DNA of 64,000 bases. Source: Bilabrum cf. latius. Its lineage: Eukaryota. The stretch is taken from assembly GCA_965178125.1 (NCBI GenBank), contig OZ237749.1:1116001-1180000 (forward strand). The letters are read 5' to 3'. Positions within the stretch are counted from its first letter, which is position 1; each line of letters begins with the position of its first letter. A program made the position numbers and the translations under genes. The notes under the pieces are model-generated. The model was not told the DNA's origin. It did not search any database and was given only the letters and a program-made list of their open reading frames with translations. Positions 1-64,000 of this stretch are shown piece after piece.

Positions 1-61
1 CCCATTCGAGCTCGAAGGAGAGTCCGGCCCTGTTGCCGGGGACAAAGGGGATTCGGAGCTC

Positions 62-153
62 TGAGGTGGTCGGTGGTGGTCGGTGGTTGGTGGTTGGTGG
101 TTGGTGGTTGGTGGTTGGTGGTCGGTGGTACTAGTAGGTGGTCGGTGGTCGGT
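62..153. repeat. GGT(T/C)GGT-type heptamer minisatellite
   Basis: Tandem ggttggt/ggtcggt units visible directly, downstream of the ZUP1-like gene. Confidence 0.75.
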
Positions 154-252
154 GTATCGCAGCAATGAAGCTGCAGTGGAAGCAATTGTATAGAATTGCG
201 CGAATCAGATAGATTTATTTGCGGACTTGATCTGCTTGCCCTTCGCTCCAGC

Positions 253-2332
253 TCACAGGGCTGTTTCGTGCACCACCTTGATGGAATCGATCTGCTTGCT
301 TCGCTCCTGCTCAGCTCCCCGCAGCAGAGGCCCCTCCCGCACCACCACGAGCTACACCGCCGAGTGCCTGAGCCCCGGCAGCCTCCTCTTGACCAGCGAG
401 TGCCAGGGGGGCCCGTCATGAGCGAGGCACCTCTGCATGTCCCGGTGCGACCGCATCGGGTCCAGGAGCAGCAGGAGAGCCTCCAGATCAGGGCCAGGGC
501 CAGAGCCAGAACCACCGCTGGAGCCTCGGGCGCTCCGCTTCCCAGCATGCGGGGCGGGGTGCGAACAGTCGCGGATTCCAACTGGATCTGTCAGGGACCC
601 AGTTCCAGCAGACGGGGCATGAGTAGGTGCAGATGCAGGGGCAGACGGTCGGGCTGCCGAATCCAGATCACTCGGTGGGACTGCCCCCCTTCCCGCCCAC
701 TTGTCCAGCGTGCTGGCGCTTGGACGAGGCACACGAAGAGACTAGCCAGGGCCGGGTCCACTGCCTGCTCCATCCCGTGCCCCCGCCCCTGACCCCACGC
801 TACCGGGTCGGATGATGCACGGCGTGTTGCTCGTCAGTCGCCGCAGGGCACGAAGCGATCCCGAGCCCTTGAGGCGGCAGCGCGCCTGCACCCCGATTGC
901 GGTGCGGCTGTGGCCATCGTGCTGCAAGTACACCGGGAGCGTCCTCTGCTGCTGCAGAACAGGGCCGGCATGGGCAAGCCCCACTGGCACAGGCGCCTCC
1001 AGCTGGCTGGCAGGCACGCTCTCCAGCACTTCGACCTCGCTATCGCTATCGCTATCGCTGCTGCTACTAATGCTGCCCACTTGGCCTGCCTTAGAATCAT
1101 CCAATGATCCGTCTTCGGCATCACTCGTCACATCCACCACTGGCACATGAGCGCGACTGGACGTCGGACTGCCGCTGGATGCCACCCTCGGGGAACACAG
1201 ATCGATCACGACTCCCCTGCTCTCCTCGTCCGCTGGGACCTCCCCTGGCCTAGACCTACCGCTCTCTGCACCGGCCGAGGCACCATCTGTTCCCCGGACT
1301 ATTTTCTCCCCATAACCACGGTCCCTACCACTGCTGCTGCCAGTGGCATGGCACCGCCACCCGCCAAAGTACCCCCAGAGCAGGTCGAGCAAGTGCTCCA
1401 TCGGGTCCCTCGCAGGGCTCGCCCTCCCGCGAGCCATCCCCCCACCGGCCCCCTTCACCTTCATCTTCATCTTCGCTGGCCGCGCCCTTCCGAACCCTCT
1501 GAGCTGCCGTAGCCCCTCCTTCCAGTCCACCAGCTCAGCGCCTGCCTTCCTCGCGCCTGCGATGCTGTACCCCCCACTCGCACTGGCACCGGGTGAGGAA
1601 GAGGAGGAGGAGGACGAGGAGGAGGAGGACGAAGAGGCTGAAGGTTCGGCTGCATGCACGTCCACCACCACCGCGTCGATCCTAAAGGACCGCAAGAGTG
1701 CTGCTACATCAGTAGCCCCGATCCATGCGGCGTGGCCCCGCTTGCCCCGCAAAGAGCCGCCGAAGTGCGAGGCGCCCTCTTTATCGTAGCCGAGCGACCA
1801 GGCTCGCTCAATCCAGCCCTGCAAGCCGAGCAAAGTTGGTACCCTGCCACTTCCATCAAAAAGGGTATTGCGGTACATAGGTTCTTGCATCATAGCAGAG
1901 CAGATGATCTGTACGTTTCTGTACCCGCAGGCCCACGCAGCTGACGATGCGTCGGACCTTTGAGTAAAGTGGCTGGTGCAAGGCTTTGCCAGCACGAAGG
2001 CGCTCGGTCCAGAAGTATAGGTGCTAATTGAAACGGAAGGCTGCGTAGTTATCCTGTGCTCAAGCTTCTTGACACAATCCTACGGTGGCAGGAGGTGTCA
2101 GCACGAATTGATTCGAGATCGCAAGCTGATACAAAGAGTGATCGCAACAAATGCAGCTACTGCTGCTTACTGGTACTTCAAAGGCGCGTCGCGACGCTGG
2201 GGTCTCCCAGTCATCATCGAATCTCCTTTCTCCGGAAACCTTGCCAGCTCGCTGGCGTTTGGTTGCAAGTCGGCCTCCAGATTCGAATTCCTCCGCTTGC
2301 ATGGTAAGTGCTAGCGCGTAGTCATCATCCAT
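253..2332 (-). CDS. ZUP1: ZUFSP/ZUP1-like deubiquitinase (peptidase C78 family) with N-terminal MIU-like motif
   Basis: Motifs WACGYRNVQ, WIGATDV, YLQHDGHSRT and LLLDP; N-terminus MDDDYALALTMQAEE. Intron ~2080-2170. In-frame TAG at 742-744 and 352-354, the latter in RHSAV*LV matching the family HxQYQI motif. Ends TGA 253-255. Confidence 0.8.
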
Positions 2333-2530
2333 TGCGGAAAGCAAGTCAAAGCAGCTGCTTCTACACGGCAATAAATGCCATTGTTGTCTCCCAAAATGCA
2401 GCGAGTTGCTGCTTTCCCGATGGCGGTCAATTATTGCGTTCATCTTCACTTATGGGAGAGACTTGAAAATTGTTTCAGAGTCGCGATATCGCACTATCGC
2501 ATTCCTAAATTGGTGGAAAATTGTGCGATT

Positions 2531-5500
2531 ATGAGCTAGATTGAGACCAAGGTGACACAGGATGGCGTTATTACCGTGTGCAAGACTGAATCTTGGCGCA
2601 AAGGGGCTCGTAAGTGGGGCCAAGTTGATCTAGGTCCACAGCTTGCAACATCCCGGGTAATTTGGTACCATGAGGACGAGAACAAGTGGTACGTTTGTAG
2701 AGTCAAATGCTGGGCCGCGAACCCGAGCCACAATGTGGAGAAACTGCAGAAGTCGTGGACAGATGGCGGCCAGCAACAGCTCGAGGACCTGGACGGCCAT
2801 CTTCGGTACATCGGAAAGCAAAGCCAAGTGATGCTGATGAAAACAAAGAAGCTTGTTATGCTTGGGGATTGTTCCCAGGACATATTTGGCATGTAGCTGC
2901 CCTTCCAGGCAGAGGGAGAAGCGACAGTTGAAATTGAAGAGCGTCGATCCGTATGCGTACTGGTGCGGCGAGCTGCGATGCTTGAAGTCAGACCGGGGGA
3001 TAGGATGCTGTTTGGTAAGACCGTCGACGGAAATGCCGCGCCTCGGTACTCTAGTCTCCTGTTGCGACCCCTGCGCATTCGAACCGCTGCCCCATCTCGC
3101 TTACCGCAGCTCCGGAGCCGAAGCGCACTGTCCCGGGCGGCATGCACCGTATCGCAACAACCAGAGGCGCAGATTCGGCCACTCTCGCCCAGCTGCGCGC
3201 CGCAGAGAAGCCCAGCCTGCAGCGAACCGTGTCGCAGGTGCGTCGCAGGATCGAGATCCGCAAATCGGACGGGGCCTGCGTGGGCATGCGGGTCACCTGC
3301 GTGCTAGACGGGGCCGTGCCTGCCTCCCTGAGCACCGGGAAGACGGCCATCTTCTGGCAGAGAGGAGAGCAGCAATGCGCCACCGAGGGCACGGTGCCGG
3401 GGGCCCCGCCCGATGCCCACGAGTCCGAAGATGCCTGTGACGAGTACGGCAAGCTGGGCGCGCTGCCTCCCGGGGAGCAGGAGCGGGCGGTAGAGGCAGC
3501 TCTGCGGCAGAAGATGACGCCGGGGATGCAGGAGTGGGCGGGCGAGCTGCTGCAGGAGGCCGCGCAGCAGCCCGAGGAGCAGGGGGGGCAGCTGGCCAGG
3601 GAGGTGCTGGCCCTCCTGCAGGGGGGCGGTGGGGCTGCACGGGGGTCCGCTCCAGTGGTTCCAGTGGCTGGCAGGCGCGGGGTTCCCCTGGAGCTGCCCG
3701 TGCCGATGCCTGAAAGCCAGGCGGGCAAGGAGAGGGCCAGGGGGCCATCTCGACTGAGGGACGCCAGGGTGCCGGGGGACACAGTGCTGGACGTCGTGAC
3801 GCGGGTGAGCCGTGCGCACGGCAATGCGATGCACCTGGCCAGGGAAGAGCTCTGCAGTCCCTTGCCCAGGACCCTGCTGACGGTTGCCAGGCTGCGGCCG
3901 CACAGGGCTGTGGCTGGATTGGTGGGCGTGCGGGGGCTGCCCCTCTCGCTGCGGCCTGGGGCCGAGGCTGAAGCGGGGCTGGAGCAAGAGCCGATGCAAG
4001 GCGAAGATTCGGAGCAAGGGCCGGGGCTGGCCTATGGCAGCGGGGAGCCTGCATCTGGGTAGGGTGGTGCTGGTGCTGGTGCTGGTGCTGGTGCTGGTGC
4101 TGGTGCTGGTGCTGGTGCTGGTGCTGGTGCTGGTGGTGTAATACCAGGTGCTATCGGACCACTGGGCACGCTGGGGCGGGCGCAGCAAAGCGCGGCTACA
4201 GCTAAGGGTGTATTCTTAGCGTGCGCTCCCTTGGACTGGAGGGAGTGCGAGGCGGGGGCCGGGGTGCTTGCTCCCAGTCCAAGCCAGCTGGGTGCGGGGA
4301 CTGCAATTGTGTCGCAGGCAACAGGGGAGAGCGAGAACGTGCCTGGCGCGCCCGTGGTGGACCCTCGGCTGCCGTTGGACGTGGCACAGCAGAGGGCTCT
4401 GCTGGACGGCCCCGCCGTGGGCCAGCTGCAGGCGGCTGTGGAGCGGCTGCGGGGACATGCCAGGCCTACTTTGGCGGGTCAATCATCGTCCTCCTCCTCC
4501 TCCTCCTCATCATCTTCCTCTTCTTCTTCCTCCTCGGGTGTCCAAGTGGGCGCGCAGGCAGCGGCAGAGCATGGGGCAGGGTCTGCGTCTAGGTCGAATG
4601 GTGGCCCACCCCGTACGGGTGCATCGCACGATGGCGCAAGCCGCCGGGTGATGTCCCCGATCGAGGCGGTCAGGCTTGCCTGCGACGCACTCCGTGACCT
4701 GCAGCGCGTGAATCCCCGCGAGCTGTGCTGGCATCCCCCGTCAAGGGACCCGGGGGCGGAGCAGCGCGCGGCGGCTGCTCTGTGGGCCGTGTTCCTCGAG
4801 GCCAGGGCGCTCCTGAAGATGCGGAGGGGCAGGCGAGTGCTCGAGGGGCTGCACGTCGAGGCGGCGCGGCGGCGGCGGGACTTGCTGCGCGGCGAGGAAC
4901 AGCGCACGGGGCGAGCCATGTAGGAGCACGAGAGGAGAGTGCCGACGCAGCTGGAGGCGTTCTTGCAGGCGTGTGCGCTGCTGGCCAAGTGGCACGCTGA
5001 CCTTGGCACCCCGTGCGATGCAGAGCGCAAGGGGGGCATAGGGCTGGAGGACTGGGCTGGAATGGGGAAGGTTGCACTGCGGCAGCATGTGGTCCGTTAG
5101 GACGAGGAGCTCATGCGGTCTCTGAGCGAGCTGCAGGAAACGGGGCTGGGACCCGAGCTGGCTCCCCCGGGAGCGAGGACTGCTGCAGGTGCAGGTATAG
5201 GTGCTGGTGCTGGTGCTGGTGCTGGTGCTGGGGCTGGGGCTGGGGCTGGGGCTGGGGCTGGGGCTGGGGCTGGGGCTGGGGCTGGGGCTGGGGCTGGGGC
5301 TGGGGCTGGTGCTGGTGCTGGTGCTGGTGCTGGTGCTGGTGCTGGTGCTGGTGCTGGTGCTGGTTCAAAGGCAAGCGCTGCCAGCGGATCTAGCAAGGAA
5401 TCGGGGGGAGTAGCAGGGAGTGCTGCGGGCGTATAGGGGGGTTAGGTGGGTGCATCTGCCGCTGCATTGGCTCAGCCCGCCGGTGCTAGTGGGCAGGACA

Positions 5501-5739
5501 CAACTCAGGCGAAGCCGCAGCACCGGAATAAGCAGCAGGATGAGGGTGTGGAGGAAGGGGAGAGGCCGAGCAAGAAACCGAGGGTGCAGCAGTAGTAGCA
5601 GCAGGCGCAGCCGCAGCAGAAGTAGTAGGTCTCTCCACCGGCGGGGGCGAGTGCACCGGGTGGGGACAAGCAACAGACGCAAGCCCCTGCGCCAGCTCCC
5701 GTCCAGCGTGTGGCAGGACAGGTATCTATGGAATCATGA
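2531..5739 (+). CDS. Hypothetical protein with Gly-Ala repeats and a Q-rich C-terminus
   Basis: ATG 2531, intron 3015-3109. ORF fragments 2552, 3142, 4231 and 5113 join in frame through TAG codons (11 counted). Ends TGA 5737-5739. No family recognised. Confidence 0.6.
4063..4137 (+). repeat. Coding (GGTGCT)n hexamer microsatellite encoding Gly-Ala
   Basis: Perfect hexamer run in frame in the 2531-5739 gene. Confidence 0.9.
5200..5364 (+). repeat. Coding (GGTGCT/GGGGCT)n hexamer repeat encoding Gly-Ala
   Basis: About 27 hexamer units; the central block is GGGGCT, flanked by GGTGCT. Confidence 0.9.
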
Positions 5740-6036
5740 CGTCGTTGTTGATGGAAAGGTGGGGGCAGCTGCCGATGGTAACTTGAAGGCAGTTGACGAA
5801 CACATTTTCCCCGACAGTCACAGATAGGGCTAAAGAATCCATCAGGATCACAGCCAAAGCACCGACCACATCAGAAGCCACTGACAGCCTGTCCACACAT
5901 TATGGATCCGATCAAGCACCGACCGCTCCAGCGCGAAGCCCTGGTCGCTGAGATTCTGGTCGAGGCAGGGCATTTCGCGTCGAGTAAACTTGACCAAGTT
6001 AGTCAGGATCGTTGAAATATCATGCAATGCAGCAAA

Positions 6037-8019
6037 TCACGAGCCCCCGCCTGCGGCCGACAAATGGGCACCCCCTTCGTCCTCCTGCCCCCACACCCTC
6101 GCCGTCCCGTCGGCCGATGCAGTGACCATGAACCTGCCCTTGGCATCGAAGCCCGCCGCCTGCACCGTATCCGTGTGCCCCTTGAGCTGAGCCACTCGCC
6201 GCCCTGACAGGAGGTCGAACACGTGTGCGGTGCCATCGTCGCACCCCGACACGTAGAGCGTCCCGCTGCGGTCTGTCCTCACTGAGTTCAGCGGGGCGTC
6301 TCCCGTGTCCAGCTGCGCGCGGCGCTTGACCATGCGCACGTCCCACACGCATATGACCCCGTCCGCGTCGCAGGAGCCCACCGTGTCCCCTCTCACCCCG
6401 AAGCACACGTCGTTCACAGCGTTTTTGTGTCCGTGGAACGTCTCCACGCACAACCCCGACCGCACGTCCCACAGGCTCACGCTCTTGTCTCCGCTGCCGG
6501 TGCACAGGTTGCAAGAGAAGGGCTGGAACACCACTGCATTCACGCTGTCCTTGTGCCCCCGCATGGTCTGCCTGCACCGCTAGGAGCTGATGTCCCACAG
6601 CCGAGCCGTCTAGTCCATGCTGCAAGACACCAGAAAGTCCCCGCTTTGGTGGAAGGCCACGTCCCATGCCGTCTGCGGGTGGTCTGTCAAAGTCAGGGCG
6701 CACCTGGCGCTCAGGAAGTCCCACACCTTGACCACACCGTCTCCCGCGCAAGTGGCCAGGTGAGTGCCCCGCGGGTGGAAGTCCACGCCCGCCACCCAGT
6801 CCCTGTGCCCCGACCCGCTCATGATCTCCTCCCCGTCCTCCAGCGCCCACATGCGCCAGGTCCCGTCGTCGGACCCGGTGGCGCACACGGGCTTGGTGGG
6901 GTGGAATGCGAGGCAGGACACGGCGTCCTCGTGGCCCTCCAGCGAGCGGAGGTGCCTGAAGCCCCGCACCTCCGGTGGCTCGAACACCACCGACAGGAAG
7001 GGGTTCTCCTGGTCCACCCCGGGCAGCTTCGAGTCGGGGCCACGCCGCCCCGGGGCACTGGCAGTGGCACTCGAAGCGGTCGCGGCTCCAGAGCCCCGAC
7101 CCGCGCCTGCACTCTTCCCGGCGGCCCCTCTAGCCCCCTTTCCCGCCCCACCCGCTGCCTACCCCGCCCTGGGGTCCATCTCTCCCGCGGCCTGCCTGAG
7201 GCTCTGCACCTGCGCCTGCAGCCGCTTGCTCCGCGCCTCGGCCCTCTCCCTGCCCAGCCGGGCGAGCATCTTCTCCTTCATGGCCAGCTCGTACTTGTCC
7301 TTGAGCTCCCGCAGGGCCGGTTCGTACTGCTCGTAGTGCCGTTTGAGCCGCTTGATGTCCACCACGAGCTTCTGTTTCTCCTGCAGCACCCGCTTGTGGT
7401 GCATCCGGTGGAAGTCGCGCTCCTTGCGGAACTGGTCCCAGGTCGCAGAGGCTTTCTTGGACACGTCCTGGCTGTGCTTTAGCTCGGTCCGCAGGCGCTC
7501 CACCCTTTCTTCTAGCTACTGGTTTCTTGCGTACACGTCAGGTACATCTCCAAGCGCGCCGCCGCCGAGCAGGCCGCGCTCCTTCCTTTCGTACCATTCC
7601 TAGTTGAATGTATCCAGGGTTCGAAGCATGCCGTTGCGAACCAAAAAATTACGAACAAAATCATCCGCGACCGTGGGTCGCGATTTGACCGCATCCTGCT
7701 GTCCTACGCCTCCATCTGCGGCACTTTCGGCTCTGCCGGAACCGCTGTATGGTTCGTCCCGCTGCTCAGCAGCAGCACTGGCAGGCGACTGCCCCGGCAG
7801 CTAGGGCTGCAGCTATCCTGCTCCAGGCTCTGCGCCGGATGCTCCAGATGCTGCCGATCCCGCTCGGTGAGCAGCCAAGATTACCTTGTCGAGATTGCCG
7901 TCGTCAAAATCGTCATCAACCTCATCGCCCAAAGAGACGCTCTTGTATTCAAACCCTTCGTCTTCATCAATCAGTCCCATATCAACGGGCTCTAGGGCGA
8001 CCACGCCTTCGCTGGCCAT
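6037..8019 (-). CDS. SPAG16: SPAG16/PF20 axonemal central-pair WD40 protein
   Basis: DDFVRNFL..MLRTLDTFN*EWYE, KERDFHRMHHKRV, then WD40 repeats. One intronless frame of 660 aa when the 7 TAGs (6580, 6610, 7159, 7516, 7600, 7801, 7813) are read through. Ends TGA. Confidence 0.9.
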
Positions 8020-8348
8020 ATTTAAAGCAGAACTTGCCGAGATGGTAGCCTCGCTGTCCGTTGCCGATCGTGCGGTTGCAACCAATAAAATGGGTAGCGT
8101 GCTATTGTAAACAAAACCATATCGACTGGCCTCGGCGAGAAGTACAAAATATCCCCCTTCTCTGGGCCTGTGAATCCTGCTTTTTCTCGTTCCGTACAAC
8201 TTTTTATCTACAAATCATACTTAAGTTTTCTTTGCTTGCGTAAATCTTCCTGAAACTATCGAAACTGTCGAAAATTTAAGGTTGATTCGAACACTGGTCC
8301 GTGCGCGTGGCGTGTCGTTGTTGAAGCGATTACTGAGGAGCAAACCAG

Positions 8349-11061
8349 ATGTCGACCTCCCTGAAGCGAAGTCGAGATGAATTTGAATCGAATGGGGGTG
8401 TATCTGCCTCTGGCAGTGCCTCTGCCTCGAGTGGCACCAGCAAGCCGACCGCTGGCTCTGCCGATTTCGCGAGGCGGCTTGAATCTATAACTAGCGTGGG
8501 TAGCCCATCATGCTTGCAATCTAGTGTTGAATAGAACTATTCCGCACAGCTTTAGGAGTCTGGCCCGCTAGCAAGCCCCAACTTTCCATTGACGCAGTTG
8601 CTCGAATTCTCGTAGCTGCTCCAGAGCGCTGTCACTGGTGCAGAGCAAGCTGGAGAAGTGAATGATGTGGCAAGGAATACGGCTATGCTGCAGGGTGCCG
8701 CGCAGTGGATTATTCGGGGGATCTAGACCAGCCAGGTAGATACCCTAGAAGCATGCTTGAAAACGCTGGGCGAGCTGAACATTCCGGTCGATTTAGCGAA
8801 CAGTTTTGGGTTGATTGACGCATTGCGTGGCGTAAGCGGCTCCCCTTTACCAGCTAGTGAGGCATTACGCCTCTGCTTAACCCCTCTATTCACCTTTGCT
8901 GATCCTTTGAAGTCTCCGTCGCTGCACACCAACTCCTCCGATCATCTCAGGTGTCAAAGCGCATGCCAGCATGCTCATTGGTAAATTGGCGGTGTCCTCG
9001 CCGAGCACAGAAGGGGCGCCAGGTAGCCCGCCTCGAAAGAAGGGCCGGGCGGAGGGGGCAGGTGCGAGCAATACAAGCAGCAGCCCTTCGCACGGCGGCT
9101 CGGACCCGGACGAGGACGACGACGACGATCTGGATCTGGACGCGTTCAGCCTGGCCGGCTCGACGTCTAGCTCGGCCCCTGCTAGCGCCAGGAGCGCCCC
9201 CCCCTCCCCGTCCAGCCCCTCCACTCGGGGGGCAAGGGCAGGCAGCATCGACGACCCCACCGTTGCGGCGGCCGCTGCCGAGAGCGGGGTGGAGGTGGAC
9301 GAGAGCTGCCAGCCGGCCTCCACCCTGCTGCAGGCCAAGAGCATGACGGAGCTTCCACACGTGCTTGTGGCGGGCAGGGGCGACCCGAGCAAGTACGGCA
9401 GGCGAAGCGGCGGCATCTTGAGGAACAAGGCAAAGGGGCTGGTGGGCGGCAGGGAGCTGCAGGCCGCGGCTCCTCGAGCAGCTCCAGCTCCAGCGGCAGC
9501 GAGCGACAGCAAGGCGGCGGCGGGTTCCAGCGTCGGCTCCCCCCTGGGCCGGCTGCAGCCGCTGGGGTCACCGGCCAAGAGTGTGGCCGGGGCCGGGGCT
9601 GGGGCCGGGGCTGGGCCGGCTTCGTCCTCGTCCTCGTCCTCTTCCTCTGCTGCTGCCGCCGCTGAAGCAGCCGCTCGGGACAAGGTGAGTTTCCCGAAGG
9701 ACAGGACCAAGGGGCTGGAGGCCTCGAGGGCCTTCTTCAAGGCAGAGGCGCCCATCGTGCTGTCCGGGGGCAAGCCCAGGGAAGACGCCGCCAAGTTTGC
9801 AGAGGAGCAGAAGGCCCTGGAGGAAGGCAAGCCCGCGGGTGCAGCGGGGGAGGGAGAAGGGGGGGAGGGAAAGGGAGGGGGCCTCGACCGCGCCGCGATG
9901 CGGAAGCGCGAGGCCGCCATGGAATCGAAGTACTCGGGTGGATTGCACGCCAGCCTATCCAAAATGCTCCCCGGCCTGTTCTCTCGAATCGGTGCCAAAA
10001 CTGCCTCCCCAGAGGCCAAGGGACCCACCGGCCTGGCCAAAGGGCCGGGCAAGCACTGGCTGCCCCCAGCCCGGGGGCCCCGTAGCCCGTGGCGGTCCTC
10101 AGCCGTCCCCAGCGTGAAGGAGGAGACGCGGCGGCTGCAGGACCAGTTCGAGAAGCAGGCCAGCTCGGCCAAGGCGGCAGACCCGCAGCCCAGGCTATTG
10201 GCGGACAAGTTCAGAGGGCTCGCGGGCGCTCCTGCCCCCGTCAAGATGGACTTCCCTAGGCCACCCAGCGCGAGCGGCAGCTCCCTGAGCCCTTTCGGAA
10301 GACACTCGTCACCCTCTCCCGCGAGCGGGGCCTACGGACTGCCCCCCAACGGACATGGACCGGGGCATGGGCCGGTTGCAAGCAGCAGCGGCGGCGCGTA
10401 CGCGGGGCGTGGAGCGGCTCACGGCTCTCTTCTGGGCCCCTCCAGCCACTCGTCACATGCTCCCCAGCCAGCCGCAGCGTGGGGTGCAAGGCCGCCGCCT
10501 GGTGGCCCCCCGCAGTACCAGCAGCCCCCGCAGCGCCACGCACACCCACCACCGTCGGGAGCACCGTGGGCTGGCCAGCACCACGCCCCGCCACCGCACC
10601 AGCAGTACCAGCCCCAGCCCCAGCACCAACACCCGCATTAGCACGCCCATGGACAGCCCCCCCCTCGACCGGGGTTCCCCGCACAACCAGGTATGCTCGG
10701 CGGCGCCTCTGCTTCGGCAGGCGGGATCGCTCCGGGCGCTCGGGCCCCTCCCCCTCCCGGCGTCTCTCTGTCGATCCAGGCGCCTCCGGGACAGCGACCC
10801 TGGTGGATCCGGGGCCCCGAGCAGCTGCAGCCTGTGGACAACAGGCCCACATACCAGCGGCACTGCCTGTTCTATAACACGCTCATGGGGTGTCTCAAGG
10901 GCGCAGGGTGCACGCACATGCATGTCCCCAATTTCCGCCCGCAGCGACCCCCGAACTCGCTGGGCCGCAGCTTGCGCAGCGGGAAGACCCCCGTCCCTCC
11001 GTGGGTGTCTCCTGCCATGATCGATGAGCTGGATAGGGCGTCCATGAGCATGGGAAGATAA
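8349..11061 (+). CDS. PNUTS/PPP1R10-like protein: TFIIS-N-like region, GILR and KVSF motifs, CCCH zinc finger
   Basis: Introns ~8496-8549 (in frame, uncertain) and 8857-8950. C-x8-C-x5-C-x3-H finger at 10864-10923. TAGs at 8553, 8613, 8724 and 10639. Ends TAA. Confidence 0.6.
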
Positions 11062-11223
11062 CCACTCCGCACACACGATAACAACTCCCAGTACGATGCG
11101 AGAGCATCTGATGATTCAGTGATGAAAGGCGTGTGCGAACGGCGGTTGTAACCTCGGGTGGGGCCAACGACCAAGGTGCGGTTGGCATCAATTGAGCCTC
11201 CTTGCGGAGGCGCCAGGGTTTGA

Positions 11224-12622
11224 ATGCAGGGGAAAAGGCTAGTTGTTGTTGTCATTCTTATCGCATGTGCCTTGCGCACCCGCGGGCAAGTTACGTGCAA
11301 GGATGAGGACGGCAACGACGTAGAGTGGTTCGCTGTGAGGTAGGAGTGCACTTGTTTCTGTGCATGCTCGAGTGAATTCCGATGTTGAACAGCCGTTTCG
11401 CTACCACAAACCTCAAATTTTATGATCATTGCAGATCCTGAAAGCCCCGAACGGTGCCCAGTACATGTACACGGATGCCAACAGCGAGTCGCTGAGAGCA
11501 TCGCCGAACAGCTTGGCTGACCCTTTTCACGGCGCACTATCATTCACGTTGGCATAGCTATGGGGCGGAGACTCATTTATGGCATATAACGATCAACCGC
11601 CGCCGGATGGGAGTGGCTCATCGTCGTACGGGCACACGAAAGGGATTCTGATGGTGGATGACCAAGCCGTGGCACCCAACAGGTCCGGTTCCGGTGGCAT
11701 TCGAGCCAGCAGTGCGTTGGCGCCTGGTTACGTTGCAACTGCAGGCTTCTGGCTAGTGCATTCGACGCCCCGTTTCCCAGACACGGACGGTCCCACGTAC
11801 CTCGGGCTGCCGGAGAAGGAGCACATCTACGGGCAGTCCTTCCTGTGCATCACGCAGGGCGAGCAATCCCTGAAAGAGGCGGCGGAGCTCCTCTACTACA
11901 ACCATCCAAATGTGTTTAATTCGTCTATTTCTGCGAGGGTGCAGGCGGCCATCCCTCGGCTGGCTCAGGTTGCCGCCGGGGAGCACTCGGACTCTGATGT
12001 GTGCAAGCAGGCGGGGCTCGCGGGGGCGAAGGGGACTGCCTTCACCGCGTTCGGGAAGGGAACGGCCTTCAACAAGGACTTGTGGGGCGAGTGCGTGGCC
12101 CCTGCCCTAGGCAGTGACATGATCGTTGAGTCCTGGCTGAGGGGCTACGAGGAGGGCGCCTACTGCAGGCCCGACTACCAGCAGGACACGGTGGATGCAA
12201 GCTACCTAGAGTACCATCCTACGGGGGAGGACCGGGTGCAGCGCATGGTGGTGATTCCTGCCGAGGACAGCGAGAGTGGTGTGGCCAGTGTGACGAGTGC
12301 GAACTGGGAGTGGAAGGAGACGCAGGACCACTCCAAGTGGGGGGTGGCGGGGAACACCCCGGTTGCGCGGGGGAGCAACGGGACGGGGACAGGGGCGGGG
12401 GCGGGGGAGGACTATGGGAGAGATGGAGCGCAGGCCGGCAATCAGCTGCGTGGCAGTGGCCGGAGCTCGGTGGCAGACTCGGTGGCCCCCTGGGTGTGCA
12501 TCGGGGACATCAACCGCATGACGAGCCAGTTCAAGAGGGGAGGCGGGTGCGTGTGCATGCAGAACCAGCTGCTGCACCAGGCCATGCGAGGAGCCATCAC
12601 GAACACCATCGAGGACTGCTGA
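11224..12622 (+). CDS. DNASE2: Deoxyribonuclease II
   Basis: Signal-peptide-like N-terminus, then CKDEDGNDVEWF, YNDQPP, GHTKG, WLVHSTPRFP, DHSKW and CIGDINR..SQFKRGGG. Intron 11335-11434. TAG at 11555 in TLA*LW. Ends TGA. Confidence 0.92.
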
Positions 12623-12950
12623 GAGATGAGGGGCCGGCTTGCGGTCCGTTGGCGGGGTACTTATTAAATAGGGTGAATTTCTGGGGAGCTGATGTGGGCG
12701 TGCCGTTGATTCGATTGTGTGACACACCCATTGTGATGACGGACCCCACTCAATCGATTCGCAGCCAGTGAGCATACTAACTGCTGGCGAGCCAGCCAAA
12801 ATCAGTACTGCACGCACAAGGCACAGCGCACCCACCCTACCACCAGCCAACCACCACCACCAACTGTAACCCCCCGTCGCACTCATCATCACTGCCGTGT
12901 TCCTCTTGCGTGCCTTCACATCATCTTACCTCTCGGCTTACTGCGATACA

Positions 12951-15032
12951 ATGGCCGATTTTATGAAACTGTAGTTATAGAAACACGCGTAGGCGCAGAA
13001 GGATGACAATCCAGAGGGTGAGATGCGTTGATTTCATCGCTATGAATTCCAGTGCCCTGGTTGCGCAATTCCGATCCGCAATTATCCACCCCACTGTGTT
13101 TTGGCACCCATCGCAGCCAAATTCTGGCAGAGATTTCGCATGCCAGAGGTCAAGCAGCAGAACGGTCCCGTGACGCACGTGGACTTCTGTGAATCGGCAC
13201 CCATTCGTCTTGTTTCAACTAGCTCACTGCAACTCGGTGTTTTCTCTGCTGGAGACTTCTCATCGTACCGAGTTTACACTTCGTTTAGAGACATAGCAAT
13301 AGGGGGGTCCTTTAGGAGGGATGGCAGCCTTTTGGCTGCTGGCGGTCGAGAAGGACGGCTGAGGATTTTCACGGTTGCACAGCGAGGCGTTCTTCGCAGC
13401 CTGGTGGCTCATGGCGGTGCAATGCACGTTGCCAGGTTCTCTCACGCCGGGCAGCACGTCTTGTCCGGGGGTGACGATAGAAAGATCAAGCTGTGGGATA
13501 TCTCGACTGGCCTTGCGGTGTGCGAGCGTGAGGCTCACGGGGACTACGTCCGCTGCGCCAGTCCCTCTGGCGCTTCGAGCCAGGGATGGGCCACTGGGGG
13601 CTTTGACCACAGGGTGCGACTCTGGGACCTGCGAGCCGCATCGTCGTCGAGCAGCTCCTCTTCCGCGTCGTCCAGCAGCGCCTCCTCGAGGTCAGGTGGC
13701 GCGACCCTCGACCTGGACCACGGACACCCCGTCTCTGCCATCCAGTACCTCAGGGGCGGCTCTCTGATCGCCTCTGCGGGCGGTCCGGAGGTGAAGGTGT
13801 GGGACTTGGTGGCGGGGGGCCGCTTGCTGTGCTCGCTCAAGGCCCACCAGAAAGGGGTCACCTCATTGGCCCTGGATGGCACGGGGTCCAGACTGCTCAG
13901 CGGCTCGCTCGATGGGACCATCGCTTCCTACTCGCTGTCCGATTTCTCTATCACACACAGAATGCGGCATGCCGCTCCCGTGCTATCCCTGGCGGTGTCT
14001 CAGGACAACAGCGCACTGGCCATAGGCGGGGAGGACGGCTCGCTGGCCCTGAGGCGCAGGGTGGCGCGCGCGGAGGAAAAGGCGGAGGAGAGGGGGCGGC
14101 TGGCCATCATCCGAGGGGGCACGCAGCGGTTCTTTCTCCGGGGCAAGGGGGCGGAGGCCAGGGCAGACGACATGGTTGTGCAGGGACAGCGCAAGCCCCA
14201 GCTGCAGGCCTATGAAGTGCTCCTCAAGCGATTCGAGTATGGGGCCGCGCTGGATGCCGCGCTGCAGCAGGGCAACCCGCTGGTCGCGAGCTCGCTGCTG
14301 GCGGAGCTGGCAAGGAGGGGGGGCCTCCGGGCGGCTCTTTCCGGGCGTGATGATGCGGAGCTGGTCCCAGTGCTGGCCTTCATCACAAGGTATGTGGCGC
14401 ACCCGAGGTACTCTAGCAGCATGCAGACCGCCGCCCACGTGGTGCTGGACCTGTACGCGCCCGCCATGGGCAGGGCTCCCGCGGTGGACCGCCTGTTCGC
14501 GGCGCTGTATTCCAAGCTGGAGAGCGAGATCAAGCTGGAGCAGGAGCTGCTGAGGCTGCAAGGTGTGGTGGAGGCGCTGCTGGGGGCGCACGCGGCTGGG
14601 GCGCGCTAGGGGGTGTCGGGGGGAGTCGAGGAGGGGGAGGAGGAAGAGGAGGGGGAAGTAGAGGGGAGCGTGGGTGCCAGGACAGGGTCTGCTGGATCGG
14701 CTCGGGGTGGGCATGCCGAAGGTGAAGGTGTTGCGTCGGCGCCTGGCCTGCCGTCCACTGCTGGATCTGCGGTTGACAGCCTCGGCGGCGGGTCGAGGTT
14801 GAGTTAGAGGGCAGGCGACAGTGCCAAGAGCACAGCAACAGCTGGCAGTGGATCATCTGCAGCTGCAGCCCCGCAGTCCGACATGCTTCCTGCTCTAGAC
14901 GAGGCCACCGCGCAGCTCGCCAAGCGGGGAGACGACGGCCTCTTGTCGCCTGCTGGCGGTGCAGGCTCCTCAGCCTCTGCCTCGGGGGGCAGGGGCACCA
15001 AGCGAAAGAGAAGGCAGAAATCAAAGGCGTGA
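12951..15032 (+). CDS. UTP15: U3 snoRNP-associated protein UTP15 (WD40 plus UTP15 C-terminal domain)
   Basis: FRRDGSLLAAG, HGDYVRC, LDHGHPV, ALSGRD..ELVPVLAFI. Exon 1 is 12951-13017 with TAGs at 12972, 12978 and 12990. Intron 13018-13116. Further TAGs at 14607 and 14805. Ends TGA. Confidence 0.9.
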
Positions 15033-15109
15033 TTCGCTTGAGGTGCTAGAAGCGGAAACAGTTTGCTGCCGTTGAAGTCAAAATGCAGCGATTGACCTGT
15101 GTTTGTTGC

Positions 15110-17993
15110 TCACGGCTTGGCAGGAGGAATGCGCGGCACTAACGCTTCCCACCACTACCTGGCAGCGCGGTCCAAATCGTTGCCTCCCAGTACCCCAACA
15201 CCAACCCCTCCCGCGCCCTTGCCCTTGGCCTCACTCTTGCCGCCGCTGGCCGCGTGCAGCTCCACCACCAAGCGGGTGGTGGCTCGCCAAGCCCCCGTCA
15301 CCCATGCGCGCACAGCCGACGCATACGACGAGCCAGCAGCCCCTGCCCCTCCCCCTGCCCCTGTTCCTCGCCTCTGCGTTCCCAGGGCGCAGGCAGCGTG
15401 CGCCTGGACCACGCGCAGGGCCGTCTCCTGGCTCCAGCCCGGCGCAGGTACGCCTGGTCCGGCGGCGGCAGCAGCAGACTTGCACGCCGACACGTTGCTC
15501 TGCTGCCCGCCGCCATGCCCAGCCAGCTGCGCCAGAGCCGCTACAAGCCCAGCCGCCTACTCCACGTCCCCCCGGGAGTGACCCTGCACCAGCCGCTCCA
15601 TGACCCCGCTGGGAGCAACGTCCCCCTCAGCCCCTGCTTGCTCCCCACCGTGCGATGCCCGCTGGTTCATTCGCACTGCTCGGCTGGCGCACTGCATTGC
15701 AGCGGCAAGCACTGCCTCGCCCGATGGCCTCCCATCGGCACCTGGTGCCTCGCCCCCCCCTCCTTGCCTTCCCCTGCCATTCCTAGGCAGCGGCGGTGCA
15801 GGTCCAGCGGAGGCGGATGGAGCAACCGCTCCACGGGCAGCCACAGCCTGGGATACCTTCGCTGCAGTGCCTGCGAATGCACTTGCACGTCCGTGAGCGC
15901 CGCCCAGCTCCTTGTGCTTGTCCTTCCGCTGCCTGTCTGCGGCTGCCTGCAGCAGAGACTGCACCGAGGAGGAGGAGGCTGCGATCGGGCTGCGGCCGGG
16001 CAGCTGCCCATTCGCTTGAGGGGTCTAGGAGCTCGATGTCTGCCTCTGGAGCGCTGCACCCGCGGGGGACACCAACGCACCCACACTTTGGACACTCGTG
16101 GCAGAAGGGATCAGCTTGCTGGCTGCAGCGGGGACAGGCTGGGCTGATCCAGCTCCTGTAGCTGCTGTGTTTGCTGTTGTGGCTGCTGCGCTGGCTTTGC
16201 TCGAGTTAGCGGCGGCTGCTGCTGCTGCTGCTGGGGCTGGACTTTGGGGGAGGCGTGGGGGTTTGTTGCTCTTGAGCGCCTTGTGCTGCTTCGCTTGCTG
16301 CTTCCAAGCCGCCACCAGCGCCCGTGCACGAACGCCCACTCTATCGTCCTCCTCCCCGTCCATCATAGGGCCGGCAGCAGCACCACTGCCGGGGCCCGCA
16401 GGTTCACCTATTCCGCGCACCGCCTCCACCAGCTTGCCCTTTACGCAGGTGACCATCCCGAGTTCCTTCCATGCAGCAGCGGCCTCCTTCAGGGCAGCGA
16501 GCACAGCCTCGTCTGACCCCGCGCTGTGCAAGGCGCGGACTATCTTGTGCACGCGGGTCAGCCCACCGCTGGCGCTGGTGCTGATTCCTGCGTTTCCTGT
16601 CGCACTAGATATCCTTGCTTTCTTGGCAGACCGACCCTGCTGTCTGGCCTTGGATGTTCCACCACCCCCTCCATCCCTGCCCTTGCCCCTTCCCTTTGCT
16701 CCCGCAGACCCGGGGCGGGCCCGCTTGGCTCCAGCCCCTGGACCGGTGCTCGGTGCTGCATCGCTTTCGTTTCCGCTGTCATCGCCCACGCTCGCTTCGC
16801 TGTCCGACTCCGGAGAGGTCGAGGGGACAGCAGCAGCAGCGGCCTTCTTTGCTTTTGCTTGCACACCAGACTGCTTACCCACCGCACCCAGCTCGGGCTT
16901 GGGTAACCCCTGCTTGCCCCTCTCGGGCTTGGGTAACCCCTGCTTGCCCCTCGCCTTTGCGCTGGACCTCCCCCCCCCTATCGAGTCGCTACCCTTTGGT
17001 GGAGCCTTTTTCTGCGTAGACGTCTTCGGCAGTGTCTTCCTTGCCGCACCCGCATCGGCCTTGGAGCTCCCCCCCTTGCGCTTGGACTCGGTCATGGACT
17101 TGCCAGCTGCCGCTTCAGCCACACCCGAACCATTTTCTTCCTCTTCCTCTTCGTCATCACTACTATCCTCCACTTCCTCCTCCTCCTCCTCCTCCTCCTC
17201 GGACTCCTCCGAATCGTCCTCGGTGTCGTCCAGCCGGGGCTGGAAGTAGTCCTCCACAAGCCGCCTCTCGTCCGTATCCTCGGCTGCTTTCAAACGTAAG
17301 GCAAGTAGTGCCTCCTTTGCGGGCCTGCCACTGTGGTATGCCTCTATGGAACAGCCTCGCATGCCAGGGCCCTGCTGCAGGTCTCGCTTCGCGTCTTTCA
17401 CGCCTTGCTTGAACTTGTCAAAGGGACTGGGGCGCTTTGGTTTGCCAGACCGCATTATTCCTCTCTCTAGCTTAGCAAGCCGAGCTTCTGGGCTGGCTCC
17501 TGCCTTCTTTTTGCTTTTTCCTTTGCCGCGGACAGCTTTTGGGGCTATCAGCAGCGGCGATCCATCGTCAGAATTGCAAGGCCACTATTCAAAGTTGCCG
17601 ACTGGTATGACAGCCCTGCGCAGAGCGTAAATACGCGACACAAATGCTCACAAGCTCATTGCAATTACCGCCACGAACTTCGTTTGGACGGTGCATTTGC
17701 ACTCACAATTCGTGCGTGCCATAGAATCGAACGATAGAGCACGTCGTCTTTGATGCCGCTGCCATTCGCATGATCTCGTCCTTGTTGTCTGGGGGTATTG
17801 CTTCCTTGGGAATAACTAGCGATGGCCACTGCGCGGTGAGATCGGCGTACTTCTGAGACCGAGTGCCATTGATTCCGATTCGCAAGCTAGAATGTCGAAT
17901 TATACAACTCACAAATGGGTAAGATGAATACCAAGCCCATCCAACCTCCCAATCCGAAGGAATACTCGCCGATTTCGCTGCAGCTGCCGCCAT
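15110..17993 (-). CDS. PWWP-domain chromatin protein with a TFIIS-N/IBD-like helical region
   Basis: Spliced N-terminus reads VGWAWYSSYPF-WPSLVI...IVRFYGTHELA (PWWP pattern). Introns 17829-17912 and 17616-17706. TAGs at 17585, 16025, 15557 and 15155. Ends TGA. Confidence 0.7.
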
Positions 17994-18153
17994 TGGGCTG
18001 AAGACGACGGATAACTGCATGGTAATAAAAAAAGGGGGTGAGACCCTATAACGTGTAGTTTTATTGTCCGATTCGGAAAAACAATAAAAATCCAGAGTTT
18101 TCGTCGGTCGAACGCTGCTTTTATAGCGTCAATTTCCATATACATTTGTAGTA

Positions 18154-21100
18154 ATGGATGCGCTTGAGTTGTTTGATACTGGATCGGTGCCTGCTGAAGA
18201 TGGAAACGAAGGAGGGAAGTACGCCGGTTGCGATGCAAGCTGCTCAGCAACGTCCATCGTCGGCGGTGGTGCAACAGCAGCCCTTTCTCAATAGAATACA
18301 CTAAAGTAGCAGCTATAGCGTAATTTCAAGACAAAATGTATGTAGTTAGTTATATCTGTGGCATCAGAATTTGGAGGAATTGCCGCAGATCTTGTTAGGG
18401 CGCATGCATCGCCCAGCGCAGCTGGTCGAGCTTCTTGTGGATCAAGGTTGCCAGTTGTGCATATGCATGGAGCTGCGCATTACTCAAGGGAAGAAATGCA
18501 AGCATTTGTTGCTGCTTTGATGATAAAAGTGTGAGTTTCGGACAGGGTGACACCGATCAAGACCCATCGTCTCCGCTTGGTGCCAAGTTGCACCTTGATA
18601 CGCATGGCTCATGTTTCAACGAAAGAACTTGCTCGACTCCAGGTTCGACTCGACGCAGATCACCGTATGTAGTATGCGTGTCAAGCGATGACTGCCGCAG
18701 CGGCGGAAGACCGCTTGAGCGAGCAGCTGCCGGGCTGCTGGCCAGAGAAGCTCGGTGTCGGGCGCAGGCCAGCCTCGCTCAGTTCGAGCACAAGTGGCGA
18801 TCGGGGAGCAAGCAGCACAGAAAATCAGCACCCGGTCAAAGTGAGTTTGGCCGCGCTGCCCGCGAAGCAGTGGCTGGGGCCCGCGAGGCCTTGCGCCGCC
18901 AGATGCACGGCGGCCTCTCGCCTCTGCAGTAGCTAGGGCGCTGGTACAGCGGCACACACGGAGCAAAGGGCGACGGTGGACCACCAGTTGTCTTTGTGAT
19001 GGCTCCTGGGTGCATGTCCAGGCCAGAAGGAGAGCGAGTGCTGCTCGCCCTGGCGGCAGCGCGCCGCGCCATGGACCCCAGCGTGCGGCTGCCAGCAGTG
19101 GCCGTGCTCCTGGGGCACGAGGACCCGAGGACCTTGCGGGTGGGGCTGCTGCGGGAGTGCACCCTCGTGCCTGTGGGGTGTGACGATTGCACCGATCATC
19201 TGGAAGACACGACCAGCAAGCTGGTTGCAGCAGCGCTTCCGGTGGAGGTGCCCTCGGGCTTGCGGGCCAGCGTGCGGGCGCTGGCAGAGGGACTCGAGGG
19301 ATGGGGCGCAGGAGGGGGGCGCGGGCGCTGTGTGCTGAAAGCTGCTGAGATGATTCTAGCGAGGCAGATGGCTGTTGCCGGTCCTTTGAGCGCATTGCTG
19401 CGCGAGTTCTGGATTGAGCCATGCCTGGAAAAGCAGGAGGAGGAGGAAGTGGAACAGACAGCTCTGGGTGAAGGCGCTGGACTGGGACTGGGACTGGGAC
19501 TGGAAAAGCAGGAGGAGGAGGAAGTGGAACAGACAGCTCTGGGTGAAGGCGCTGGACTGGGACTGGGACTGGGACTGGAAAAGCAGGAGGAGGAGGAAGT
19601 GGAACAGACAGCTCTGGGTGAAGGCGCTGGACTGGGACTGGGACTGGGACTGGGACTGGGAGAGCAGGAGGAGGAGGAAGTGGAACAGACAGCTCTGGGT
19701 GAAGGCGCTGGACTGGGACTGGTATAGGGAGAGTCGGAGAGCGTCCAGTCGAGCCGAGGTGCGCTTGAGAGGTGGAGCTTGAGGCTGGCTGGCCTGGTGC
19801 TGGCCGAGCCGGCCTGCAGGAATGCGCTTCTGGCGCTTCCGTCAATTCGCACTGCCATGACGCGTGGGCAGGGCGTGGCTCGTGCGGGATCAACAATATC
19901 AAGCACCAATGCCAGCACCAGTGCCGCCACACTGTCTGGCAGCAGTGGTCCAGCTGGTGCAACAGCACCTGCAGCAGCCCGAGTGAGGCCTGGGGTCAGC
20001 AGACGGGGTGCGATGCTGGCTGCGGCTGCACTCGGCTCCAAGCGGGCTCGAAGTGCGGACTCGGGGGCAGGTGCAGCGGCAGGCAGCGGTGCAGGAGAGT
20101 CGGCCAAGGGAAAGGGCAAGGGTAAGAAGCGCAGGACGGAGGCAAGCACGCCCAAGAAGGGCAAGAAGGACGTGGAGGCCTCTTTGGCAGTGTGGTTCGG
20201 TGGGCTGGAGGACGGGGGGGACGAAGGGCCGGAGGGCCCCGGGGGAGGGGTTGCGGGGCATGCAGGGGGCCTGGGTCTGGGGCGGGCCAGAAGGAGACTG
20301 GTGGCCGGGGCAGGGGCCGAAGGAGCTGGGCTTGCAGTCCACAGCCAAGCCGCGCTCGATGCCTCTGTAGCCGCCTCTAGCGCGCTGCTGTCCAGACAGG
20401 AGGCAGTGGCCCGCGCCCTACAGCTACAGATGCACCCTGGAGACGTGCCTCCCGCGGGGCCGTGCCGCTGTGTGCCCGCCCCTGTGGATCTGCTAGCGTC
20501 GTCCGACTTGGACGAGGCAGCGGGCCTGACGGACTATCATCATGCCCAAGGCTTGCGGGGCCCCATTTCCCGCGAGCAGCTGGCCTCCTGGCTCAAGGAC
20601 CATGCGGTGCGCAGGTGGGTCCAACCGGCGGTGCGGCAATGCGTCCGTATTGCGGCACAGGCCGGCGCCAGCGGCAGGGACGGGCGTGCTGGCGGGCCAG
20701 CTAGCCTCCTCGACAGCGCCGAGCGATTCCTGCGGGTGGATGCCACTCATGACGGGGCCGTGGTCCTGGCGGGGCGCATGAGAGCTGTTCTGCTGCTGGC
20801 GCATAGGTGGCCAGGGCGAGCTTTCTAGTGCGGGCTGGAGCCGAGAAGGCACCTGCGCACGGAGATCGCCGAGCTGGATGCCTTGCTGGAAGAGGCACGA
20901 GCAGCCGCTGCATCCTCCCAGCACAGAGACGGGTCCATGCGAGGCTCTCGCTCTCGAGGTCGAGGCACCCAAACGAGCAAGAAGAAAATGGAAAAGAGAA
21001 GCAATGAGGAGCGCCAGAGCCAGACGGGTGCGGGAGACTTCTATGGGGCCCCACCCACTTCCGGCAAAGGTTCGGTTGGCAATCAGCTGGCAGATTGGCT

Positions 21101-21662
21101 GGTTCGCACGCACCGCCGTTTTTTATCTGATAGCAGTGCCCGTGCCATGCCCCTGCACGAAGTGATGGTACTGGGCGAGGGGGCGGTGCGAGGAGGCATA
21201 GAGGAGGCAAGAGAGACGGGTGATGCGGTGGCATGCACGCGGCGGGAGCTGCTGCGGCCTTCGGAGCGACTGGGGGCGCAGCGCGGGCCCATGCACTCTC
21301 TGTGGCCGGATGCGAGCGTGCTTGCAGGGGTGCTGGAGGGGAAGGGCAGGTTCGCGTCAATGCGGGGCGTGCTGGGGGAGTTCGGAGACGCCGTCACGGG
21401 GCGAGCACGGGCAGGGGCAGGGGCAAAGGATGCGGTTGGGTCAGGTAAGGGGGCAGGGCAGGGCGCCGGTGTGCAGCCCGAGCCCGATGCAGTGGTGGCT
21501 CGCTTCGGGCGCGCGCTGGAGGGACTGAGGGCGCAGGGTATGGTGGGGGCGGCGGGCAAGGGGGGCAGGGCGAGGAGGGTGCTAGCCAAGGGACCCGGGG
21601 GGCTGTCTGTCGGGGCGGAGAGCTGGCAGCGAAGGGGCAACGGGCGCGCGGGTGGGAGATGA
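18154..21662 (+). CDS. ORC3: Origin recognition complex subunit 3 (divergent)
   Basis: PYVVCVSSDDC, L.RWY, PPVVFV, PLHEVMV and C-terminal ARFGRALEGLRAQGMV resemble ORC3 motifs. Intron starts ~18531; acceptor is 18625 or 18658. Seven TAGs. Ends TGA. Confidence 0.7.
19425..19722 (+). repeat. Coding tandem repeat, 4 x ~75 bp (LEKQEEEEVEQTALGEGAGLGLGLG)
   Basis: Near-identical units begin at 19425, 19500, 19575 and ~19656. Confidence 0.92.
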
Positions 21663-21775
21663 GGTGAAGCTGGCACTGGCTGCGTTTCAATAACAAAATG
21701 AGGTGAAGCTGGCACTGGCTGCGTGTCACGCACAAAATGAGGTGAAGCTGGCACTGGCTGCGTGTCACGCACAAA
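21659..21775. repeat. Tandem repeat, 3 x 39 bp, overlapping the ORC3 stop codon
   Basis: atgaggtgaagctggcactggctgcgt(t/g)tca...caaa at 21659, 21698 and 21737. Confidence 0.92.
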
Positions 21776-22040
21776 GTGCGCGCCAACCGAAATGAACAAG
21801 ATATTTTAAAGACCTGTAGATCTATGCAAGTGCTCCTACGAAGTCTTATGCACGATCGATCGAGCACCCACTTGGATAAATCGATCGACCCAACGTGGCC
21901 AGAAGTCGTGGTTGCCAGTGGCTCCATGCAGCGCCCCCGCATCCTCATGAACATGCAAGTGATCCCACTGCATTGCTGGCAGAGACTGGGGCTCAGACCC
22001 AACTGTGAACCGCCGCGCATCACTGATGGCATGATTCATC

Positions 22041-22856
22041 TCAATTCCACTGCGAGGCCCCGCCGAGCTCAATGGCCTCCATCTCCGCTTCCGATAGCTC
22101 TTTGCGCAAGAACAGCGGAGGCATGTCTAGCCAGTCCACTTCGGCCTTGCTCGGGGGCTCTGGTCGGGCTTCGTACGCCGCTGCCGAGCTGGGGCCGGCC
22201 TGGCTGCTGGCGCTGCTGCTGCCCCGGCCCTTGGACTGCACGGCCTCTCGGTTGGCCTTTCCGTGCCTGAACTGGATCAGGGGGACGCGGGCCCCGTGCT
22301 GAGAATCAGAAGGGGCAGAGGCGCTGCTTGTAGATGGGGATGACGCTGGCGCAGGGGCTGGGCTTGGCGCTGGGCTTGGCGCTGGGGCTGGTGCCGGGGC
22401 CGGTGCCGAGGAGGCCGCCTGCCCGTTGCCATCTGTATCCAAATCGAACAGCTGAGAGCCAACTTCAACGACTTCGCCTTCGTTGGCAAAAATTGTCTTG
22501 ACTGTTCCGGACTGTGGCGATCGAACGTCCACCGTGACCTGCATAGGAGAGAGGTTTCAATATTTGCGGCACCAATGCTACCAACGGCTCACGTAGCAAA
22601 GCAGACAAGTAGTGCAACGGGAACAACGCACCTTATCGGTTTCAATTACCATAATAACATCATCGGCTTTGACTGAGTCTCCAGACGCGGCGTGAACCTC
22701 AAGAATGGAGCCCTCTGTGATGCTGTCGCCAAGGCCGGGCACTGGAACGTTCACAATCGCCATCCATCGCCTTGACCCAGCCAGGGCTCCAAAGACAGAT
22801 CGGCTGGACAAGATACACTATCTAGAAAATAATCTTTGGCCTGCACGAAGAGCCAT
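22041..22856 (-). CDS. Mitochondrial lipoyl-domain protein fused to an MRPS36/KGD4-like C-terminus
   Basis: Presequence-like MALRAGQRLFSR*CILSSR (TAG at 22818). Lipoyl domain GDSITEG...IETDK|VTVDV, intron 22539-22631. Pro/Ala linker, then RVPLIQF...RKELSEAEMEAIELGGA. No E2 catalytic domain. Ends TGA. Confidence 0.8.
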
Positions 22857-22995
22857 CTCGTTTCGAAGCGTGGGTTTTTGGGTGTGCGAAAAACCGGACG
22901 AAACAGCACTGCACATTGATTGGAAAATACAGATTTTGTGCTAATCCGATCCGAGGACCACCAAATACACTATCGTCTTTAGGTACCTTAAGGAA

Positions 22996-24338
22996 ATGTC
23001 GCATCGCAAGTTCGAAGGTGAGATGTAAAATATGTAGAATATTCCAGATATTTTAGCATGAGAAGCGCAGCCACGGCTGCGTGGTTAAGTAGATGTGCTA
23101 GCTGTGATTTGTTGGTCTCACTCACTTCTGTTCCTACTGCAGCTCCCCGCCACGGATCTCTGGGCTTCCGCCCGCGCAAGCGCACCAAGAAGCACCGTGG
23201 CAAGATCCGCGCCTTCCCTCGCGATGATGCGTCCCAGAAGCCTCACCTGACGGCGTTCATGGGCTACAAGGCCGGAATGACCCACGTCGTGCGCTACGTT
23301 GAGCGCGTCGGCTCGCAGCTGAACAAGCGCGAGGTTGTGGAGGCAGTCACCATCATTGAGTGCCCTTCCATCAAGGTGGTGGGCCTCGTTGGCTACGTGG
23401 AGACCCCCCGCGGCCTGCGCACCCTGACCACCGTCTGGTCGCAGCACCTGTCGGAGGAGTTCAAGCGCCGCATGTACAAGAACTGGTGCCGGTCCAAGCA
23501 GAAGGCTTTCACCAAGTACAGCGAGAAATACGACGCTGCCCGCAAGGGATCCGAGGTGGACGCCGAGATCCAGCGCATCAAGGACTACTGCCAGGTCGTG
23601 CGCATCGTGGCCCACACCCAGCTGAGCAAGCTGCCCAACCTGCGCCAGAAGGCCGCACACGTGTTCGAGATCCAGGTGAACGGTGGCGCCAACGCCGCCG
23701 AGAAGGTGGACTACGTGCTGAACGATGCCAAGCTCTTCGAGAGCGAGGTGAACGTGGGCGACCTCTTCACCGAGGGCGAGTTCATCGACACGATCGGAGC
23801 CACCAAGGGACATGGTATGGAGGGCGTGGTCACCCGCTGGGGCGTCAAGCGCCTTCCCAGGAAGTCCCATCGCGGTCTCCGCAAGGTGGCCTGCATCGGT
23901 GCGTGGCACCCTGCCCGCGTAGGATACCAGACGGCGCGTGCCGGCCAGCGCGGGTACCATCACCGTACTGAGCAGAACAAGCGCATCTACCGGATCGCCA
24001 CTCCCCCCACGTTCGAGGAGCAGGCCGCCGGCAAGAAGGACACCACCGCCACCACGGACCAGGACCTGACCGAGAAGGGCATCAACCCCCTGGGCGGATT
24101 CCCCCATTACGGTGTGGTGCGCAACACGTGGGTCATGATCAAGGGCGGCGTCGTCGGATCCAAGAAGCGCCCCGTCACCCTGCGCAAGTCCATCGTGGGC
24201 CGCACGCGCGGAGACAAGGAGCCCGTCAACCTGCGCTTCATCGACACCGCCTCCAAGTTCGGCCACGGCCGCTTCCAGACTGGCGAGGAGCGCGCCAAGT
24301 TCTACGGCAGCAAGAAGGCCGATGGTACCACCGAGTGA
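22996..24338 (+). CDS. RPL3: 60S ribosomal protein L3 (uL3)
   Basis: [47 protein letters not shown]. Intron 23018-23142. No TAG. Ends TGA. Confidence 0.98.
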
Positions 24339-24803
24339 ATGTCTCCCTGGGCATGATCTTGCTCGCCCGGCGGTGGGCCTCGTGCTGGCTGCTCGGGCGC
24401 ACGCGTGTCTCTGGCTGTTTTGTTGCTTGACAGGAAAACTCGGATTCACGAACGATACCTTTCAACATGCTAGCAAGATGAGTTCATGCGTGCAAATGCA
24501 ATCAAGCAAGGCTTTAAGTCTATCGTCGCGCCCACCGAGAGCGAGTGAGAGTCGCCAGCGAGGTGCAAGGAACTGCAGCGGCTGGATCCCATAATGTGCG
24601 GGCACTAACGAGTTTGGTACTGATGAAGCCACGAATCGGATTCGTAGTCATGCTTGCTGTGTAACTCAATCAAGCCATCACCGCTCCAAATCTCGCGTAG
24701 CTGCATACCAGTACGCTGCGCGCCCGTCTCGGCGCTTGTCCGCGAGCGTGCACTTCGCGGCACGAATGGGCAGGTTGCACAAGGCCTCTACCATATGATC
24801 GGC

Positions 24804-25635
24804 TCATGCGTACAGCTCAGACACCTTGGTGTCCACCTTGTGGTCGGCCGTGACCTGGGACACGAACTGCTCCGGGATGGGGACCTCCTTCCACTCGGAG
24901 TCCTCCTTGTCCGTCTCGGGGAAGGAAACGTTCATGTCCGAGATCTTGGACGTCACGATGGACGCGTCCCGGCTGGCATACGACAGGTAGATCACGATGC
25001 TGTCGGTTTTGTCGACCTGGAAGGTGGGGCACGTGGTCTTGACCTGGACCTTGACTCGGTCGCAGTCCACGATCTCGAACTGGGCGAGGGCGCCCTCGAA
25101 CACAACCTGCACGTTCTTGCATGAAGCCATCTGCAGCGTCTTCACCTTCTCTCCGATGACGATGGTGCAGTTCTTGCAGTTGCTGATGTTGACCTCGTGC
25201 TCCTTCTTGACGCCGTCCTTCAGCTCGATCACCTTCTTCTCCCACTGGTACTCAACGTTCCAGCGCTTGTCGTCCTTGCACTCCAGCACAGGGTCCTTCG
25301 GCGGCTTCTCTTCCACGACCTTCTCCTCACTGCTTTCACGCAAATAATTGAGAAGATACAAAATTACGTTGACTGCTAAGATCCACGAAGCTTCGCGTAG
25401 CTGTCGACACTTGACTCGTTGGCATCTTTAAGTCACCATCATTATTTCAGTTGGAAAAGACAAATATGAGAGCGTGCAACCGAGCGCGGAAACAAACCGC
25501 TATGCCTCACGTCTTCACGACGGAAGACTTCGCGCCTCTCTTTTTCTGCTCCTTCGTCACATGCTTCAGGCCTGCCGTCTTGCCGCTGCTCTGATCAATC
25601 TTGGAAATCTCCTTGAACAAGTCAGTGGACGCCAT
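24804..25635 (-). CDS. CAP: Short adenylyl-cyclase-associated protein (WH2-like plus CARP domain)
   Basis: Exon 1 LFKEI...AGLKHVTK; exon 2 WNVEYQ...PTFQVDKTD...EVPIPEQF. Intron 25330-25510. Ends TGA. Confidence 0.85.
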
Positions 25636-25789
25636 GTCTTCTCGATGCTGTGGAAATATGCGGAATAGTCGAGCCACGAATTCGCGGATCCTCAAATGTA
25701 GCGTGCTATTGGTGAATATCAATTCGTCGAGAGTTTCGCAGCAAGCGCCAAGACAATAATTGTACGACTTGTAGCACTCTCAGCCAAAC

Positions 25790-27049
25790 ATGGCTGACGG
25801 GGACTAGTTTATGGATGCTTCTGCACAGGAGTGAGAGATACCAACGTTCTTCTTGTCGGGTTATGCAAGGATCTGCTGGTCGCCACACAGCCACGGCTTG
25901 CATCCCAGTTGCCACGCACCGGTGTCGATCATCGCGTGGCCATGACCATGATGGTCCAGTGTACTTAAATTGTACCTTTAAAGTCTGCGCATGTTTTACT
26001 TGGGTGCATGGACAACTGAGAATCACTGGGCGTCTTGCGTCGCCGAACGATGTAGCTGTTCGGCAAGGGTGTCCCCGCCCGTGCAGAACCGCTACATTTT
26101 CTGGTGCGAACGTAATTCAACATCCAATTGTCGTATCCTTATCGCAGAGGGGGAGATATTTTCGGCGCGGATGGAGGCGACGACGGGGGTGATTTTATGG
26201 CAGGTGGCGGGGATGGATATGTTGCACCCGACGGCGGCGATGATATGTTAGGTGGCTCTCAGAATGGTAGTGCTGCTGTACCCGCAGCAATGCCTGCGGA
26301 TTCTATGCCTTTGCCCGGGGATTCATCGGCCGGGGCGGCCGCGGGTGGCGCTGCGGATCCCATGGCGGGTATGGCTGCCATGGACGGAATGGCAGGAATG
26401 TCCTCGAAGCTAGCGTGAGTATTCGTTTCGACCCATGCTTCAGTACCATCTGCATTGTTGGCTGGTTTGCTGAGGCCTGATACACTTGCAAATTGCAGCG
26501 CCGGGCCCTGCACACGTGCACTCTTGACCCCTCGAGTCCTCGACATCCCGCCCTTGAGCCCCCTCTGATTGTGTGCCCGTATCCATGTCAACCCCTTTAT
26601 CTGTCCGCAGTGAGTTTGAAGAGAAGTTTGCAGCCCAGGCTCGACAGAAGGACGACGAGGAGCGGCAGCAGCGGGCGGAGCGACAGGCAGCCGCGGAGGA
26701 GGCCCTCAAGCAGTGGCTGGCTCAGCAGGACGAGGAGCTCGAATCTCGCAAGCGCAGGAACCGGGAGGACGAGGAGCACCAGCTCAAGGAGCTGGATGCG
26801 GAGGCGGACGGCGAGTCGTGGGTGCGTGTGTACAGCATGGCCGGGCTGGGGGCCGGGGGCAGCGGCGCGGCAGCGGGTGGCGCGGGGGCAAAGTCGTCGG
26901 ACGGTGAAGGCAAAGAGAAGGGCAAAGGCAAGGGCAAGGATGCGAGCAGAGATGCGCCTCGTATTCGGGAGCTGCTGATCCGGCTGAAGGCGGAGCCGCT
27001 CGCAGCTGCTGGGGAAGGTGCTGCTGCAGCTGCCGGCAAGAGCAGCTGA
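25790..27049 (+). CDS. CLC: Clathrin light chain
   Basis: Acidic N-terminus, coiled coil ending RKRRNREDE, SWVRV and DAPRIRELLIRLK. Introns 25831-26147 and 26415-26610. TAG at 25805. Ends TGA. Confidence 0.8.
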
Positions 27050-27414
27050 ATTGTGTTGGTGCAATCGACCGCACGAGGCGGTCAGGACTCAGCTGCATGT
27101 GGCTCTCGCGTGATGCGATACATTGGTTCCAAGCAAAGACTTGCAGCCTTTGTGTGATGCTGGCGGTGGGCGTGCATGCTGTGATCTCAGCACACCTTAT
27201 TTCATGCAAGCTTCACCCCCCGTGTTTGTCTTGCTATCGCGACTCGTGTCTTGCTATTACGACTCTTACCACATAATGGTACACATGTGGCTTGAATCAG
27301 GTAGCCGACTACCTCGGCTTCCGTCTGCACACACCGTGCACCCGGAATCGAACGCAACCGGGTGGCTCGTGGAGGCCAGGAGAGCTGCTTATTTGTAAGC
27401 AATCAGATCTCACG

Positions 27415-28704
27415 ATGAGTGTTGCTAAAGAAACGAGAAGCCCTGCTGATGGCGACCCTTGGTCTGCAACGATGGCACCTGCGTCCGGATATGGCGTGTT
27501 GCAGAGGGCTCTTTCAATGGGGAGGCGGGAAGCGTCAGGTTCTGGCGGCATAGAGGCCATACGAAAGCAACTAGGTGTCCTGTAGCAGATAATCAATAGC
27601 TAGGGAGCCTGCAAGGAAGCTGTGCTGTTTTTGCAAACGCTGATTGCCTTCGGGGCAGAGGCTGTCCTGGAATCTGGCGGCTCGCCTTCGGTAGCACGAC
27701 AAGCAATCGAAGCACTTTGCACCGCGTGCGATACAATTCCTGATGCTGTGATTACTGCAGACGGAACACCCACGGAAGCTTTCAGAGGAGAGGGGCTGCG
27801 GCTGCTTGGGAGGTTTGCCAATGCAGTGCGTGCTCCGGCATAGCTGCGAGCAGCCATCCACGCGCATGCTGCTAGAGCGTATGCGAAGGCTGGACATTTC
27901 TCTGATAGTTCATAGCATTACTTGCGTGCAGGTGCGCCGGAAGAGCACGGAAAATGTTTATCATCGTGGAGCGAGACTCTGCCTGCCTCGGAGCGAGGCA
28001 TGCTGTGGGCCAAGGCCGCCCTTCAGTGAGCACAGCTCAATGCCACACCCATGAACCAAAGCATCTCGTGGCGGGAACGTATGCACCTACGCACAGCCTA
28101 TCCCGACGACGTTTCCAATTGCACCAACACGCCGCCAAGCCCTTCCACTCCTCTTGGCTTCTCACTGCAGGTACGCGGCCAGGGGAAATCTCAGAGACGC
28201 AACCGCGCTGCTAGCCAGCCCATTCGCCGCCAGCTCGGATCCAAGCGCGGCAGCAGCAGGCCCAAAGCCTGCGGCGGGTGCCGCCTCTGGAGGTGCCGGC
28301 ACTGGCTCCTCGGCTGCAGTGGCTGGCAGCAGCCCGCTAGCCATGGCGAGGGGGCTGCTGAAAGTGCTCGAGTACGACGCCCCTGACGTGTTCCGAGAGG
28401 TCGCAAGGGCCTTTCGTCCACTGGCCCGCGACCCGGACGTGTCCATCGTGAGAGGTTGCAGCAATGGACGAAACATGAGTCCCCTAGCTTGCTGCTCGCA
28501 CTGCATGGGTGCCTCTCCCGCACGTCACGGTTGGAGCGCTGCCATGTGCCACCTTCGCAACACCTTCACTTCAATGAGAAATGAATTGTCCAAGCCGCCC
28601 CGCAGCTACTGGATCACATTGGCAATCGATTCTATCCCGCAAATGCCGCGGACAAGATGGCATCTGCCGCGATGTCATCCAGAGGAACAGCCGCCGGCCA
28701 TTAA
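27415..28704 (+). CDS. GET4: GET4/DUF410-like protein (tail-anchored protein targeting)
   Basis: SS*HYL, ERGMLWAKAALQY..GNL, RDPD...LLDHIGNRFY. Introns 28026-28170 and 28448-28605. TAGs at 27583, 27601, 27841 and 27913. Ends TAA. Confidence 0.7.
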
Positions 28705-28829
28705 TTGTTCCTGCAGCTACCAACGAAATAAATTCGAACATTTCCTATAACCATCGGTTTGGTTTCACCTCGTGCGCGCACTTGGTTGCGGGAAGAGCCA
28801 GCTAGGCCTCTATACGAACTTGCATCCAT

Positions 28830-29228
28830 TCACGGGCCATCCACGCTGGACTCAAGGTGCACTCGCTTCCAGCTGGCTTCAGCCGGAAATGTTCTATCAA
28901 AGCATCGTGACCTGTGTCGGCGAAGTGTAATGAGGGGTGTAATGGTGAAGGTTGACAGTCCTGGAAATGAAGAGGTGCAGTCGCAGGCAACCAGCACTCA
29001 CACTTGTTGCATGGCAAAGAAGCATATTCTATAAATTGGTCGACAAACATAATGATACAGGAACGTAGCGATGGGGCGCAAGATGTTGTGTCGTATCCAG
29101 TCCCATATAGGAGAAATTATCGGAATCCATACGAACTAATAGAATGCCAAGGCCAACACCACCACAAGGATGAGAACAATAACAAGAACTGCAACAGCAG
29201 TTACGGGATCTGCCGGCAAAGAATTCAT
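28830..29228 (-). CDS. Small predicted membrane protein (~102 aa), absent from the ORF track
   Basis: MNSLPADPVTAVAVLVIVLILVVVLALAFY*FVWIPIISP... with TAG at 29136. Intron 28912-29001 (GTGAGT..CAG). Ends TGA. Confidence 0.55.
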
Positions 29229-29323
29229 TTCTTCTGCAATCGTGAGACTAATTTGTGTTGAGAAATCCTGATTCGGAATGCCGGGGGCCCCGTCTCCGCG
29301 CATTCAAAGCCCACCGTCTTTCA

Positions 29324-30394
29324 ATGCAACAAAGGATGATTACTGGTTCGCTTGGTTCACCTTCATTGCCCAACTATGGCTGCGCGTCGTACTGGGAAGA
29401 GCGGTACGCAGCAAATGCAGGCGAACATGAGTGGCACCTTTCTCCCGATACTGTTTGGTCGAAATTGCATCCATTGATGCTTGAGCTGGCGTCGTCGGCG
29501 GGTCTGCGAGGAATACACGATCTGCGGGTGATTATTCCAGGGTGTGGCACATCGTAGCTTGGCTGTCTGTTTGCGCGGAATGGGATCCGCAAGACAGCGT
29601 GTTTCGATGTATCTCCTGTCGCTATTTCATCGCAAAGAACCATGAAAGGGGCACCCAAAGAGATAGTATACCGAATTGGCGATGTAGCTAGCGTAGAAGC
29701 ATATGGCGGACACGAAGCCATGGGCTCGTATCACATGGTAATCGACAAGGGTTTGCTGGATTCACTCCTTTGTAGCACTCCCTCGTCTGGAGTAGCCGCG
29801 TCTGCGTTGGAGCAGATGCATGCAAGCCTCATGCCTGGAGGTTTGTATGTATTAATCACGCATGGCACTCCCGACACTCGCGGTCGGCTGCTTCGCTCGG
29901 GATCCCGTGCTCGATGGAGCAGCGTGCGCGTGCTTAGTCTGCCCCGGGAGGCCTCTTCCTCCCCCAAGAGCCCCACAGGTGCAGCTGCAACGGACGGTGC
30001 TGGATCTGACCGCTCTGACTGGGGCAAACAGCCGCAGAAGCGTGGTCCCATGGGCATGGTGCACATATTTGTGTGCCAGAAGGCGCGGGGTTCGGCCAGC
30101 AGCTCGACTGGCAGCACTGGCAGACACGATGCCGAGGCTGGGCCCGCACTGGCAGCCGCTGTCGGTGTAGCGGGGGCTAGAGCTAGGGCTGGATTGGACC
30201 ATGCAAGGGCAGCAAGAGGGGCGGGCAATGGCTCCGATGGATCCGCTCGGGCTGGTTCTAGCGCGGGCAGGGACAGCATGCCTGTCAGGGACAGAGTGGA
30301 GCAGGAACGACGTCCAGAGGTGCCCAGCGTGAAGACAGACTATGGCCGCGCATCAGAGCTTGAAGCCAGCGGCTCCCGCCCGGGACATAGATAA
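29324..30394 (+). CDS. Class I SAM-dependent methyltransferase (METTL13-N/EEF1AKMT4-like)
   Basis: YG..SYWEERY, IPGCGTS*LG (TAG at 29555), FDVS, VIDKGLLDSLLC, ITHG. Ends TAA. Start may be 29336. Confidence 0.8.
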
Positions 30395-30488
30395 CGACTC
30401 TATTATTCTCTACTGATTGTGTCGGGTCCAAGCACACCTCACCGACAAGTGGCTCTCCCCCTCACATACATCCTCTCCCACGGTTCCC

Positions 30489-33400
30489 TTAGAGCTCGCC
30501 CTCCTCCGCGGGCTCTTGGCCACTCCTAGGAGTAGATCCGTTCGGTGCAGCCCTCTCCCCCTCCTCCTCCCCCTCCTCCCCCACCCCCTCCTCCACCCTG
30601 CCCCTCTTGCTCGCGGGTGCCTCGCCACCCTCCCCAACCTTGTCCTCGCCCTGCTCCGAGGGGCGGGACCGCTTGGACCCCACGTCCTCCCCATCCGCAC
30701 CCGCACCCGCACCCGCACCCGCACCCGCACCCGCACCCGCACCCTTGGCAGCTGCCTCGGCTTCTCTTCTGGCGCGCTCCTTGGCAGCCCGACGGGCCTC
30801 TGCACGCGCCCTCAGCTCGCCCATGTGCGCGTCAAACACCGCCCGCCTGTCGGCCAGGTCCAGGTCTCGGTAGGCAGACCGCTTCCGCAGCCTCTCCTGC
30901 GCCTGCTCCCAGGTGACGTCCACGTGATCGCTGCGGTAGTAGTAGTCGATGAGTAAGTCCCGGAAGCGCTCTCTCCGTCGCTGCACGCGCGCCGCATGCT
31001 TCTCTCGCTCCTCCATCGACCGGCGGGCGATGTCCAGGAAGCCCTGCAGCACCCGGCGAGGTTCGTGCTTCCACATGGCGCGCACTGCCTCCAGCTCTCT
31101 CGACCCCTTTGTCTTGCCGGCTGTGGCCGCGCTCTCGCTCTGTTTGCTGTCGTCATCCTCGCTAGACGCTTTCTCGCTGCTGACTACCCCCAGCGCGTGC
31201 AACCATGCAGTGCACCCGGTGCTGAGGGCCCCCGCCGCAGCTGCTTCCTGCCCAGCACCCTTGCCACCACTGCTGCCATCACCACCGGCACCTGCCTCTC
31301 CATCGCTCGCGTCCACGTCCCCTGCCGCTGCTGCAGCCCCTGCTGCTTCCCCTCCGTTCCCCGCTGCAGCCATCAGAGCCTTGCACGCGTCCAGCACGCC
31401 CTGCTCCACCGGTTGCTCGCTCCTGGCGTGCAGGGCCTCCACCGCCGCCGCCACTTCATCTACTCGTCGCACGGCCTATCGACCCGCGTGCGACCACAGC
31501 GCCTCTGGATCCAGCCCGCCGAACTGCCTGGAGATGAGGGACTCCTCCCCCGCCTCTCTGCCTGCATCCAGGGCACTCACCAGTGCGACCACTGCCTGAC
31601 GAGTGGACTCGGTACACTCGGCATCCAAAGGGGTCCTCGCCTCGGGCTCCCATGGAGCAGCGATCCCGAGCACGGGGTGCTGGGCCGCAGGGGGGGCACG
31701 GCTCTCTGCGCCCGACGGGCCGTCTGTTCCCGTGCCCGCCCCTTCCCCTTCCCCTGACTTGCTCTCCTGCCCTCCTGCGGCCTCTCGCACCCAAGCATCC
31801 ACCACCCCCCACGAGTCCCTCGCCAGCGCATGTCCCCGCGCGGCCAGTCGGTCCATGGCCCGGAGGAGAGCTGCCCGCGCCCCCGCTACCGCCTGCATGC
31901 GCCCCTCCCTCTCCTCCGCCCTCCGGCGCTCCTCTGCCGCATCCAGCGCCAGCACGTGTTCCTTAAAGATGTCCAGCCGGTCCTTCTTGGGCAGCGCCTC
32001 GTAGGCAGGCAGCCCCGCGAGCTTCTCCTTGGTCTCCCGCCACGTGCTGCTCGTGCCCACGTCGGGGCGGGAGCGGAGAAGGTCCAAAAAGGCCTCGCGG
32101 GCGGCCTGGTAGGCCTTCCTGTCGGCTTCCTCCCGCCTCAGCTTGGCCTGCCGCAGCCAGACCCCCAGCTCGTCCACGCGATCCGCGTCCGAGAGCCCCG
32201 TCCCGTCCACCAGTGCCTCCCACGCGGCGTGCCCCTCCAGCGCATTGCGGGCGTCTTCCAGCCCCATCTCGGCGGTCACCAGCTTGCCTCCGTCCAGAGC
32301 CTCAGAGAATGCCTTCCTGGCTGCATCCGCGCGGTCCCTCTGTTGTTCCCTGCGCTGCCTCCTCTTCCTCGCCTTCCACCCCTCGAAGGCCTGCTTGCGG
32401 GCCCCGCGGGAGGGCATCTTCGAGAAGCGCGGGTCCGAGCTGAGCCCGCCCGCCACTTCCTTCCACTCGGCCTGCGGATCGATCCCGTGCTCGTCCAACA
32501 TGGCCATGAAGGCCTCCTGGGGGGTCCTGGGGGGGCCGCTGGATGCGCCTGCCGACTGGCCAGAGCCTCGCGAGGGACCAGACGAAGATGCTGAAGATGC
32601 TGATGACGATGACGATGACGACGATTTCTGCGACGGCGGTGCAGGTGCATCGGCTGACGCAGCAGGTGCAGCTGCAGGTGCGGGTGCAGGTGCTACTGAC
32701 TTGCTCCCGCTCGCCTCCGGGGCCGGCCTCCCCTGCTCATCGAAGGCGCGCCCCGCTTTGACCATGGCAGCCACTGCCGCTGCATCCGCCCCGCCGGCAA
32801 TCGTGCGGAGGGCCTTTCTGTGCGTGGCCAGCGCGGCGGGCTCCTCCCACTGCGTGGCCTGGGTCTGTGCGTTGAAGTAGTAGGGCTTGCCCCCTGGCTG
32901 GGGCTGCTCGATCCAGTGGCACCGAGGGAGGGCCCGCTCGGCTGCAGTCATGAGCTCCTCTGGCTTCAGGTAGGTGGTGCTCTGGTCCGAGGCTCTGAAG
33001 TAGTATACGCGCCCATCCGCCTGCTTGACCTCCTGCCACGAAGCAGAGGAGGAGGAGGCGGCCGCACCTGAGGAGGACGAGGCTGCTGCAGAGGGCCGCG
33101 TCTGATGCTGCACTGAAGCAGCCACAGGCTGCACAGATGGGGCGCTGGGGCCCCACCGCCCGCCCGCTGCAGTGTGACCATGATGGGCCGCGCCCTGGGG
33201 CACGGCGTATCCCGATGCGTATCCTCGCTGCTATGGAAGCCCAAACTAACTTCTCTAGGCGTACCCAACCGGCTGCCCGCCGGGTCCTATGCCTGCATGA
33301 GTAAACTACTGGCCAAATCCCCCAGACATTGGTCTAACACCCGGTTGCTGCTGCTGCAAGTGCTGATGAGGCTGTTGCTGGCCTCCAACACCGATAGTAA

Positions 33401-33607
33401 CACCCGCTACCGGCAACCCTGCCCCCGACGGCTATCCACCTGAGCCAGCACCAGCCTGCGATACCGCAAACTACCGCAAACAAGCATGATAAATAAGGAC
33501 ATTATCGAAAACGTGGGCAACCAGAGGCTGCAATCTCGGCTTACCCCATTTCCGCGCGTCATCCATGCTGGCAGCGTAGCACCTCTTCCTCGACCTCGAC
33601 CAGCCAT
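30489..33607 (-). CDS. PRP40: Pre-mRNA processing factor PRP40 (2 WW plus FF domains)
   Basis: WQEV..DGRVYYF...KPEELMT.AER, a second WW domain, FF repeats and YYYRSDH. Intron 33456-33544. Six TAGs, five in the Q/G-rich N-terminus and one at 31476. Ends TAA. Confidence 0.88.
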
Positions 33608-33787
33608 TTATAAAATCGAATACACAAGCACGAGCAAGAATTTACCCACACAGGGGAAGTAGTGCCGATATAAGGTACCTGTCTACAATCTTGGCGCCGC
33701 GCGAATATTCGGAGCCGTATCGTGAGCAGGTTCCGCTATCGAGGACACGTCGACAGAAATTCAGCGCGCCGTGCAGTATTAATTGCA

Positions 33788-34609
33788 ATGTTCACAGGGA
33801 TAGTGGAAGAGATGGGCACTGTAATTTCTATGGAGGAGCGCGATGATCTGCTTCTTTGGGATAATACGAAGGGGAAAGGATGGGTTTTACGAGTAGAGGC
33901 CGGAAAGACTCTAGAAGGATGCACAATCGGATGCAGTATTGCCGTCAATGGGACCTGCTTGACCGTGACTTCGTTCGATGGCACGTCATTCACCTTTGGT
34001 GTAGCTCCAGAGACTCTGAAGCGAACAAATATTTCTGATTTGAAGAAAGGCGATAAAGTTAATCTTGAGCGCTCGGCCAAACTCGGGGATCCAGTTGGTG
34101 GACACAACGTGCAAGGTCATGTCGATGAATGCGGCAGAATTCTTTCAAAAACGAAGGATAAGGACAGCCTATGGATCAAGGTTGAAGCGAGCTGGGAATT
34201 GGTTCGGCTCATGGTGCCCAAAGGCTACATTGCCTGCGATGGCACAAGTTTGACGGTAGTGGACGTGCATCTGGGCTCTCAGGACGGCAATGAGCCGAGC
34301 TGGTTCTCATTTATGCTAATTGAGCATACTCAGAAGGCAGTTGTGATCCCATCACGGCCGGTGGGTGGCAAGGTGAATCTAGAGGCAGACATCGTAGGCA
34401 AGCATATCGTGCGGGCCCTGGACCAGAGAGAGGCCGCAGCTGGACCTGCCAGTAGGTCGGAGGGACAGCCCCGCAGTCAGCTCGGCATGAACGTCTATCA
34501 GGTTGCACTGGTGGGCTTCCTTGCGGGGGCGGTAGGTGGGGTGCTCGCGCTGGCGCTCGCTCAAAGCGCACGGGTTGGACACGGTGGAGCAGCACCCGCG
34601 CGTAAGTGA
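33788..34609 (+). CDS. RIB5: Riboflavin synthase with a hydrophobic C-terminal extension
   Basis: MFTGIVEE, SIAVNGTCLTV, VNLER, GGHNVQGHVD, KGYIACDGTSLTV, VNLEAD. Ends TGA. Confidence 0.95.
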   Translation: MFTGIVEEMGTVISMEERDDLLLWDNTKGKGWVLRVEAGKTLEGCTIGCSIAVNGTCLTVTSFDGTSFTFGVAPETLKRTNISDLKKGDKVNLERSAKLGDPVGGHNVQGHVDECGRILSKTKDKDSLWIKVEASWELVRLMVPKGYIACDGTSLTVVDVHLGSQDGNEPSWFSFMLIEHTQKAVVIPSRPVGGKVNLEADIVGKHIVRALDQREAAAGPASRSEGQPRSQLGMNVYQVALVGFLAGAVGGVLALALAQSARVGHGGAAPARK

Positions 34610-34698
34610 AGTACTCATAGATCTTCAATTTGCCCTCTACTCGTTTACCAAACAGTATTTATCGCTTGAACACATGGACCTGATTGGGCTTAATCTAC

Positions 34699-34791
34699 CA
34701 GCCTCGGAGGGTGCTCCTCGCCACGTCAGGGTGCACTGCATGCAGAGTCAGCCTCGGAGGGCCCTCCTCGCCACGTCAGGGTGCACTGCAT
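34699..34791. repeat. Direct duplication of ~43 bp (period 50) spanning a gene 3' end
   Basis: cagcctcggaggg..ctcctcgccacgtcagggtgcactgcat at 34699 and 34749. Confidence 0.85.
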
Positions 34792-36824
34792 ACGGGTCTT
34801 CAAAGGTGAGCAGCACCGGCCGCCCGGCGCCGATGAGCGCCGCGGTGGTCGAGTCGAGGTCCCACCGCAGAGTGGTGCCTCCGTTGATCTCCACCAGGTG
34901 GTGGCCCATCTGGATGCGGCCCTTGCTCAGCCGCGCGATCATGCCGTGGGGGTCCACGGACTTGATCACCGCCCCCATGTTGCTGCCTGAGTTCCTCCTC
35001 CCTGAAGGCACCCGCCTGGACATGGCAGTGCGGTCCAGCCCCTCCTTGCGCCCGCTCCAGTTCACGTCCAGGTGCAGACCCAGGGGGCCCCCTTCGTGCA
35101 CATCCACCTTGTAGAACCGCTCCGTGGGCAGCTGCCACGCAGACGATCGCAGCGCGTGGTTCAAGAAATACACCCGGCCAGAAGCGTCTACCGCTCGCTC
35201 CCAGGTCGGGGGCAGGGGCACTGCTGGAGACGCGGCAACTGGCGCGGGGACGGGGGCGGGGGTGGGGGTGGGCCTGCCAAAGCCCCCAGTCGCACCCGCC
35301 CCCGCGCCCGCGCCCATCATCATCCCAGGCCCTACCCCGAACGTGGGCCTCCCTCCCCCCACCCCGCCAGGCCCCCCGCCGTAGTAACCGCCCCCTGACC
35401 CAGCTGGGGGGACCCCCGCCCCCGCCCGCACCGGCTCCATGCGGGCCCCATACGCCGCCGCCCCTCGAGCCACGGGTGACGGAGGGCCCGACCCAGCGAA
35501 CACAGCCGCCCCGCGTGCTGCTGCTGCTGCGGCTGCCGCCCCACCCCCGGCCCCGTACCCGAAGCCCATGGCACTCCTCCCCGCCGCCCCTATGGGAGAG
35601 GCGAACGGGCCCCCAGCACCCCCGCCCGCAGCAGAGGCACCCCCTCGCGCCACAGGGCTCACACCGCCCCGAGGTCCAGGCCCGAAGGCCCCCACCGGTG
35701 AGGCCATGCCAGAGGCGCTCGCTCGCGCAGCGTGTGAGGCGGCAGCGGGGGGCCCTCCTGCAGCGGTGCGGTACCGGATCGAGTCCGCGGGGAGGCGCGC
35801 ATGCTGGTGCCATAGTGTTGCGTCCTTGATAGAAGTTCCGTGCCTCACCCCCGAGGTCATCTGCACGTAGTAGGGCACGTCCCGGGCCTCCACCGAGACG
35901 GTGACGGCACGGCCCTAGGTGGCAGGGCTGCCCACTCCCGACTCTGTGGTGAACGGGTAGGTGCCTCGGATGGCCCGCTTGCCGTCATCCCTGCCTCCGT
36001 CCCCTGCTTTTCCAGCGGCCATTTCCCTCAGCGGCACTCGGGCCATCCCTAGGTCACTCCCCTCCCGTGGCGAGTGTAGCCAGACGATCACTTCGGCTTC
36101 GTCCAGCGCCGCCGGCGGGTCCTCCCCCGCTTCGGTACGGCGCATCATCATCCATTCGCGCCACACCCGGAAAGAATCGCTGGTCACGACGCCCGCCGGC
36201 AGACTTGTTCGCGACACAGACCCCAGGCTATCTTTGCCTGAGAGTCGCAGGCCGTAGTCGAGTCGGAGCTGCAAGCTAGGATCCACGCCCTGCAGGGCCA
36301 TGCGCAGCACTTGTAGCTCCACCCGGGTAACGTGCACGATGCGAGCCATGAAACTGATGCGACCGTGCACAAAGTCGCCGTCCCTGAGGTCGAGAACATG
36401 GGCTTGGGGACCCGTGCACAGAGACCTCAGGTCTACCTTGCACTTCCCAATAAACGTGTTAGAAGTCCAGCTATTCTTATCGTATACGCTCAGTTTAAGA
36501 ACTTTTCTCTTCAGCTACGACGCGTACTTGGTGCTATACTCGAACTCGAACTCAGAAGACCAAGCTGGATTCTATGTGTTAGGTCTAGCATCCGTCTGCT
36601 TTTCGTAGTACCCATCGAAATCTACCTGCAAATGCATAGGTTGGGAGCTACAAGCACCTACGGTCTCGCCTCAGTTCACAGCACAGCGATACGAATGCAA
36701 GCCACCTTCTGTCACATACCTTTACGAATGGATCCAGCTTCTCTGCCGCCCCAGACCCAGTAGTGGACAGATTAAATGCAGTGAGCTGATACAATTTGAC
36801 GCGAAGCTTGGTTGTGCTGGACAT
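34748..36824 (-). CDS. C2-WW-PDZ domain protein
   Basis: C2: LRVKL..AFNL..DPFVK|VDF..NT*NPAW..LSVYDKN..FIG. WW: LPPTWERAVDASGRVYFLNH. PDZ: GPLGL..GHHLVEING. Intron 36626-36719. Three TAGs. Ends TGA. Confidence 0.75.
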
Positions 36825-37062
36825 CCTAGTGGTGGGGCTTCGGACTGAGGGGTGGCGGGCGCGACCACCTCCAAGGTAAGCTCCGAGTCCGACGGATGGA
36901 TCCTGGCATGCTGGTGCCAGTGGTGGTGGGTGGTGCCAAAACAGTGGGGAATACCAGCACTGCCTTCAGATACAAGGTGTAAACGGGACCAGCACGCGCT
37001 CGCGTTCTACGAAAGATTCTCTTTCTTTGTTTTTCTTCAATGCAAGAGGTCACTCACCACGC

Positions 37063-38517
37063 TCAGCTGGACCGCGACTTCTTGGCCGCGCCGCCCTCAT
37101 CGTCCATGCTCAGCTTGCGCTTCTTGCTCTTCTTGGCCGACTTCTCTTTCTTCTCCTTCTTCTCTTTCTTCTCCTTTTTGTCCTTCTTCGAGCTCTTCTT
37201 CGAGCTCTCTGGCGCGGCAGACGCGGACGGGGTCACGGCACTCGAGGACGACGAGGCCGGTGTGGCGGGGGCTGCCGACGACGAGGACGAGGGCGTGCTG
37301 GGGGCCATGGCCGCCTGCCCATCTGCACCCTTGATCGCGGGCTGCGTGGCGTACCACTCGGCAGGGGTCTTGTCATTGGGCCTTCCGTGCTTGTCGAGCA
37401 GCCCCTGCTTGATGAGTCCCTTCTTCTTCTGCGCCACAGGGCCCATGCCCCACCTGCGGGGATACGTGTCTCTCTCCATGATGACGCGCTTCACCTTGCA
37501 CACCACGCCGTGGTCTACAGTGGCCATCACACTCGTGGTCATCTGCGCCACTCCCACTGCCACCGCCTCGCCCTTGGTGGTCATGATCACGACCTCCTCG
37601 CCCACACCAATGTCGTCCGCGAACCGAAGCAGCCCGGGGATCATCAGCTTGGCGCCGTAGCACACAGCGTTGACGGCCGAGTCCTTCACCACCACCCGCT
37701 TGTACCCCGTCAGTAGCAGCTCCAGGGGCTTGATGACCCTCCGCAGGTAGGTCTCGTCCTTTTCCCTAGTCTCGACCCACTTGGCGTCAAGCACGTCGTG
37801 CATCGTCACCAGGTGCTTGGTCTCGTCCATTGCGCCCGACCGCACGCGCCTCAGCTCCTCCATGTGCCCTCCTGCCCCCGTGAGCATGCCCAGGTGCACG
37901 CACAGGGTACGGATGTAGGTGCCCGCCTCACAGCTGACCCAGAACACGCCCATCTTGCGCTCGGGGTCGAACTCGATCAGCTTGCTCTTGTAGATGGTGC
38001 GCACGCGCAGCTGCCTCTTCACCGCAGCGATGACCGGAGGCCGCTGGAAGAGCGCCCCGGTGAGAGTCTCAATGGCCCTGGCCATGCGCTCCTGGCCGCC
38101 CTCGAGCTCCTTGTGCAGCCGCAGCACGGCCACGTACTCCTTGCCGGCCCCCTGCTGGGACTTGACCAGGCGGGTGGCGCGGTCGATGCACACAATCAAG
38201 CAGCCCGTCACCTTGGGGTCCAAGGTGCCGGAATGACCGGTCTTGTCAACTCGCAGGATGCGCTTGATCCAAGCAACCACCTCGTGGCTCGACGGGTTCG
38301 ACGGCTTGTCGAGGTTGATCACACCCAGGTGCACGTACTCGTCCAGAGGGCGCTTCAGAGGAGAGCAGCCGCTCGGAATGGGAGTATAATGAGAGGTGCG
38401 CACATTCAACTCATCGTAACGCTTCAATAGCAGCGGCCAGTTCGCGGTATCCAGCTTCTTGCCGGGAGCCCCTGGCTTCACGACGAAGTCCCCAGCCAAT
38501 TGTTGGTCTCCAATCAT
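37063..38517 (-). CDS. CBF5: H/ACA pseudouridine synthase Cbf5/dyskerin
   Basis: [37 protein letters not shown] domain and Lys-rich tail. No TAG. Ends TGA. Start uncertain. Confidence 0.97.
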
Positions 38518-38889
38518 AGAAGCTGCGGCACTAGTGTTGCAAAATCAAGGTTTAGATGTGGTGGGACTGAAACGCAAACTGCTGCTGGGTTCTATCGCGT
38601 GTGCAAACTTGAAGTGCACAAGCAGGCTGCACGATTGGTTTCCTCCTGCTCTCAACATTAATCTCTACACCATCTTCGTCCCATACAACTGCTATTTATG
38701 CTAAATGTTCAGTTACTCACCCATAATTCAGATAGTAGGCTGCTCCTTTCCAAAGAAATCGCTCTGTTGCAGCTCGTCGGCTGTGTTGTCTTGATTTGCG
38801 GAACTTCATCACCCTCGCGCGGCGTCCACCGCGGCGCCCTCGCAAGGTTCCGCTGCATTGGACGATCCCCACGTATTTCGTCAAGTACC

Positions 38890-40965
38890 ATGCCGAAGTT
38901 TTCGACAACGTTGAAGTGGAAGAAGGAGAAATTTACAAATTTTGAGGTCGACACAGACGGAGGCTTGAAAAATCTTCAAGACTCTATCTAGGAGACTACT
39001 GGTGAGAGGCCCGTGGCTTTTGAACGGGCTTGGTGGCGGTGCTCGCACTAAATTTCAGCCAATTTTTGATTCGGCGGTCGATGCAACGGGCGCTATAATG
39101 TTTCCTCTCCTACTCCTAGTGCGTCTTGTTGGACAACACTTCTTTGTGCAGGCGTTCCCGCCGCCAGGCAAAAGCTCACCTGCAAGGGCGGGTGGCGAGG
39201 CGTGCTCAAGGACGATGACACACTTAGGTCCGCAAGCTTGAAGAAGGGTAGTTTAGTGGTTCTACTTGGGACGGCTGAGCCAGGACTGAAGCGAGTCGCG
39301 GCACCGGTAAAGTTTGTGGAGGACGAGGTTGCCGGCGCGACCGATGGCGTTGTCGCGCTCCCGGCCGGCTTGGACAACATGGGGAACACTTGCTACATGA
39401 ACAGTACCTTGCAATGCCTCCGTGCAATCCCCGAGCTCAGCGAAGTGCTGAAGTCTCTTGGGCGGGCTGAGGGGGCGGCAGTGCAGCGCGCCGCCAGACA
39501 GGCCGCCGTGCAATCGCTCCACGGGGCGGACCACCGGATCCTCGCTCCCTCCTTCGGCCGGCTGCTCGAGGCTATGGAGTCCAAGCAGGGAGACTCAGTT
39601 GCCCCCGCCGAGTTCCACGCCCTGCTGCGTGCTTGTTACCCTCAGTTCGGGGAGCGAGCGGGCGGTGGTGGCGGCAAGATGGCGGCTCTGATGGCCAAGG
39701 TGGGCGCGGGGGCATTCCAGCAGCAGGACAGCGAGGAGTTTCAGACTGCGCTGCTGAATGCGCTGGCAGAGGCCACAGTGGACAAGAAGCAGCCCCCGCA
39801 CGTGCGCCAGCTGGCTCCCCCTGTTGCGGGCAGCCGGCCCAACGTGATCGACACGTTGCTCGGGCTGCAGATGGAGGAGCGACTCGAGTGCATGGAGGCC
39901 CCGGAGGAAGAGCCCTCGGTGCGGCAGGAGCTTGCCCGGAGGGTGGTGTGCAACATCCAGGGGGGCGGGGGTTCCACGGTGCAGGTGAACTACATCAACG
40001 AGGGCATCAAGCTGGCCCTGGAGGGGGAGGTATCCAAGTAGTCACCCACCCTCGGCAGGGAGGCGGCGTACAGGCGGGTGCAGCGCATTGCAAGGCTGCC
40101 CAAGTACCTTTGTGTCCAGTTCATGCGCTTCTTTTGGAAGCGTGCGGGTTCCTCTGCTCCTTCCTCTGCGGCGGGGGGCGTGAAGACCAAGATCATGCGC
40201 AAGGTGACCTATCCGGCGGACAACCTGGACATGATGGACTACTGCACCCCCGCAGTGCGGGACGAGCTCAAGCGCAGGCGTGACGAGGCCAGGAAGGCCG
40301 AGGACGATGCCCTAGAGAAGCGGCGCAAGGAGATGGAAGGAAAGGCCAAGGGCGAGGGAGAGGGAGAGGGCGAGAAGGGAGTGGATGCCAAGGGCGGCGA
40401 GCGCGAGGACGGTGCTGCCGCGGGTGGTGCAGGGGATGGGCAGGCGGCCATGGAGACGGGCAGCGCCGATGGGGACGGCATGGACGAGGATGAGCTGGCA
40501 GCAGCGATCGCGGCTAGTATGTCCGACATCGGTGTGGAGGCCGACGGCGGGGCCTCCAGTGGGTCTGCGCCCATGGACGGAGACGGTGAGGGAGCCGCGG
40601 AAGCAGTGGCTGAGCCCACTGATCTCGTGGGAGTGGGGCTGCCGGATGGATTCCTGGGCATGTACGAGCTCTTCGCAATCGTGACACACGTGGGTCGCAG
40701 CGCGGACGGCGGCCACTACATGGGCTGGGTGAGGCAGGAGGGCAGCAAGGACGGGTGGCTGCTCTTCAACGATGACGTGGTGGAGCAGTGCAAGACCGAG
40801 GACGTGCTGCTGCTGAGTGGCGGTGGGGACAGGGACATGGCCTATATGGTCTTCTACCGGGCCAAGGGGGGATCGGACTCCACTGAGGGGGCCAAGGGCG
40901 AGAGCAAGGGCGAGAGCAAGGGGGCCGCCACAGGCGGGGCCGCTGCTGCTGAGGCGGGCAAGTAA
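38890..40965 (+). CDS. USP14: Proteasome-associated deubiquitinase USP14/Ubp6
   Basis: UBL domain (LKW.KEKF..TGVP..RQK), GLDNMGNTCYMNSTLQC, QQQDSEE, THVGRSADGGHY. Intron 39002-39151. TAGs at 38989 and 40039 (EVSK*SPTL). Ends TAA. Confidence 0.95.
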
Positions 40966-41176
40966 TTTAAAAGCGTTTGCGTAGGTGACTTGAATTCAAG
41001 TGTCATGGTTTCATTTCGGCACATCAAATCCTCCGATTCCCCTCGTCCACCCAGATCTCGGTAAATTCCGGCCACACGCTAGGCGGCTCCGCCCTGTAGG
41101 GGCACGGGTGTATGTCGAACATTGAAGTCGAAGCCGCTCGCCGACACATCAAAGCGTCCCATCATCAGACCTGGGA

Positions 41177-43228
41177 TCAGTCCAGCTCTGACATGGCGTT
41201 TGTCACGCTCTCAGGGACCCCACCTGCCGCATCCAGACCGACAGAATCCACGTCGTCCAAGTCGCCGCCCCCGACCCCTGCGCCACTGGAAGGTCCACCA
41301 GTCTACGCGCCATCCACTGCGGCAGCTGTCTGTGGCTCCGGGGCGGGCAGCGGCCTGCAGTAGAACTGCCAGAGGTCCAGCAGCACGAGCCTCCGCTCCG
41401 TCGCAGAGAGATACACCCACAGCCACTCGCAGGCCGCCCGCTGCTCGGGCCCGAGCCGCGCTGCAGTGGCGTGCAGGTGCTCCAGCACGTCGATCTGAGG
41501 GGCAGGCGCATCGCTCCCACCCGCCGCCGCGGAATCACCAGCAGGACTCGGGCCAGCGCTCGCACTGGCTCCGTTGCTGCTGCTGCTGCCTGCCGCCGCG
41601 CGAGCTGCTGCGAGTGCCTTGGCCTGCACGGCCCACTCGTCACACAGAGGGGCCACCCCCGGACCCGCTTCCTGTCCAAGCGCCTGCCACGCCAGCAGCC
41701 ACCCCTTCGGCACGGCTTTCTCCACGGCCGCGTAGTTGTGCAGCGGGAGGTCGGTGGCCCCGCGGGACCCGGCCCTGAAGGCGGCCGGCATCTCCCACGC
41801 ACTCTCGCCCTCGGTGCGGCTCGCGCTCGCCCCGAAGCCCAGCCCCCGTGCCACGCCCATGGCCAGGTCCTCCGGGGCCCCGATGACTGGCAGCCCCTGT
41901 CCGTGCGGGCCATGCCGGAGGGCAGCAGCGAGGTTGGCAGCGATCCTGCCCTCAAGCTCTGTCTCGGCATCGGTGCCGGTGCCGGTGCCGGTGCTTTCCG
42001 TGCCCTCCGACGCCGACGCCGACCTGCGCAGGAGAGGGGATACACGATCCGCCAGGGAACAACGAAGGAGTACGGCAGCGACTCCGGCTCTGCGGGAGCA
42101 GTCCACACCCTCGTCTACAGCCCCAGCCCCAGCGTCCCCGTCCGCCGCACGACCCCTCGACTCGTTCCACAGCTGGGCGATGGCGCACAGCCGCGTTGGC
42201 AGGCCCGGTGACGCCGCCAGAGACAGAGCCAGAGCCCTGCCGCCCTGTGGCTGTGCTACGGCGAGCCCAGGAGCATCGCCAAGGGCTTTGGGTGGGCCCA
42301 GCGCATCTGTAGCGGCGGGCTTCGCCAGCCAGAGTCCCCGCAGAGCGTCCTGCTGCAACTTGGCGCAATATCCCGCAAACTTGCTCGTTGCGGCGGGGTC
42401 AGATGATTTGCCCGCATCAGCCCTAGTCTTGGCCTCAACTGCTTCCACGAATGCCAGAGCAGCCGCCTGCGAAGCTGCTGCGGTTGTCAGGGTCTGCGTG
42501 CTCGCGAGCCAAGACGTTCGGGATGCCGAGGCGCCACTGGGTGGCAGATGCGGGGCATCGGAATTAGAACTGAGGCCCTAGTACCACGGACCCTCGCTTG
42601 AGGCGTCAAGTGATTCTAGCGCGGGTGCTGTTGACGTCGCCGGCAGCATAGCGAGCTTGCTCCGTAGGCCACTTGACGATGAAATCAGACCGGCCCTTGC
42701 CTTTTTGAGACCCTCTACTAGGTCTAAAGTGTGTGATTCAGCCTCAAGACATTTCTGGGCTGCGTACAGACTCCTATACAATCGGATTCCAGCCTTCGCC
42801 CAGAGGGGCCGCAGAGCCACCGCCGTACCAGCATCCGACAGGGCGCTTGCCGTCATCATGGCTCTCGTCTTGGCATCTCCAGAAGCACCTGCTACAGATG
42901 ATATCAATGCAACCGTTGCTGCTGATCGATTCGCGAGGTTGACAGCCAACTGATGCCGAGCTGGCGATCCAGCGGCATTCATTGCTGCTTCTGCTTCCCT
43001 TGCTGCAGTCGTAAACTGAATTATGGCCTCAATCCAACTCTTTTTCTTGAAATGCTCATTTCCTTTGTCTTTTTCGCGTATCGACCTCTTAACAGTGCCG
43101 TCAGGTTTACTCGATAGAACGGAGGACAACTGAGTGCCAGCGGGGTTCGCGCATACGAAATCAACCATGGCGGGCAACAGCGCAGCAACATCCTATCCGA
43201 CAGCTTCAACATGTTTTACGTCTGACAT
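41177..43228 (-). CDS. TPR-containing hypothetical protein
   Basis: KDKGNEHFKKKSWIEAI..F, LANRSA, AL.DA..AVALRPLWAK. Frames join through three TAGs (~43193, 42578, 41303). Ends TGA. Confidence 0.65.
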
Positions 43229-43360
43229 CCTGGACAATGTTTAACGGCACGTTCACCGAGATTGTGGCGGGAGGTGTGTGGCCCCAGCTGGCGGTCGCAC
43301 GATTCCGGGCTGAACAACCAGCCAGCTGTTGCAAGCACATGTCTTCTCTGCACTCGCCAC

Positions 43361-46300
43361 TTAACCAACTTTCAGGCGCATTGGCTATCCAATAACTTTC
43401 ACCTTGCTCCCCAGCCCCGAAGAGGGCTTGGCCGGCACCTTTTTGCCCCGGTAGATGCAGGTCCACCGGCCGGTGGGCACGGGGCTGCCGGTGGCGGGGT
43501 CCATCACGGGCTCTGGCCGCCATCCCTGGTCCGATGGATCCACCAGGTGTGCCGGGACCAGCCCATCCGCTGAGCCTGTCTCTTCTTCTAGACGGGCACT
43601 GGATGCACTGGCAGGCTCGCCATCTTTGCTTTGGCTTCTGCTCTTGCTCTTGCTCCTCTTCTTCTTGCCCCTGCTCCTCCCCCCCGCTGCCTCTGCCTCC
43701 CGGAGATCCACGACCACCTTGACGATGTCCTCGGACACTTGCTGCACCAGCTCCTTGGTCGTCGGCGAGGAGTAGCTCAAGTCCGGGCTGCTGTTGATCT
43801 CGATGAGCCAGGGCTGCAGCGAGGCGCTCACCATGAAATCATACCCGAACATCTCGAAACTCTGCGCCCTCTCGTCACCCATGTCCCGAGAGGCCAACAG
43901 TGCCAGCACAACGCACCGCTTCAAGCTAGGCTACAGCTCCTCGGTCCACACGTCCCTGCCGAACTGCTGTTGCAGCCACTCCCGGAACTGCCTCGAGTGC
44001 CACATGTTCCCCTCGGCAATGTCCTCCGCGTGATCCCCGAAATCGTCCGCGTACTTCTGCACCGAGTTGTTGGCCAGGTGGATGAACCTGTCGGCAAGGT
44101 CCTCAAGAGAGAATTTGTGGCAGCAGAAGCGCAGGTAGCAGTCCTCGTAGAAGTACACGGTCAGCGGGGAGAAGCTGGTGACCAGCACCCACTGCCGGAT
44201 GTCGAACTTGTAGCCCTCGATGAGCAGCGGGCGTTCGATGTATTTCTGCGCGATGTAGTTGCTCGCTTTGGTACTCACGCCCGCCCTACCTGCGAGGATG
44301 GATGGCAGGTGCCGCATACAGCGGATGCCGCGCCCGCGACTCTTGGAGGCCGGTTTCACCACCCACACGTTCTCAGCGGGTACTGCGTCCAGGTGGGGCT
44401 GTCCGTGGGGGTTCCCCCACCTGAGGGCCAGCAGGTGCATCAGGAGCGTCCACCGACCAGCTCCCAGCGGCTGCACAGTCCAGGGTCCCGCGCCAGCCCC
44501 CGCCCCTGCCCCTGCCCCTGCCCCAGCCCCCGCTCCTGCTCCTCCCCCCGCCTGCGATTGCAGTTGCCCCACACCTTCTTCCTTATCGCCGTAGAGGTCT
44601 ATACCGCGTGGATGGGGCTCCACGGCCTCCTGGCCCAGCAGGTCATCATCCACCCCGCACTCTGCCAGCTTGGCCTCCCACGCTCGCTGCCGGAGGATGC
44701 GCTTGCCCGTCTTGGCCTTGGGACCCTTGCTCTTACTTTTGCTGGTCCCTCTGCTCTTGCTGCGGCGAGAGCGCACCGACTTTGAGCTCGCACTGCTCGA
44801 GGGCTTCCTGGGCTGGGGATCCTCGGCCCCAGCCCTTGCAAGGGTGCCCGAGGCCCCCTCCGTGCCGACCTCTCCGGAGTCGTCTGACCCAGATGCCTCT
44901 CCCTCTCCCTCTGAGTCATCGCCGTCGTCCTCATCCTCGTCGTCGTCCTCATCGTCGTCGTCCTCATCGTCCACCTTCTCGCCTCGAGAAAGCTTTGCCT
45001 CTTTCTCCCGCCGCACTGCAGCAGCCACCTTCCTCTCGGACTCCCTCTCGCGCCGGCGCAGGGCAGATTCTGCTAGCAGCCTGGACGGGGCCTGCACCGC
45101 GGGGTCTCCTGCAGCCTGTGGGTCACAGTATCGCAGCACGCTCCACTCCTCGAGGGAGACGATGCTCTCGCTTGGGTGTGCCATGGACCGACAGGACGAG
45201 CGAGCTGCCTGCAGCTTGTCTCGCAGTCCTAAACCCAGTCGCAACCTGATCTGGCGCTTCCAATCCGGAAGGCTACCCGCGCTGCCCTGGATCCGCCCCT
45301 GGGACCGCGCTGCAGCAGACGCAGCCCTCTCCACTCGAGTGTGGTCGGTCTGCACCGACCTGTGTCGCCGGACACAGCCTGTGCCAGCAAGCCCTCCAGG
45401 CGGCAACCCGGTTGCTCCGTGCGAGTCACGGGACGCGCGGGCGTGTCGCCCTGGTTCGGCCAAGGCTGGCCACGAGTCCAGGTGTTCCGGGCCGGGCGCC
45501 AGCAGCATGCGGGCGAGCACGCACATGGCTGCATCCAGCACTGGCTTGTTTACAGACAGTGAAGCGCTCGCATCGATGCACTCTGGCCTCTCAGCCAGGG
45601 AACACAGCGCATCAATGGCTTCCTCTGGCGTTGGGTCCTTGACGACCGGCTGGCTGCCTGCATCGGCCGCCTGCTTGGGGTCTGCTGGCGTTGGGGCGGG
45701 AGCTGGTTGGCCCTCGGCTGCGCCTGAAGTTGCCCTTGCCCTCCCCCCTAGGACAGTGCCGGCACCCGCCCTCAAGTCCGATAGCCCCGCCTGAATCTCG
45801 AGAGCATCAATCTCCCCTCCGCCGCTGGCCTTGCTGCTACCAGGGGCGGCCTTCCAATCCTCCTCTCGAGCCTTCGACAGCACAGCTCGGCAGACTTGCA
45901 ATACCACACGAGTTGCAACCTGTCCTCTAAAATCGTCCAAAAAACGCGCATACCCCACCGGGTGTGCTAAATCAAAGCAGCGGGGGAAAAACTGGTTGGC
46001 AGATTGTGACTGCGTCCACCTCAGCTGCTGCATGGTGCGCATAAGACCAATCTTGGTCACAACCGCAGAACCCTTACTATAGTGGTTCACGAGCTGGAAT
46101 GACTGAAGATAGTCCTTACTCCAGCGTTTCTGGCCTGGACCGCGAGCGTCACTGATCCCGCCCGGTGGGGCGTATGCGTCCCTAGTTTTGGTGCACCACC
46201 GGAGGTCAAAGTACGGACTGAATGGATCCGGATTCCTGCGCCAACCTCGCTAGACTAGAGCGCTGTGTATGTCCCGATACTTTCCTTTCATGCAAAAAAC

Positions 46301-46516
46301 CTTATCATCAGGCTCAAGACCCTGGCGCTTGCGCCATCTGCTCTCTCCCATCATGATAGCCGCGCTACCTAAGTCTTCCAGTATGCCCTCATCTTCCCAA
46401 CCATCTTGGGCCCCTGAGTCGCCCATCTATCGCTAAATGAATCTACTCTCGAACGGCAACTTCGATGACAATTTCGAACGTTCGTCGCCTCGAACGTTGC
46501 TCGCCGTATGGGCCAT
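43361..46516 (-). CDS. TTLL3: TTLL3/TTLL8-like tubulin glycylase
   Basis: FFPRCFDL, WVVKPASKSRGRGI, QKYIERPLLI..KFDIRQW, HLANNSVQK, FEMFGYDFM..PWLIEINSSP. TAGs at 46433, 46427, 46250, 43931 and 43385. Ends TAA. Confidence 0.88.
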
Positions 46517-46557
46517 GGCTGCAAAATTCAGGACTACTATAACTTGTTTCAAATTAA

Positions 46558-48534
46558 ATGTAGCAGCAGTATGAGTCCGCCGTGCAGTTTGCAGACCGGG
46601 ACGTTGTGACGGCATTGCTGGGTGGTGGACCTGATGTTCGCAAGACAACTCGACTGGATCTTAGTTCGCAGAAGTAGCGGATTGCGAAGCCTGCACAGAG
46701 TAGTTTTACAACGCATGCCGGGGTATGGGTCCAAGATGCGCCAGCGTGGCTGGTACGAAAGTAGGTGAAATCGCATGCACTTCGTGTGGCAACTAGAGCA
46801 CGGCGGCAGTAGATCGCAAGTATTGCTGCACACGCGATTGCTCCCCACCTTGTGCGAATGAAAGAAAGGTAGAATGGAGCAACTTGTACCGCTGGACTGA
46901 AAAGAGAACGCAGCAATACGGATGGGGACGAATCGGAGTACGCCTGTAGCATGCTTCGGGCAATCACGGCAACGCAGAGGCTCATTATTGGCGGTAGCAA
47001 GTCAGGTAGTCCTGAAAATTATGCAGAAATCATCCACTCTAGTTCATGGGCTCTTGTGGACAAGCTGCAACGCGCACCACTCGCAGCGACCACGACTGTG
47101 AGTGTCCTGCCGGCACCGAGACCTGGTTTGCGCCCATTGGACTCTTTCCTCACCGCTCTGGCGTGGTCTTCGAAGCAATTTCAGGCTTCATTTACGGATT
47201 TTCGGCGAAGTTCTGCCATGGATGCCCTTGGTGCGGTTTTGTTCGCCGCGCGAAGGTGCATTAGTTGCTGGCGCATCCCTTCGCATGCCGCCATGCTCCA
47301 GCACATGCTCACGATAGCGACAAGCATGGCGGATTGCATCTCAAAGAATGCAGATGGTCTCGTCACTGATACAATACAGAATAATGACCGAATGTCCAGC
47401 TGCTGCTCCTCGGCATCTGCTAGCGAGGCATTCATGGGGTTGGTACGGGCAGCCGAGGGGCAGAGTGAGCATCAGCACGAGCACGAGTGGCCCACCCAAG
47501 TCTTGGCTGCGCTCGACCAACTGGCAGTTGCTATGGGACGACTTGCCGGCAAGCACCTGAACCAAGGTGTACAGTGCCGCGGCTGCCAGTTCCCCACCAT
47601 GGCGCTGGCCCTCCTGCACCAGCAGGCTGTGTGGAGGGGTGCGCTGGGCCGGGCGGCGCCCGTGCTGGAGCTTGAGGGAGCAAGGGCGCGAGGCAGGGGG
47701 GTCGATGCAGGCGTCCACGGGCCGTCGTGTGCAGGCCGCACGCGGGCCTCTGTGCTGGCGCTCGTTCGTCGCAGGCTGCGGCTGGGCGCCCTGTGGACCG
47801 GTGCTCTGGCTGCAGGGGTTCTGCAGCAAGTTCGCGGCAGGTCGAAAGCTGCACTTCAGCAAGTGCCGGTTGGCTTGCTGAGACTTGGAGCCGGTCTCTG
47901 GAACACAATAAAAGGGGTAAAGGGGACGGGGGGTGGCAGGGGTAGGGGCACAGCGCAGCAGGGATTGCCCGTGCCAATGGTAGCAGCGGTCTCGGTCGCG
48001 CTTGCTGCACGTGGAGTGCTGCCAGAGCCTCATCGAGGCATAGGAAATAGCTACAGAGGTGCAGCCTGGTACAGCGCTTGCATTGCAATGCAGGTATGGG
48101 TGTGCTCGGCGGGTACAGGTTTAGGTGCCTCTCCTGAGAGCCTCGGCCTCTTCGTGCCTGCTCTGGTCTGCAGAGGCGCTCTCTCTGCGCGTGCGGCTGT
48201 GGATATGCTGAGAAGGGGAGGGGCAGACGTATGCGAGCCATTGGGAGGCCTAGGAACAGCTGCAACGAGTGCTGTTACGTTCAATCCGGTTACGTGGGCG
48301 CGAATTGCGGGTGCGGCCCATTCGGCCTCGCCTCGTCGCAATTGGGGAGCGCTCATGAAGCTGCTGCAGGATGCTGAGACATCTCCTGCCCGTGTCCGAG
48401 GTGCAGCAGCATCGGTGCTCGGAGCCGCCTTGCGAAAATCCCTGCGGAACGGGCAACTAGGCTTCGATGGGAGCGAGGGTATCGCAAGCCTAGTGATGAG
48501 CATCAGACACGGGGGGCAGGTGCCGCTAGACTGA
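46558..48534 (+). CDS. Hypothetical protein
   Basis: The 527-aa ORF extends upstream through five TAGs to ATG-TAG-CAG-CAG at 46558, immediately after an in-frame TAA. Ends TGA. Confidence 0.55.
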
Positions 48535-48693
48535 CCGCCCGCGCATGCATGCATGAGCTGTGTACAGCATGCAATAGTTTGAACAAGCTGTCTGCATCGC
48601 ACGTGAAATGCCCATGTTTTTGCATGCAAACACACAGTCAGCAGTGCAACAACCACTCAACTACTCGAAAGCACTGCACTGTGGTGGCCGTGC

Positions 48694-51600
48694 TCACGTC
48701 TGCCCACCCTCCTGCTCCTCCTAGTGCAGCCTGCCACCGATTCCCTCAGTGGCAGGGTCAGCATCCTGCACCGCGCTTGCTTCATCGGCTGCCTTGGCAC
48801 TGGCCTCGCTGGAGCCATCACCATCACCTGCTCCACTCGCCGCCCCTCCAGCACCCTTGTCTCCGTCCATCTCGCCGGCAGACCCGCCACTGTCTGGCCC
48901 CGCAATGGCAATGAGCTCGTCCACAGCACTATCGTCTTCGTCCATGACCTTGCTGCCCGCACTGCCCTTGCTGTCCCGGTCGCCGTCCAGAGACGCCGCC
49001 ATGGCCCCCATGCTGGCGCTGAGTGCCCTCGGGCGCGAGTGCGGGCCCACCGCGGTGGTGGCACCTCCCCCCTGCGCGATGCCCAGCACGGCCTCCTCCC
49101 GCTCGGACGGGTCATCCTCCAGGTGCTCCAGACTCACCAGCCCGGAGCCGAGGGCGCCATCCTCGGCCTCCTCCTCGTCTGGCCGGGGCGTGGACCTCCG
49201 CAGCAGGGCAGGATCCGCATCCAGCTCGTCCGCTGCCTGCACCACCGCGGCGGAGGGCCGGTGGTCGTCCCTGGGAGCCTCCACAGATAGGTCAATCGAG
49301 TCCTTCCCGTCGTCAAGCACGCCGTCTGGCGAAGAGCTTGCGCCCGCCGGGCTCGCCGCCGATCCACCAGAGGCCGCGCTGGCCCCGCCTGTGCTTCGTC
49401 CTCGCGGGGATGCACTCGGCAGCTTTGGGGGGTCCACAGACTTGCTTCCGCTAGCCGCCCCCGCCGAGCCGCCCTCAGTGGGAGCCGCTCTCGAGTCCCG
49501 CCCATCTGGCCCCAGGGCCATCGCCCCAGGAATGCCCCGCTTCGCCTCTGCTCCCACCTCACCGTCTGGATCCGCAGACAGCGCGCGCAGGGCGGGCAGC
49601 ACCTCCTCCAATTTCACCAGCCAGCCCAGGCGCCTGTTGGATGGAACCCACACTGCAGAATCGCCGTCTGATGTGCTGCCTGCTGCAGGGGCCATTGAAG
49701 ACGTGGATGCCGCCGTGCTCCCTGCAGCTGGCTTCTCTGCCCCGCCCGCGGCAGCTCCCGCTGTACCGGTGGTGCCGCCCTCCACTGATTCCGATATTAC
49801 GGCCGCACCGCTCGTTCCCTCCTCCTTCGGTTTGGCCTTGCTGCGACTGCCGTCATCCTCCTCGGGCCCAGCCCCACTGCGGGCCTAGCTCACAGCCGCG
49901 CCCACCGCCGCGGTGAGCTGCCGCACCAGCAGCAGCCGCACGTTCACCACGGGGTCCTCGGCCAGAGCTAGCAGGCCCGGCAAGAAGGTCGTCTGGAAGC
50001 GCTCCCTGCTGGCATCATCCGAGCCCGCCGCCCCCGCCTCGGCCATGGCAACGTGGATGAACAGGCGCCGCTGCTTGCTCTTGGCAGACACCGCCAGCCC
50101 CAGGAGCCTCTCCTCCACCGCGTGCCGGAAGGACTCGTCTGCCTCGCCGAGTCGTCGCAGCAGCGGCGGCAAGAGCGCAGCAGCAGCCTCTCTGACATCT
50201 GCGACTGGGTCGGCAAGCAGTCTCTGAGCGAATGGAACCACCACGCTGAAAGTAGCGGCAGGCGAGAAGATGTGGGCAAGCGTGTGGATCTGCGCAGCCA
50301 AGTCTAGGCGGGCCCTCCACTTGAGGGGGGAGGACTGCTGCAGGACCTCCTCAAGAACTGGCAGGTAGGACTCTCTGCACTCGGGGCTCAGGGCACCGAG
50401 GAATGCAGCCAGGTGCCGCACCACCCCCGCTCTCACGTCCTCGGTATCACGGCGGTACACATCAAACACGGGACAGAGATCCTTCTCTGCGATTTCGGGA
50501 CCTACGATGCGGGCTAGCTCGTGCATTGAGTGCGCCAGCGGCTTGCGCACCTGCACCTTGGGGTGTCTGCACAGCCGCACGAAGACCGGCTTCAGCACCT
50601 CCTTCCACCGATCCTTGCCCACCGCCAGGCACACTGCCGGGAAATTAAACGCGCAAAAGACGGTGAGCTCGGCATCTGCAGCGGACTGCACCCCAGCCCC
50701 CGGGGGCTGTGTCACTGACCCCGGTGCGGCTGGCCCCTGGCCCGAGCCTCCCCCCGCTGTGGGGACGTGCACCTGACCCCTGGGTAGGTCGGGGGCCATG
50801 GAGGCGTACAAGTGCAGGAGCTTGACCGGGATGTCCGCCGGCGGCAGCGTGGCGATGAAAGCGCCCAGGTGCTGGAAGGCAGAGGCCCTGACCCACCTGG
50901 AGGTGTCTCCCGCGAGGGACTCGAGGACGGGGACGAGGGCCTCGATGCGGGCGGGGGGGGACAGCGCCTTGGACACGCTCACGAGGCTCTCGGCGCAAGC
51001 CCGCCGCACCGTGTGCATGGAGTCCTCCGAAAGTCGCAGAAAGGCAGGGAGCAGCTCTGCAGCAGCTACCGCGGGCCCCACCGCCCTGCAGATCGAGTCC
51101 AGGTTGAGAGCCGCGGCCTTTCGCACTCGGAACACAGGGTCCTAGGCCAGGTAGCAGATCTCGGGGACCACGAACTGCTGGCACAAAGTGGGGCCCAGTG
51201 TGTTGGCCAGCTCGTTCATGAGAACGGCCGCAGTGGTCCTCAGGTCGTCCTTGTCGTCCTTCTTGGCCAGCCGAATCGCAATCGTGAGGACGCGCTCGCC
51301 CAGGTCTGCCACCGTCACCAGGTCGGCGATTGCAACCAGTGCTTCTCCCGCTGCTATTCGAACTTCGGGCTGAGCATCCGCTACTAATCTCTCCAGCTCG
51401 GGCAGCAACGTATCTATCACTGCTTTGTACCCGGCACCGGCTGGTTCTCGCACGAGCACAGCGGCAAGTCCTGCAACCTGCTCCGCCACATGCTGTCGAA
51501 CAATGAATTCCTCATCCCGCGCAAGAGTGGGGAGTAGCGGGAGCACCTTTGTCTTGACTTCCTCGAATCTGTGAGAGTGGCGAGAGGGAGAGCTGCGCGT

Positions 51601-51936
51601 GCGGCCATGCAGTCAATAGAGTCCAGCGGTGTTGCCAACACAAATTCTGTGCAACCTCACGGAGTTGATTTGGCTACATCGGCTATAATTTTGACGTGCA
51701 CAAGCCGCTGCAATGCGATTGAGGAGCACGAGTACTACACTATCCTGTCGATGTCCGCGAGGTTGTCGTCGAATGTAAGATCTTCGAAGGTTGGCCCTGG
51801 CGTTGATGCTGCGAAAAAATGCATTGGTCCATCAAATGTATGCCGTCACGGTTCCCTATCGATGTCATTGCAGGCGAACCGTGATCTGAAATTTCATTTT
51901 CTCACGCCTTGCCTCATCCATCATGCCGCCTGCCAT
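48694..51936 (-). CDS. PPP4R1: Protein phosphatase 4 regulatory subunit 1-like HEAT-repeat protein
   Basis: D.VFRVRKAAA, DTSRWVRASAFQHLGAFI, CAFNFPAV, VRKPLAHSMHELA, KWRAR. Two 5' introns (~51810-51905, 51569-51660). Four TAGs. Ends TGA. Confidence 0.85.
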
Positions 51937-52319
51937 GACTTGACTAGGCTACCTCTTGTTCCTTGTTACGCTGTGTGCAATAGAACAAACCTTTGTACAA
52001 CCTACAGATATGCAAAGGGCGTAAAATACACACGCTTGAGGGAATAATAAGCTGCAGGTTGGCTTGATCGCGGTGCATCGGCGAGAGTGTGATGAGGATG
52101 CCGATGTTGGCGAAAAGTGGCGTGCAAGACGGCTGCTGTGCGCAACATTCAGTGCCATTGTATTGTGTCAGAATACGAAGAGGGTTGTCTGTGTCAGCGA
52201 GGCACAGCTATACAATCATCGGCCCGCGGCAACCCCTTCCCCCGTGCTCGCCACGGCGCTCTAGATACTAGTCTACAAACCCGAGGAGCCGGGTGCAGCC
52301 CTGTCAACAGTCATCGTGC

Positions 52320-54134
52320 TCACATGCGCATGTGGTTTGTTCTGCGGCGGAACCAGTTGTAGTCGGGCAGCTCGTGCGAGTTGCCCACCGCGGCCAGAGC
52401 CAGGTCGTGGTCAGTCACCACCGCGCTGGCGGCCTTCTGCAGTGAGTCCAGGCTCACGGCATCCACGCGAGCAAACACCTCGGCTGGGGTCATGCGCCGC
52501 CCGTATGTGAGCATCTGCCGCCCGATGTCCTCGAATACCTCGGTGGATCCGTCCAGCTGCATAAGCATCTTGGCCTTGAGCTGGGCCTTGCCGCGGGCCA
52601 GCTCGTCCTCGTTCACCTCGTAGGCCAGGCGGGCCACCTCGTGCATCACGTGGTAGGCGCACATCCACTGCTGGGTGGGTGGGGCAGTCCAGTGCACGCC
52701 GAACAGGCCAGTGTCCTTGTACGTGGTGTTGAAGGCAGACACGGAGTGGGCGAAGTTGCCCTCTGCCAGCCTCCTGCAGAGCCCAGAGGCCATGTTGACT
52801 CCCTGTCCCATGGACCGGTCCCACTGGCCAAGGAGCTGCTGCATCACCATCAGCGGGAAGGCGTGCGCGTCCGTCCAACCGCCAGTCTAGAAGGCCACAG
52901 CCACGTGCGTGAGCGGCTGGGCATCGTCCCGCATGCGCAGGTCGGATCCGACGAAGTGCGCCGGGTCGGAAGGCGCCGTCACGAGGGCGCCATCCTTGGC
53001 ATCGTGCCCAGCCAGACTGCCGAAGTGCTTGTCGGCCAGCGACGCAAGCGAGTCGTGGTCCACTGCGCCTGCACCAGCCACCACCACACGGGGGCCCGTG
53101 TAGTGCGTTCGGATGTAGGAGCGCAGGTCCTCTGCCTGCAGCCTCTGGATGTTCTCCCTGGGGCCCAGGATGGTCTTGCCAAGGCCAGCGTCGGGGAAGG
53201 CAGTCTCGTGCAGCTTGTCGAAGACGACCTCCTCCATGCTCTTCTCCACCTCCTCCATCTCGCGGAGGATCACGCCCCTCTCCTCCTCGATCGATGCACT
53301 GGCGAACTCGCTGTCCTGCAAGATGTCGGCCAGAATCTCCATGGCCACCGGCACGTCCTGCTTGAACACCTTGGCGAAGTATACGGTGTGCTCGCGGCTC
53401 GTGTACGCATTCAAATGGCCGCCAATGTTCTCAATCTGCTCTTCCAACTGGTTCCGAGTGCGTGACTTAGTGCCCTTGAAAATCATATGCTCCAGGAAGT
53501 GAGCAACGCCGTTGTTAGCTTCGGTCTCGTACCGGCTGCCAGCATCCACAAAGACACCAACGGTTGCTGTCTCTCCGTGACCACCCTGCGACACTAATAC
53601 GAAGACAATAAACCACATAAACACAATCACCGAAAATTTGCAGCACCAGATCGCCGTCGTGCGCCTTGCCTCACCTCAGATGCGACGCGCACGCCATTCT
53701 TCAAGGTTGATACTTCAGTGGCAGGAGCGTTCAGTACGTGCGGGGGGAACTTTTCTGCTAGACTCTGCTCCTGCTGAACAGGGCGAGCTGACGAGAAGGC
53801 CCTGATGCGAGACCGCAGGCAGGTCGCAAGGGTTGACTGCGAGCATCTTGTGAACGTCAAAAAGCTTTGTGGGAATCATAGCTGCAGCAATGCAGCAAAT
53901 GCGGGCTCGAAGGACAAACACTACAATCTATTTGCAGCATACGGTGACAACTCGGAAAAGCCCAAATCAGTGCGTCTAGCATGCGACAAAAACAATGGTG
54001 CTTGATGTAGCAGATCGCTGAACTGATGCCCTTCGTACCACACGAATTAATATCGTCATTCAGCGGGACGAATTTGACGTAAAACTTACCGAGCGCCCTT
54101 GGACGCGCCTAATAGCGCCTCGAATTGCTGCCAT
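52320..54134 (-). CDS. PMPCB: Mitochondrial processing peptidase beta subunit (M16 family)
   Basis: [23 protein letters not shown] (HxxEH), [24 protein letters not shown]. Introns 53837-54089 and 53586-53674. TAG at 52887. Ends TGA. Confidence 0.93.
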
Positions 54135-54301
54135 GGTACACCAGGCGGGACAATGCATCTCCCATCGGGAACTGATTTAGCAGTACCCTACTTTGCAGAA
54201 ATACAGATTCTGATATTTTGAATTGTCCAGTGTCCTTTGGGAATGTGGCTCGATTTTAAGCCACAAGAAGGCCTTCCGAGCATTACTTGGAACCGAAAGG
54301 C

Positions 54302-54775
54302 ATGTCTGCATCATCATCTTCAGCGTCTCCCGGCGCAGGGGAGATGATAAGGCTGCCACCCCACGTCTCTAGAGTACTGTTCGTGAAGCATCTCCCCTTC
54401 AAGATTACTGCCAAAGAAATGTATGATGTGTTTGGAAAGTACGGAGCTATTCGCCAAATTAGGCTCGGAGACCCTGTAAATAAGAAAACGCGGGGGACTG
54501 CTTTCGTTGTATATCAAGATATCATCGATGCAAAGAGCGCAGTGGACCATCTTTCGGGCTTTGCAGTTGGGGGTAGGTACCTGCTGGTGATGTACTATTA
54601 GCCACATAAGAAGCGCCGGGTAAAAACATTGGAGGAGCAGCGCGCAGAGCTCGAGGCACTCAAGCGTAAGCACGGTCTTGACGAGGAGATGGACGGGTTG
54701 CCGACGAGAGCTGGTCTTGCAGCAAGTCGCGAAACAGAATCAACAATGAGTCTTGCGTCATCAAGCAAGCTCTAA
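54302..54775 (+). CDS. SF3B6: Splicing factor SF3B6 (p14)
   Basis: [43 protein letters not shown] (TAG at 54599). Ends TAA. Confidence 0.95.
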
Positions 54776-54806
54776 GTATACGTCATTACGAACGGGGTTC
54801 CTGTTG

Positions 54807-57800
54807 TCAGCCAGGCATGCCGTCCCTATTGGGCAGCGAGCTGATTCGATCGTCATCTACGCGGTAAACGTGGGGCCCGCTCGTCTGCCTATCAGGGGCC
54901 AACCGCGAACCCTCCCCATCCAGCCTCTGGATGACCAAACCCCTCACAAGCAGCGTAGGCTTGGATTCCTGTGAGCCACGTTCGCGAGGCAAGTCCGGTA
55001 GTTTCCGAACATGCGTGCTGCGCATCGACTCCAGCTCGCGTCTGTGCGCGAGCCCGACAGAGGCAGCCTGACCCTCTCGGGCAGATGAGAGCGCTGCACG
55101 GCGCCGCTCAGCGTGAGACCATGCCACTGAAGCCGCTGCATACATGTGTGCAGGCCGGCTGCGATGGCATGCAGGGGTATCTGGTCGAAAGGTACGACGA
55201 TGTGCAGCACCTGCGCTTGGGTCAGTTGATGCTGCAGTGTCCACCGCCCGGATTCCAGCCAGCAGGCAGGCTGCTACGCGTGCCTCTGGAGGTGGGTTGT
55301 AGTTGTCGTCGGGATGGCTCGTGGAGGCATATCTGTGGCACGACTCTGCCTCGAGGGCTACCGCACGGACCCACTCAGGGTTGGCCCGTGAGAATGAGAG
55401 AAGGGCATGGGCGATGCTGCCGGGGCAGCGCCCTGCAAGGCCATGACCGTGCAAGTTGGCCTGCATGCGCGTCCCTCGGTACTCGCCCTCCGATTGAAAG
55501 AGGCCGTCATAGACAGGCTGGCGATGCCTATGGTTCTAGCCCGCAACCGAATGCTCCGCTTGCCGACGCTGGTCCGAGGCCCCACTGCCCGCCGCTTGGC
55601 TGCTTGAGGTTGCATTGAGTTCACCTGTTGGTTTCTAGTCCTGTGCACATTCCCACCCGGCCTCCTGTGCTCCGACTGCAGCTTGCCCCTGCACCAAAGC
55701 GCCCCAGAGCTAGGTCTTGCACGCCACGAGCTGTGCGTGCACGACAGGGTCAGGGTCAAGTTCCAAATCCATGAGGCTATTATCACACACTGCACCAATC
55801 CCAGGCAGTACCACTGTCCTTTCCTCCAGCACGCGCGCAATCCTGGGTGCTTTTCTGGGCAGCACCACAGCCAGCAGCACCGGCAGGAACAGCACTCCAC
55901 CGATCTCTGAGAGTAACAGCCACAGCCTGTGCTTCAGATGCTCCGAAGAAACCTCGTCCCGGACGGAAGCATGCGACGACTTGGACAGCCAATGCTCCGG
56001 CACCCTGTGGAAGTATGCCGCCATATTTCGCATGGAACCCACCGGATCCAGCCAGGCGCTCTCGTGCCCTGGCACCATGCCTCGAGCTGCGGCGACGATC
56101 GCTGCCAGGATGGCAGCGTACCAGACAAGGGAGAATCCCCCAGCAGGAATGAATAGACTGACCGCAAGTCTATTCGACAGTAGGGACGGGAGCACGGCAC
56201 ATGCCAGCAGGGCGCTTGCGATGAATGCCACCGTCCGGGCGACCGCTGCCATGCAGGGGCTCTGGAACTGCTACAGGTATCGGTCGGCATGCACAGCAGC
56301 TGCGCCAGAGCGCTGCTGCAGCGTGTGTGGCATCTCGTTCACCTCGCGCATGCGCCACAGAGACCAAGGAGACCATTTGCGAGGTCCAAAGTAGTCACCG
56401 GAAGCTCGTGCCTCGCCAATGTGGTGCAGCATAGAGTACAGCAGCAGGCCCAGCAGCACCACCGGCAGTGCAAATACCGACACTAATGCTAGCACCAGTA
56501 ACCTGTACCTCAAGCTAGCGTGGTCCTTGAGAAAATCGCGACGCAGTGCATGATCCGCCGATGCGGACGAGACCATTGGAGCGAGAAAGGCCTGCTGCAT
56601 GACCCACTCCAGCGCACCGCCCACCGGAAAAGAAATACGGATGCGGCACATGGACTCATCGTCGCTGATTTCATGTGTATCTAGCTTGTGCGCTGGCTCG
56701 GGCCGACCAGGACCCACAGCTGCGGCCGAGCGGTTCGGAGCTGCAGCCACGCGTGCTTCGGAGCTGACTGCGCCATCTCGCATCTCTATGTATGCGCTGC
56801 TACCCTAGTAGCTGCTATTATACGACTACATCCCAGCAGCTACACTGCCCAATCCCCCATGCTTAAGGTCAGACACACTCGCAGACGTGGACCATGCCGG
56901 GCTCTGCATTGAACCGCCTGCTCCTGCCTCGCTACTCTCGCACCCCGCCCTATAGCATGCAGATGCCACGGCTGATTCTATCTCGCTTGTGTCTCGGCCA
57001 CAAATTCCGCCGCAGCATACAAAAGCACCGATAGCCCCAGCAGCTCTCCACAGGTCTGCTGGGAGCTGCATCTCTAGTTCATTCAGCACGCCAGTGTGGG
57101 CCAGCATCAGGAAGTAGTTCTCTTGCCGGAGGATGCGGACTGCCACTTCATGAGGTGCCAGCAGCAGCTGTTTCAGCTCGTAATGATGGGTTTCATCCAC
57201 AGCTAGGCTGGGTGTTGGGTGTGCTTCGGGCAGTCTCGAAGAGCTCTCCTCGCCACGGGGCGCATCGGATGGAGCGGCTGTGGCTGCATCGCCTGACGTT
57301 GCTCCGAGGGACGACGAACGGGGCGCGTCCCAATCCTAGAATACCCTCAATGATCCACTGTCGTTATCATTGTTTGGGACATCGCCTGCAGAGGTGTACC
57401 CCGTGGTCGACCCGTCCGTTGATGTGTCGTTGTCGTACCCGCCTGCCAGAGCAAGGGCACTGCCGCTCCTTTCTTGCCCCGCGTCTGAACCATACTGCTG
57501 CTAAATGCGCCATGGCTCGCCTTGCAGAGGTCTCCAATTCGCACGGATGCGTAGACGACCGGATGCGACTACCTTTTCAACTTGTTCCACAATGCTGGGC
57601 CAGCTGGAGGCCTGCAGCCCGGCCTCATCCAGGCCCAGGCACTTCTCGAACAGCAGGGCCACTGGCCTTGCGTGCGCAAGCTGTATTGTAGCCCGTACTC
57701 CAGCACCCATTGTGACGATTATCATGCCGATCAGATACGCCAGCGCGACTCCTCTCCTGAACCCCTGGGGGTCGTCACGGAGTACACCGGCCCCTCGCAT

Positions 57801-58688
57801 CGCAGGTGCAACCCAATCAGTTTCAAACAGATGCTTCGAGGCATGCGTGCATGCAGACGTGTCTCCCTCAGATGGGGCGGATGGTACATACAGGGTGCAG
57901 TTTCCTGCCGCCGCCGAGCCCAGCGCAGCACGAGGCCAGGCAAGGTCCGGCTGCCCGTTGGCCTCCTCGGCGCAAGCAACGATTGCAGGCCAGTTCACAG
58001 CCCCCACTAGCAGGAATGGCAATACTGCTGTTGCTAGCAGTGTGATCACCTGCGATGCTTTCCTCGCAGCCATGGGCCCGAAGCCGCCCTCGTAAAAGAG
58101 ATAGTACACTCTTCGCCAGAACTCGTCCAGATCATTGCCTGGCTCCAGCCATGCTACCTATGATTCAGGAGTCTCGCGTTCATATTGCGCAGAAAAGACG
58201 CCTGTCTTGTCTGTACTTCGTGTTTTGCGTATTCTTACCGATCGTTTGCTTTCTTCTCTGGATCCGAACGTAGATTCCTCCGAATGCTCGATGCGTCTTC
58301 CCGTTCTACCAGGTGACCTGCTGGGAGAGCCTTCACCAAAGTTCAATCCCATATTATCCCAGCCCGGGTACGAATCTTCAGATTCCGATCTCCCGAAGCC
58401 CTGCAGCTGCGGTGAATCGGGAGTTTTAGCCTGTATTCTGCTTGCATCCGTGTTGTAATGCAGCCGAGCTTCGCTTGCAGCGGCATGTCCCCCAGACACC
58501 TTGAGACGCTCGCGCTACCCAAACAAAAGTGCACCCAATGCTGACTGGTGGCTTGAATGGCCTACAGTTTGATCCTATGGGAACAGACGACTGGATTCAT
58601 CGGCTAACTAAGCACCCGAGGACGGCCCAGACTACCTAGCCACTTCATTTAATTCCACCCCTTGCCGTGGTGACACTATTCTCTGCAT
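54807..58688 (-). CDS. ATG9: Autophagy protein ATG9
   Basis: DLDEFW.RVY..FYEGGF, RILRQENYF, R.WSP...WRMREVNEMPH, HRVPEHW, GIGAVC, LLSF...NPEW. One frame with ~13 TAGs. Ends TGA. Confidence 0.87.
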
Positions 58689-59120
58689 TAATTGAATAAA
58701 AATGGTGAATTTGTGGCGAAGTGTACTCATTGGAAGGCGTGAGACTCTAAAGCAGACGCCAGACATGCAACGCTCGTGGCCTCACATCGTGCTGTGATCT
58801 CGACAAGTTGTCAAATACATCATCATCCATAGACTTTTATCGTAGTATTCAATAAAGAGAGTAAACAAAGCGATTAAGTTTCTATTTCAGTTAGGAACGG
58901 AGCCGGAAAGATTTTAGTCGTTGTGAACCAGAGAAGGTTCGCCGAGGTGAAGGGCGGTTCGCTCGCCGTGATCGCCATGCTGTGGACGTATATTCAAGGC
59001 TCAAAACCATGCATACATACGGCTATACGAATATCAACGTCTGGTGTACATGCACAAATCCCCGTCAGACCCCAACCATCACGTCCCAGCATGCACCCGT
59101 CTGTGCATGAGGCAACACCT

Positions 59121-60013
59121 TCACTGGCGACCGCTGTAGCGCAGGGGGTTGGAAGACAGCACCGCGATCTTGCTCTTGTCCTTGGCGATGTAGTTGCGCT
59201 TGGGGGCAGCCCACCTCTCGCCGATGTCGTGGTGGTCGCGCATCGGCTTGGCGCGCTCGCTCTTGTCCCACGTCACGTCAGGGGACGTGAAGAGATGGCG
59301 GCTGGACATGTACCCACACCTGCGTGAGTTTGTGACGATGTACTTCAGAATCTGGCAACAATACTCCAGAGCAGTGTAGCACAGAGTGGTATCGGCACTG
59401 CGCTGATGCAGTGATGCGAAGCTAAGAAACCGTAGAAACTTACCAAGCAACGGCGACTGCGCAGCTCGCCAGCACAGGGTATGTCTGCAAATAGTGATAA
59501 AAAGCGAACGCGCCGAAAAATGGTTGATTTTCGGAAGCGTAGATGGCACAGCCATGCCCAGGGAAGAAGCATCGTCAGCGCAACGGAGCCCAGCTTCACG
59601 ACTCGGTGCGCCACGCCCTTGCCGATAGAGAAAACGAGGCTATGATTTTATCAGCATCGTTGCGAACGCGCCTTGCGTAAGGCACTTGGGGGCCCCCAAA
59701 TCGGAAGATGCGGCGTTCCAAGACTATGCCTCGACAGCCACCGTGTAGGCCGAACAGCTTCCAATGTGCTCAGCTTTGGAGGACCTGGTGTGGTCAAATA
59801 TGTCCCATACATTCCAGCCGATTTAATTGCGTTTACATCGCTTCTACACCCGAAACTACAGCTGGTGAGCAAGTGCCGTTTGCACAGCCAAAGAGAATCC
59901 GACCGCACACCCATAACTCAAGTGCTGCAAGGACAGCATGCAATTCTACAACTTACACCGGAATCGCTGAACCAGACGCGGCGGATGTTGTTCGAAACGA
60001 CGCGGCCAGACAT
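59121..60013 (-). CDS. NDUFA4: NDUFA4/B12D family small mitochondrial membrane protein
   Basis: Spliced product MSGRVVSNNIRRVWFSDSG|TYPVLASCAVAVAW|CGYMSSRHLFTSPDVTWDK. Introns 59485-59956 and 59320-59443. Ends TGA. Confidence 0.75.
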
Positions 60014-60241
60014 GCTTGCTTCGGCTTTAAGTTGAGTTGTGTGGACGACCTGCGATTTGGGCTCCGCGATTTGCGACCATTCCATTTTTGATAACGTGTG
60101 CCTTTGATATACAGATCTGCAAGACGTTTGCAAGTGCAAGTGGCAGTCTTCGAATAGAGGCAGTAGACACTTTACTTCGGTGCTATATTAATCTGAGCTA
60201 GTGCCTATTTCCTTCTGTACGGGGATTGTCTGCACGTCATC

Positions 60242-63200
60242 ATGTACATTTTCCTTGCGAAGAAAATAGCTATCCCGAAGCAAGCCAGGCTATCTTGTGT
60301 GGCATGGAACTCAGACTAGGGATGGATAGCATGCGGCGGGGAGGGGCCATTATTAAAAGTGCTGCGGCTAGAGGCGCAGAAAGGTGATGTTCCGATGGCT
60401 AGGGGCATCGCTGCGCCTTCCAGCCTCGGTCTATCTCAAACTCTTGAAGGCCACAAGTGTAAGTACAACATTAGTCCACTGCATCCACGTGTGTTATCCC
60501 ATGATGTGTTATGAATTGATATAGCCCGGCTGCTGTGTGCAAACGCGCTGTCCCGGCGGCTACCAACATCCTGGCTCCACTGGCGATCAGGATTGGTACG
60601 TTTGCTATGCCCCATGCCTCGCAGCTGGCACCGTGCAAGTTGCGGCGTGGAATGCTCTATACAAGAAGCTTACCACAAGCGATTCAACTGGCATGATTAT
60701 AGTGTGGGTGCATCACCGGGGCAAGTGGTTCGAGGAAATGATAAACAACCGCAATACTACCGTTGTAGTGGACATGCGATGGAATTCCGAGGGCAAGGAA
60801 ATCTGCATTGCGTATAGAGATGGCCATGTGATTGTTGGTGGTGTCAAGGGGAACAGGCTGTGGGGCAAGAATCTTGGCTACGAGCTTAGTAAGGTCGTGT
60901 GGTCGCCCGACTGCCGCACGCTAGTGTTTGTCACTGCTGATTCGCAAGTCCACACGTACACCCGCGAGGGCATGCGCACTGGAGAGGTTCGCCTGGCTGG
61001 AGTGAAGCCCGGGGCAGGCGCTGGTTCCAGTGACCCTGTCGCCGCCCTTGATTGGTACGACGGCGCGGAGGGCTACGAGGACCCGAGCGCGCCCTCGCTG
61101 GCCATCGCCTTCGAGAGCGGGCGGATGCAGATGATGCGCAGCACGACGGATGAAGAACCCATGCTCGTAGAAACCGGTTTGCGGATTCGATAGGTGACTT
61201 GGAATTGCGCTGGCACGGTCTTGGCTGTGGCTGGGGTCCCGGCAGGGGCAGGGGCAGGCGCACCCGGAGCTGCTGCGGGCGGTGCTGCAGCCAGTGACAA
61301 CACGGGCCCTCCCTCCGTCGTGCAGTTTTATTCGCCCTATGGTCAGCATGTGCGCACGCTGCGAGTCCCCGGAGAGGTCAAGTCTCTGTCGTGGGAGGGT
61401 GGCGGCTTGCGGCTGGCCATGGCGGTGGGGCACCACGTGTACTTCGCCAACGTGCGGCCGGACTACAAGTGGGCCGTCTTTGGAGACACGGTGGTGTACG
61501 CCTATGCGCGCCCGGACAGGGCCGAGCAGTGCCTCGTGTTCTGGGACACGGAGAGCGGGCAGCGGCACGAAAAATTCCTCAAGCACCTGCTGGGCGTGCA
61601 TGCTGCGCCTGACGGAGACCACTGTCTCGTGGTCACTCGTGCTGATGACGGATCGGCGGCAGCTTCCATGAAAGGCGGACTCGTCAGCGGACTGGGCGTG
61701 GCAGGCTCTGCAGCCGCGGGCCAGTTCCTTCTTGTCCTCTTCGACGCGATCGGCAGTCCGGTGGAGACACGCTTCCTGCGCTGGCGGCCACAGCACATAT
61801 CTGTCACCAAGACTCACGTGATCGCCGCCTCGGAGAGTACGGTGTACGTCTGGCAGTACCGGTCTGGACTGGATGCGAGTGGAGCTGGGGCTGGCTCGGC
61901 CTCTGCAGCGGTAGGCCACAGCATGGCGCAGGCCTCTTCGTCCGGAGAAGGTGGCCCTGGGGCAGGGGCGGGGGCGGCCTCGAGCGGAGCTGGCGGCAGC
62001 GCTCTGCGTCTAAGGGGTGTCCGGGAGCGGTACTTCCACATCGACGACGCCATGGGCCTCGACGCAGCCGGCAAGGCCTCGGGGGGGCGGGATGCGTCTG
62101 CAGCAGCCGCAGGGGGTGGAGGCTTGCGGCCGGCAGGGTATGACACGAAGGATCCGGTGAGCTGCGTCACCGCCAGCAGGTAGTGCATGCTAGTGGGTCG
62201 GGCATCAGGCGCGGTGTCAAGGTACACCCTGCCGCACCTGGTGCAGGATGCAGAGTACAGGCTGCGCAAGCCAGCAGCCAGGCTGGCTCTCAACTGCGAC
62301 AGTACAGTGTTCAGTGTGGTGGACGACTCGGGCTTCCTGTCTTTCTTCGACACGAGGAGGCACCGGGTGGACCCGTCCACCGGACAGTCCGTGGAAGGCG
62401 AGCAGCTCCCCGAGGAGCGCAAGGATGCGTGGGCCATGCGGTGGGCCGAGGACTCCCCGGAGCTGTTCGCGTCGATGGAGAAAACCAAGATGATTGTGTA
62501 CAGGGACTGCAAGCCAGGTGACCCGGTGCTGTCCAGCGGCTACCTGGGGCGGTTCAGGGATCTCCGGGTGCAGGTGGCCATGCTGGACGACGTGATGGTG
62601 GAGCCGGACCTGGCCAAGGTGAGTGACTGCGTGCTCTTCCACGAGACCAAGTCGCTCGAGGAGGCGTAGGTGCTCATCGAGTCAGCGTCGCCGCAGAAAG
62701 CCGTGCAGTACATCCAGGAACATTCGCACCCCAGGCTGTGGCGGCTGCTGGCCGAGGGCGCCCTGGAGCGGCTCGATTTCGCGACTGCAGAGCAGGCCTT
62801 TGTGGGCGGGCAAGACTATGCCGGGATCTAGCTCGTGAAGCGGTTGCGGCGGCTAGGTCATAACGCCAAGCAGAAGGCCGAGGTGCACGTGCACTTTGGC
62901 AGGTTTCAGGACGCAGAGGACGCCTACCGCGGGATGGACAGGCTGGATCTCGCGATCGAGATGCGGGCCAGGGTGGGTGACTGGGCTCGAGCACTGCAGC
63001 TCGCATCGGAGGGAGAAGCAGACGGGGTGGATCGGATTGTGGCTGAGTGCAGGCGCCGCATAGGGGACCAGCTGATGGACCAGCAGCAGTGGACCAGGGC
63101 CGCGGAGGAGCTGGCCAAGACGGATGACAAAGCTGCGCTCATCAAGTGCTACCGCGCCATGGACGACTTTGACGCGCTGGCCGGCCTCGTGGAGGAACTC

Positions 63201-64000
63201 CCGGATGAGTCGCCGCTGCTGGTGGAGCTCGGGAGGGCGCTGCAGTCCGCGGGTGTGGCCCAGCCAGCCGTGGAGGCTCTGCTCAAGGCGGGCTAGCCGC
63301 AGGCAGCCGTGGACTGCTGCGTGCTGCTCAACGAATGGGACAAGGCCATCGAGCTGGCGCAGACGCATGACTTCCCGCAGGTGGAGTCTTTGCTCAACAA
63401 GTACGCCGCCCGGCTCCTGGCCAAGGGTCAGGTGATCGCCGCCATCGAGCTGTACCGCAAGGCTGGCAGACATGCAGAGGCTGCCCACTTGCTAGCCCAG
63501 CTCGCGGAGAGTTCCTTGGCTGCTCGCAAGTCCCCGCTCCGTGCGAAGAAGTTGTTCGTGCTGGCCGCACTGGAGGTGGAGAGCTTCCGGCAGCAGGCGG
63601 CGGACAAGGCCGTCGAGGATGCTACTGCTAAGGGCGGGGGCGCGGTCACTGCGGCAACCGCCACTGCCGCCATGACGGCCACCATGATGGACACCATGCT
63701 GCGGACTAATGCCACGCTCTCGGCGTCCACTGTCGGGGGCGAGCGAGCAGCGAAGCGGGCCGCGCGCACGCTGGACAACGCCTGGCACGGAGCCGAGGCT
63801 CTGCACTTCTGGATGCTTGGGCAGCGGTAGCTGTACGCGCGAGAGTTTGATGCGGCGATGGCGACTGCGGCAAGGCTTGCGGCACTGTACGAGGACGTGC
63901 TCCCTGCGAGGGACGTGCACAGCCTGCTGGCCCTCGCTGCCTTCAGAGCCGGTTTCTTCGGTCTTGCCTCCAGAGCATTCATCCGACTTGAAGCCGTGGC
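60242..64000 (+). CDS. WDR35: WDR35/IFT121 intraflagellar transport complex A subunit (3' partial)
   Basis: [62 protein letters not shown]. Intron 60459-60624. TAGs at 60317, 61191, 62181, 62667, 62829, 63294 and 63828. Runs off the window end. Confidence 0.95.

Follow-up and report, generated by a model that had tools for sequence, protein, structure and literature searches.

Does the nuclear genome from which this DNA derives read UAG as an amino acid and, if so, as which one? The question is raised by the window, i.e. the whole analysed stretch of 64,000 nucleotides. Between its positions 253 and 64000 genes are densely packed and intron-poor, the GC content is 56-65% per 4-kb bin, and genes on either strand use TAG in a sense role. 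UAG and UAA usually change their meaning together, and codes that separate them are rare. We consider it very probable that a heterotrophic stramenopile, GC-rich, poor in introns and akin to the bicosoecid Cafeteria, is the source of this nuclear DNA, and that its nuclear UAG encodes Gln, while UGA, the main stop, and UAA are the terminators.

Open reading frames of at least 800 aa are absent from the window under the standard code. Eight appear when TAG is read as sense, three with TGA and none with TAA as sense; in the last case none of the 20 longest frames gains more than a few codons. Since TGA is the commonest stop trinucleotide in the window (1437, followed by TAG with 853 and TAA with 398), ORF length alone is weak evidence. 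Reading TGA as sense lengthens ORFs in this GC-rich DNA too, and ORF lengthening alone was therefore rejected as proof that TAG is sense. Frame picking by GC3 was also ambiguous, because antisense frames have a high GC3 as well.

Counted from the first ATG, 20 of 24 gene models (15,780 codons) contain a total of 78 in-frame TAGs. The total is 82 with the transcript-defined start of ATG9, and SF3B6 contributes one more. The initial annotation had arrived by hand at about 100 TAGs in 24 of 29 models; their presence is thus confirmed, but not their number. It had also stated that real genes continue in the same frame on either side of the TAGs, and this is borne out; many genes carry TAG in frame within conserved domains, conserved blocks abut the TAGs and the frames fuse into full-length conserved genes. 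In-frame TAA and TGA, reported there as absent, again number zero each in the 24 models, but this follows from the way in which the frames were defined, with these codons as their boundaries. Off frame (+1 and +2), the genes contain 219 TAG, 69 TAA and 481 TGA. All 23 complete frames end in TGA (18) or TAA (5). Hence the earlier claim of exclusively TGA and TAA ends is upheld, but not its counts (28 complete models with 21 TGA and 7 TAA). A GET4-like frame among the 23 ends in the middle of its domain and probably runs into an intron.

A Pfam scan of 32 frames assigned a family at the cut-off to 20 of them; two reached a family below the cut-off only (GET4, TPMT) and ten none. Confirmed in this way are WDR35/IFT121, a SPAG16/PF20-like WD40 protein, a TTL-family ligase, ATG9, a PRP40-like protein, a USP14-type UCH, UTP15, MPP-beta, a DNase II domain, a C78 peptidase, SF3B6, RPL3, dyskerin and CAP. 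A small gene of the B12D/NDUFA4 type lies just above the cut-off (PF06522, 22.3 bits versus 21.5). Among the essential genes named at the outset, UTP15, PRP40(-like), SF3B6, MPP-beta and USP14 are retained, whereas ORC3 was not confirmed as the identity of frame 18324-21662, for which neither a Pfam family nor a PDB sequence match was obtained. In several genes, such as RPL3 and MPP-beta, the first exon lies outside the main frame. Within the 64-kb window no tRNA gene was detected by ARAGORN or Rfam and no rRNA by Rfam, and eRF1 is not among the genes identified there. The features of the window are compiled in Table 1.

Table 1. Positions of genes, introns and in-frame TAG codons in the window
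Feature	Position	Strand	In-frame TAG	Stop	Remarks
Low-complexity protein, identity unassigned	3019..5739 (stop-to-stop)	+	10		4 TAGs in a Gln-rich run (two adjacent pairs)
SPAG16/PF20-like flagellar WD40 gene	6037..8019	-	7 (7813, 7801, 7600, 7516, 7159, 6610, 6580)	TGA	
UTP15	13032..15032 (stop-to-stop)	+	14607, 14805	TGA	both TAGs after UTP15_C domain
RPL3 main exon	23022..24338	+	none		
CAP	24804-25427	-	none		
PRP40-like (WW + FF domains)	30489..33641 (stop-to-stop)	-	7	TAA	6 TAGs in Gln-rich N-terminal part
Riboflavin synthase	33674-34609	+	none		
Dyskerin	37063-38544	-	none		
USP14-type deubiquitinase	39070..40965 (stop-to-stop)	+	1 (40039-40041)	TAA	
TTLL3/8-type tubulin ligase	43361..46660 (stop-to-stop)	-	46433, 46427, 46250, 43931, 43385	TAA	
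MPP-beta (M16 peptidase) main exon	52320..53675	-	1 (52887-52889)	TGA	
SF3B6 (p14)	54302..54775	+	1 (54599-54601)		
ATG9	54807..58830	-	13 (58632, 58608, 58575, 58515, 58158, 57501, 57336, 56826, 56805, 56271, 55710, 55635, 55536)	TGA (54807-54809)	ATG 58830; Pfam ATG9 9.3e-69
ATG9 intron, GT..AG	58683-58785	-			103 nt; skipped by one contig each of X5, X6 and X7, not X1
B12D/NDUFA4-type small gene	59024..60036	-	none	TAA or TGA	introns 59318-59441, 59485-59956
WDR35/IFT121	60242..63998	+	7 (60317, 61191, 62181, 62667, 62829, 63294, 63828)		ATG 60242; runs off window end; Pfam, spliced model
WDR35 intron, GT..AG	60459-60624	+			166 nt

The 78 TAGs of the models account for 11.8% of the Gln codons, next to 497 CAG and 88 CAA. 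Four genes are free of TAG, namely RPL3, dyskerin, CAP and riboflavin synthase (0 TAG in 41 Gln codons versus 71 in 575 elsewhere; Fisher p = 0.0096). GC3 is highest in RPL3, CAP and dyskerin (0.85-0.92) and amounts to 0.56 in riboflavin synthase. The genes with the strongest codon bias avoid TAG.

The data support that UAA and UGA behave as stops. No conserved gene among the window models is interrupted by TGA or TAA and, wherever homologues allow a check, the alignments place the predicted ends at TGA or TAA where the homologues end. The C-termini of two TGA-ended frames were compared closely with those of homologues, the TAA ends less closely. In MPP-beta the alignments reach residue 447-450 of 451 in the query and residue 483/487 to 494/495 in the chains, and in comparison with 120 homologues the SPAG16 frame extends further by a median of 5 residues. 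By its codon use, the sequence that follows the stops is non-coding (-0.041).

Could UAG nevertheless be dual, encoding Gln inside genes and serving as a context-dependent stop in some of them (compare Condylostoma and karyorelict ciliates, and UAA in Blastocrithidia)? In 7 of the 19 TAG-bearing genes the last TAG is at most 45 codons away from the TAA or TGA that ends the frame, where a hand estimate expects about 4.4 such genes; hence, occasional termination at TAG may occur. The distance is only 8 and 9 codons in the TTL ligase and a HEAT gene, respectively, and both TAGs of UTP15 lie beyond the last conserved domain. The short tails past the last TAG, however, are coding-like: their pooled codon-use score is 0.166 per codon (175 codons), in comparison to 0.233 for coding sequence and -0.041 downstream of TGA/TAA. 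The UTP15 tail past the first TAG is coding-like in its own frame only, with a log-likelihood ratio per codon of 0.135, the other frames giving -0.051 and -0.25. Moreover, homology to human SF3B6 extends 28 residues past the TAG of that gene, and the alignment of the TTL ligase with 5vlq_A extends about 75 residues beyond TAG 43931, which is located inside the TTL domain. No model requires a stop at TAG in order to agree with the ends of its homologues. Thus, a dual role of UAG is improbable, although it is the best placed of the alternatives to UAG as a Gln codon with UGA and UAA as terminators.

For the amino acid, a codon-to-column test was run with the homologue alignments of three proteins (WDR35, SPAG16 and ATG9), which provide 13 TAG columns (7, 4 and 2, respectively); the ATG9 alignment comprised 137 of the 150 homologues listed. 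As a control, 60 of 61 sense codons were decoded correctly. For TAG the log-odds are +11.56 for Gln, -5.37 for His, -7.7 for Arg, -16.4 for Ser and -24.3 for Leu. In 20,000 random draws of 13 non-Gln columns the Gln score was never reached, and it falls within the 5-95% range obtained for CAG/CAA sets (4.8-22.6). The mean Gln frequency at TAG columns (0.242) lies between those of CAG (0.281) and CAA (0.200), while seven other codons give 0.02-0.08. Columns homologous to TAG behave like Gln columns. Single sites agree with this assignment in part. Gln is the commonest residue at three of the seven WDR35 columns (75, 70 and 103 of 113 homologues). SPAG16 TAG 6610, inside a WD40 repeat, corresponds to Gln in all five members of the Cafeteria clade, and the TAG of the USP14-type gene faces the Gln in 'itkQsptl' of human USP14 (5gjq_x, 2ayn_A, 6iik_A), with homology running on either side.

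The Gln signal comes mainly from WDR35 (7 columns, Gln +11.0). The four SPAG16 columns alone put His slightly ahead (1.4 versus 0.5 for Gln), and ATG9 alone gives no signal with its two columns past the 80%-filled filter, most of the nine TAGs examined there being situated in unalignable, variable regions. Individual TAGs also face other residues: Arg at one WDR35 column (104 of 113 homologues), Asn in human SF3B6, Glu (three chains) or Lys (one chain) in MPP-beta, and Val or Leu in the solved relatives of the TTL ligase at TAG 43931. For this ligase rabbit TTLL8 was the one protein recovered by the homologue search, which left no basis for column statistics. From such sites it might be argued that UAG is sense but encodes another residue (His, Arg, Lys, Glu, Leu, Ser or Tyr; for some of these, UAG or UAR codons are known elsewhere) or is decoded ambiguously. 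We regard this as very improbable, since the pooled columns put Gln 17 natural-log units ahead of His, with all other residues lower, and show Gln as frequently at TAG as at CAG and CAA. TAG is as prone as CAG to stand in Gln-rich runs: Gln or TAG occupies 15 of 142 positions neighbouring a TAG (10.6%) and 93 of 923 neighbouring a CAG (10.1%), versus 4.2% overall. In addition, TAG and CAG stand opposite each other at three conserved sites of ATG9 when the window is compared with a related metagenome contig (see below). Gln is accordingly supported as the best reading of UAG in the compared sequences, as the initial annotation had proposed.

Whether the TAGs persist in mature mRNA was seen from independent assemblies of four sequencing runs, all of which match the window. 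Four GT..AG introns present in the genomic run X1 are missing from contigs of runs X5, X6 and X7. These three runs belong to two studies; their RNA status is not on record and they are taken as cDNA-derived solely from the intron-less contigs. Over 54500-64000 their contigs contain no other letters and no indels relative to the window. For ATG9, RNA-type contigs of all three runs span 54500-58682, lack the intron and show 0 differences; for WDR35, contig record 12 of X5 covers 60186-60458 and 60625-64000, likewise with 0 differences. All 20 TAGs (13 in ATG9 and 7 in WDR35) are unchanged in the intron-less contigs. Consequently, they are neither spliced out nor edited to CAG, two of the outcomes that would have contradicted the initial annotation, and UAG as a sense codon in mature mRNA is supported. 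It is scarcely conceivable that the TAGs are untranslated owing to unrecognised introns, RNA editing, pseudogenes or assembly errors: four introns are confirmed in the window and several genes lack their first exon in the main frame, but the spliced contigs keep the TAGs of the two genes covered, ATG9 and WDR35, the frame is identical on either side of every one of them, the four assemblies agree and the metagenome contig has the same pattern. A code with UAR = Gln (NCBI table 6) is ruled out by the lack of in-frame TAA together with five frames that end in TAA, and one with all three stops as sense (Condylostoma or Blastocrithidia type) by the conserved genes, none of which TGA or TAA interrupts. 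Taken together, in-frame UAG in conserved genes and in mature mRNA, UAG columns that read as Gln, and UAA and UGA as terminators fit the pattern of NCBI table 15.

Related sequences carry the same signature. The metagenome contig mentioned above (L001) contains a 788-codon ATG9 frame with nine TAGs and no TAA or TGA, in comparison to 8-25 in the other five frames; its ATG9 is 46% identical to that of the window over the whole alignment. Three of the nine TAGs, in conserved ATG9 blocks, face CAG in the window and the others face Arg (two), Ser, Gly, Gly and Tyr (one each). A metagenome scan with the ATG9 core of the window found no relative, and a scan with P0242, a protein of the relative, found one contig. 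A predicted protein fragment with 92% identity to window ATG9 spans exactly from one TAG of the window to the next, and the database fragments of this close relative start and stop exactly at TAG positions.

Two marker trees bear out the earlier suspicion that the organism is a stramenopile. In the WDR35 tree (FastTree) the window is sister to Cafeteria with a support of 100, both rows being flagged for odd composition. For SPAG16, FastTree joins it as sister to the clade of Cafeteria (92), within a larger clade of 13 rows (98). With IQ-TREE (LG+C20) it belongs to a 10-row clade with Cafeteria (SH-aLRT 98) within a 19-row stramenopile clade (96), the exact sister being left unresolved. These phylogenies support a position among the stramenopiles, in a clade with Cafeteria. 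Cafeteria roenbergensis is the nearest named relative in both trees, but only about 45-49% identical to the window proteins. Its genome, that of a GC-rich (about 70%) bicosoecid (10.1101/751586), has full-length SPAG16 and WDR35 predicted, and both group with the window proteins. In the available text of the genome paper a non-standard code is named only for the mitochondrion, with UGA = Trp (10.1101/751586).

Presumably, UAG is decoded by a tRNA-Gln with the anticodon CUA, which would differ from tRNA-Gln(CUG) by one anticodon change. The eRF1 of the organism may no longer recognise UAG but still recognise UAA and UGA, a change described for other UAG-only codes. C-to-T change of CAG would be the main source of new TAG codons.

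Comparable codes are known from distant lineages. In the fornicate Iotanema spirale nuclear UAG encodes Gln and the stops are UAA and UGA (Panek et al. 2017, PMC5304391; PMC11687900). This species belongs to Metamonada, in contrast to the window organism, a GC-rich member of the Stramenopiles with TGA as main stop. In the ciliates Hartmannula sinica, Trochilia petrani and Protocruzia tuzeti only UAG was reassigned to Gln, for which it is in wide use, and UAA was kept as a stop, and UAG-only = Gln is described to have several independent origins in ciliates (PMC11687900). These alveolates prefer UAA as stop, whereas the majority of the complete window frames end in TGA. Together with Iotanema they make up the four UAG-only = Gln cases in the 2024 list (PMC11687900). 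UAR = Gln codes are found in many ciliates, ulvophycean green algae, Hexamita, Streblomastix and Amoeboaphelidium (PMC11687900). As in the window, Gln captures a stop codon, presumably via a mutated tRNA-Gln, but UAA is sense as well, unlike in the window models with their five TAA ends. Other meanings of reassigned UAG are Leu, known from an uncultured rhizarian and phyllopharyngean MAGs, and Ser, known from Scotinosphaera (PMC11687900). There, as in the window, UAG alone is reassigned and UAA remains a stop, but the amino acid differs.

The literature searched, comprising few subscription journals and no supplements, holds no nuclear code variant for stramenopiles, but only mitochondrial ones (PMC12152300 reference; Cafeteria). 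By a slight preponderance we favour the view that the window documents the first nuclear code change of the Stramenopiles, UAG to Gln in a GC-rich, TGA-dominant lineage near the bicosoecids, and that it is common to at least two to three divergent, mostly uncultured lineages, namely the window organism, the relative with about 92% identity in ATG9 and the organism of L001.

Codes in which UAG and UAA differ are informative on the way in which release factor and suppressor tRNA can tell apart two codons that normally shift jointly. A stramenopile case would contribute a further independent origin, from a supergroup for which the searched literature has no nuclear variant. With its GC-rich genome and TGA as the predominant stop, it is a useful contrast to the UAA-preferring ciliates for codon-capture and ambiguous-intermediate models. 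In practice, gene calling with the standard code cuts the proteins of the window organism at each TAG. Therefore, annotation, phylogenomic matrices and the assignment of metagenomes and metatranscriptomes need the right code for this clade. If the code is indeed shared, a whole clade of environmental flagellates would be mis-translated in public protein sets.

Eukaryotic nuclear genes lie close together on both strands of the window, whose G+C content is 56–65% per 4-kb bin. Under the standard code these genes are broken, and reading TAG as sense fuses the pieces in the same frame. Among 32 frames searched with Pfam, 20 contained a family at or above the cut-off, two were matched below the cut-off only (GET4 and TPMT) and ten were without a family. 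The identified products are a SPAG16/PF20-like WD40 protein, WDR35/IFT121, a TTL-family ligase, ATG9, a PRP40-like WW/FF protein, a USP14-type deubiquitinase, UTP15, a HEAT-repeat protein, MPP-beta, a DNase II domain protein, a C78 peptidase, a C2-WW-PDZ protein, RPL3, dyskerin, a CAP C-terminal domain, riboflavin synthase, SF3B6, clathrin light chain, a lipoyl/Kgd4 protein and a small B12D/NDUFA4-type protein. The identity of ORC3, named in the initial annotation, was not confirmed by Pfam or by PDB sequence comparison. Within many frames, microsatellite-like DNA encodes long stretches of the dipeptide Gly-Ala and homopolymers of Ser or Gln. A minus-strand frame located 3' of the TGA of the HEAT gene is open for 190 codons and contains five TAGs. 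The terminal TGA of the GET4-like frame is likely intronic, since the gene probably continues in a later exon that is read in a different frame.

Features of the window and of transcript-type contigs (window coordinates)
Feature	Position	Strand	Observation
Repeat-rich frame	3019–5739	+	Gly-Ala and Ser or Gln runs
Repeat-rich frame	18324–21662	+	Gly-Ala and Ser or Gln runs; unit of ~25 residues in four tandem copies
GET4-like frame	27277–28750	+	Region of the frame and its probable continuation; match of the frame restricted to profile positions 89–149 of 257; TGA in mid-domain
Probable following GET4-like exon	28055–28750		Other frame
Region without supported gene	46558–48690		
Frame overlapping 5' end of TTL gene	46558–48534	+	658 codons; no Pfam family; little coding signal (0.028 per codon; GC3 0.58); 5 of 5 TAGs within first 105 codons
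SF3B6/ATG9 3' overlap	54302–54809	+/−	SF3B6 (+) and ATG9 (−) convergent
ATG9, X5 record 8	54500–58682 + 58786–58910	−	Spans entire SF3B6 coding region
ATG9 segment matching P0241	57504–58157	−	
Skipped intron	58683–58785		GT..AG
Small B12D/NDUFA4-type gene	59024–60036	−	Two introns with GT..AG ends (124 and 472 nt)
Skipped intron	59318–59441		GT..AG
Skipped intron	59485–59956		GT..AG
WDR35, X5 record 12	60186–60458 + 60625–64000	+	
Skipped intron	60459–60624		GT..AG
WDR35 contig joins	61241–61977	+	Contigs of 4 of 4 runs touch 61977 and 61241 with 7 identical extra letters between
Loose contig ends in WDR35	61241–61262 and 61957		Numerous

No ORF of at least 800 aa exists under the standard code, compared with eight if TAG is read as sense, none for TAA and three for TGA. 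Because of these three, ORF lengthening alone is weak proof in GC-rich DNA, and the argument therefore rests on homology: Pfam domains and homologue alignments continue uninterrupted across the TAGs. Counted from the first ATG of 24 gene models, 15,780 in-frame codons comprise 78 TAG and, by construction of the frames, no TAA or TGA; the two off-frames of these models contain 219 TAG, 69 TAA and 481 TGA. Twenty of the 24 models contain in-frame TAGs. With the transcript-defined start of ATG9 the count rises to 82, to which SF3B6 contributes one more. The phenomenon is the one described in the initial annotation, although the present count is somewhat lower than its hand count of about 100 TAGs in 24 of 29 models.

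The frames end in TGA (18) or TAA (5), including the mid-domain stop of the GET4-like frame. For MPP-beta the alignments extend almost to the query end and to the chain ends, with a few residues left at each, and the end of the SPAG16 frame lies 5 residues (median) past those of 120 homologues. A codon-use score trained on Pfam-supported genes gave −0.041 per codon for the 150 nt 3' of TGA/TAA stops and 0.233 for internal coding segments. These matching ends and the non-coding character of the post-stop sequence support the proposal that UAA and UGA are retained as stops. A few genes may possibly also terminate at TAG: of the 19 genes with TAGs, 7 have their last one within 45 codons of the frame end, compared with ~4.4 expected by a hand estimate from lengths and counts. 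However, the pooled short tails (up to 45 codons) beyond the last TAG are coding-like (0.166 per codon), in contrast to the sequence following TGA/TAA. The 139-codon tail past the first TAG of UTP15 is coding-like in frame only, and homology of SF3B6 and TTL extends past their TAGs. Consequently, TAG is at least usually a sense codon. It accounts for 78 of 663 Gln codons (11.8%) and is absent from the 41 Gln codons of RPL3, CAP, dyskerin and riboflavin synthase, compared with 71 among the 575 Gln codons of the other genes (Fisher p = 0.0096). RPL3, CAP and dyskerin have the highest GC3 of the window (0.85–0.92). The absence of TAG from the four genes fits a minor codon with a low-abundance tRNA.

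Among public runs, a search located four of genomic type that are near-identical and share a single organism code, and three more that two other studies filed with two different organism codes and in which 76–90% of the sampled words were present. One genomic-type run (X1) and the three further runs (X5, X6 and X7) were compared with positions 54500–64000; no run is recorded as RNA, and none of these four showed variant letters or indels relative to this region. X1 crosses the region as a single unspliced piece, whereas contigs of X5, X6 and X7 lack four stretches, each bounded by GT..AG when read on the coding strand. Therefore, these contigs represent spliced transcripts. Joining of the exons yields a canonical WDR35 N-terminus and the ATG9 start. 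The 13 TAGs of ATG9 and the seven of the in-window part of WDR35 are, without exception, present in spliced contigs; X6 and X7 confirm ATG9 fully and WDR35 partly. Introns, RNA editing and assembly error are thereby ruled out as the source of the TAGs in ATG9 and WDR35.

The same region is identical in runs under three coded organism names from three studies, and the names of the intron-less runs differ from those of the genomic runs; the flagellate may have been growing alongside other labelled organisms. In contig depth the B12D/NDUFA4-type gene far exceeds the rest of the region (up to ~700 in X5), and an unspliced 532-nt contig was also found there. The odd contig joins and loose ends within WDR35 may well be due to cross-matching of Gly/Ala-rich repeats from other loci.

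For the amino acid inserted at TAG, queries with X at every TAG were aligned to homologues of WDR35 (113 of at least 1000 aa among the best 120 matches listed), SPAG16 (120 among the matches listed) and ATG9 (137 of at least 450 aa among the best 150 matches listed). Amino-acid log-odds were summed per codon over the three genes, using columns filled to at least 80%. As a control, 60 of 61 sense codons returned their standard meaning, TCT being a near tie between Thr and Ser. The 13 TAG columns gave Gln a score of +11.56, followed by His (−5.37), Arg (−7.7) and Lys (−9.7). In 20,000 random draws of 13 non-Gln columns this Gln score was never reached; it lies within the 5–95% range of CAG/CAA sets (4.8–22.6). 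The mean Gln frequency was 0.242 in TAG columns, 0.281 for CAG and 0.200 for CAA, and 0.02–0.08 for seven other codons. The signal is uneven among the genes. WDR35 carries it (Gln +11.0), with Gln the commonest residue at three TAG columns (75, 70 and 103 of 113 homologues); in SPAG16 alone His is marginally ahead, and ATG9 alone is uninformative. One WDR35 TAG is opposite Arg in 104 of 113 homologues. In comparisons with solved structures, TAG is opposite Gln in USP14 (human), Glu or Lys in MPP-beta, Asn in SF3B6, and Val or Leu in TTL enzymes. Such mixed residues opposite single TAGs are normal for any codon at variable sites. A TAG in a WD40 repeat of SPAG16 is opposite Gln in five of five Cafeteria-clade proteins. 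In a homologue-free test, 15 of 142 TAG-adjacent residues (10.6%) are Gln or TAG, compared with 10.1% for CAG and 4.2% of residues overall. TAG is thus placed in Gln-rich runs as CAG is. Column scores, Cafeteria-clade SPAG16 and neighbouring residues agree with the initial reading of UAG as Gln.

The trees likewise support the guess of a stramenopile. For WDR35, FastTree pairs the query with Cafeteria roenbergensis as its sister (support 100) within a stramenopile group, both rows being flagged for unusual composition. For SPAG16, FastTree places it as sister to a five-member Cafeteria clade (92) within a 13-row clade (98). LG+C20 groups it with Cafeteria in a clade of 10 rows (SH-aLRT 98), nested in a stramenopile clade of 19 rows (96), without singling out an exact sister. 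Identity to Cafeteria proteins in the SPAG16 and WDR35 homologue listings is only ~45–49%, which indicates a distinct and fairly distant lineage. SPAG16 and WDR35 are predicted full-length in the Cafeteria genome, and the accessible text of the genome paper names a non-standard code for the mitochondrion only (10.1101/751586).

An all-against-all protein search with ATG9 yielded short proteins, predicted in Logan assemblies, with 90–92% identity to that of the window. These fragments of a close relative (P0241, P0291 and P0391) sit in public predicted-protein sets. The first of the 218 residues of P0241 follows one window TAG and its last precedes the next, as expected from a standard-code gene caller if the relative has stops at both sites. 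Hence, proteins of this clade are fragmented by standard-code gene calling. A metagenome contig from a more distant relative (L001; 2,364 bases, 57% G+C) consists of one open 788-codon ATG9 frame. Its product is 46% identical to the window ATG9 over the whole alignment and 69% identical in a 247-residue core fragment (P0242). This frame contains nine TAGs but neither TAA nor TGA, compared with 8–25 TAA/TGA in the other five frames. Three of the TAGs lie within strongly conserved blocks opposite window CAG; the remaining ones are opposite Arg (2), Ser, Gly (2) and Tyr. The TAG trait therefore extends beyond one assembly.

While the pattern of TAG use is seen directly, the decoding route is proposed by analogy with other reassignments. 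A tRNA-Gln with anticodon CUA would read UAG but not UAA, and eRF1 would no longer recognize UAG while keeping UAA and UGA, a change described for eRF1 elsewhere (PMC11687900). Neither gene is present in the 64-kb window, where ARAGORN found no tRNA genes and Rfam no families at gathering score. New TAG codons may have arisen from CAG by C-to-T change, and the sites at which an L001 TAG is opposite a window CAG fit this route.

The change from UAG to Gln is itself already known. Among the codes compiled in PMC11687900, UAG alone encodes Gln in Iotanema spirale, Protocruzia tuzeti, Hartmannula sinica and Trochilia petrani, Leu in a rhizarian and some phyllopharyngeans, and Ser in Scotinosphaera; both UAR codons encode Gln in many ciliates, ulvophytes, Hexamita, Streblomastix and Amoeboaphelidium. 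In contrast to the known UAG-only Gln cases, the present organism belongs to the Stramenopiles, is GC-rich and prefers TGA rather than UAA. In full-text searches covering the main texts of mostly non-subscription journals, only mitochondrial and no nuclear code variants were found for any stramenopile, and an earlier report is possible. TAG as a sense codon is real, and its interpretation in the initial annotation is supported. This is probably the first UAG-only Gln code in stramenopiles, and it is of high interest for genetic-code evolution and protist genomics.

Follow-up and report, generated by a model that had tools for sequence, protein, structure and literature searches.

Nuclear genetic codes that read UAG alone as glutamine have been reported from a fornicate and from three ciliates; in three of the four organisms, the tRNA was reportedly not found (PMC5304391, PMC9161772, PMC11687900). 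In the fornicate Iotanema spirale, UAG encodes Gln and UAA remains a stop; a tRNA-Gln(CUA) was predicted there and reportedly not identified (PMC5304391, PMC9161772). The ciliates Hartmannula sinica, Trochilia petrani and Protocruzia tuzeti read UAG as Gln only, with UAG in most genes and reportedly no dual meaning; their dominant stop is UAA (86.9–98.3%), and a suppressor tRNA was not detected in H. sinica and T. petrani (PMC11687900). In Tetrahymena, hexamitids and Ulvophyceae, both UAR codons encode Gln, with UAG read via a tRNA(CUA) (PMC11687900), and in a further code UAG is assigned to Glu (PMC10553269).

Here, we describe the same codon change as in Iotanema in a small flagellate, probably a stramenopile, in whose genome a gene for tRNA(CUA) is found. 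Unlike in the UAG-only ciliates, the dominant stop is TGA (29/36 gene ends) in a genome of ~62% GC, and a suppressor tRNA gene is present. Unlike in the UAR code, UAA is a stop (7/36 ends) and was never encountered in frame within the long genes examined; the Glu code is not the code here. From the sequence, we assign this code to the already described UAG-only Gln codes of the Iotanema type, as a case from a new GC-rich stramenopile lineage that, unlike the earlier ones, comes with a candidate tRNA. Our main reading, to which we assign a probability of about 0.92, is that nuclear UAG encodes Gln throughout, with UAA and UGA as stops, and that it would be read by a dedicated tRNA(CUA) in the presence of an altered eRF1 that would act weakly on UAG.

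The analysis started from a 64,000-nt stretch of one contig (the window, 61.5% GC) of a 48.6-Mb assembly in 111 contigs with a GC content of about 62%. The gene for WDR35/IFT121 starts at an ATG at 60242 on the plus strand of this 64-kb window, requires a single intron (Table 1) and leaves the window in frame, ending at a TGA at the window-equivalent position 64677, 677 bases beyond, for a total of 1423 aa. Its product matches PF24797, PF23390, PF23387, PF25170 and PF25768 (two beta-propellers, then TPR repeats), and the top match among 101 homologues shares 47% identity over 100% of the query, so that both orthology and domain content identify the gene. Seven TAG codons lie in frame inside the window and two further ones beyond it; no TAA or TGA is found in frame in the windowed coding sequence.

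Table 1. Coordinates of the WDR35/IFT121 gene, its in-frame TAG codons and the tRNA(CUA) gene (window positions unless a contig is named; residue counts refer to homologues aligned at the site)
Feature	Position	Strand	Evidence or alignment
Exon 1	60242..60458	+	PF24797 positions 1-71; PDB alignments
Intron, 166-nt, GT..AG	60459..60624	+	predicted; skipped exactly in contigs of runs X1, X2, X3
Exon 2	60625..64000	+	Pfam, homologues; one X1 contig spans 60625-64000 with 0 differences
TAG codon 26	60317..60319	+	Q 72/91 homologues; five of five displayed WDR35 PDB chains have Q
TAG codon 262, variable column	61191..61193	+	S 44, Q 18 of 99; commonest non-vertebrate residue Q, 18/52
TAG codon 592, non-Gln column	62181..62183	+	K 52, Q 1 of 98
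TAG codon 754, conserved Arg column (counter-example)	62667..62669	+	R 87/97
TAG codon 808, non-vertebrate Gln	62829..62831	+	Q 44, E 42 of 100; Q in 43/52 non-vertebrates and 5/6 nearest relatives
TAG codon 963, vertebrate Gln	63294..63296	+	D 38, Q 36 of 97; Q in 34/49 vertebrates vs 2/52 others; D in 6/6 nearest relatives
TAG codon 1141, best-conserved Gln	63828..63830	+	Q 92/98; Q in 6/6 nearest relatives
tRNA, anticodon CUA	G000:C23:907607-907679	minus	tRNA search; T run follows

The TAGs are present and unedited in what we take to be transcripts. Contigs of the runs X1–X3 (two studies) are treated as such because GT-AG introns are skipped in them; the runs themselves are RNA by guess, as no sequence set matching the stretch is recorded as RNA. 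Spliced contigs show 0 differences from the genome at six TAGs of WDR35 and over the bulk of ATG9, and the X1 contigs carry a single G>C change in 18 kb. The sequences of X4 derive from a relative, mostly 90–99% alike; among the differences listed (40 of 479), the 37 classified in coding sequence affect no Gln codon. Repair of TAG in the mRNA (U-to-C editing, yielding CAG, or A-to-I editing, yielding a Trp codon) would thus have to hide in minority variants, which assembled contigs drop, so that the comparison speaks for the major transcript sequence. We consider such repair, or an origin of the TAGs in assembly errors or pseudogene lesions, exceedingly improbable: Trp ranks last of 20 residues in the profile test described below, 75 of 109 predicted coding segments carry TAG, essential genes among them, and a cognate tRNA gene is present. 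Head-to-head with WDR35, a short spliced transcript with deep coverage runs on the minus strand at window 59100-60036, with introns at about 59318-59441 and 59485-59956.

The original prediction had placed the TAGs at 60317, 63294 and 63828 on Gln residues of human WDR35. PDB 8fgw_A, a solved vertebrate WDR35 chain that we take to be the human protein, bears this out, with Gln at these three sites and G, K, R and K at the other four. Column counts over the 101 homologues (ungapped rows only) uphold the conservation claimed for 60317 and 63828; at 63294 that claim does not extend beyond a mainly vertebrate Gln, with Asp elsewhere. In the orthologue alignment proposed as a check, Gln leads at 60317 and 63828, is shared with Glu at 62829 and with Asp at 63294, and seldom occurs at 62181 or 62667; 62829 is an additional Gln-type site outside the three named. 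CAG codons of the same gene are equally mixed: some occupy Arg, Lys or Tyr columns, such as the one at 63081 (R 95).

How far three sites discriminate between residues can be expressed as the probability that at least 3 of 7 TAGs fall on primate Gln, which is 0.30 if TAG behaves as a Gln codon, 0.051 for Glu, 0.037 for Lys, 0.0008 for pooled non-Gln codons and no more than 0.0003 for Trp, Leu or Tyr. The statement that the three sites fit Gln and not Trp, Leu, Tyr or Glu therefore stands well for the first three residues and is too strong for Glu, which, like Lys, is disfavoured only ~6–8 fold. Over eight aligned WDR35 TAG sites, Gln is favoured by 11 log units; when eight Glu (GAG) sites are drawn at random, Gln is called in 24 of 1000 draws. 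WDR35 by itself thus makes the Gln reading likely without establishing it; the assignment was nevertheless right, and it is settled by 190 aligned sites, by codon usage at gene ends and by the tRNA(CUA) gene.

We extended the column analysis to 18 dynein heavy-chain loci of the genome together with WDR35, using the best 120 of 2387 dynein homologues. The dynein frames hold 368 TAGs, most of them in poorly aligned parts; a site was counted if at least 50 homologues aligned to it, which yielded n = 190, with unaligned TAGs left out. In columns conserved to at least 70%, 68 TAG sites fall on Q in 38 cases, E in 12, R in 3 and Y or W in none. Ordinary Gln codons give a similar picture in such columns (CAG, Q 393 and E 85 of 830; CAA, Q 48 and E 16 of 109), and reference codons are GAG, E 756/1100, and TAC, Y 497/716. 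A profile likelihood, which in calibration called 61 of 61 known codons correctly, places Gln 252 log units over the next residue and Trp last of 20; this margin is overstated because paralogous dynein sites share columns and are not independent. Log-likelihood differences between all-Gln and an alternative residue at all sites are 93.5 for Glu, 134.5 for Ser, 221 for Leu and 266 for Tyr, leaving TAG as Glu, Ser, Leu or Tyr unsupported. In a second set of eight dynein loci taken alone, the result was repeated (Q 17/29). The TAG at position 44 of eRF1 aligns with Q in 116 of 118 homologues, and a TAG in USP14 aligns with Q.

The share of Glu columns raises the question of whether UAG is ambiguous, being translated mostly as Gln and in a minority of cases as Glu (or as mischarged Tyr, given C1:G72, U35 and A36 in the tRNA). 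Glu occupies 12 of 68 conserved TAG columns versus 101 of 939 for CAG plus CAA, mixture fits yield a maximum-likelihood Glu fraction of 0.12 (95% range 0 to 0.29), and the acceptor stem of tRNA(CUA) is Tyr-like. The Glu excess, however, falls short of significance (over all sites, Fisher P 0.19), and the inspected TAGs on Glu columns mostly correspond to Gln in Cafeteria or to Gln encoded by ordinary CAG or CAA codons in the organism's own paralogues. The Tyr fraction has its maximum likelihood at 0 with an upper bound of 0.02, although low-level mischarging would be invisible in such columns, and Lys is bounded at 5%. We consider ambiguous decoding very unlikely and retain a uniform Gln assignment.

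Homology-free tests were not counted as support: neighbour enrichment ranked Gln weakly on top (1.29 vs 1.25 for K; calibration 39/61), and flank tests did not pick Gln (calibration 20/61 and 31/61). TAGs in SPAG16/PF20 were uninformative, aligning with A, A, H, K and with A, L, M, E in two chains. TAG accounts for 8.8% and 9.8% of Gln codons in the 109 predicted coding segments (440 kb of contigs C15 and C23), and its share drops from 14.1% to 3.5% with rising codon bias (rho -0.54).

The window is gene-dense, and many of its long frames are open only when TAG is taken as a sense codon. TAG-containing genes between window positions 253 and 58766 encode peptidase C78, SPAG16/PF20-like, DNase II, UTP15, FF/WW and C2/WW proteins, USP14, a TTL family member, a HEAT protein, peptidase M16 and ATG9; in the window genes for RPL3, dyskerin and riboflavin synthase, no in-frame TAG is found. 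A plus-strand ORF at window 3142-5739 has TAGs within a poly-Gln tract close to its end, which is anecdotal support. The dynein at G000:C10:10001-30000 contains 60 TAGs in 4618 codons, versus 4–26 in the first ten dyneins.

Gene ends reveal which triplets terminate. All 18 dyneins end directly after their last conserved motif, in TGA (15) or TAA (3). Among 21 Ras-family GTPase ends examined of 65 matches, 18 carry the Cys prenylation motif with TGA (14) or TAA (4) after it, and the three without the motif were excluded from the count. Pooled, 36 motif-defined ends comprise TGA 29, TAA 7 and TAG 0 (95% upper bound about 8%); the eRF1 gene ends in TAA. TAA as a sense codon is contradicted, since it ends 7 of 36 genes and occurs 0 times in frame in WDR35, and dynein frames of 4300–6100 codons are read with TAA as a stop.

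These data also bear on a dual meaning of the Blastocrithidia or Condylostoma type, in which UAG would be Gln within genes and a stop near mRNA 3' ends. Intact T32 and E55 of eRF1 would be compatible with this, as would a WDR35 TAG that lies five codons upstream of the TGA, past the conserved end. TAG occurs in the last 10 codons at 8 of 1090 positions versus about 4.4 expected from the interior rate of 0.40%, an excess that is not significant (P about 0.08, calculated by hand), and the end cannot be called for one of the 21 GTPases (L172), which contains TAGs and lacks the Cys motif. Against a dual meaning, TAG is found at 0 of the 36 motif-defined ends, with which a share under about 8% is compatible, and no depletion of TAG ahead of true stops was detected. 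The first stop-like triplet within 15 codons (109 segments) is TGA in 60 cases, TAA in 6 and TAG in 4, which matches the interior TAG rate. We regard a second role of UAG as a stop as very improbable, on a par with ambiguous decoding, and read UAG as Gln regardless of its position in the gene.

The candidate reader of UAG is a single-copy tRNA(CUA) gene (Table 1); among seven pattern matches, no other CUA tRNA was found. The family search scored 63 of 780 candidates and addressed intronless tRNAs only. In metagenomes, the sole match to its D arm plus anticodon stem is another tRNA(CUA), on sequence L154 of a related organism. That gene is syntenic, has diverged flanks and one compensatory pair change (C6:G67 to U6:A67), and adjoins an orthologous ORF carrying in-frame TAGs. 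Because a compensated orthologue is maintained in synteny near a TAG-containing ORF, tRNA(CUA) is conserved and the code is probably shared with the L154 organism.

The two halves of this tRNA resemble different isotypes. Its D arm is closest to the genome's own tRNA-Gln(UUG) (11/13), and a Gln(UUG) identity is also found in 12 of 12 viral tRNAs whose D arm and anticodon stem equal its own; since these are near-identical, they amount to about one observation. A viral origin of tRNA(CUA) is unsupported, as the viral acceptor and T stems differ, and no match was found in prokaryote genomes. The acceptor stem equals that of the own tRNA-Tyr at 12 of 14 bases and 6 of 7 pairs, a level of 12/14 that 3 of 358 background pairs also reach, and C1:G72 occurs in tRNA(CUA) and tRNA-Tyr only among the 22 anticodon classes of the genome. 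The discriminator is G73, as in the own Gln(UUG), and the variable region has 5 nt. Eukaryotic Tyr identity elements are C1:G72 and A73 (PMC9976931), and those of E. coli Gln include G73 and U35 (PMC1483225).

A pure tRNA-Tyr origin would be suggested by 20 of 24 matching bases in the acceptor plus anticodon stems, the top of 224 cross-isotype pairs. We lowered this explanation because (i) the regions were picked with the data already in view, (ii) viral Gln tRNAs are equal on the anticodon stem (8/10) and match the D arm in full, and (iii) the acceptor of the L154 relative is less Tyr-like. A tentative reconstruction, which we hold to be rather doubtful, is that tRNA(CUA) is a mosaic of a tRNA-Tyr acceptor and 5-nt variable region on Gln-type D and anticodon arms, in which G73 would block TyrRS; in that case, the code would have passed through, or been built from, a tyrosine amber suppressor switched to Gln, in a GC-rich genome with Thr32 of eRF1 intact. 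If this were true, the UAG reader would be more than the tRNA-Gln(CUG) with a single anticodon substitution that is predicted for codes of this kind, and the switch would have occurred where prior loss of TAG is unlikely, the genome being GC-rich.

Several other tRNA genes were observed in passing. A second match to the GTA-anticodon tRNA pattern lies at G000:C14:1156700-1156729. Nuclear tRNA-Ile genes (L015, L048; G000:C32, C4) have the anticodon GAT, with Ala and Thr using A34 (AGC, AGT); G34 in tRNA-Ile is unusual among eukaryotes. A multi-copy tRNA-Met(CAT) type (L029, L039, L043, L051-L053) has its acceptor and D arm in common with a neighbouring tRNA-Pro(TGG), a likeness hinting at anticodon switching in this genome.

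The genome has one eRF1 gene (L001:1068-2957, G000:C35), with two TAGs in the N domain at Q44 and L69. It was compared with 118 homologues, namely the best 120 of 5498 minus two long forms. Whereas Iotanema eRF1 carries T32G (PMC5304391), here T32 is kept together with G29A, N30D, S60V, K130H and L69 to TAG (Gln). G29A, which rests on a predicted splice, and N30D, I35V, S60V and K130H are present in 0 of the 118 homologues; T32, E55, NIKS, S70 and C127 are retained. L69A has been linked to UAG read-through (PMC5304391); Gln at 69 is not established as a cause, because PDB 8ip8 has it too. With T32, E55, NIKS and C127 kept and Gln69 seen elsewhere, no known UAG-specific lesion is present. The eRF1 TAGs lie in the stop-recognition domain; two TAGs in this gene imply that termination at UAG would cut eRF1 synthesis, a possible feedback.

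In the mechanism that we propose, tRNA(CUA) would be expressed and would pair with UAG and not with UAA. GlnRS, the sequence of which (L175) is ordinary against solved structures, would charge it with Gln, with G73 keeping TyrRS off, and the eRF1 changes next to the GTS loop, within TASNIKS and at residue 69 would make the factor a poor competitor for UAG. UAG would thereby serve as a minor Gln codon (about 9%), shunned by genes with strong codon bias.

The organism is probably a Cafeteria-related bicosoecid, judging from sequence comparisons. In a WDR35 tree it is sister to Cafeteria roenbergensis (SH-aLRT 100 under LG+G4 and 99 under LG+C20; one gene, with both rows compositionally biased), and the best dynein match is Cafeteria. 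The mitochondrial contig (G000:C111, L054-L057; 24.6% GC) encodes a TCA-anticodon tRNA and has in-frame TGA, indicating that TGA is read as Trp; all 24 of its ORFs of at least 100 aa end in TAA (34,000 of 38,401 bases read). C. roenbergensis likewise reads mitochondrial UGA as Trp and is GC-rich, and the accessible part of its genome report names a non-standard code for the mitochondrion only (PMC6972860). The WDR35 (1480 aa) and dynein (4857 aa) sequences deposited for it run without interruption, in contrast to the TAG-interrupted genes here; given these intact proteins and the mitochondrion-only code change in that part of the report, its nuclear code is most likely standard. A second 18S rRNA gene (G000:C95:6099-7900, L005) on a 17.9-kb contig is 77–83% identical to the C12 rDNA array; it is presumably dinoflagellate-like and probably stems from a contaminant or co-cultured organism. 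Contig G000:C34:1-300 (L137) starts with a TTAGGG-type telomere array.

A nuclear code change in a stramenopile was not found in the largely open-access literature searched, PMC11412368, PMC12153298, PMC12152300 and PMC13768787 included; since the matching runs date from 2023–2025, such a report may exist. Few codes separate UAG from UAA. Codon capture driven by AT content is a poor explanation here because, at ~62% GC and with TGA as the main stop, the genome is unlike the AT-rich ciliate and trypanosomatid cases. One assembly combines codon evidence, a candidate tRNA and eRF1, alongside a well-studied relative, Cafeteria, with an apparently standard code; with such data, the long-standing question of how UAG alone gets freed becomes directly testable. 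In practical terms, annotation with the standard code would truncate about two thirds of the genes (75/109 segments sampled), and related marine flagellates may have been missed or mis-annotated.
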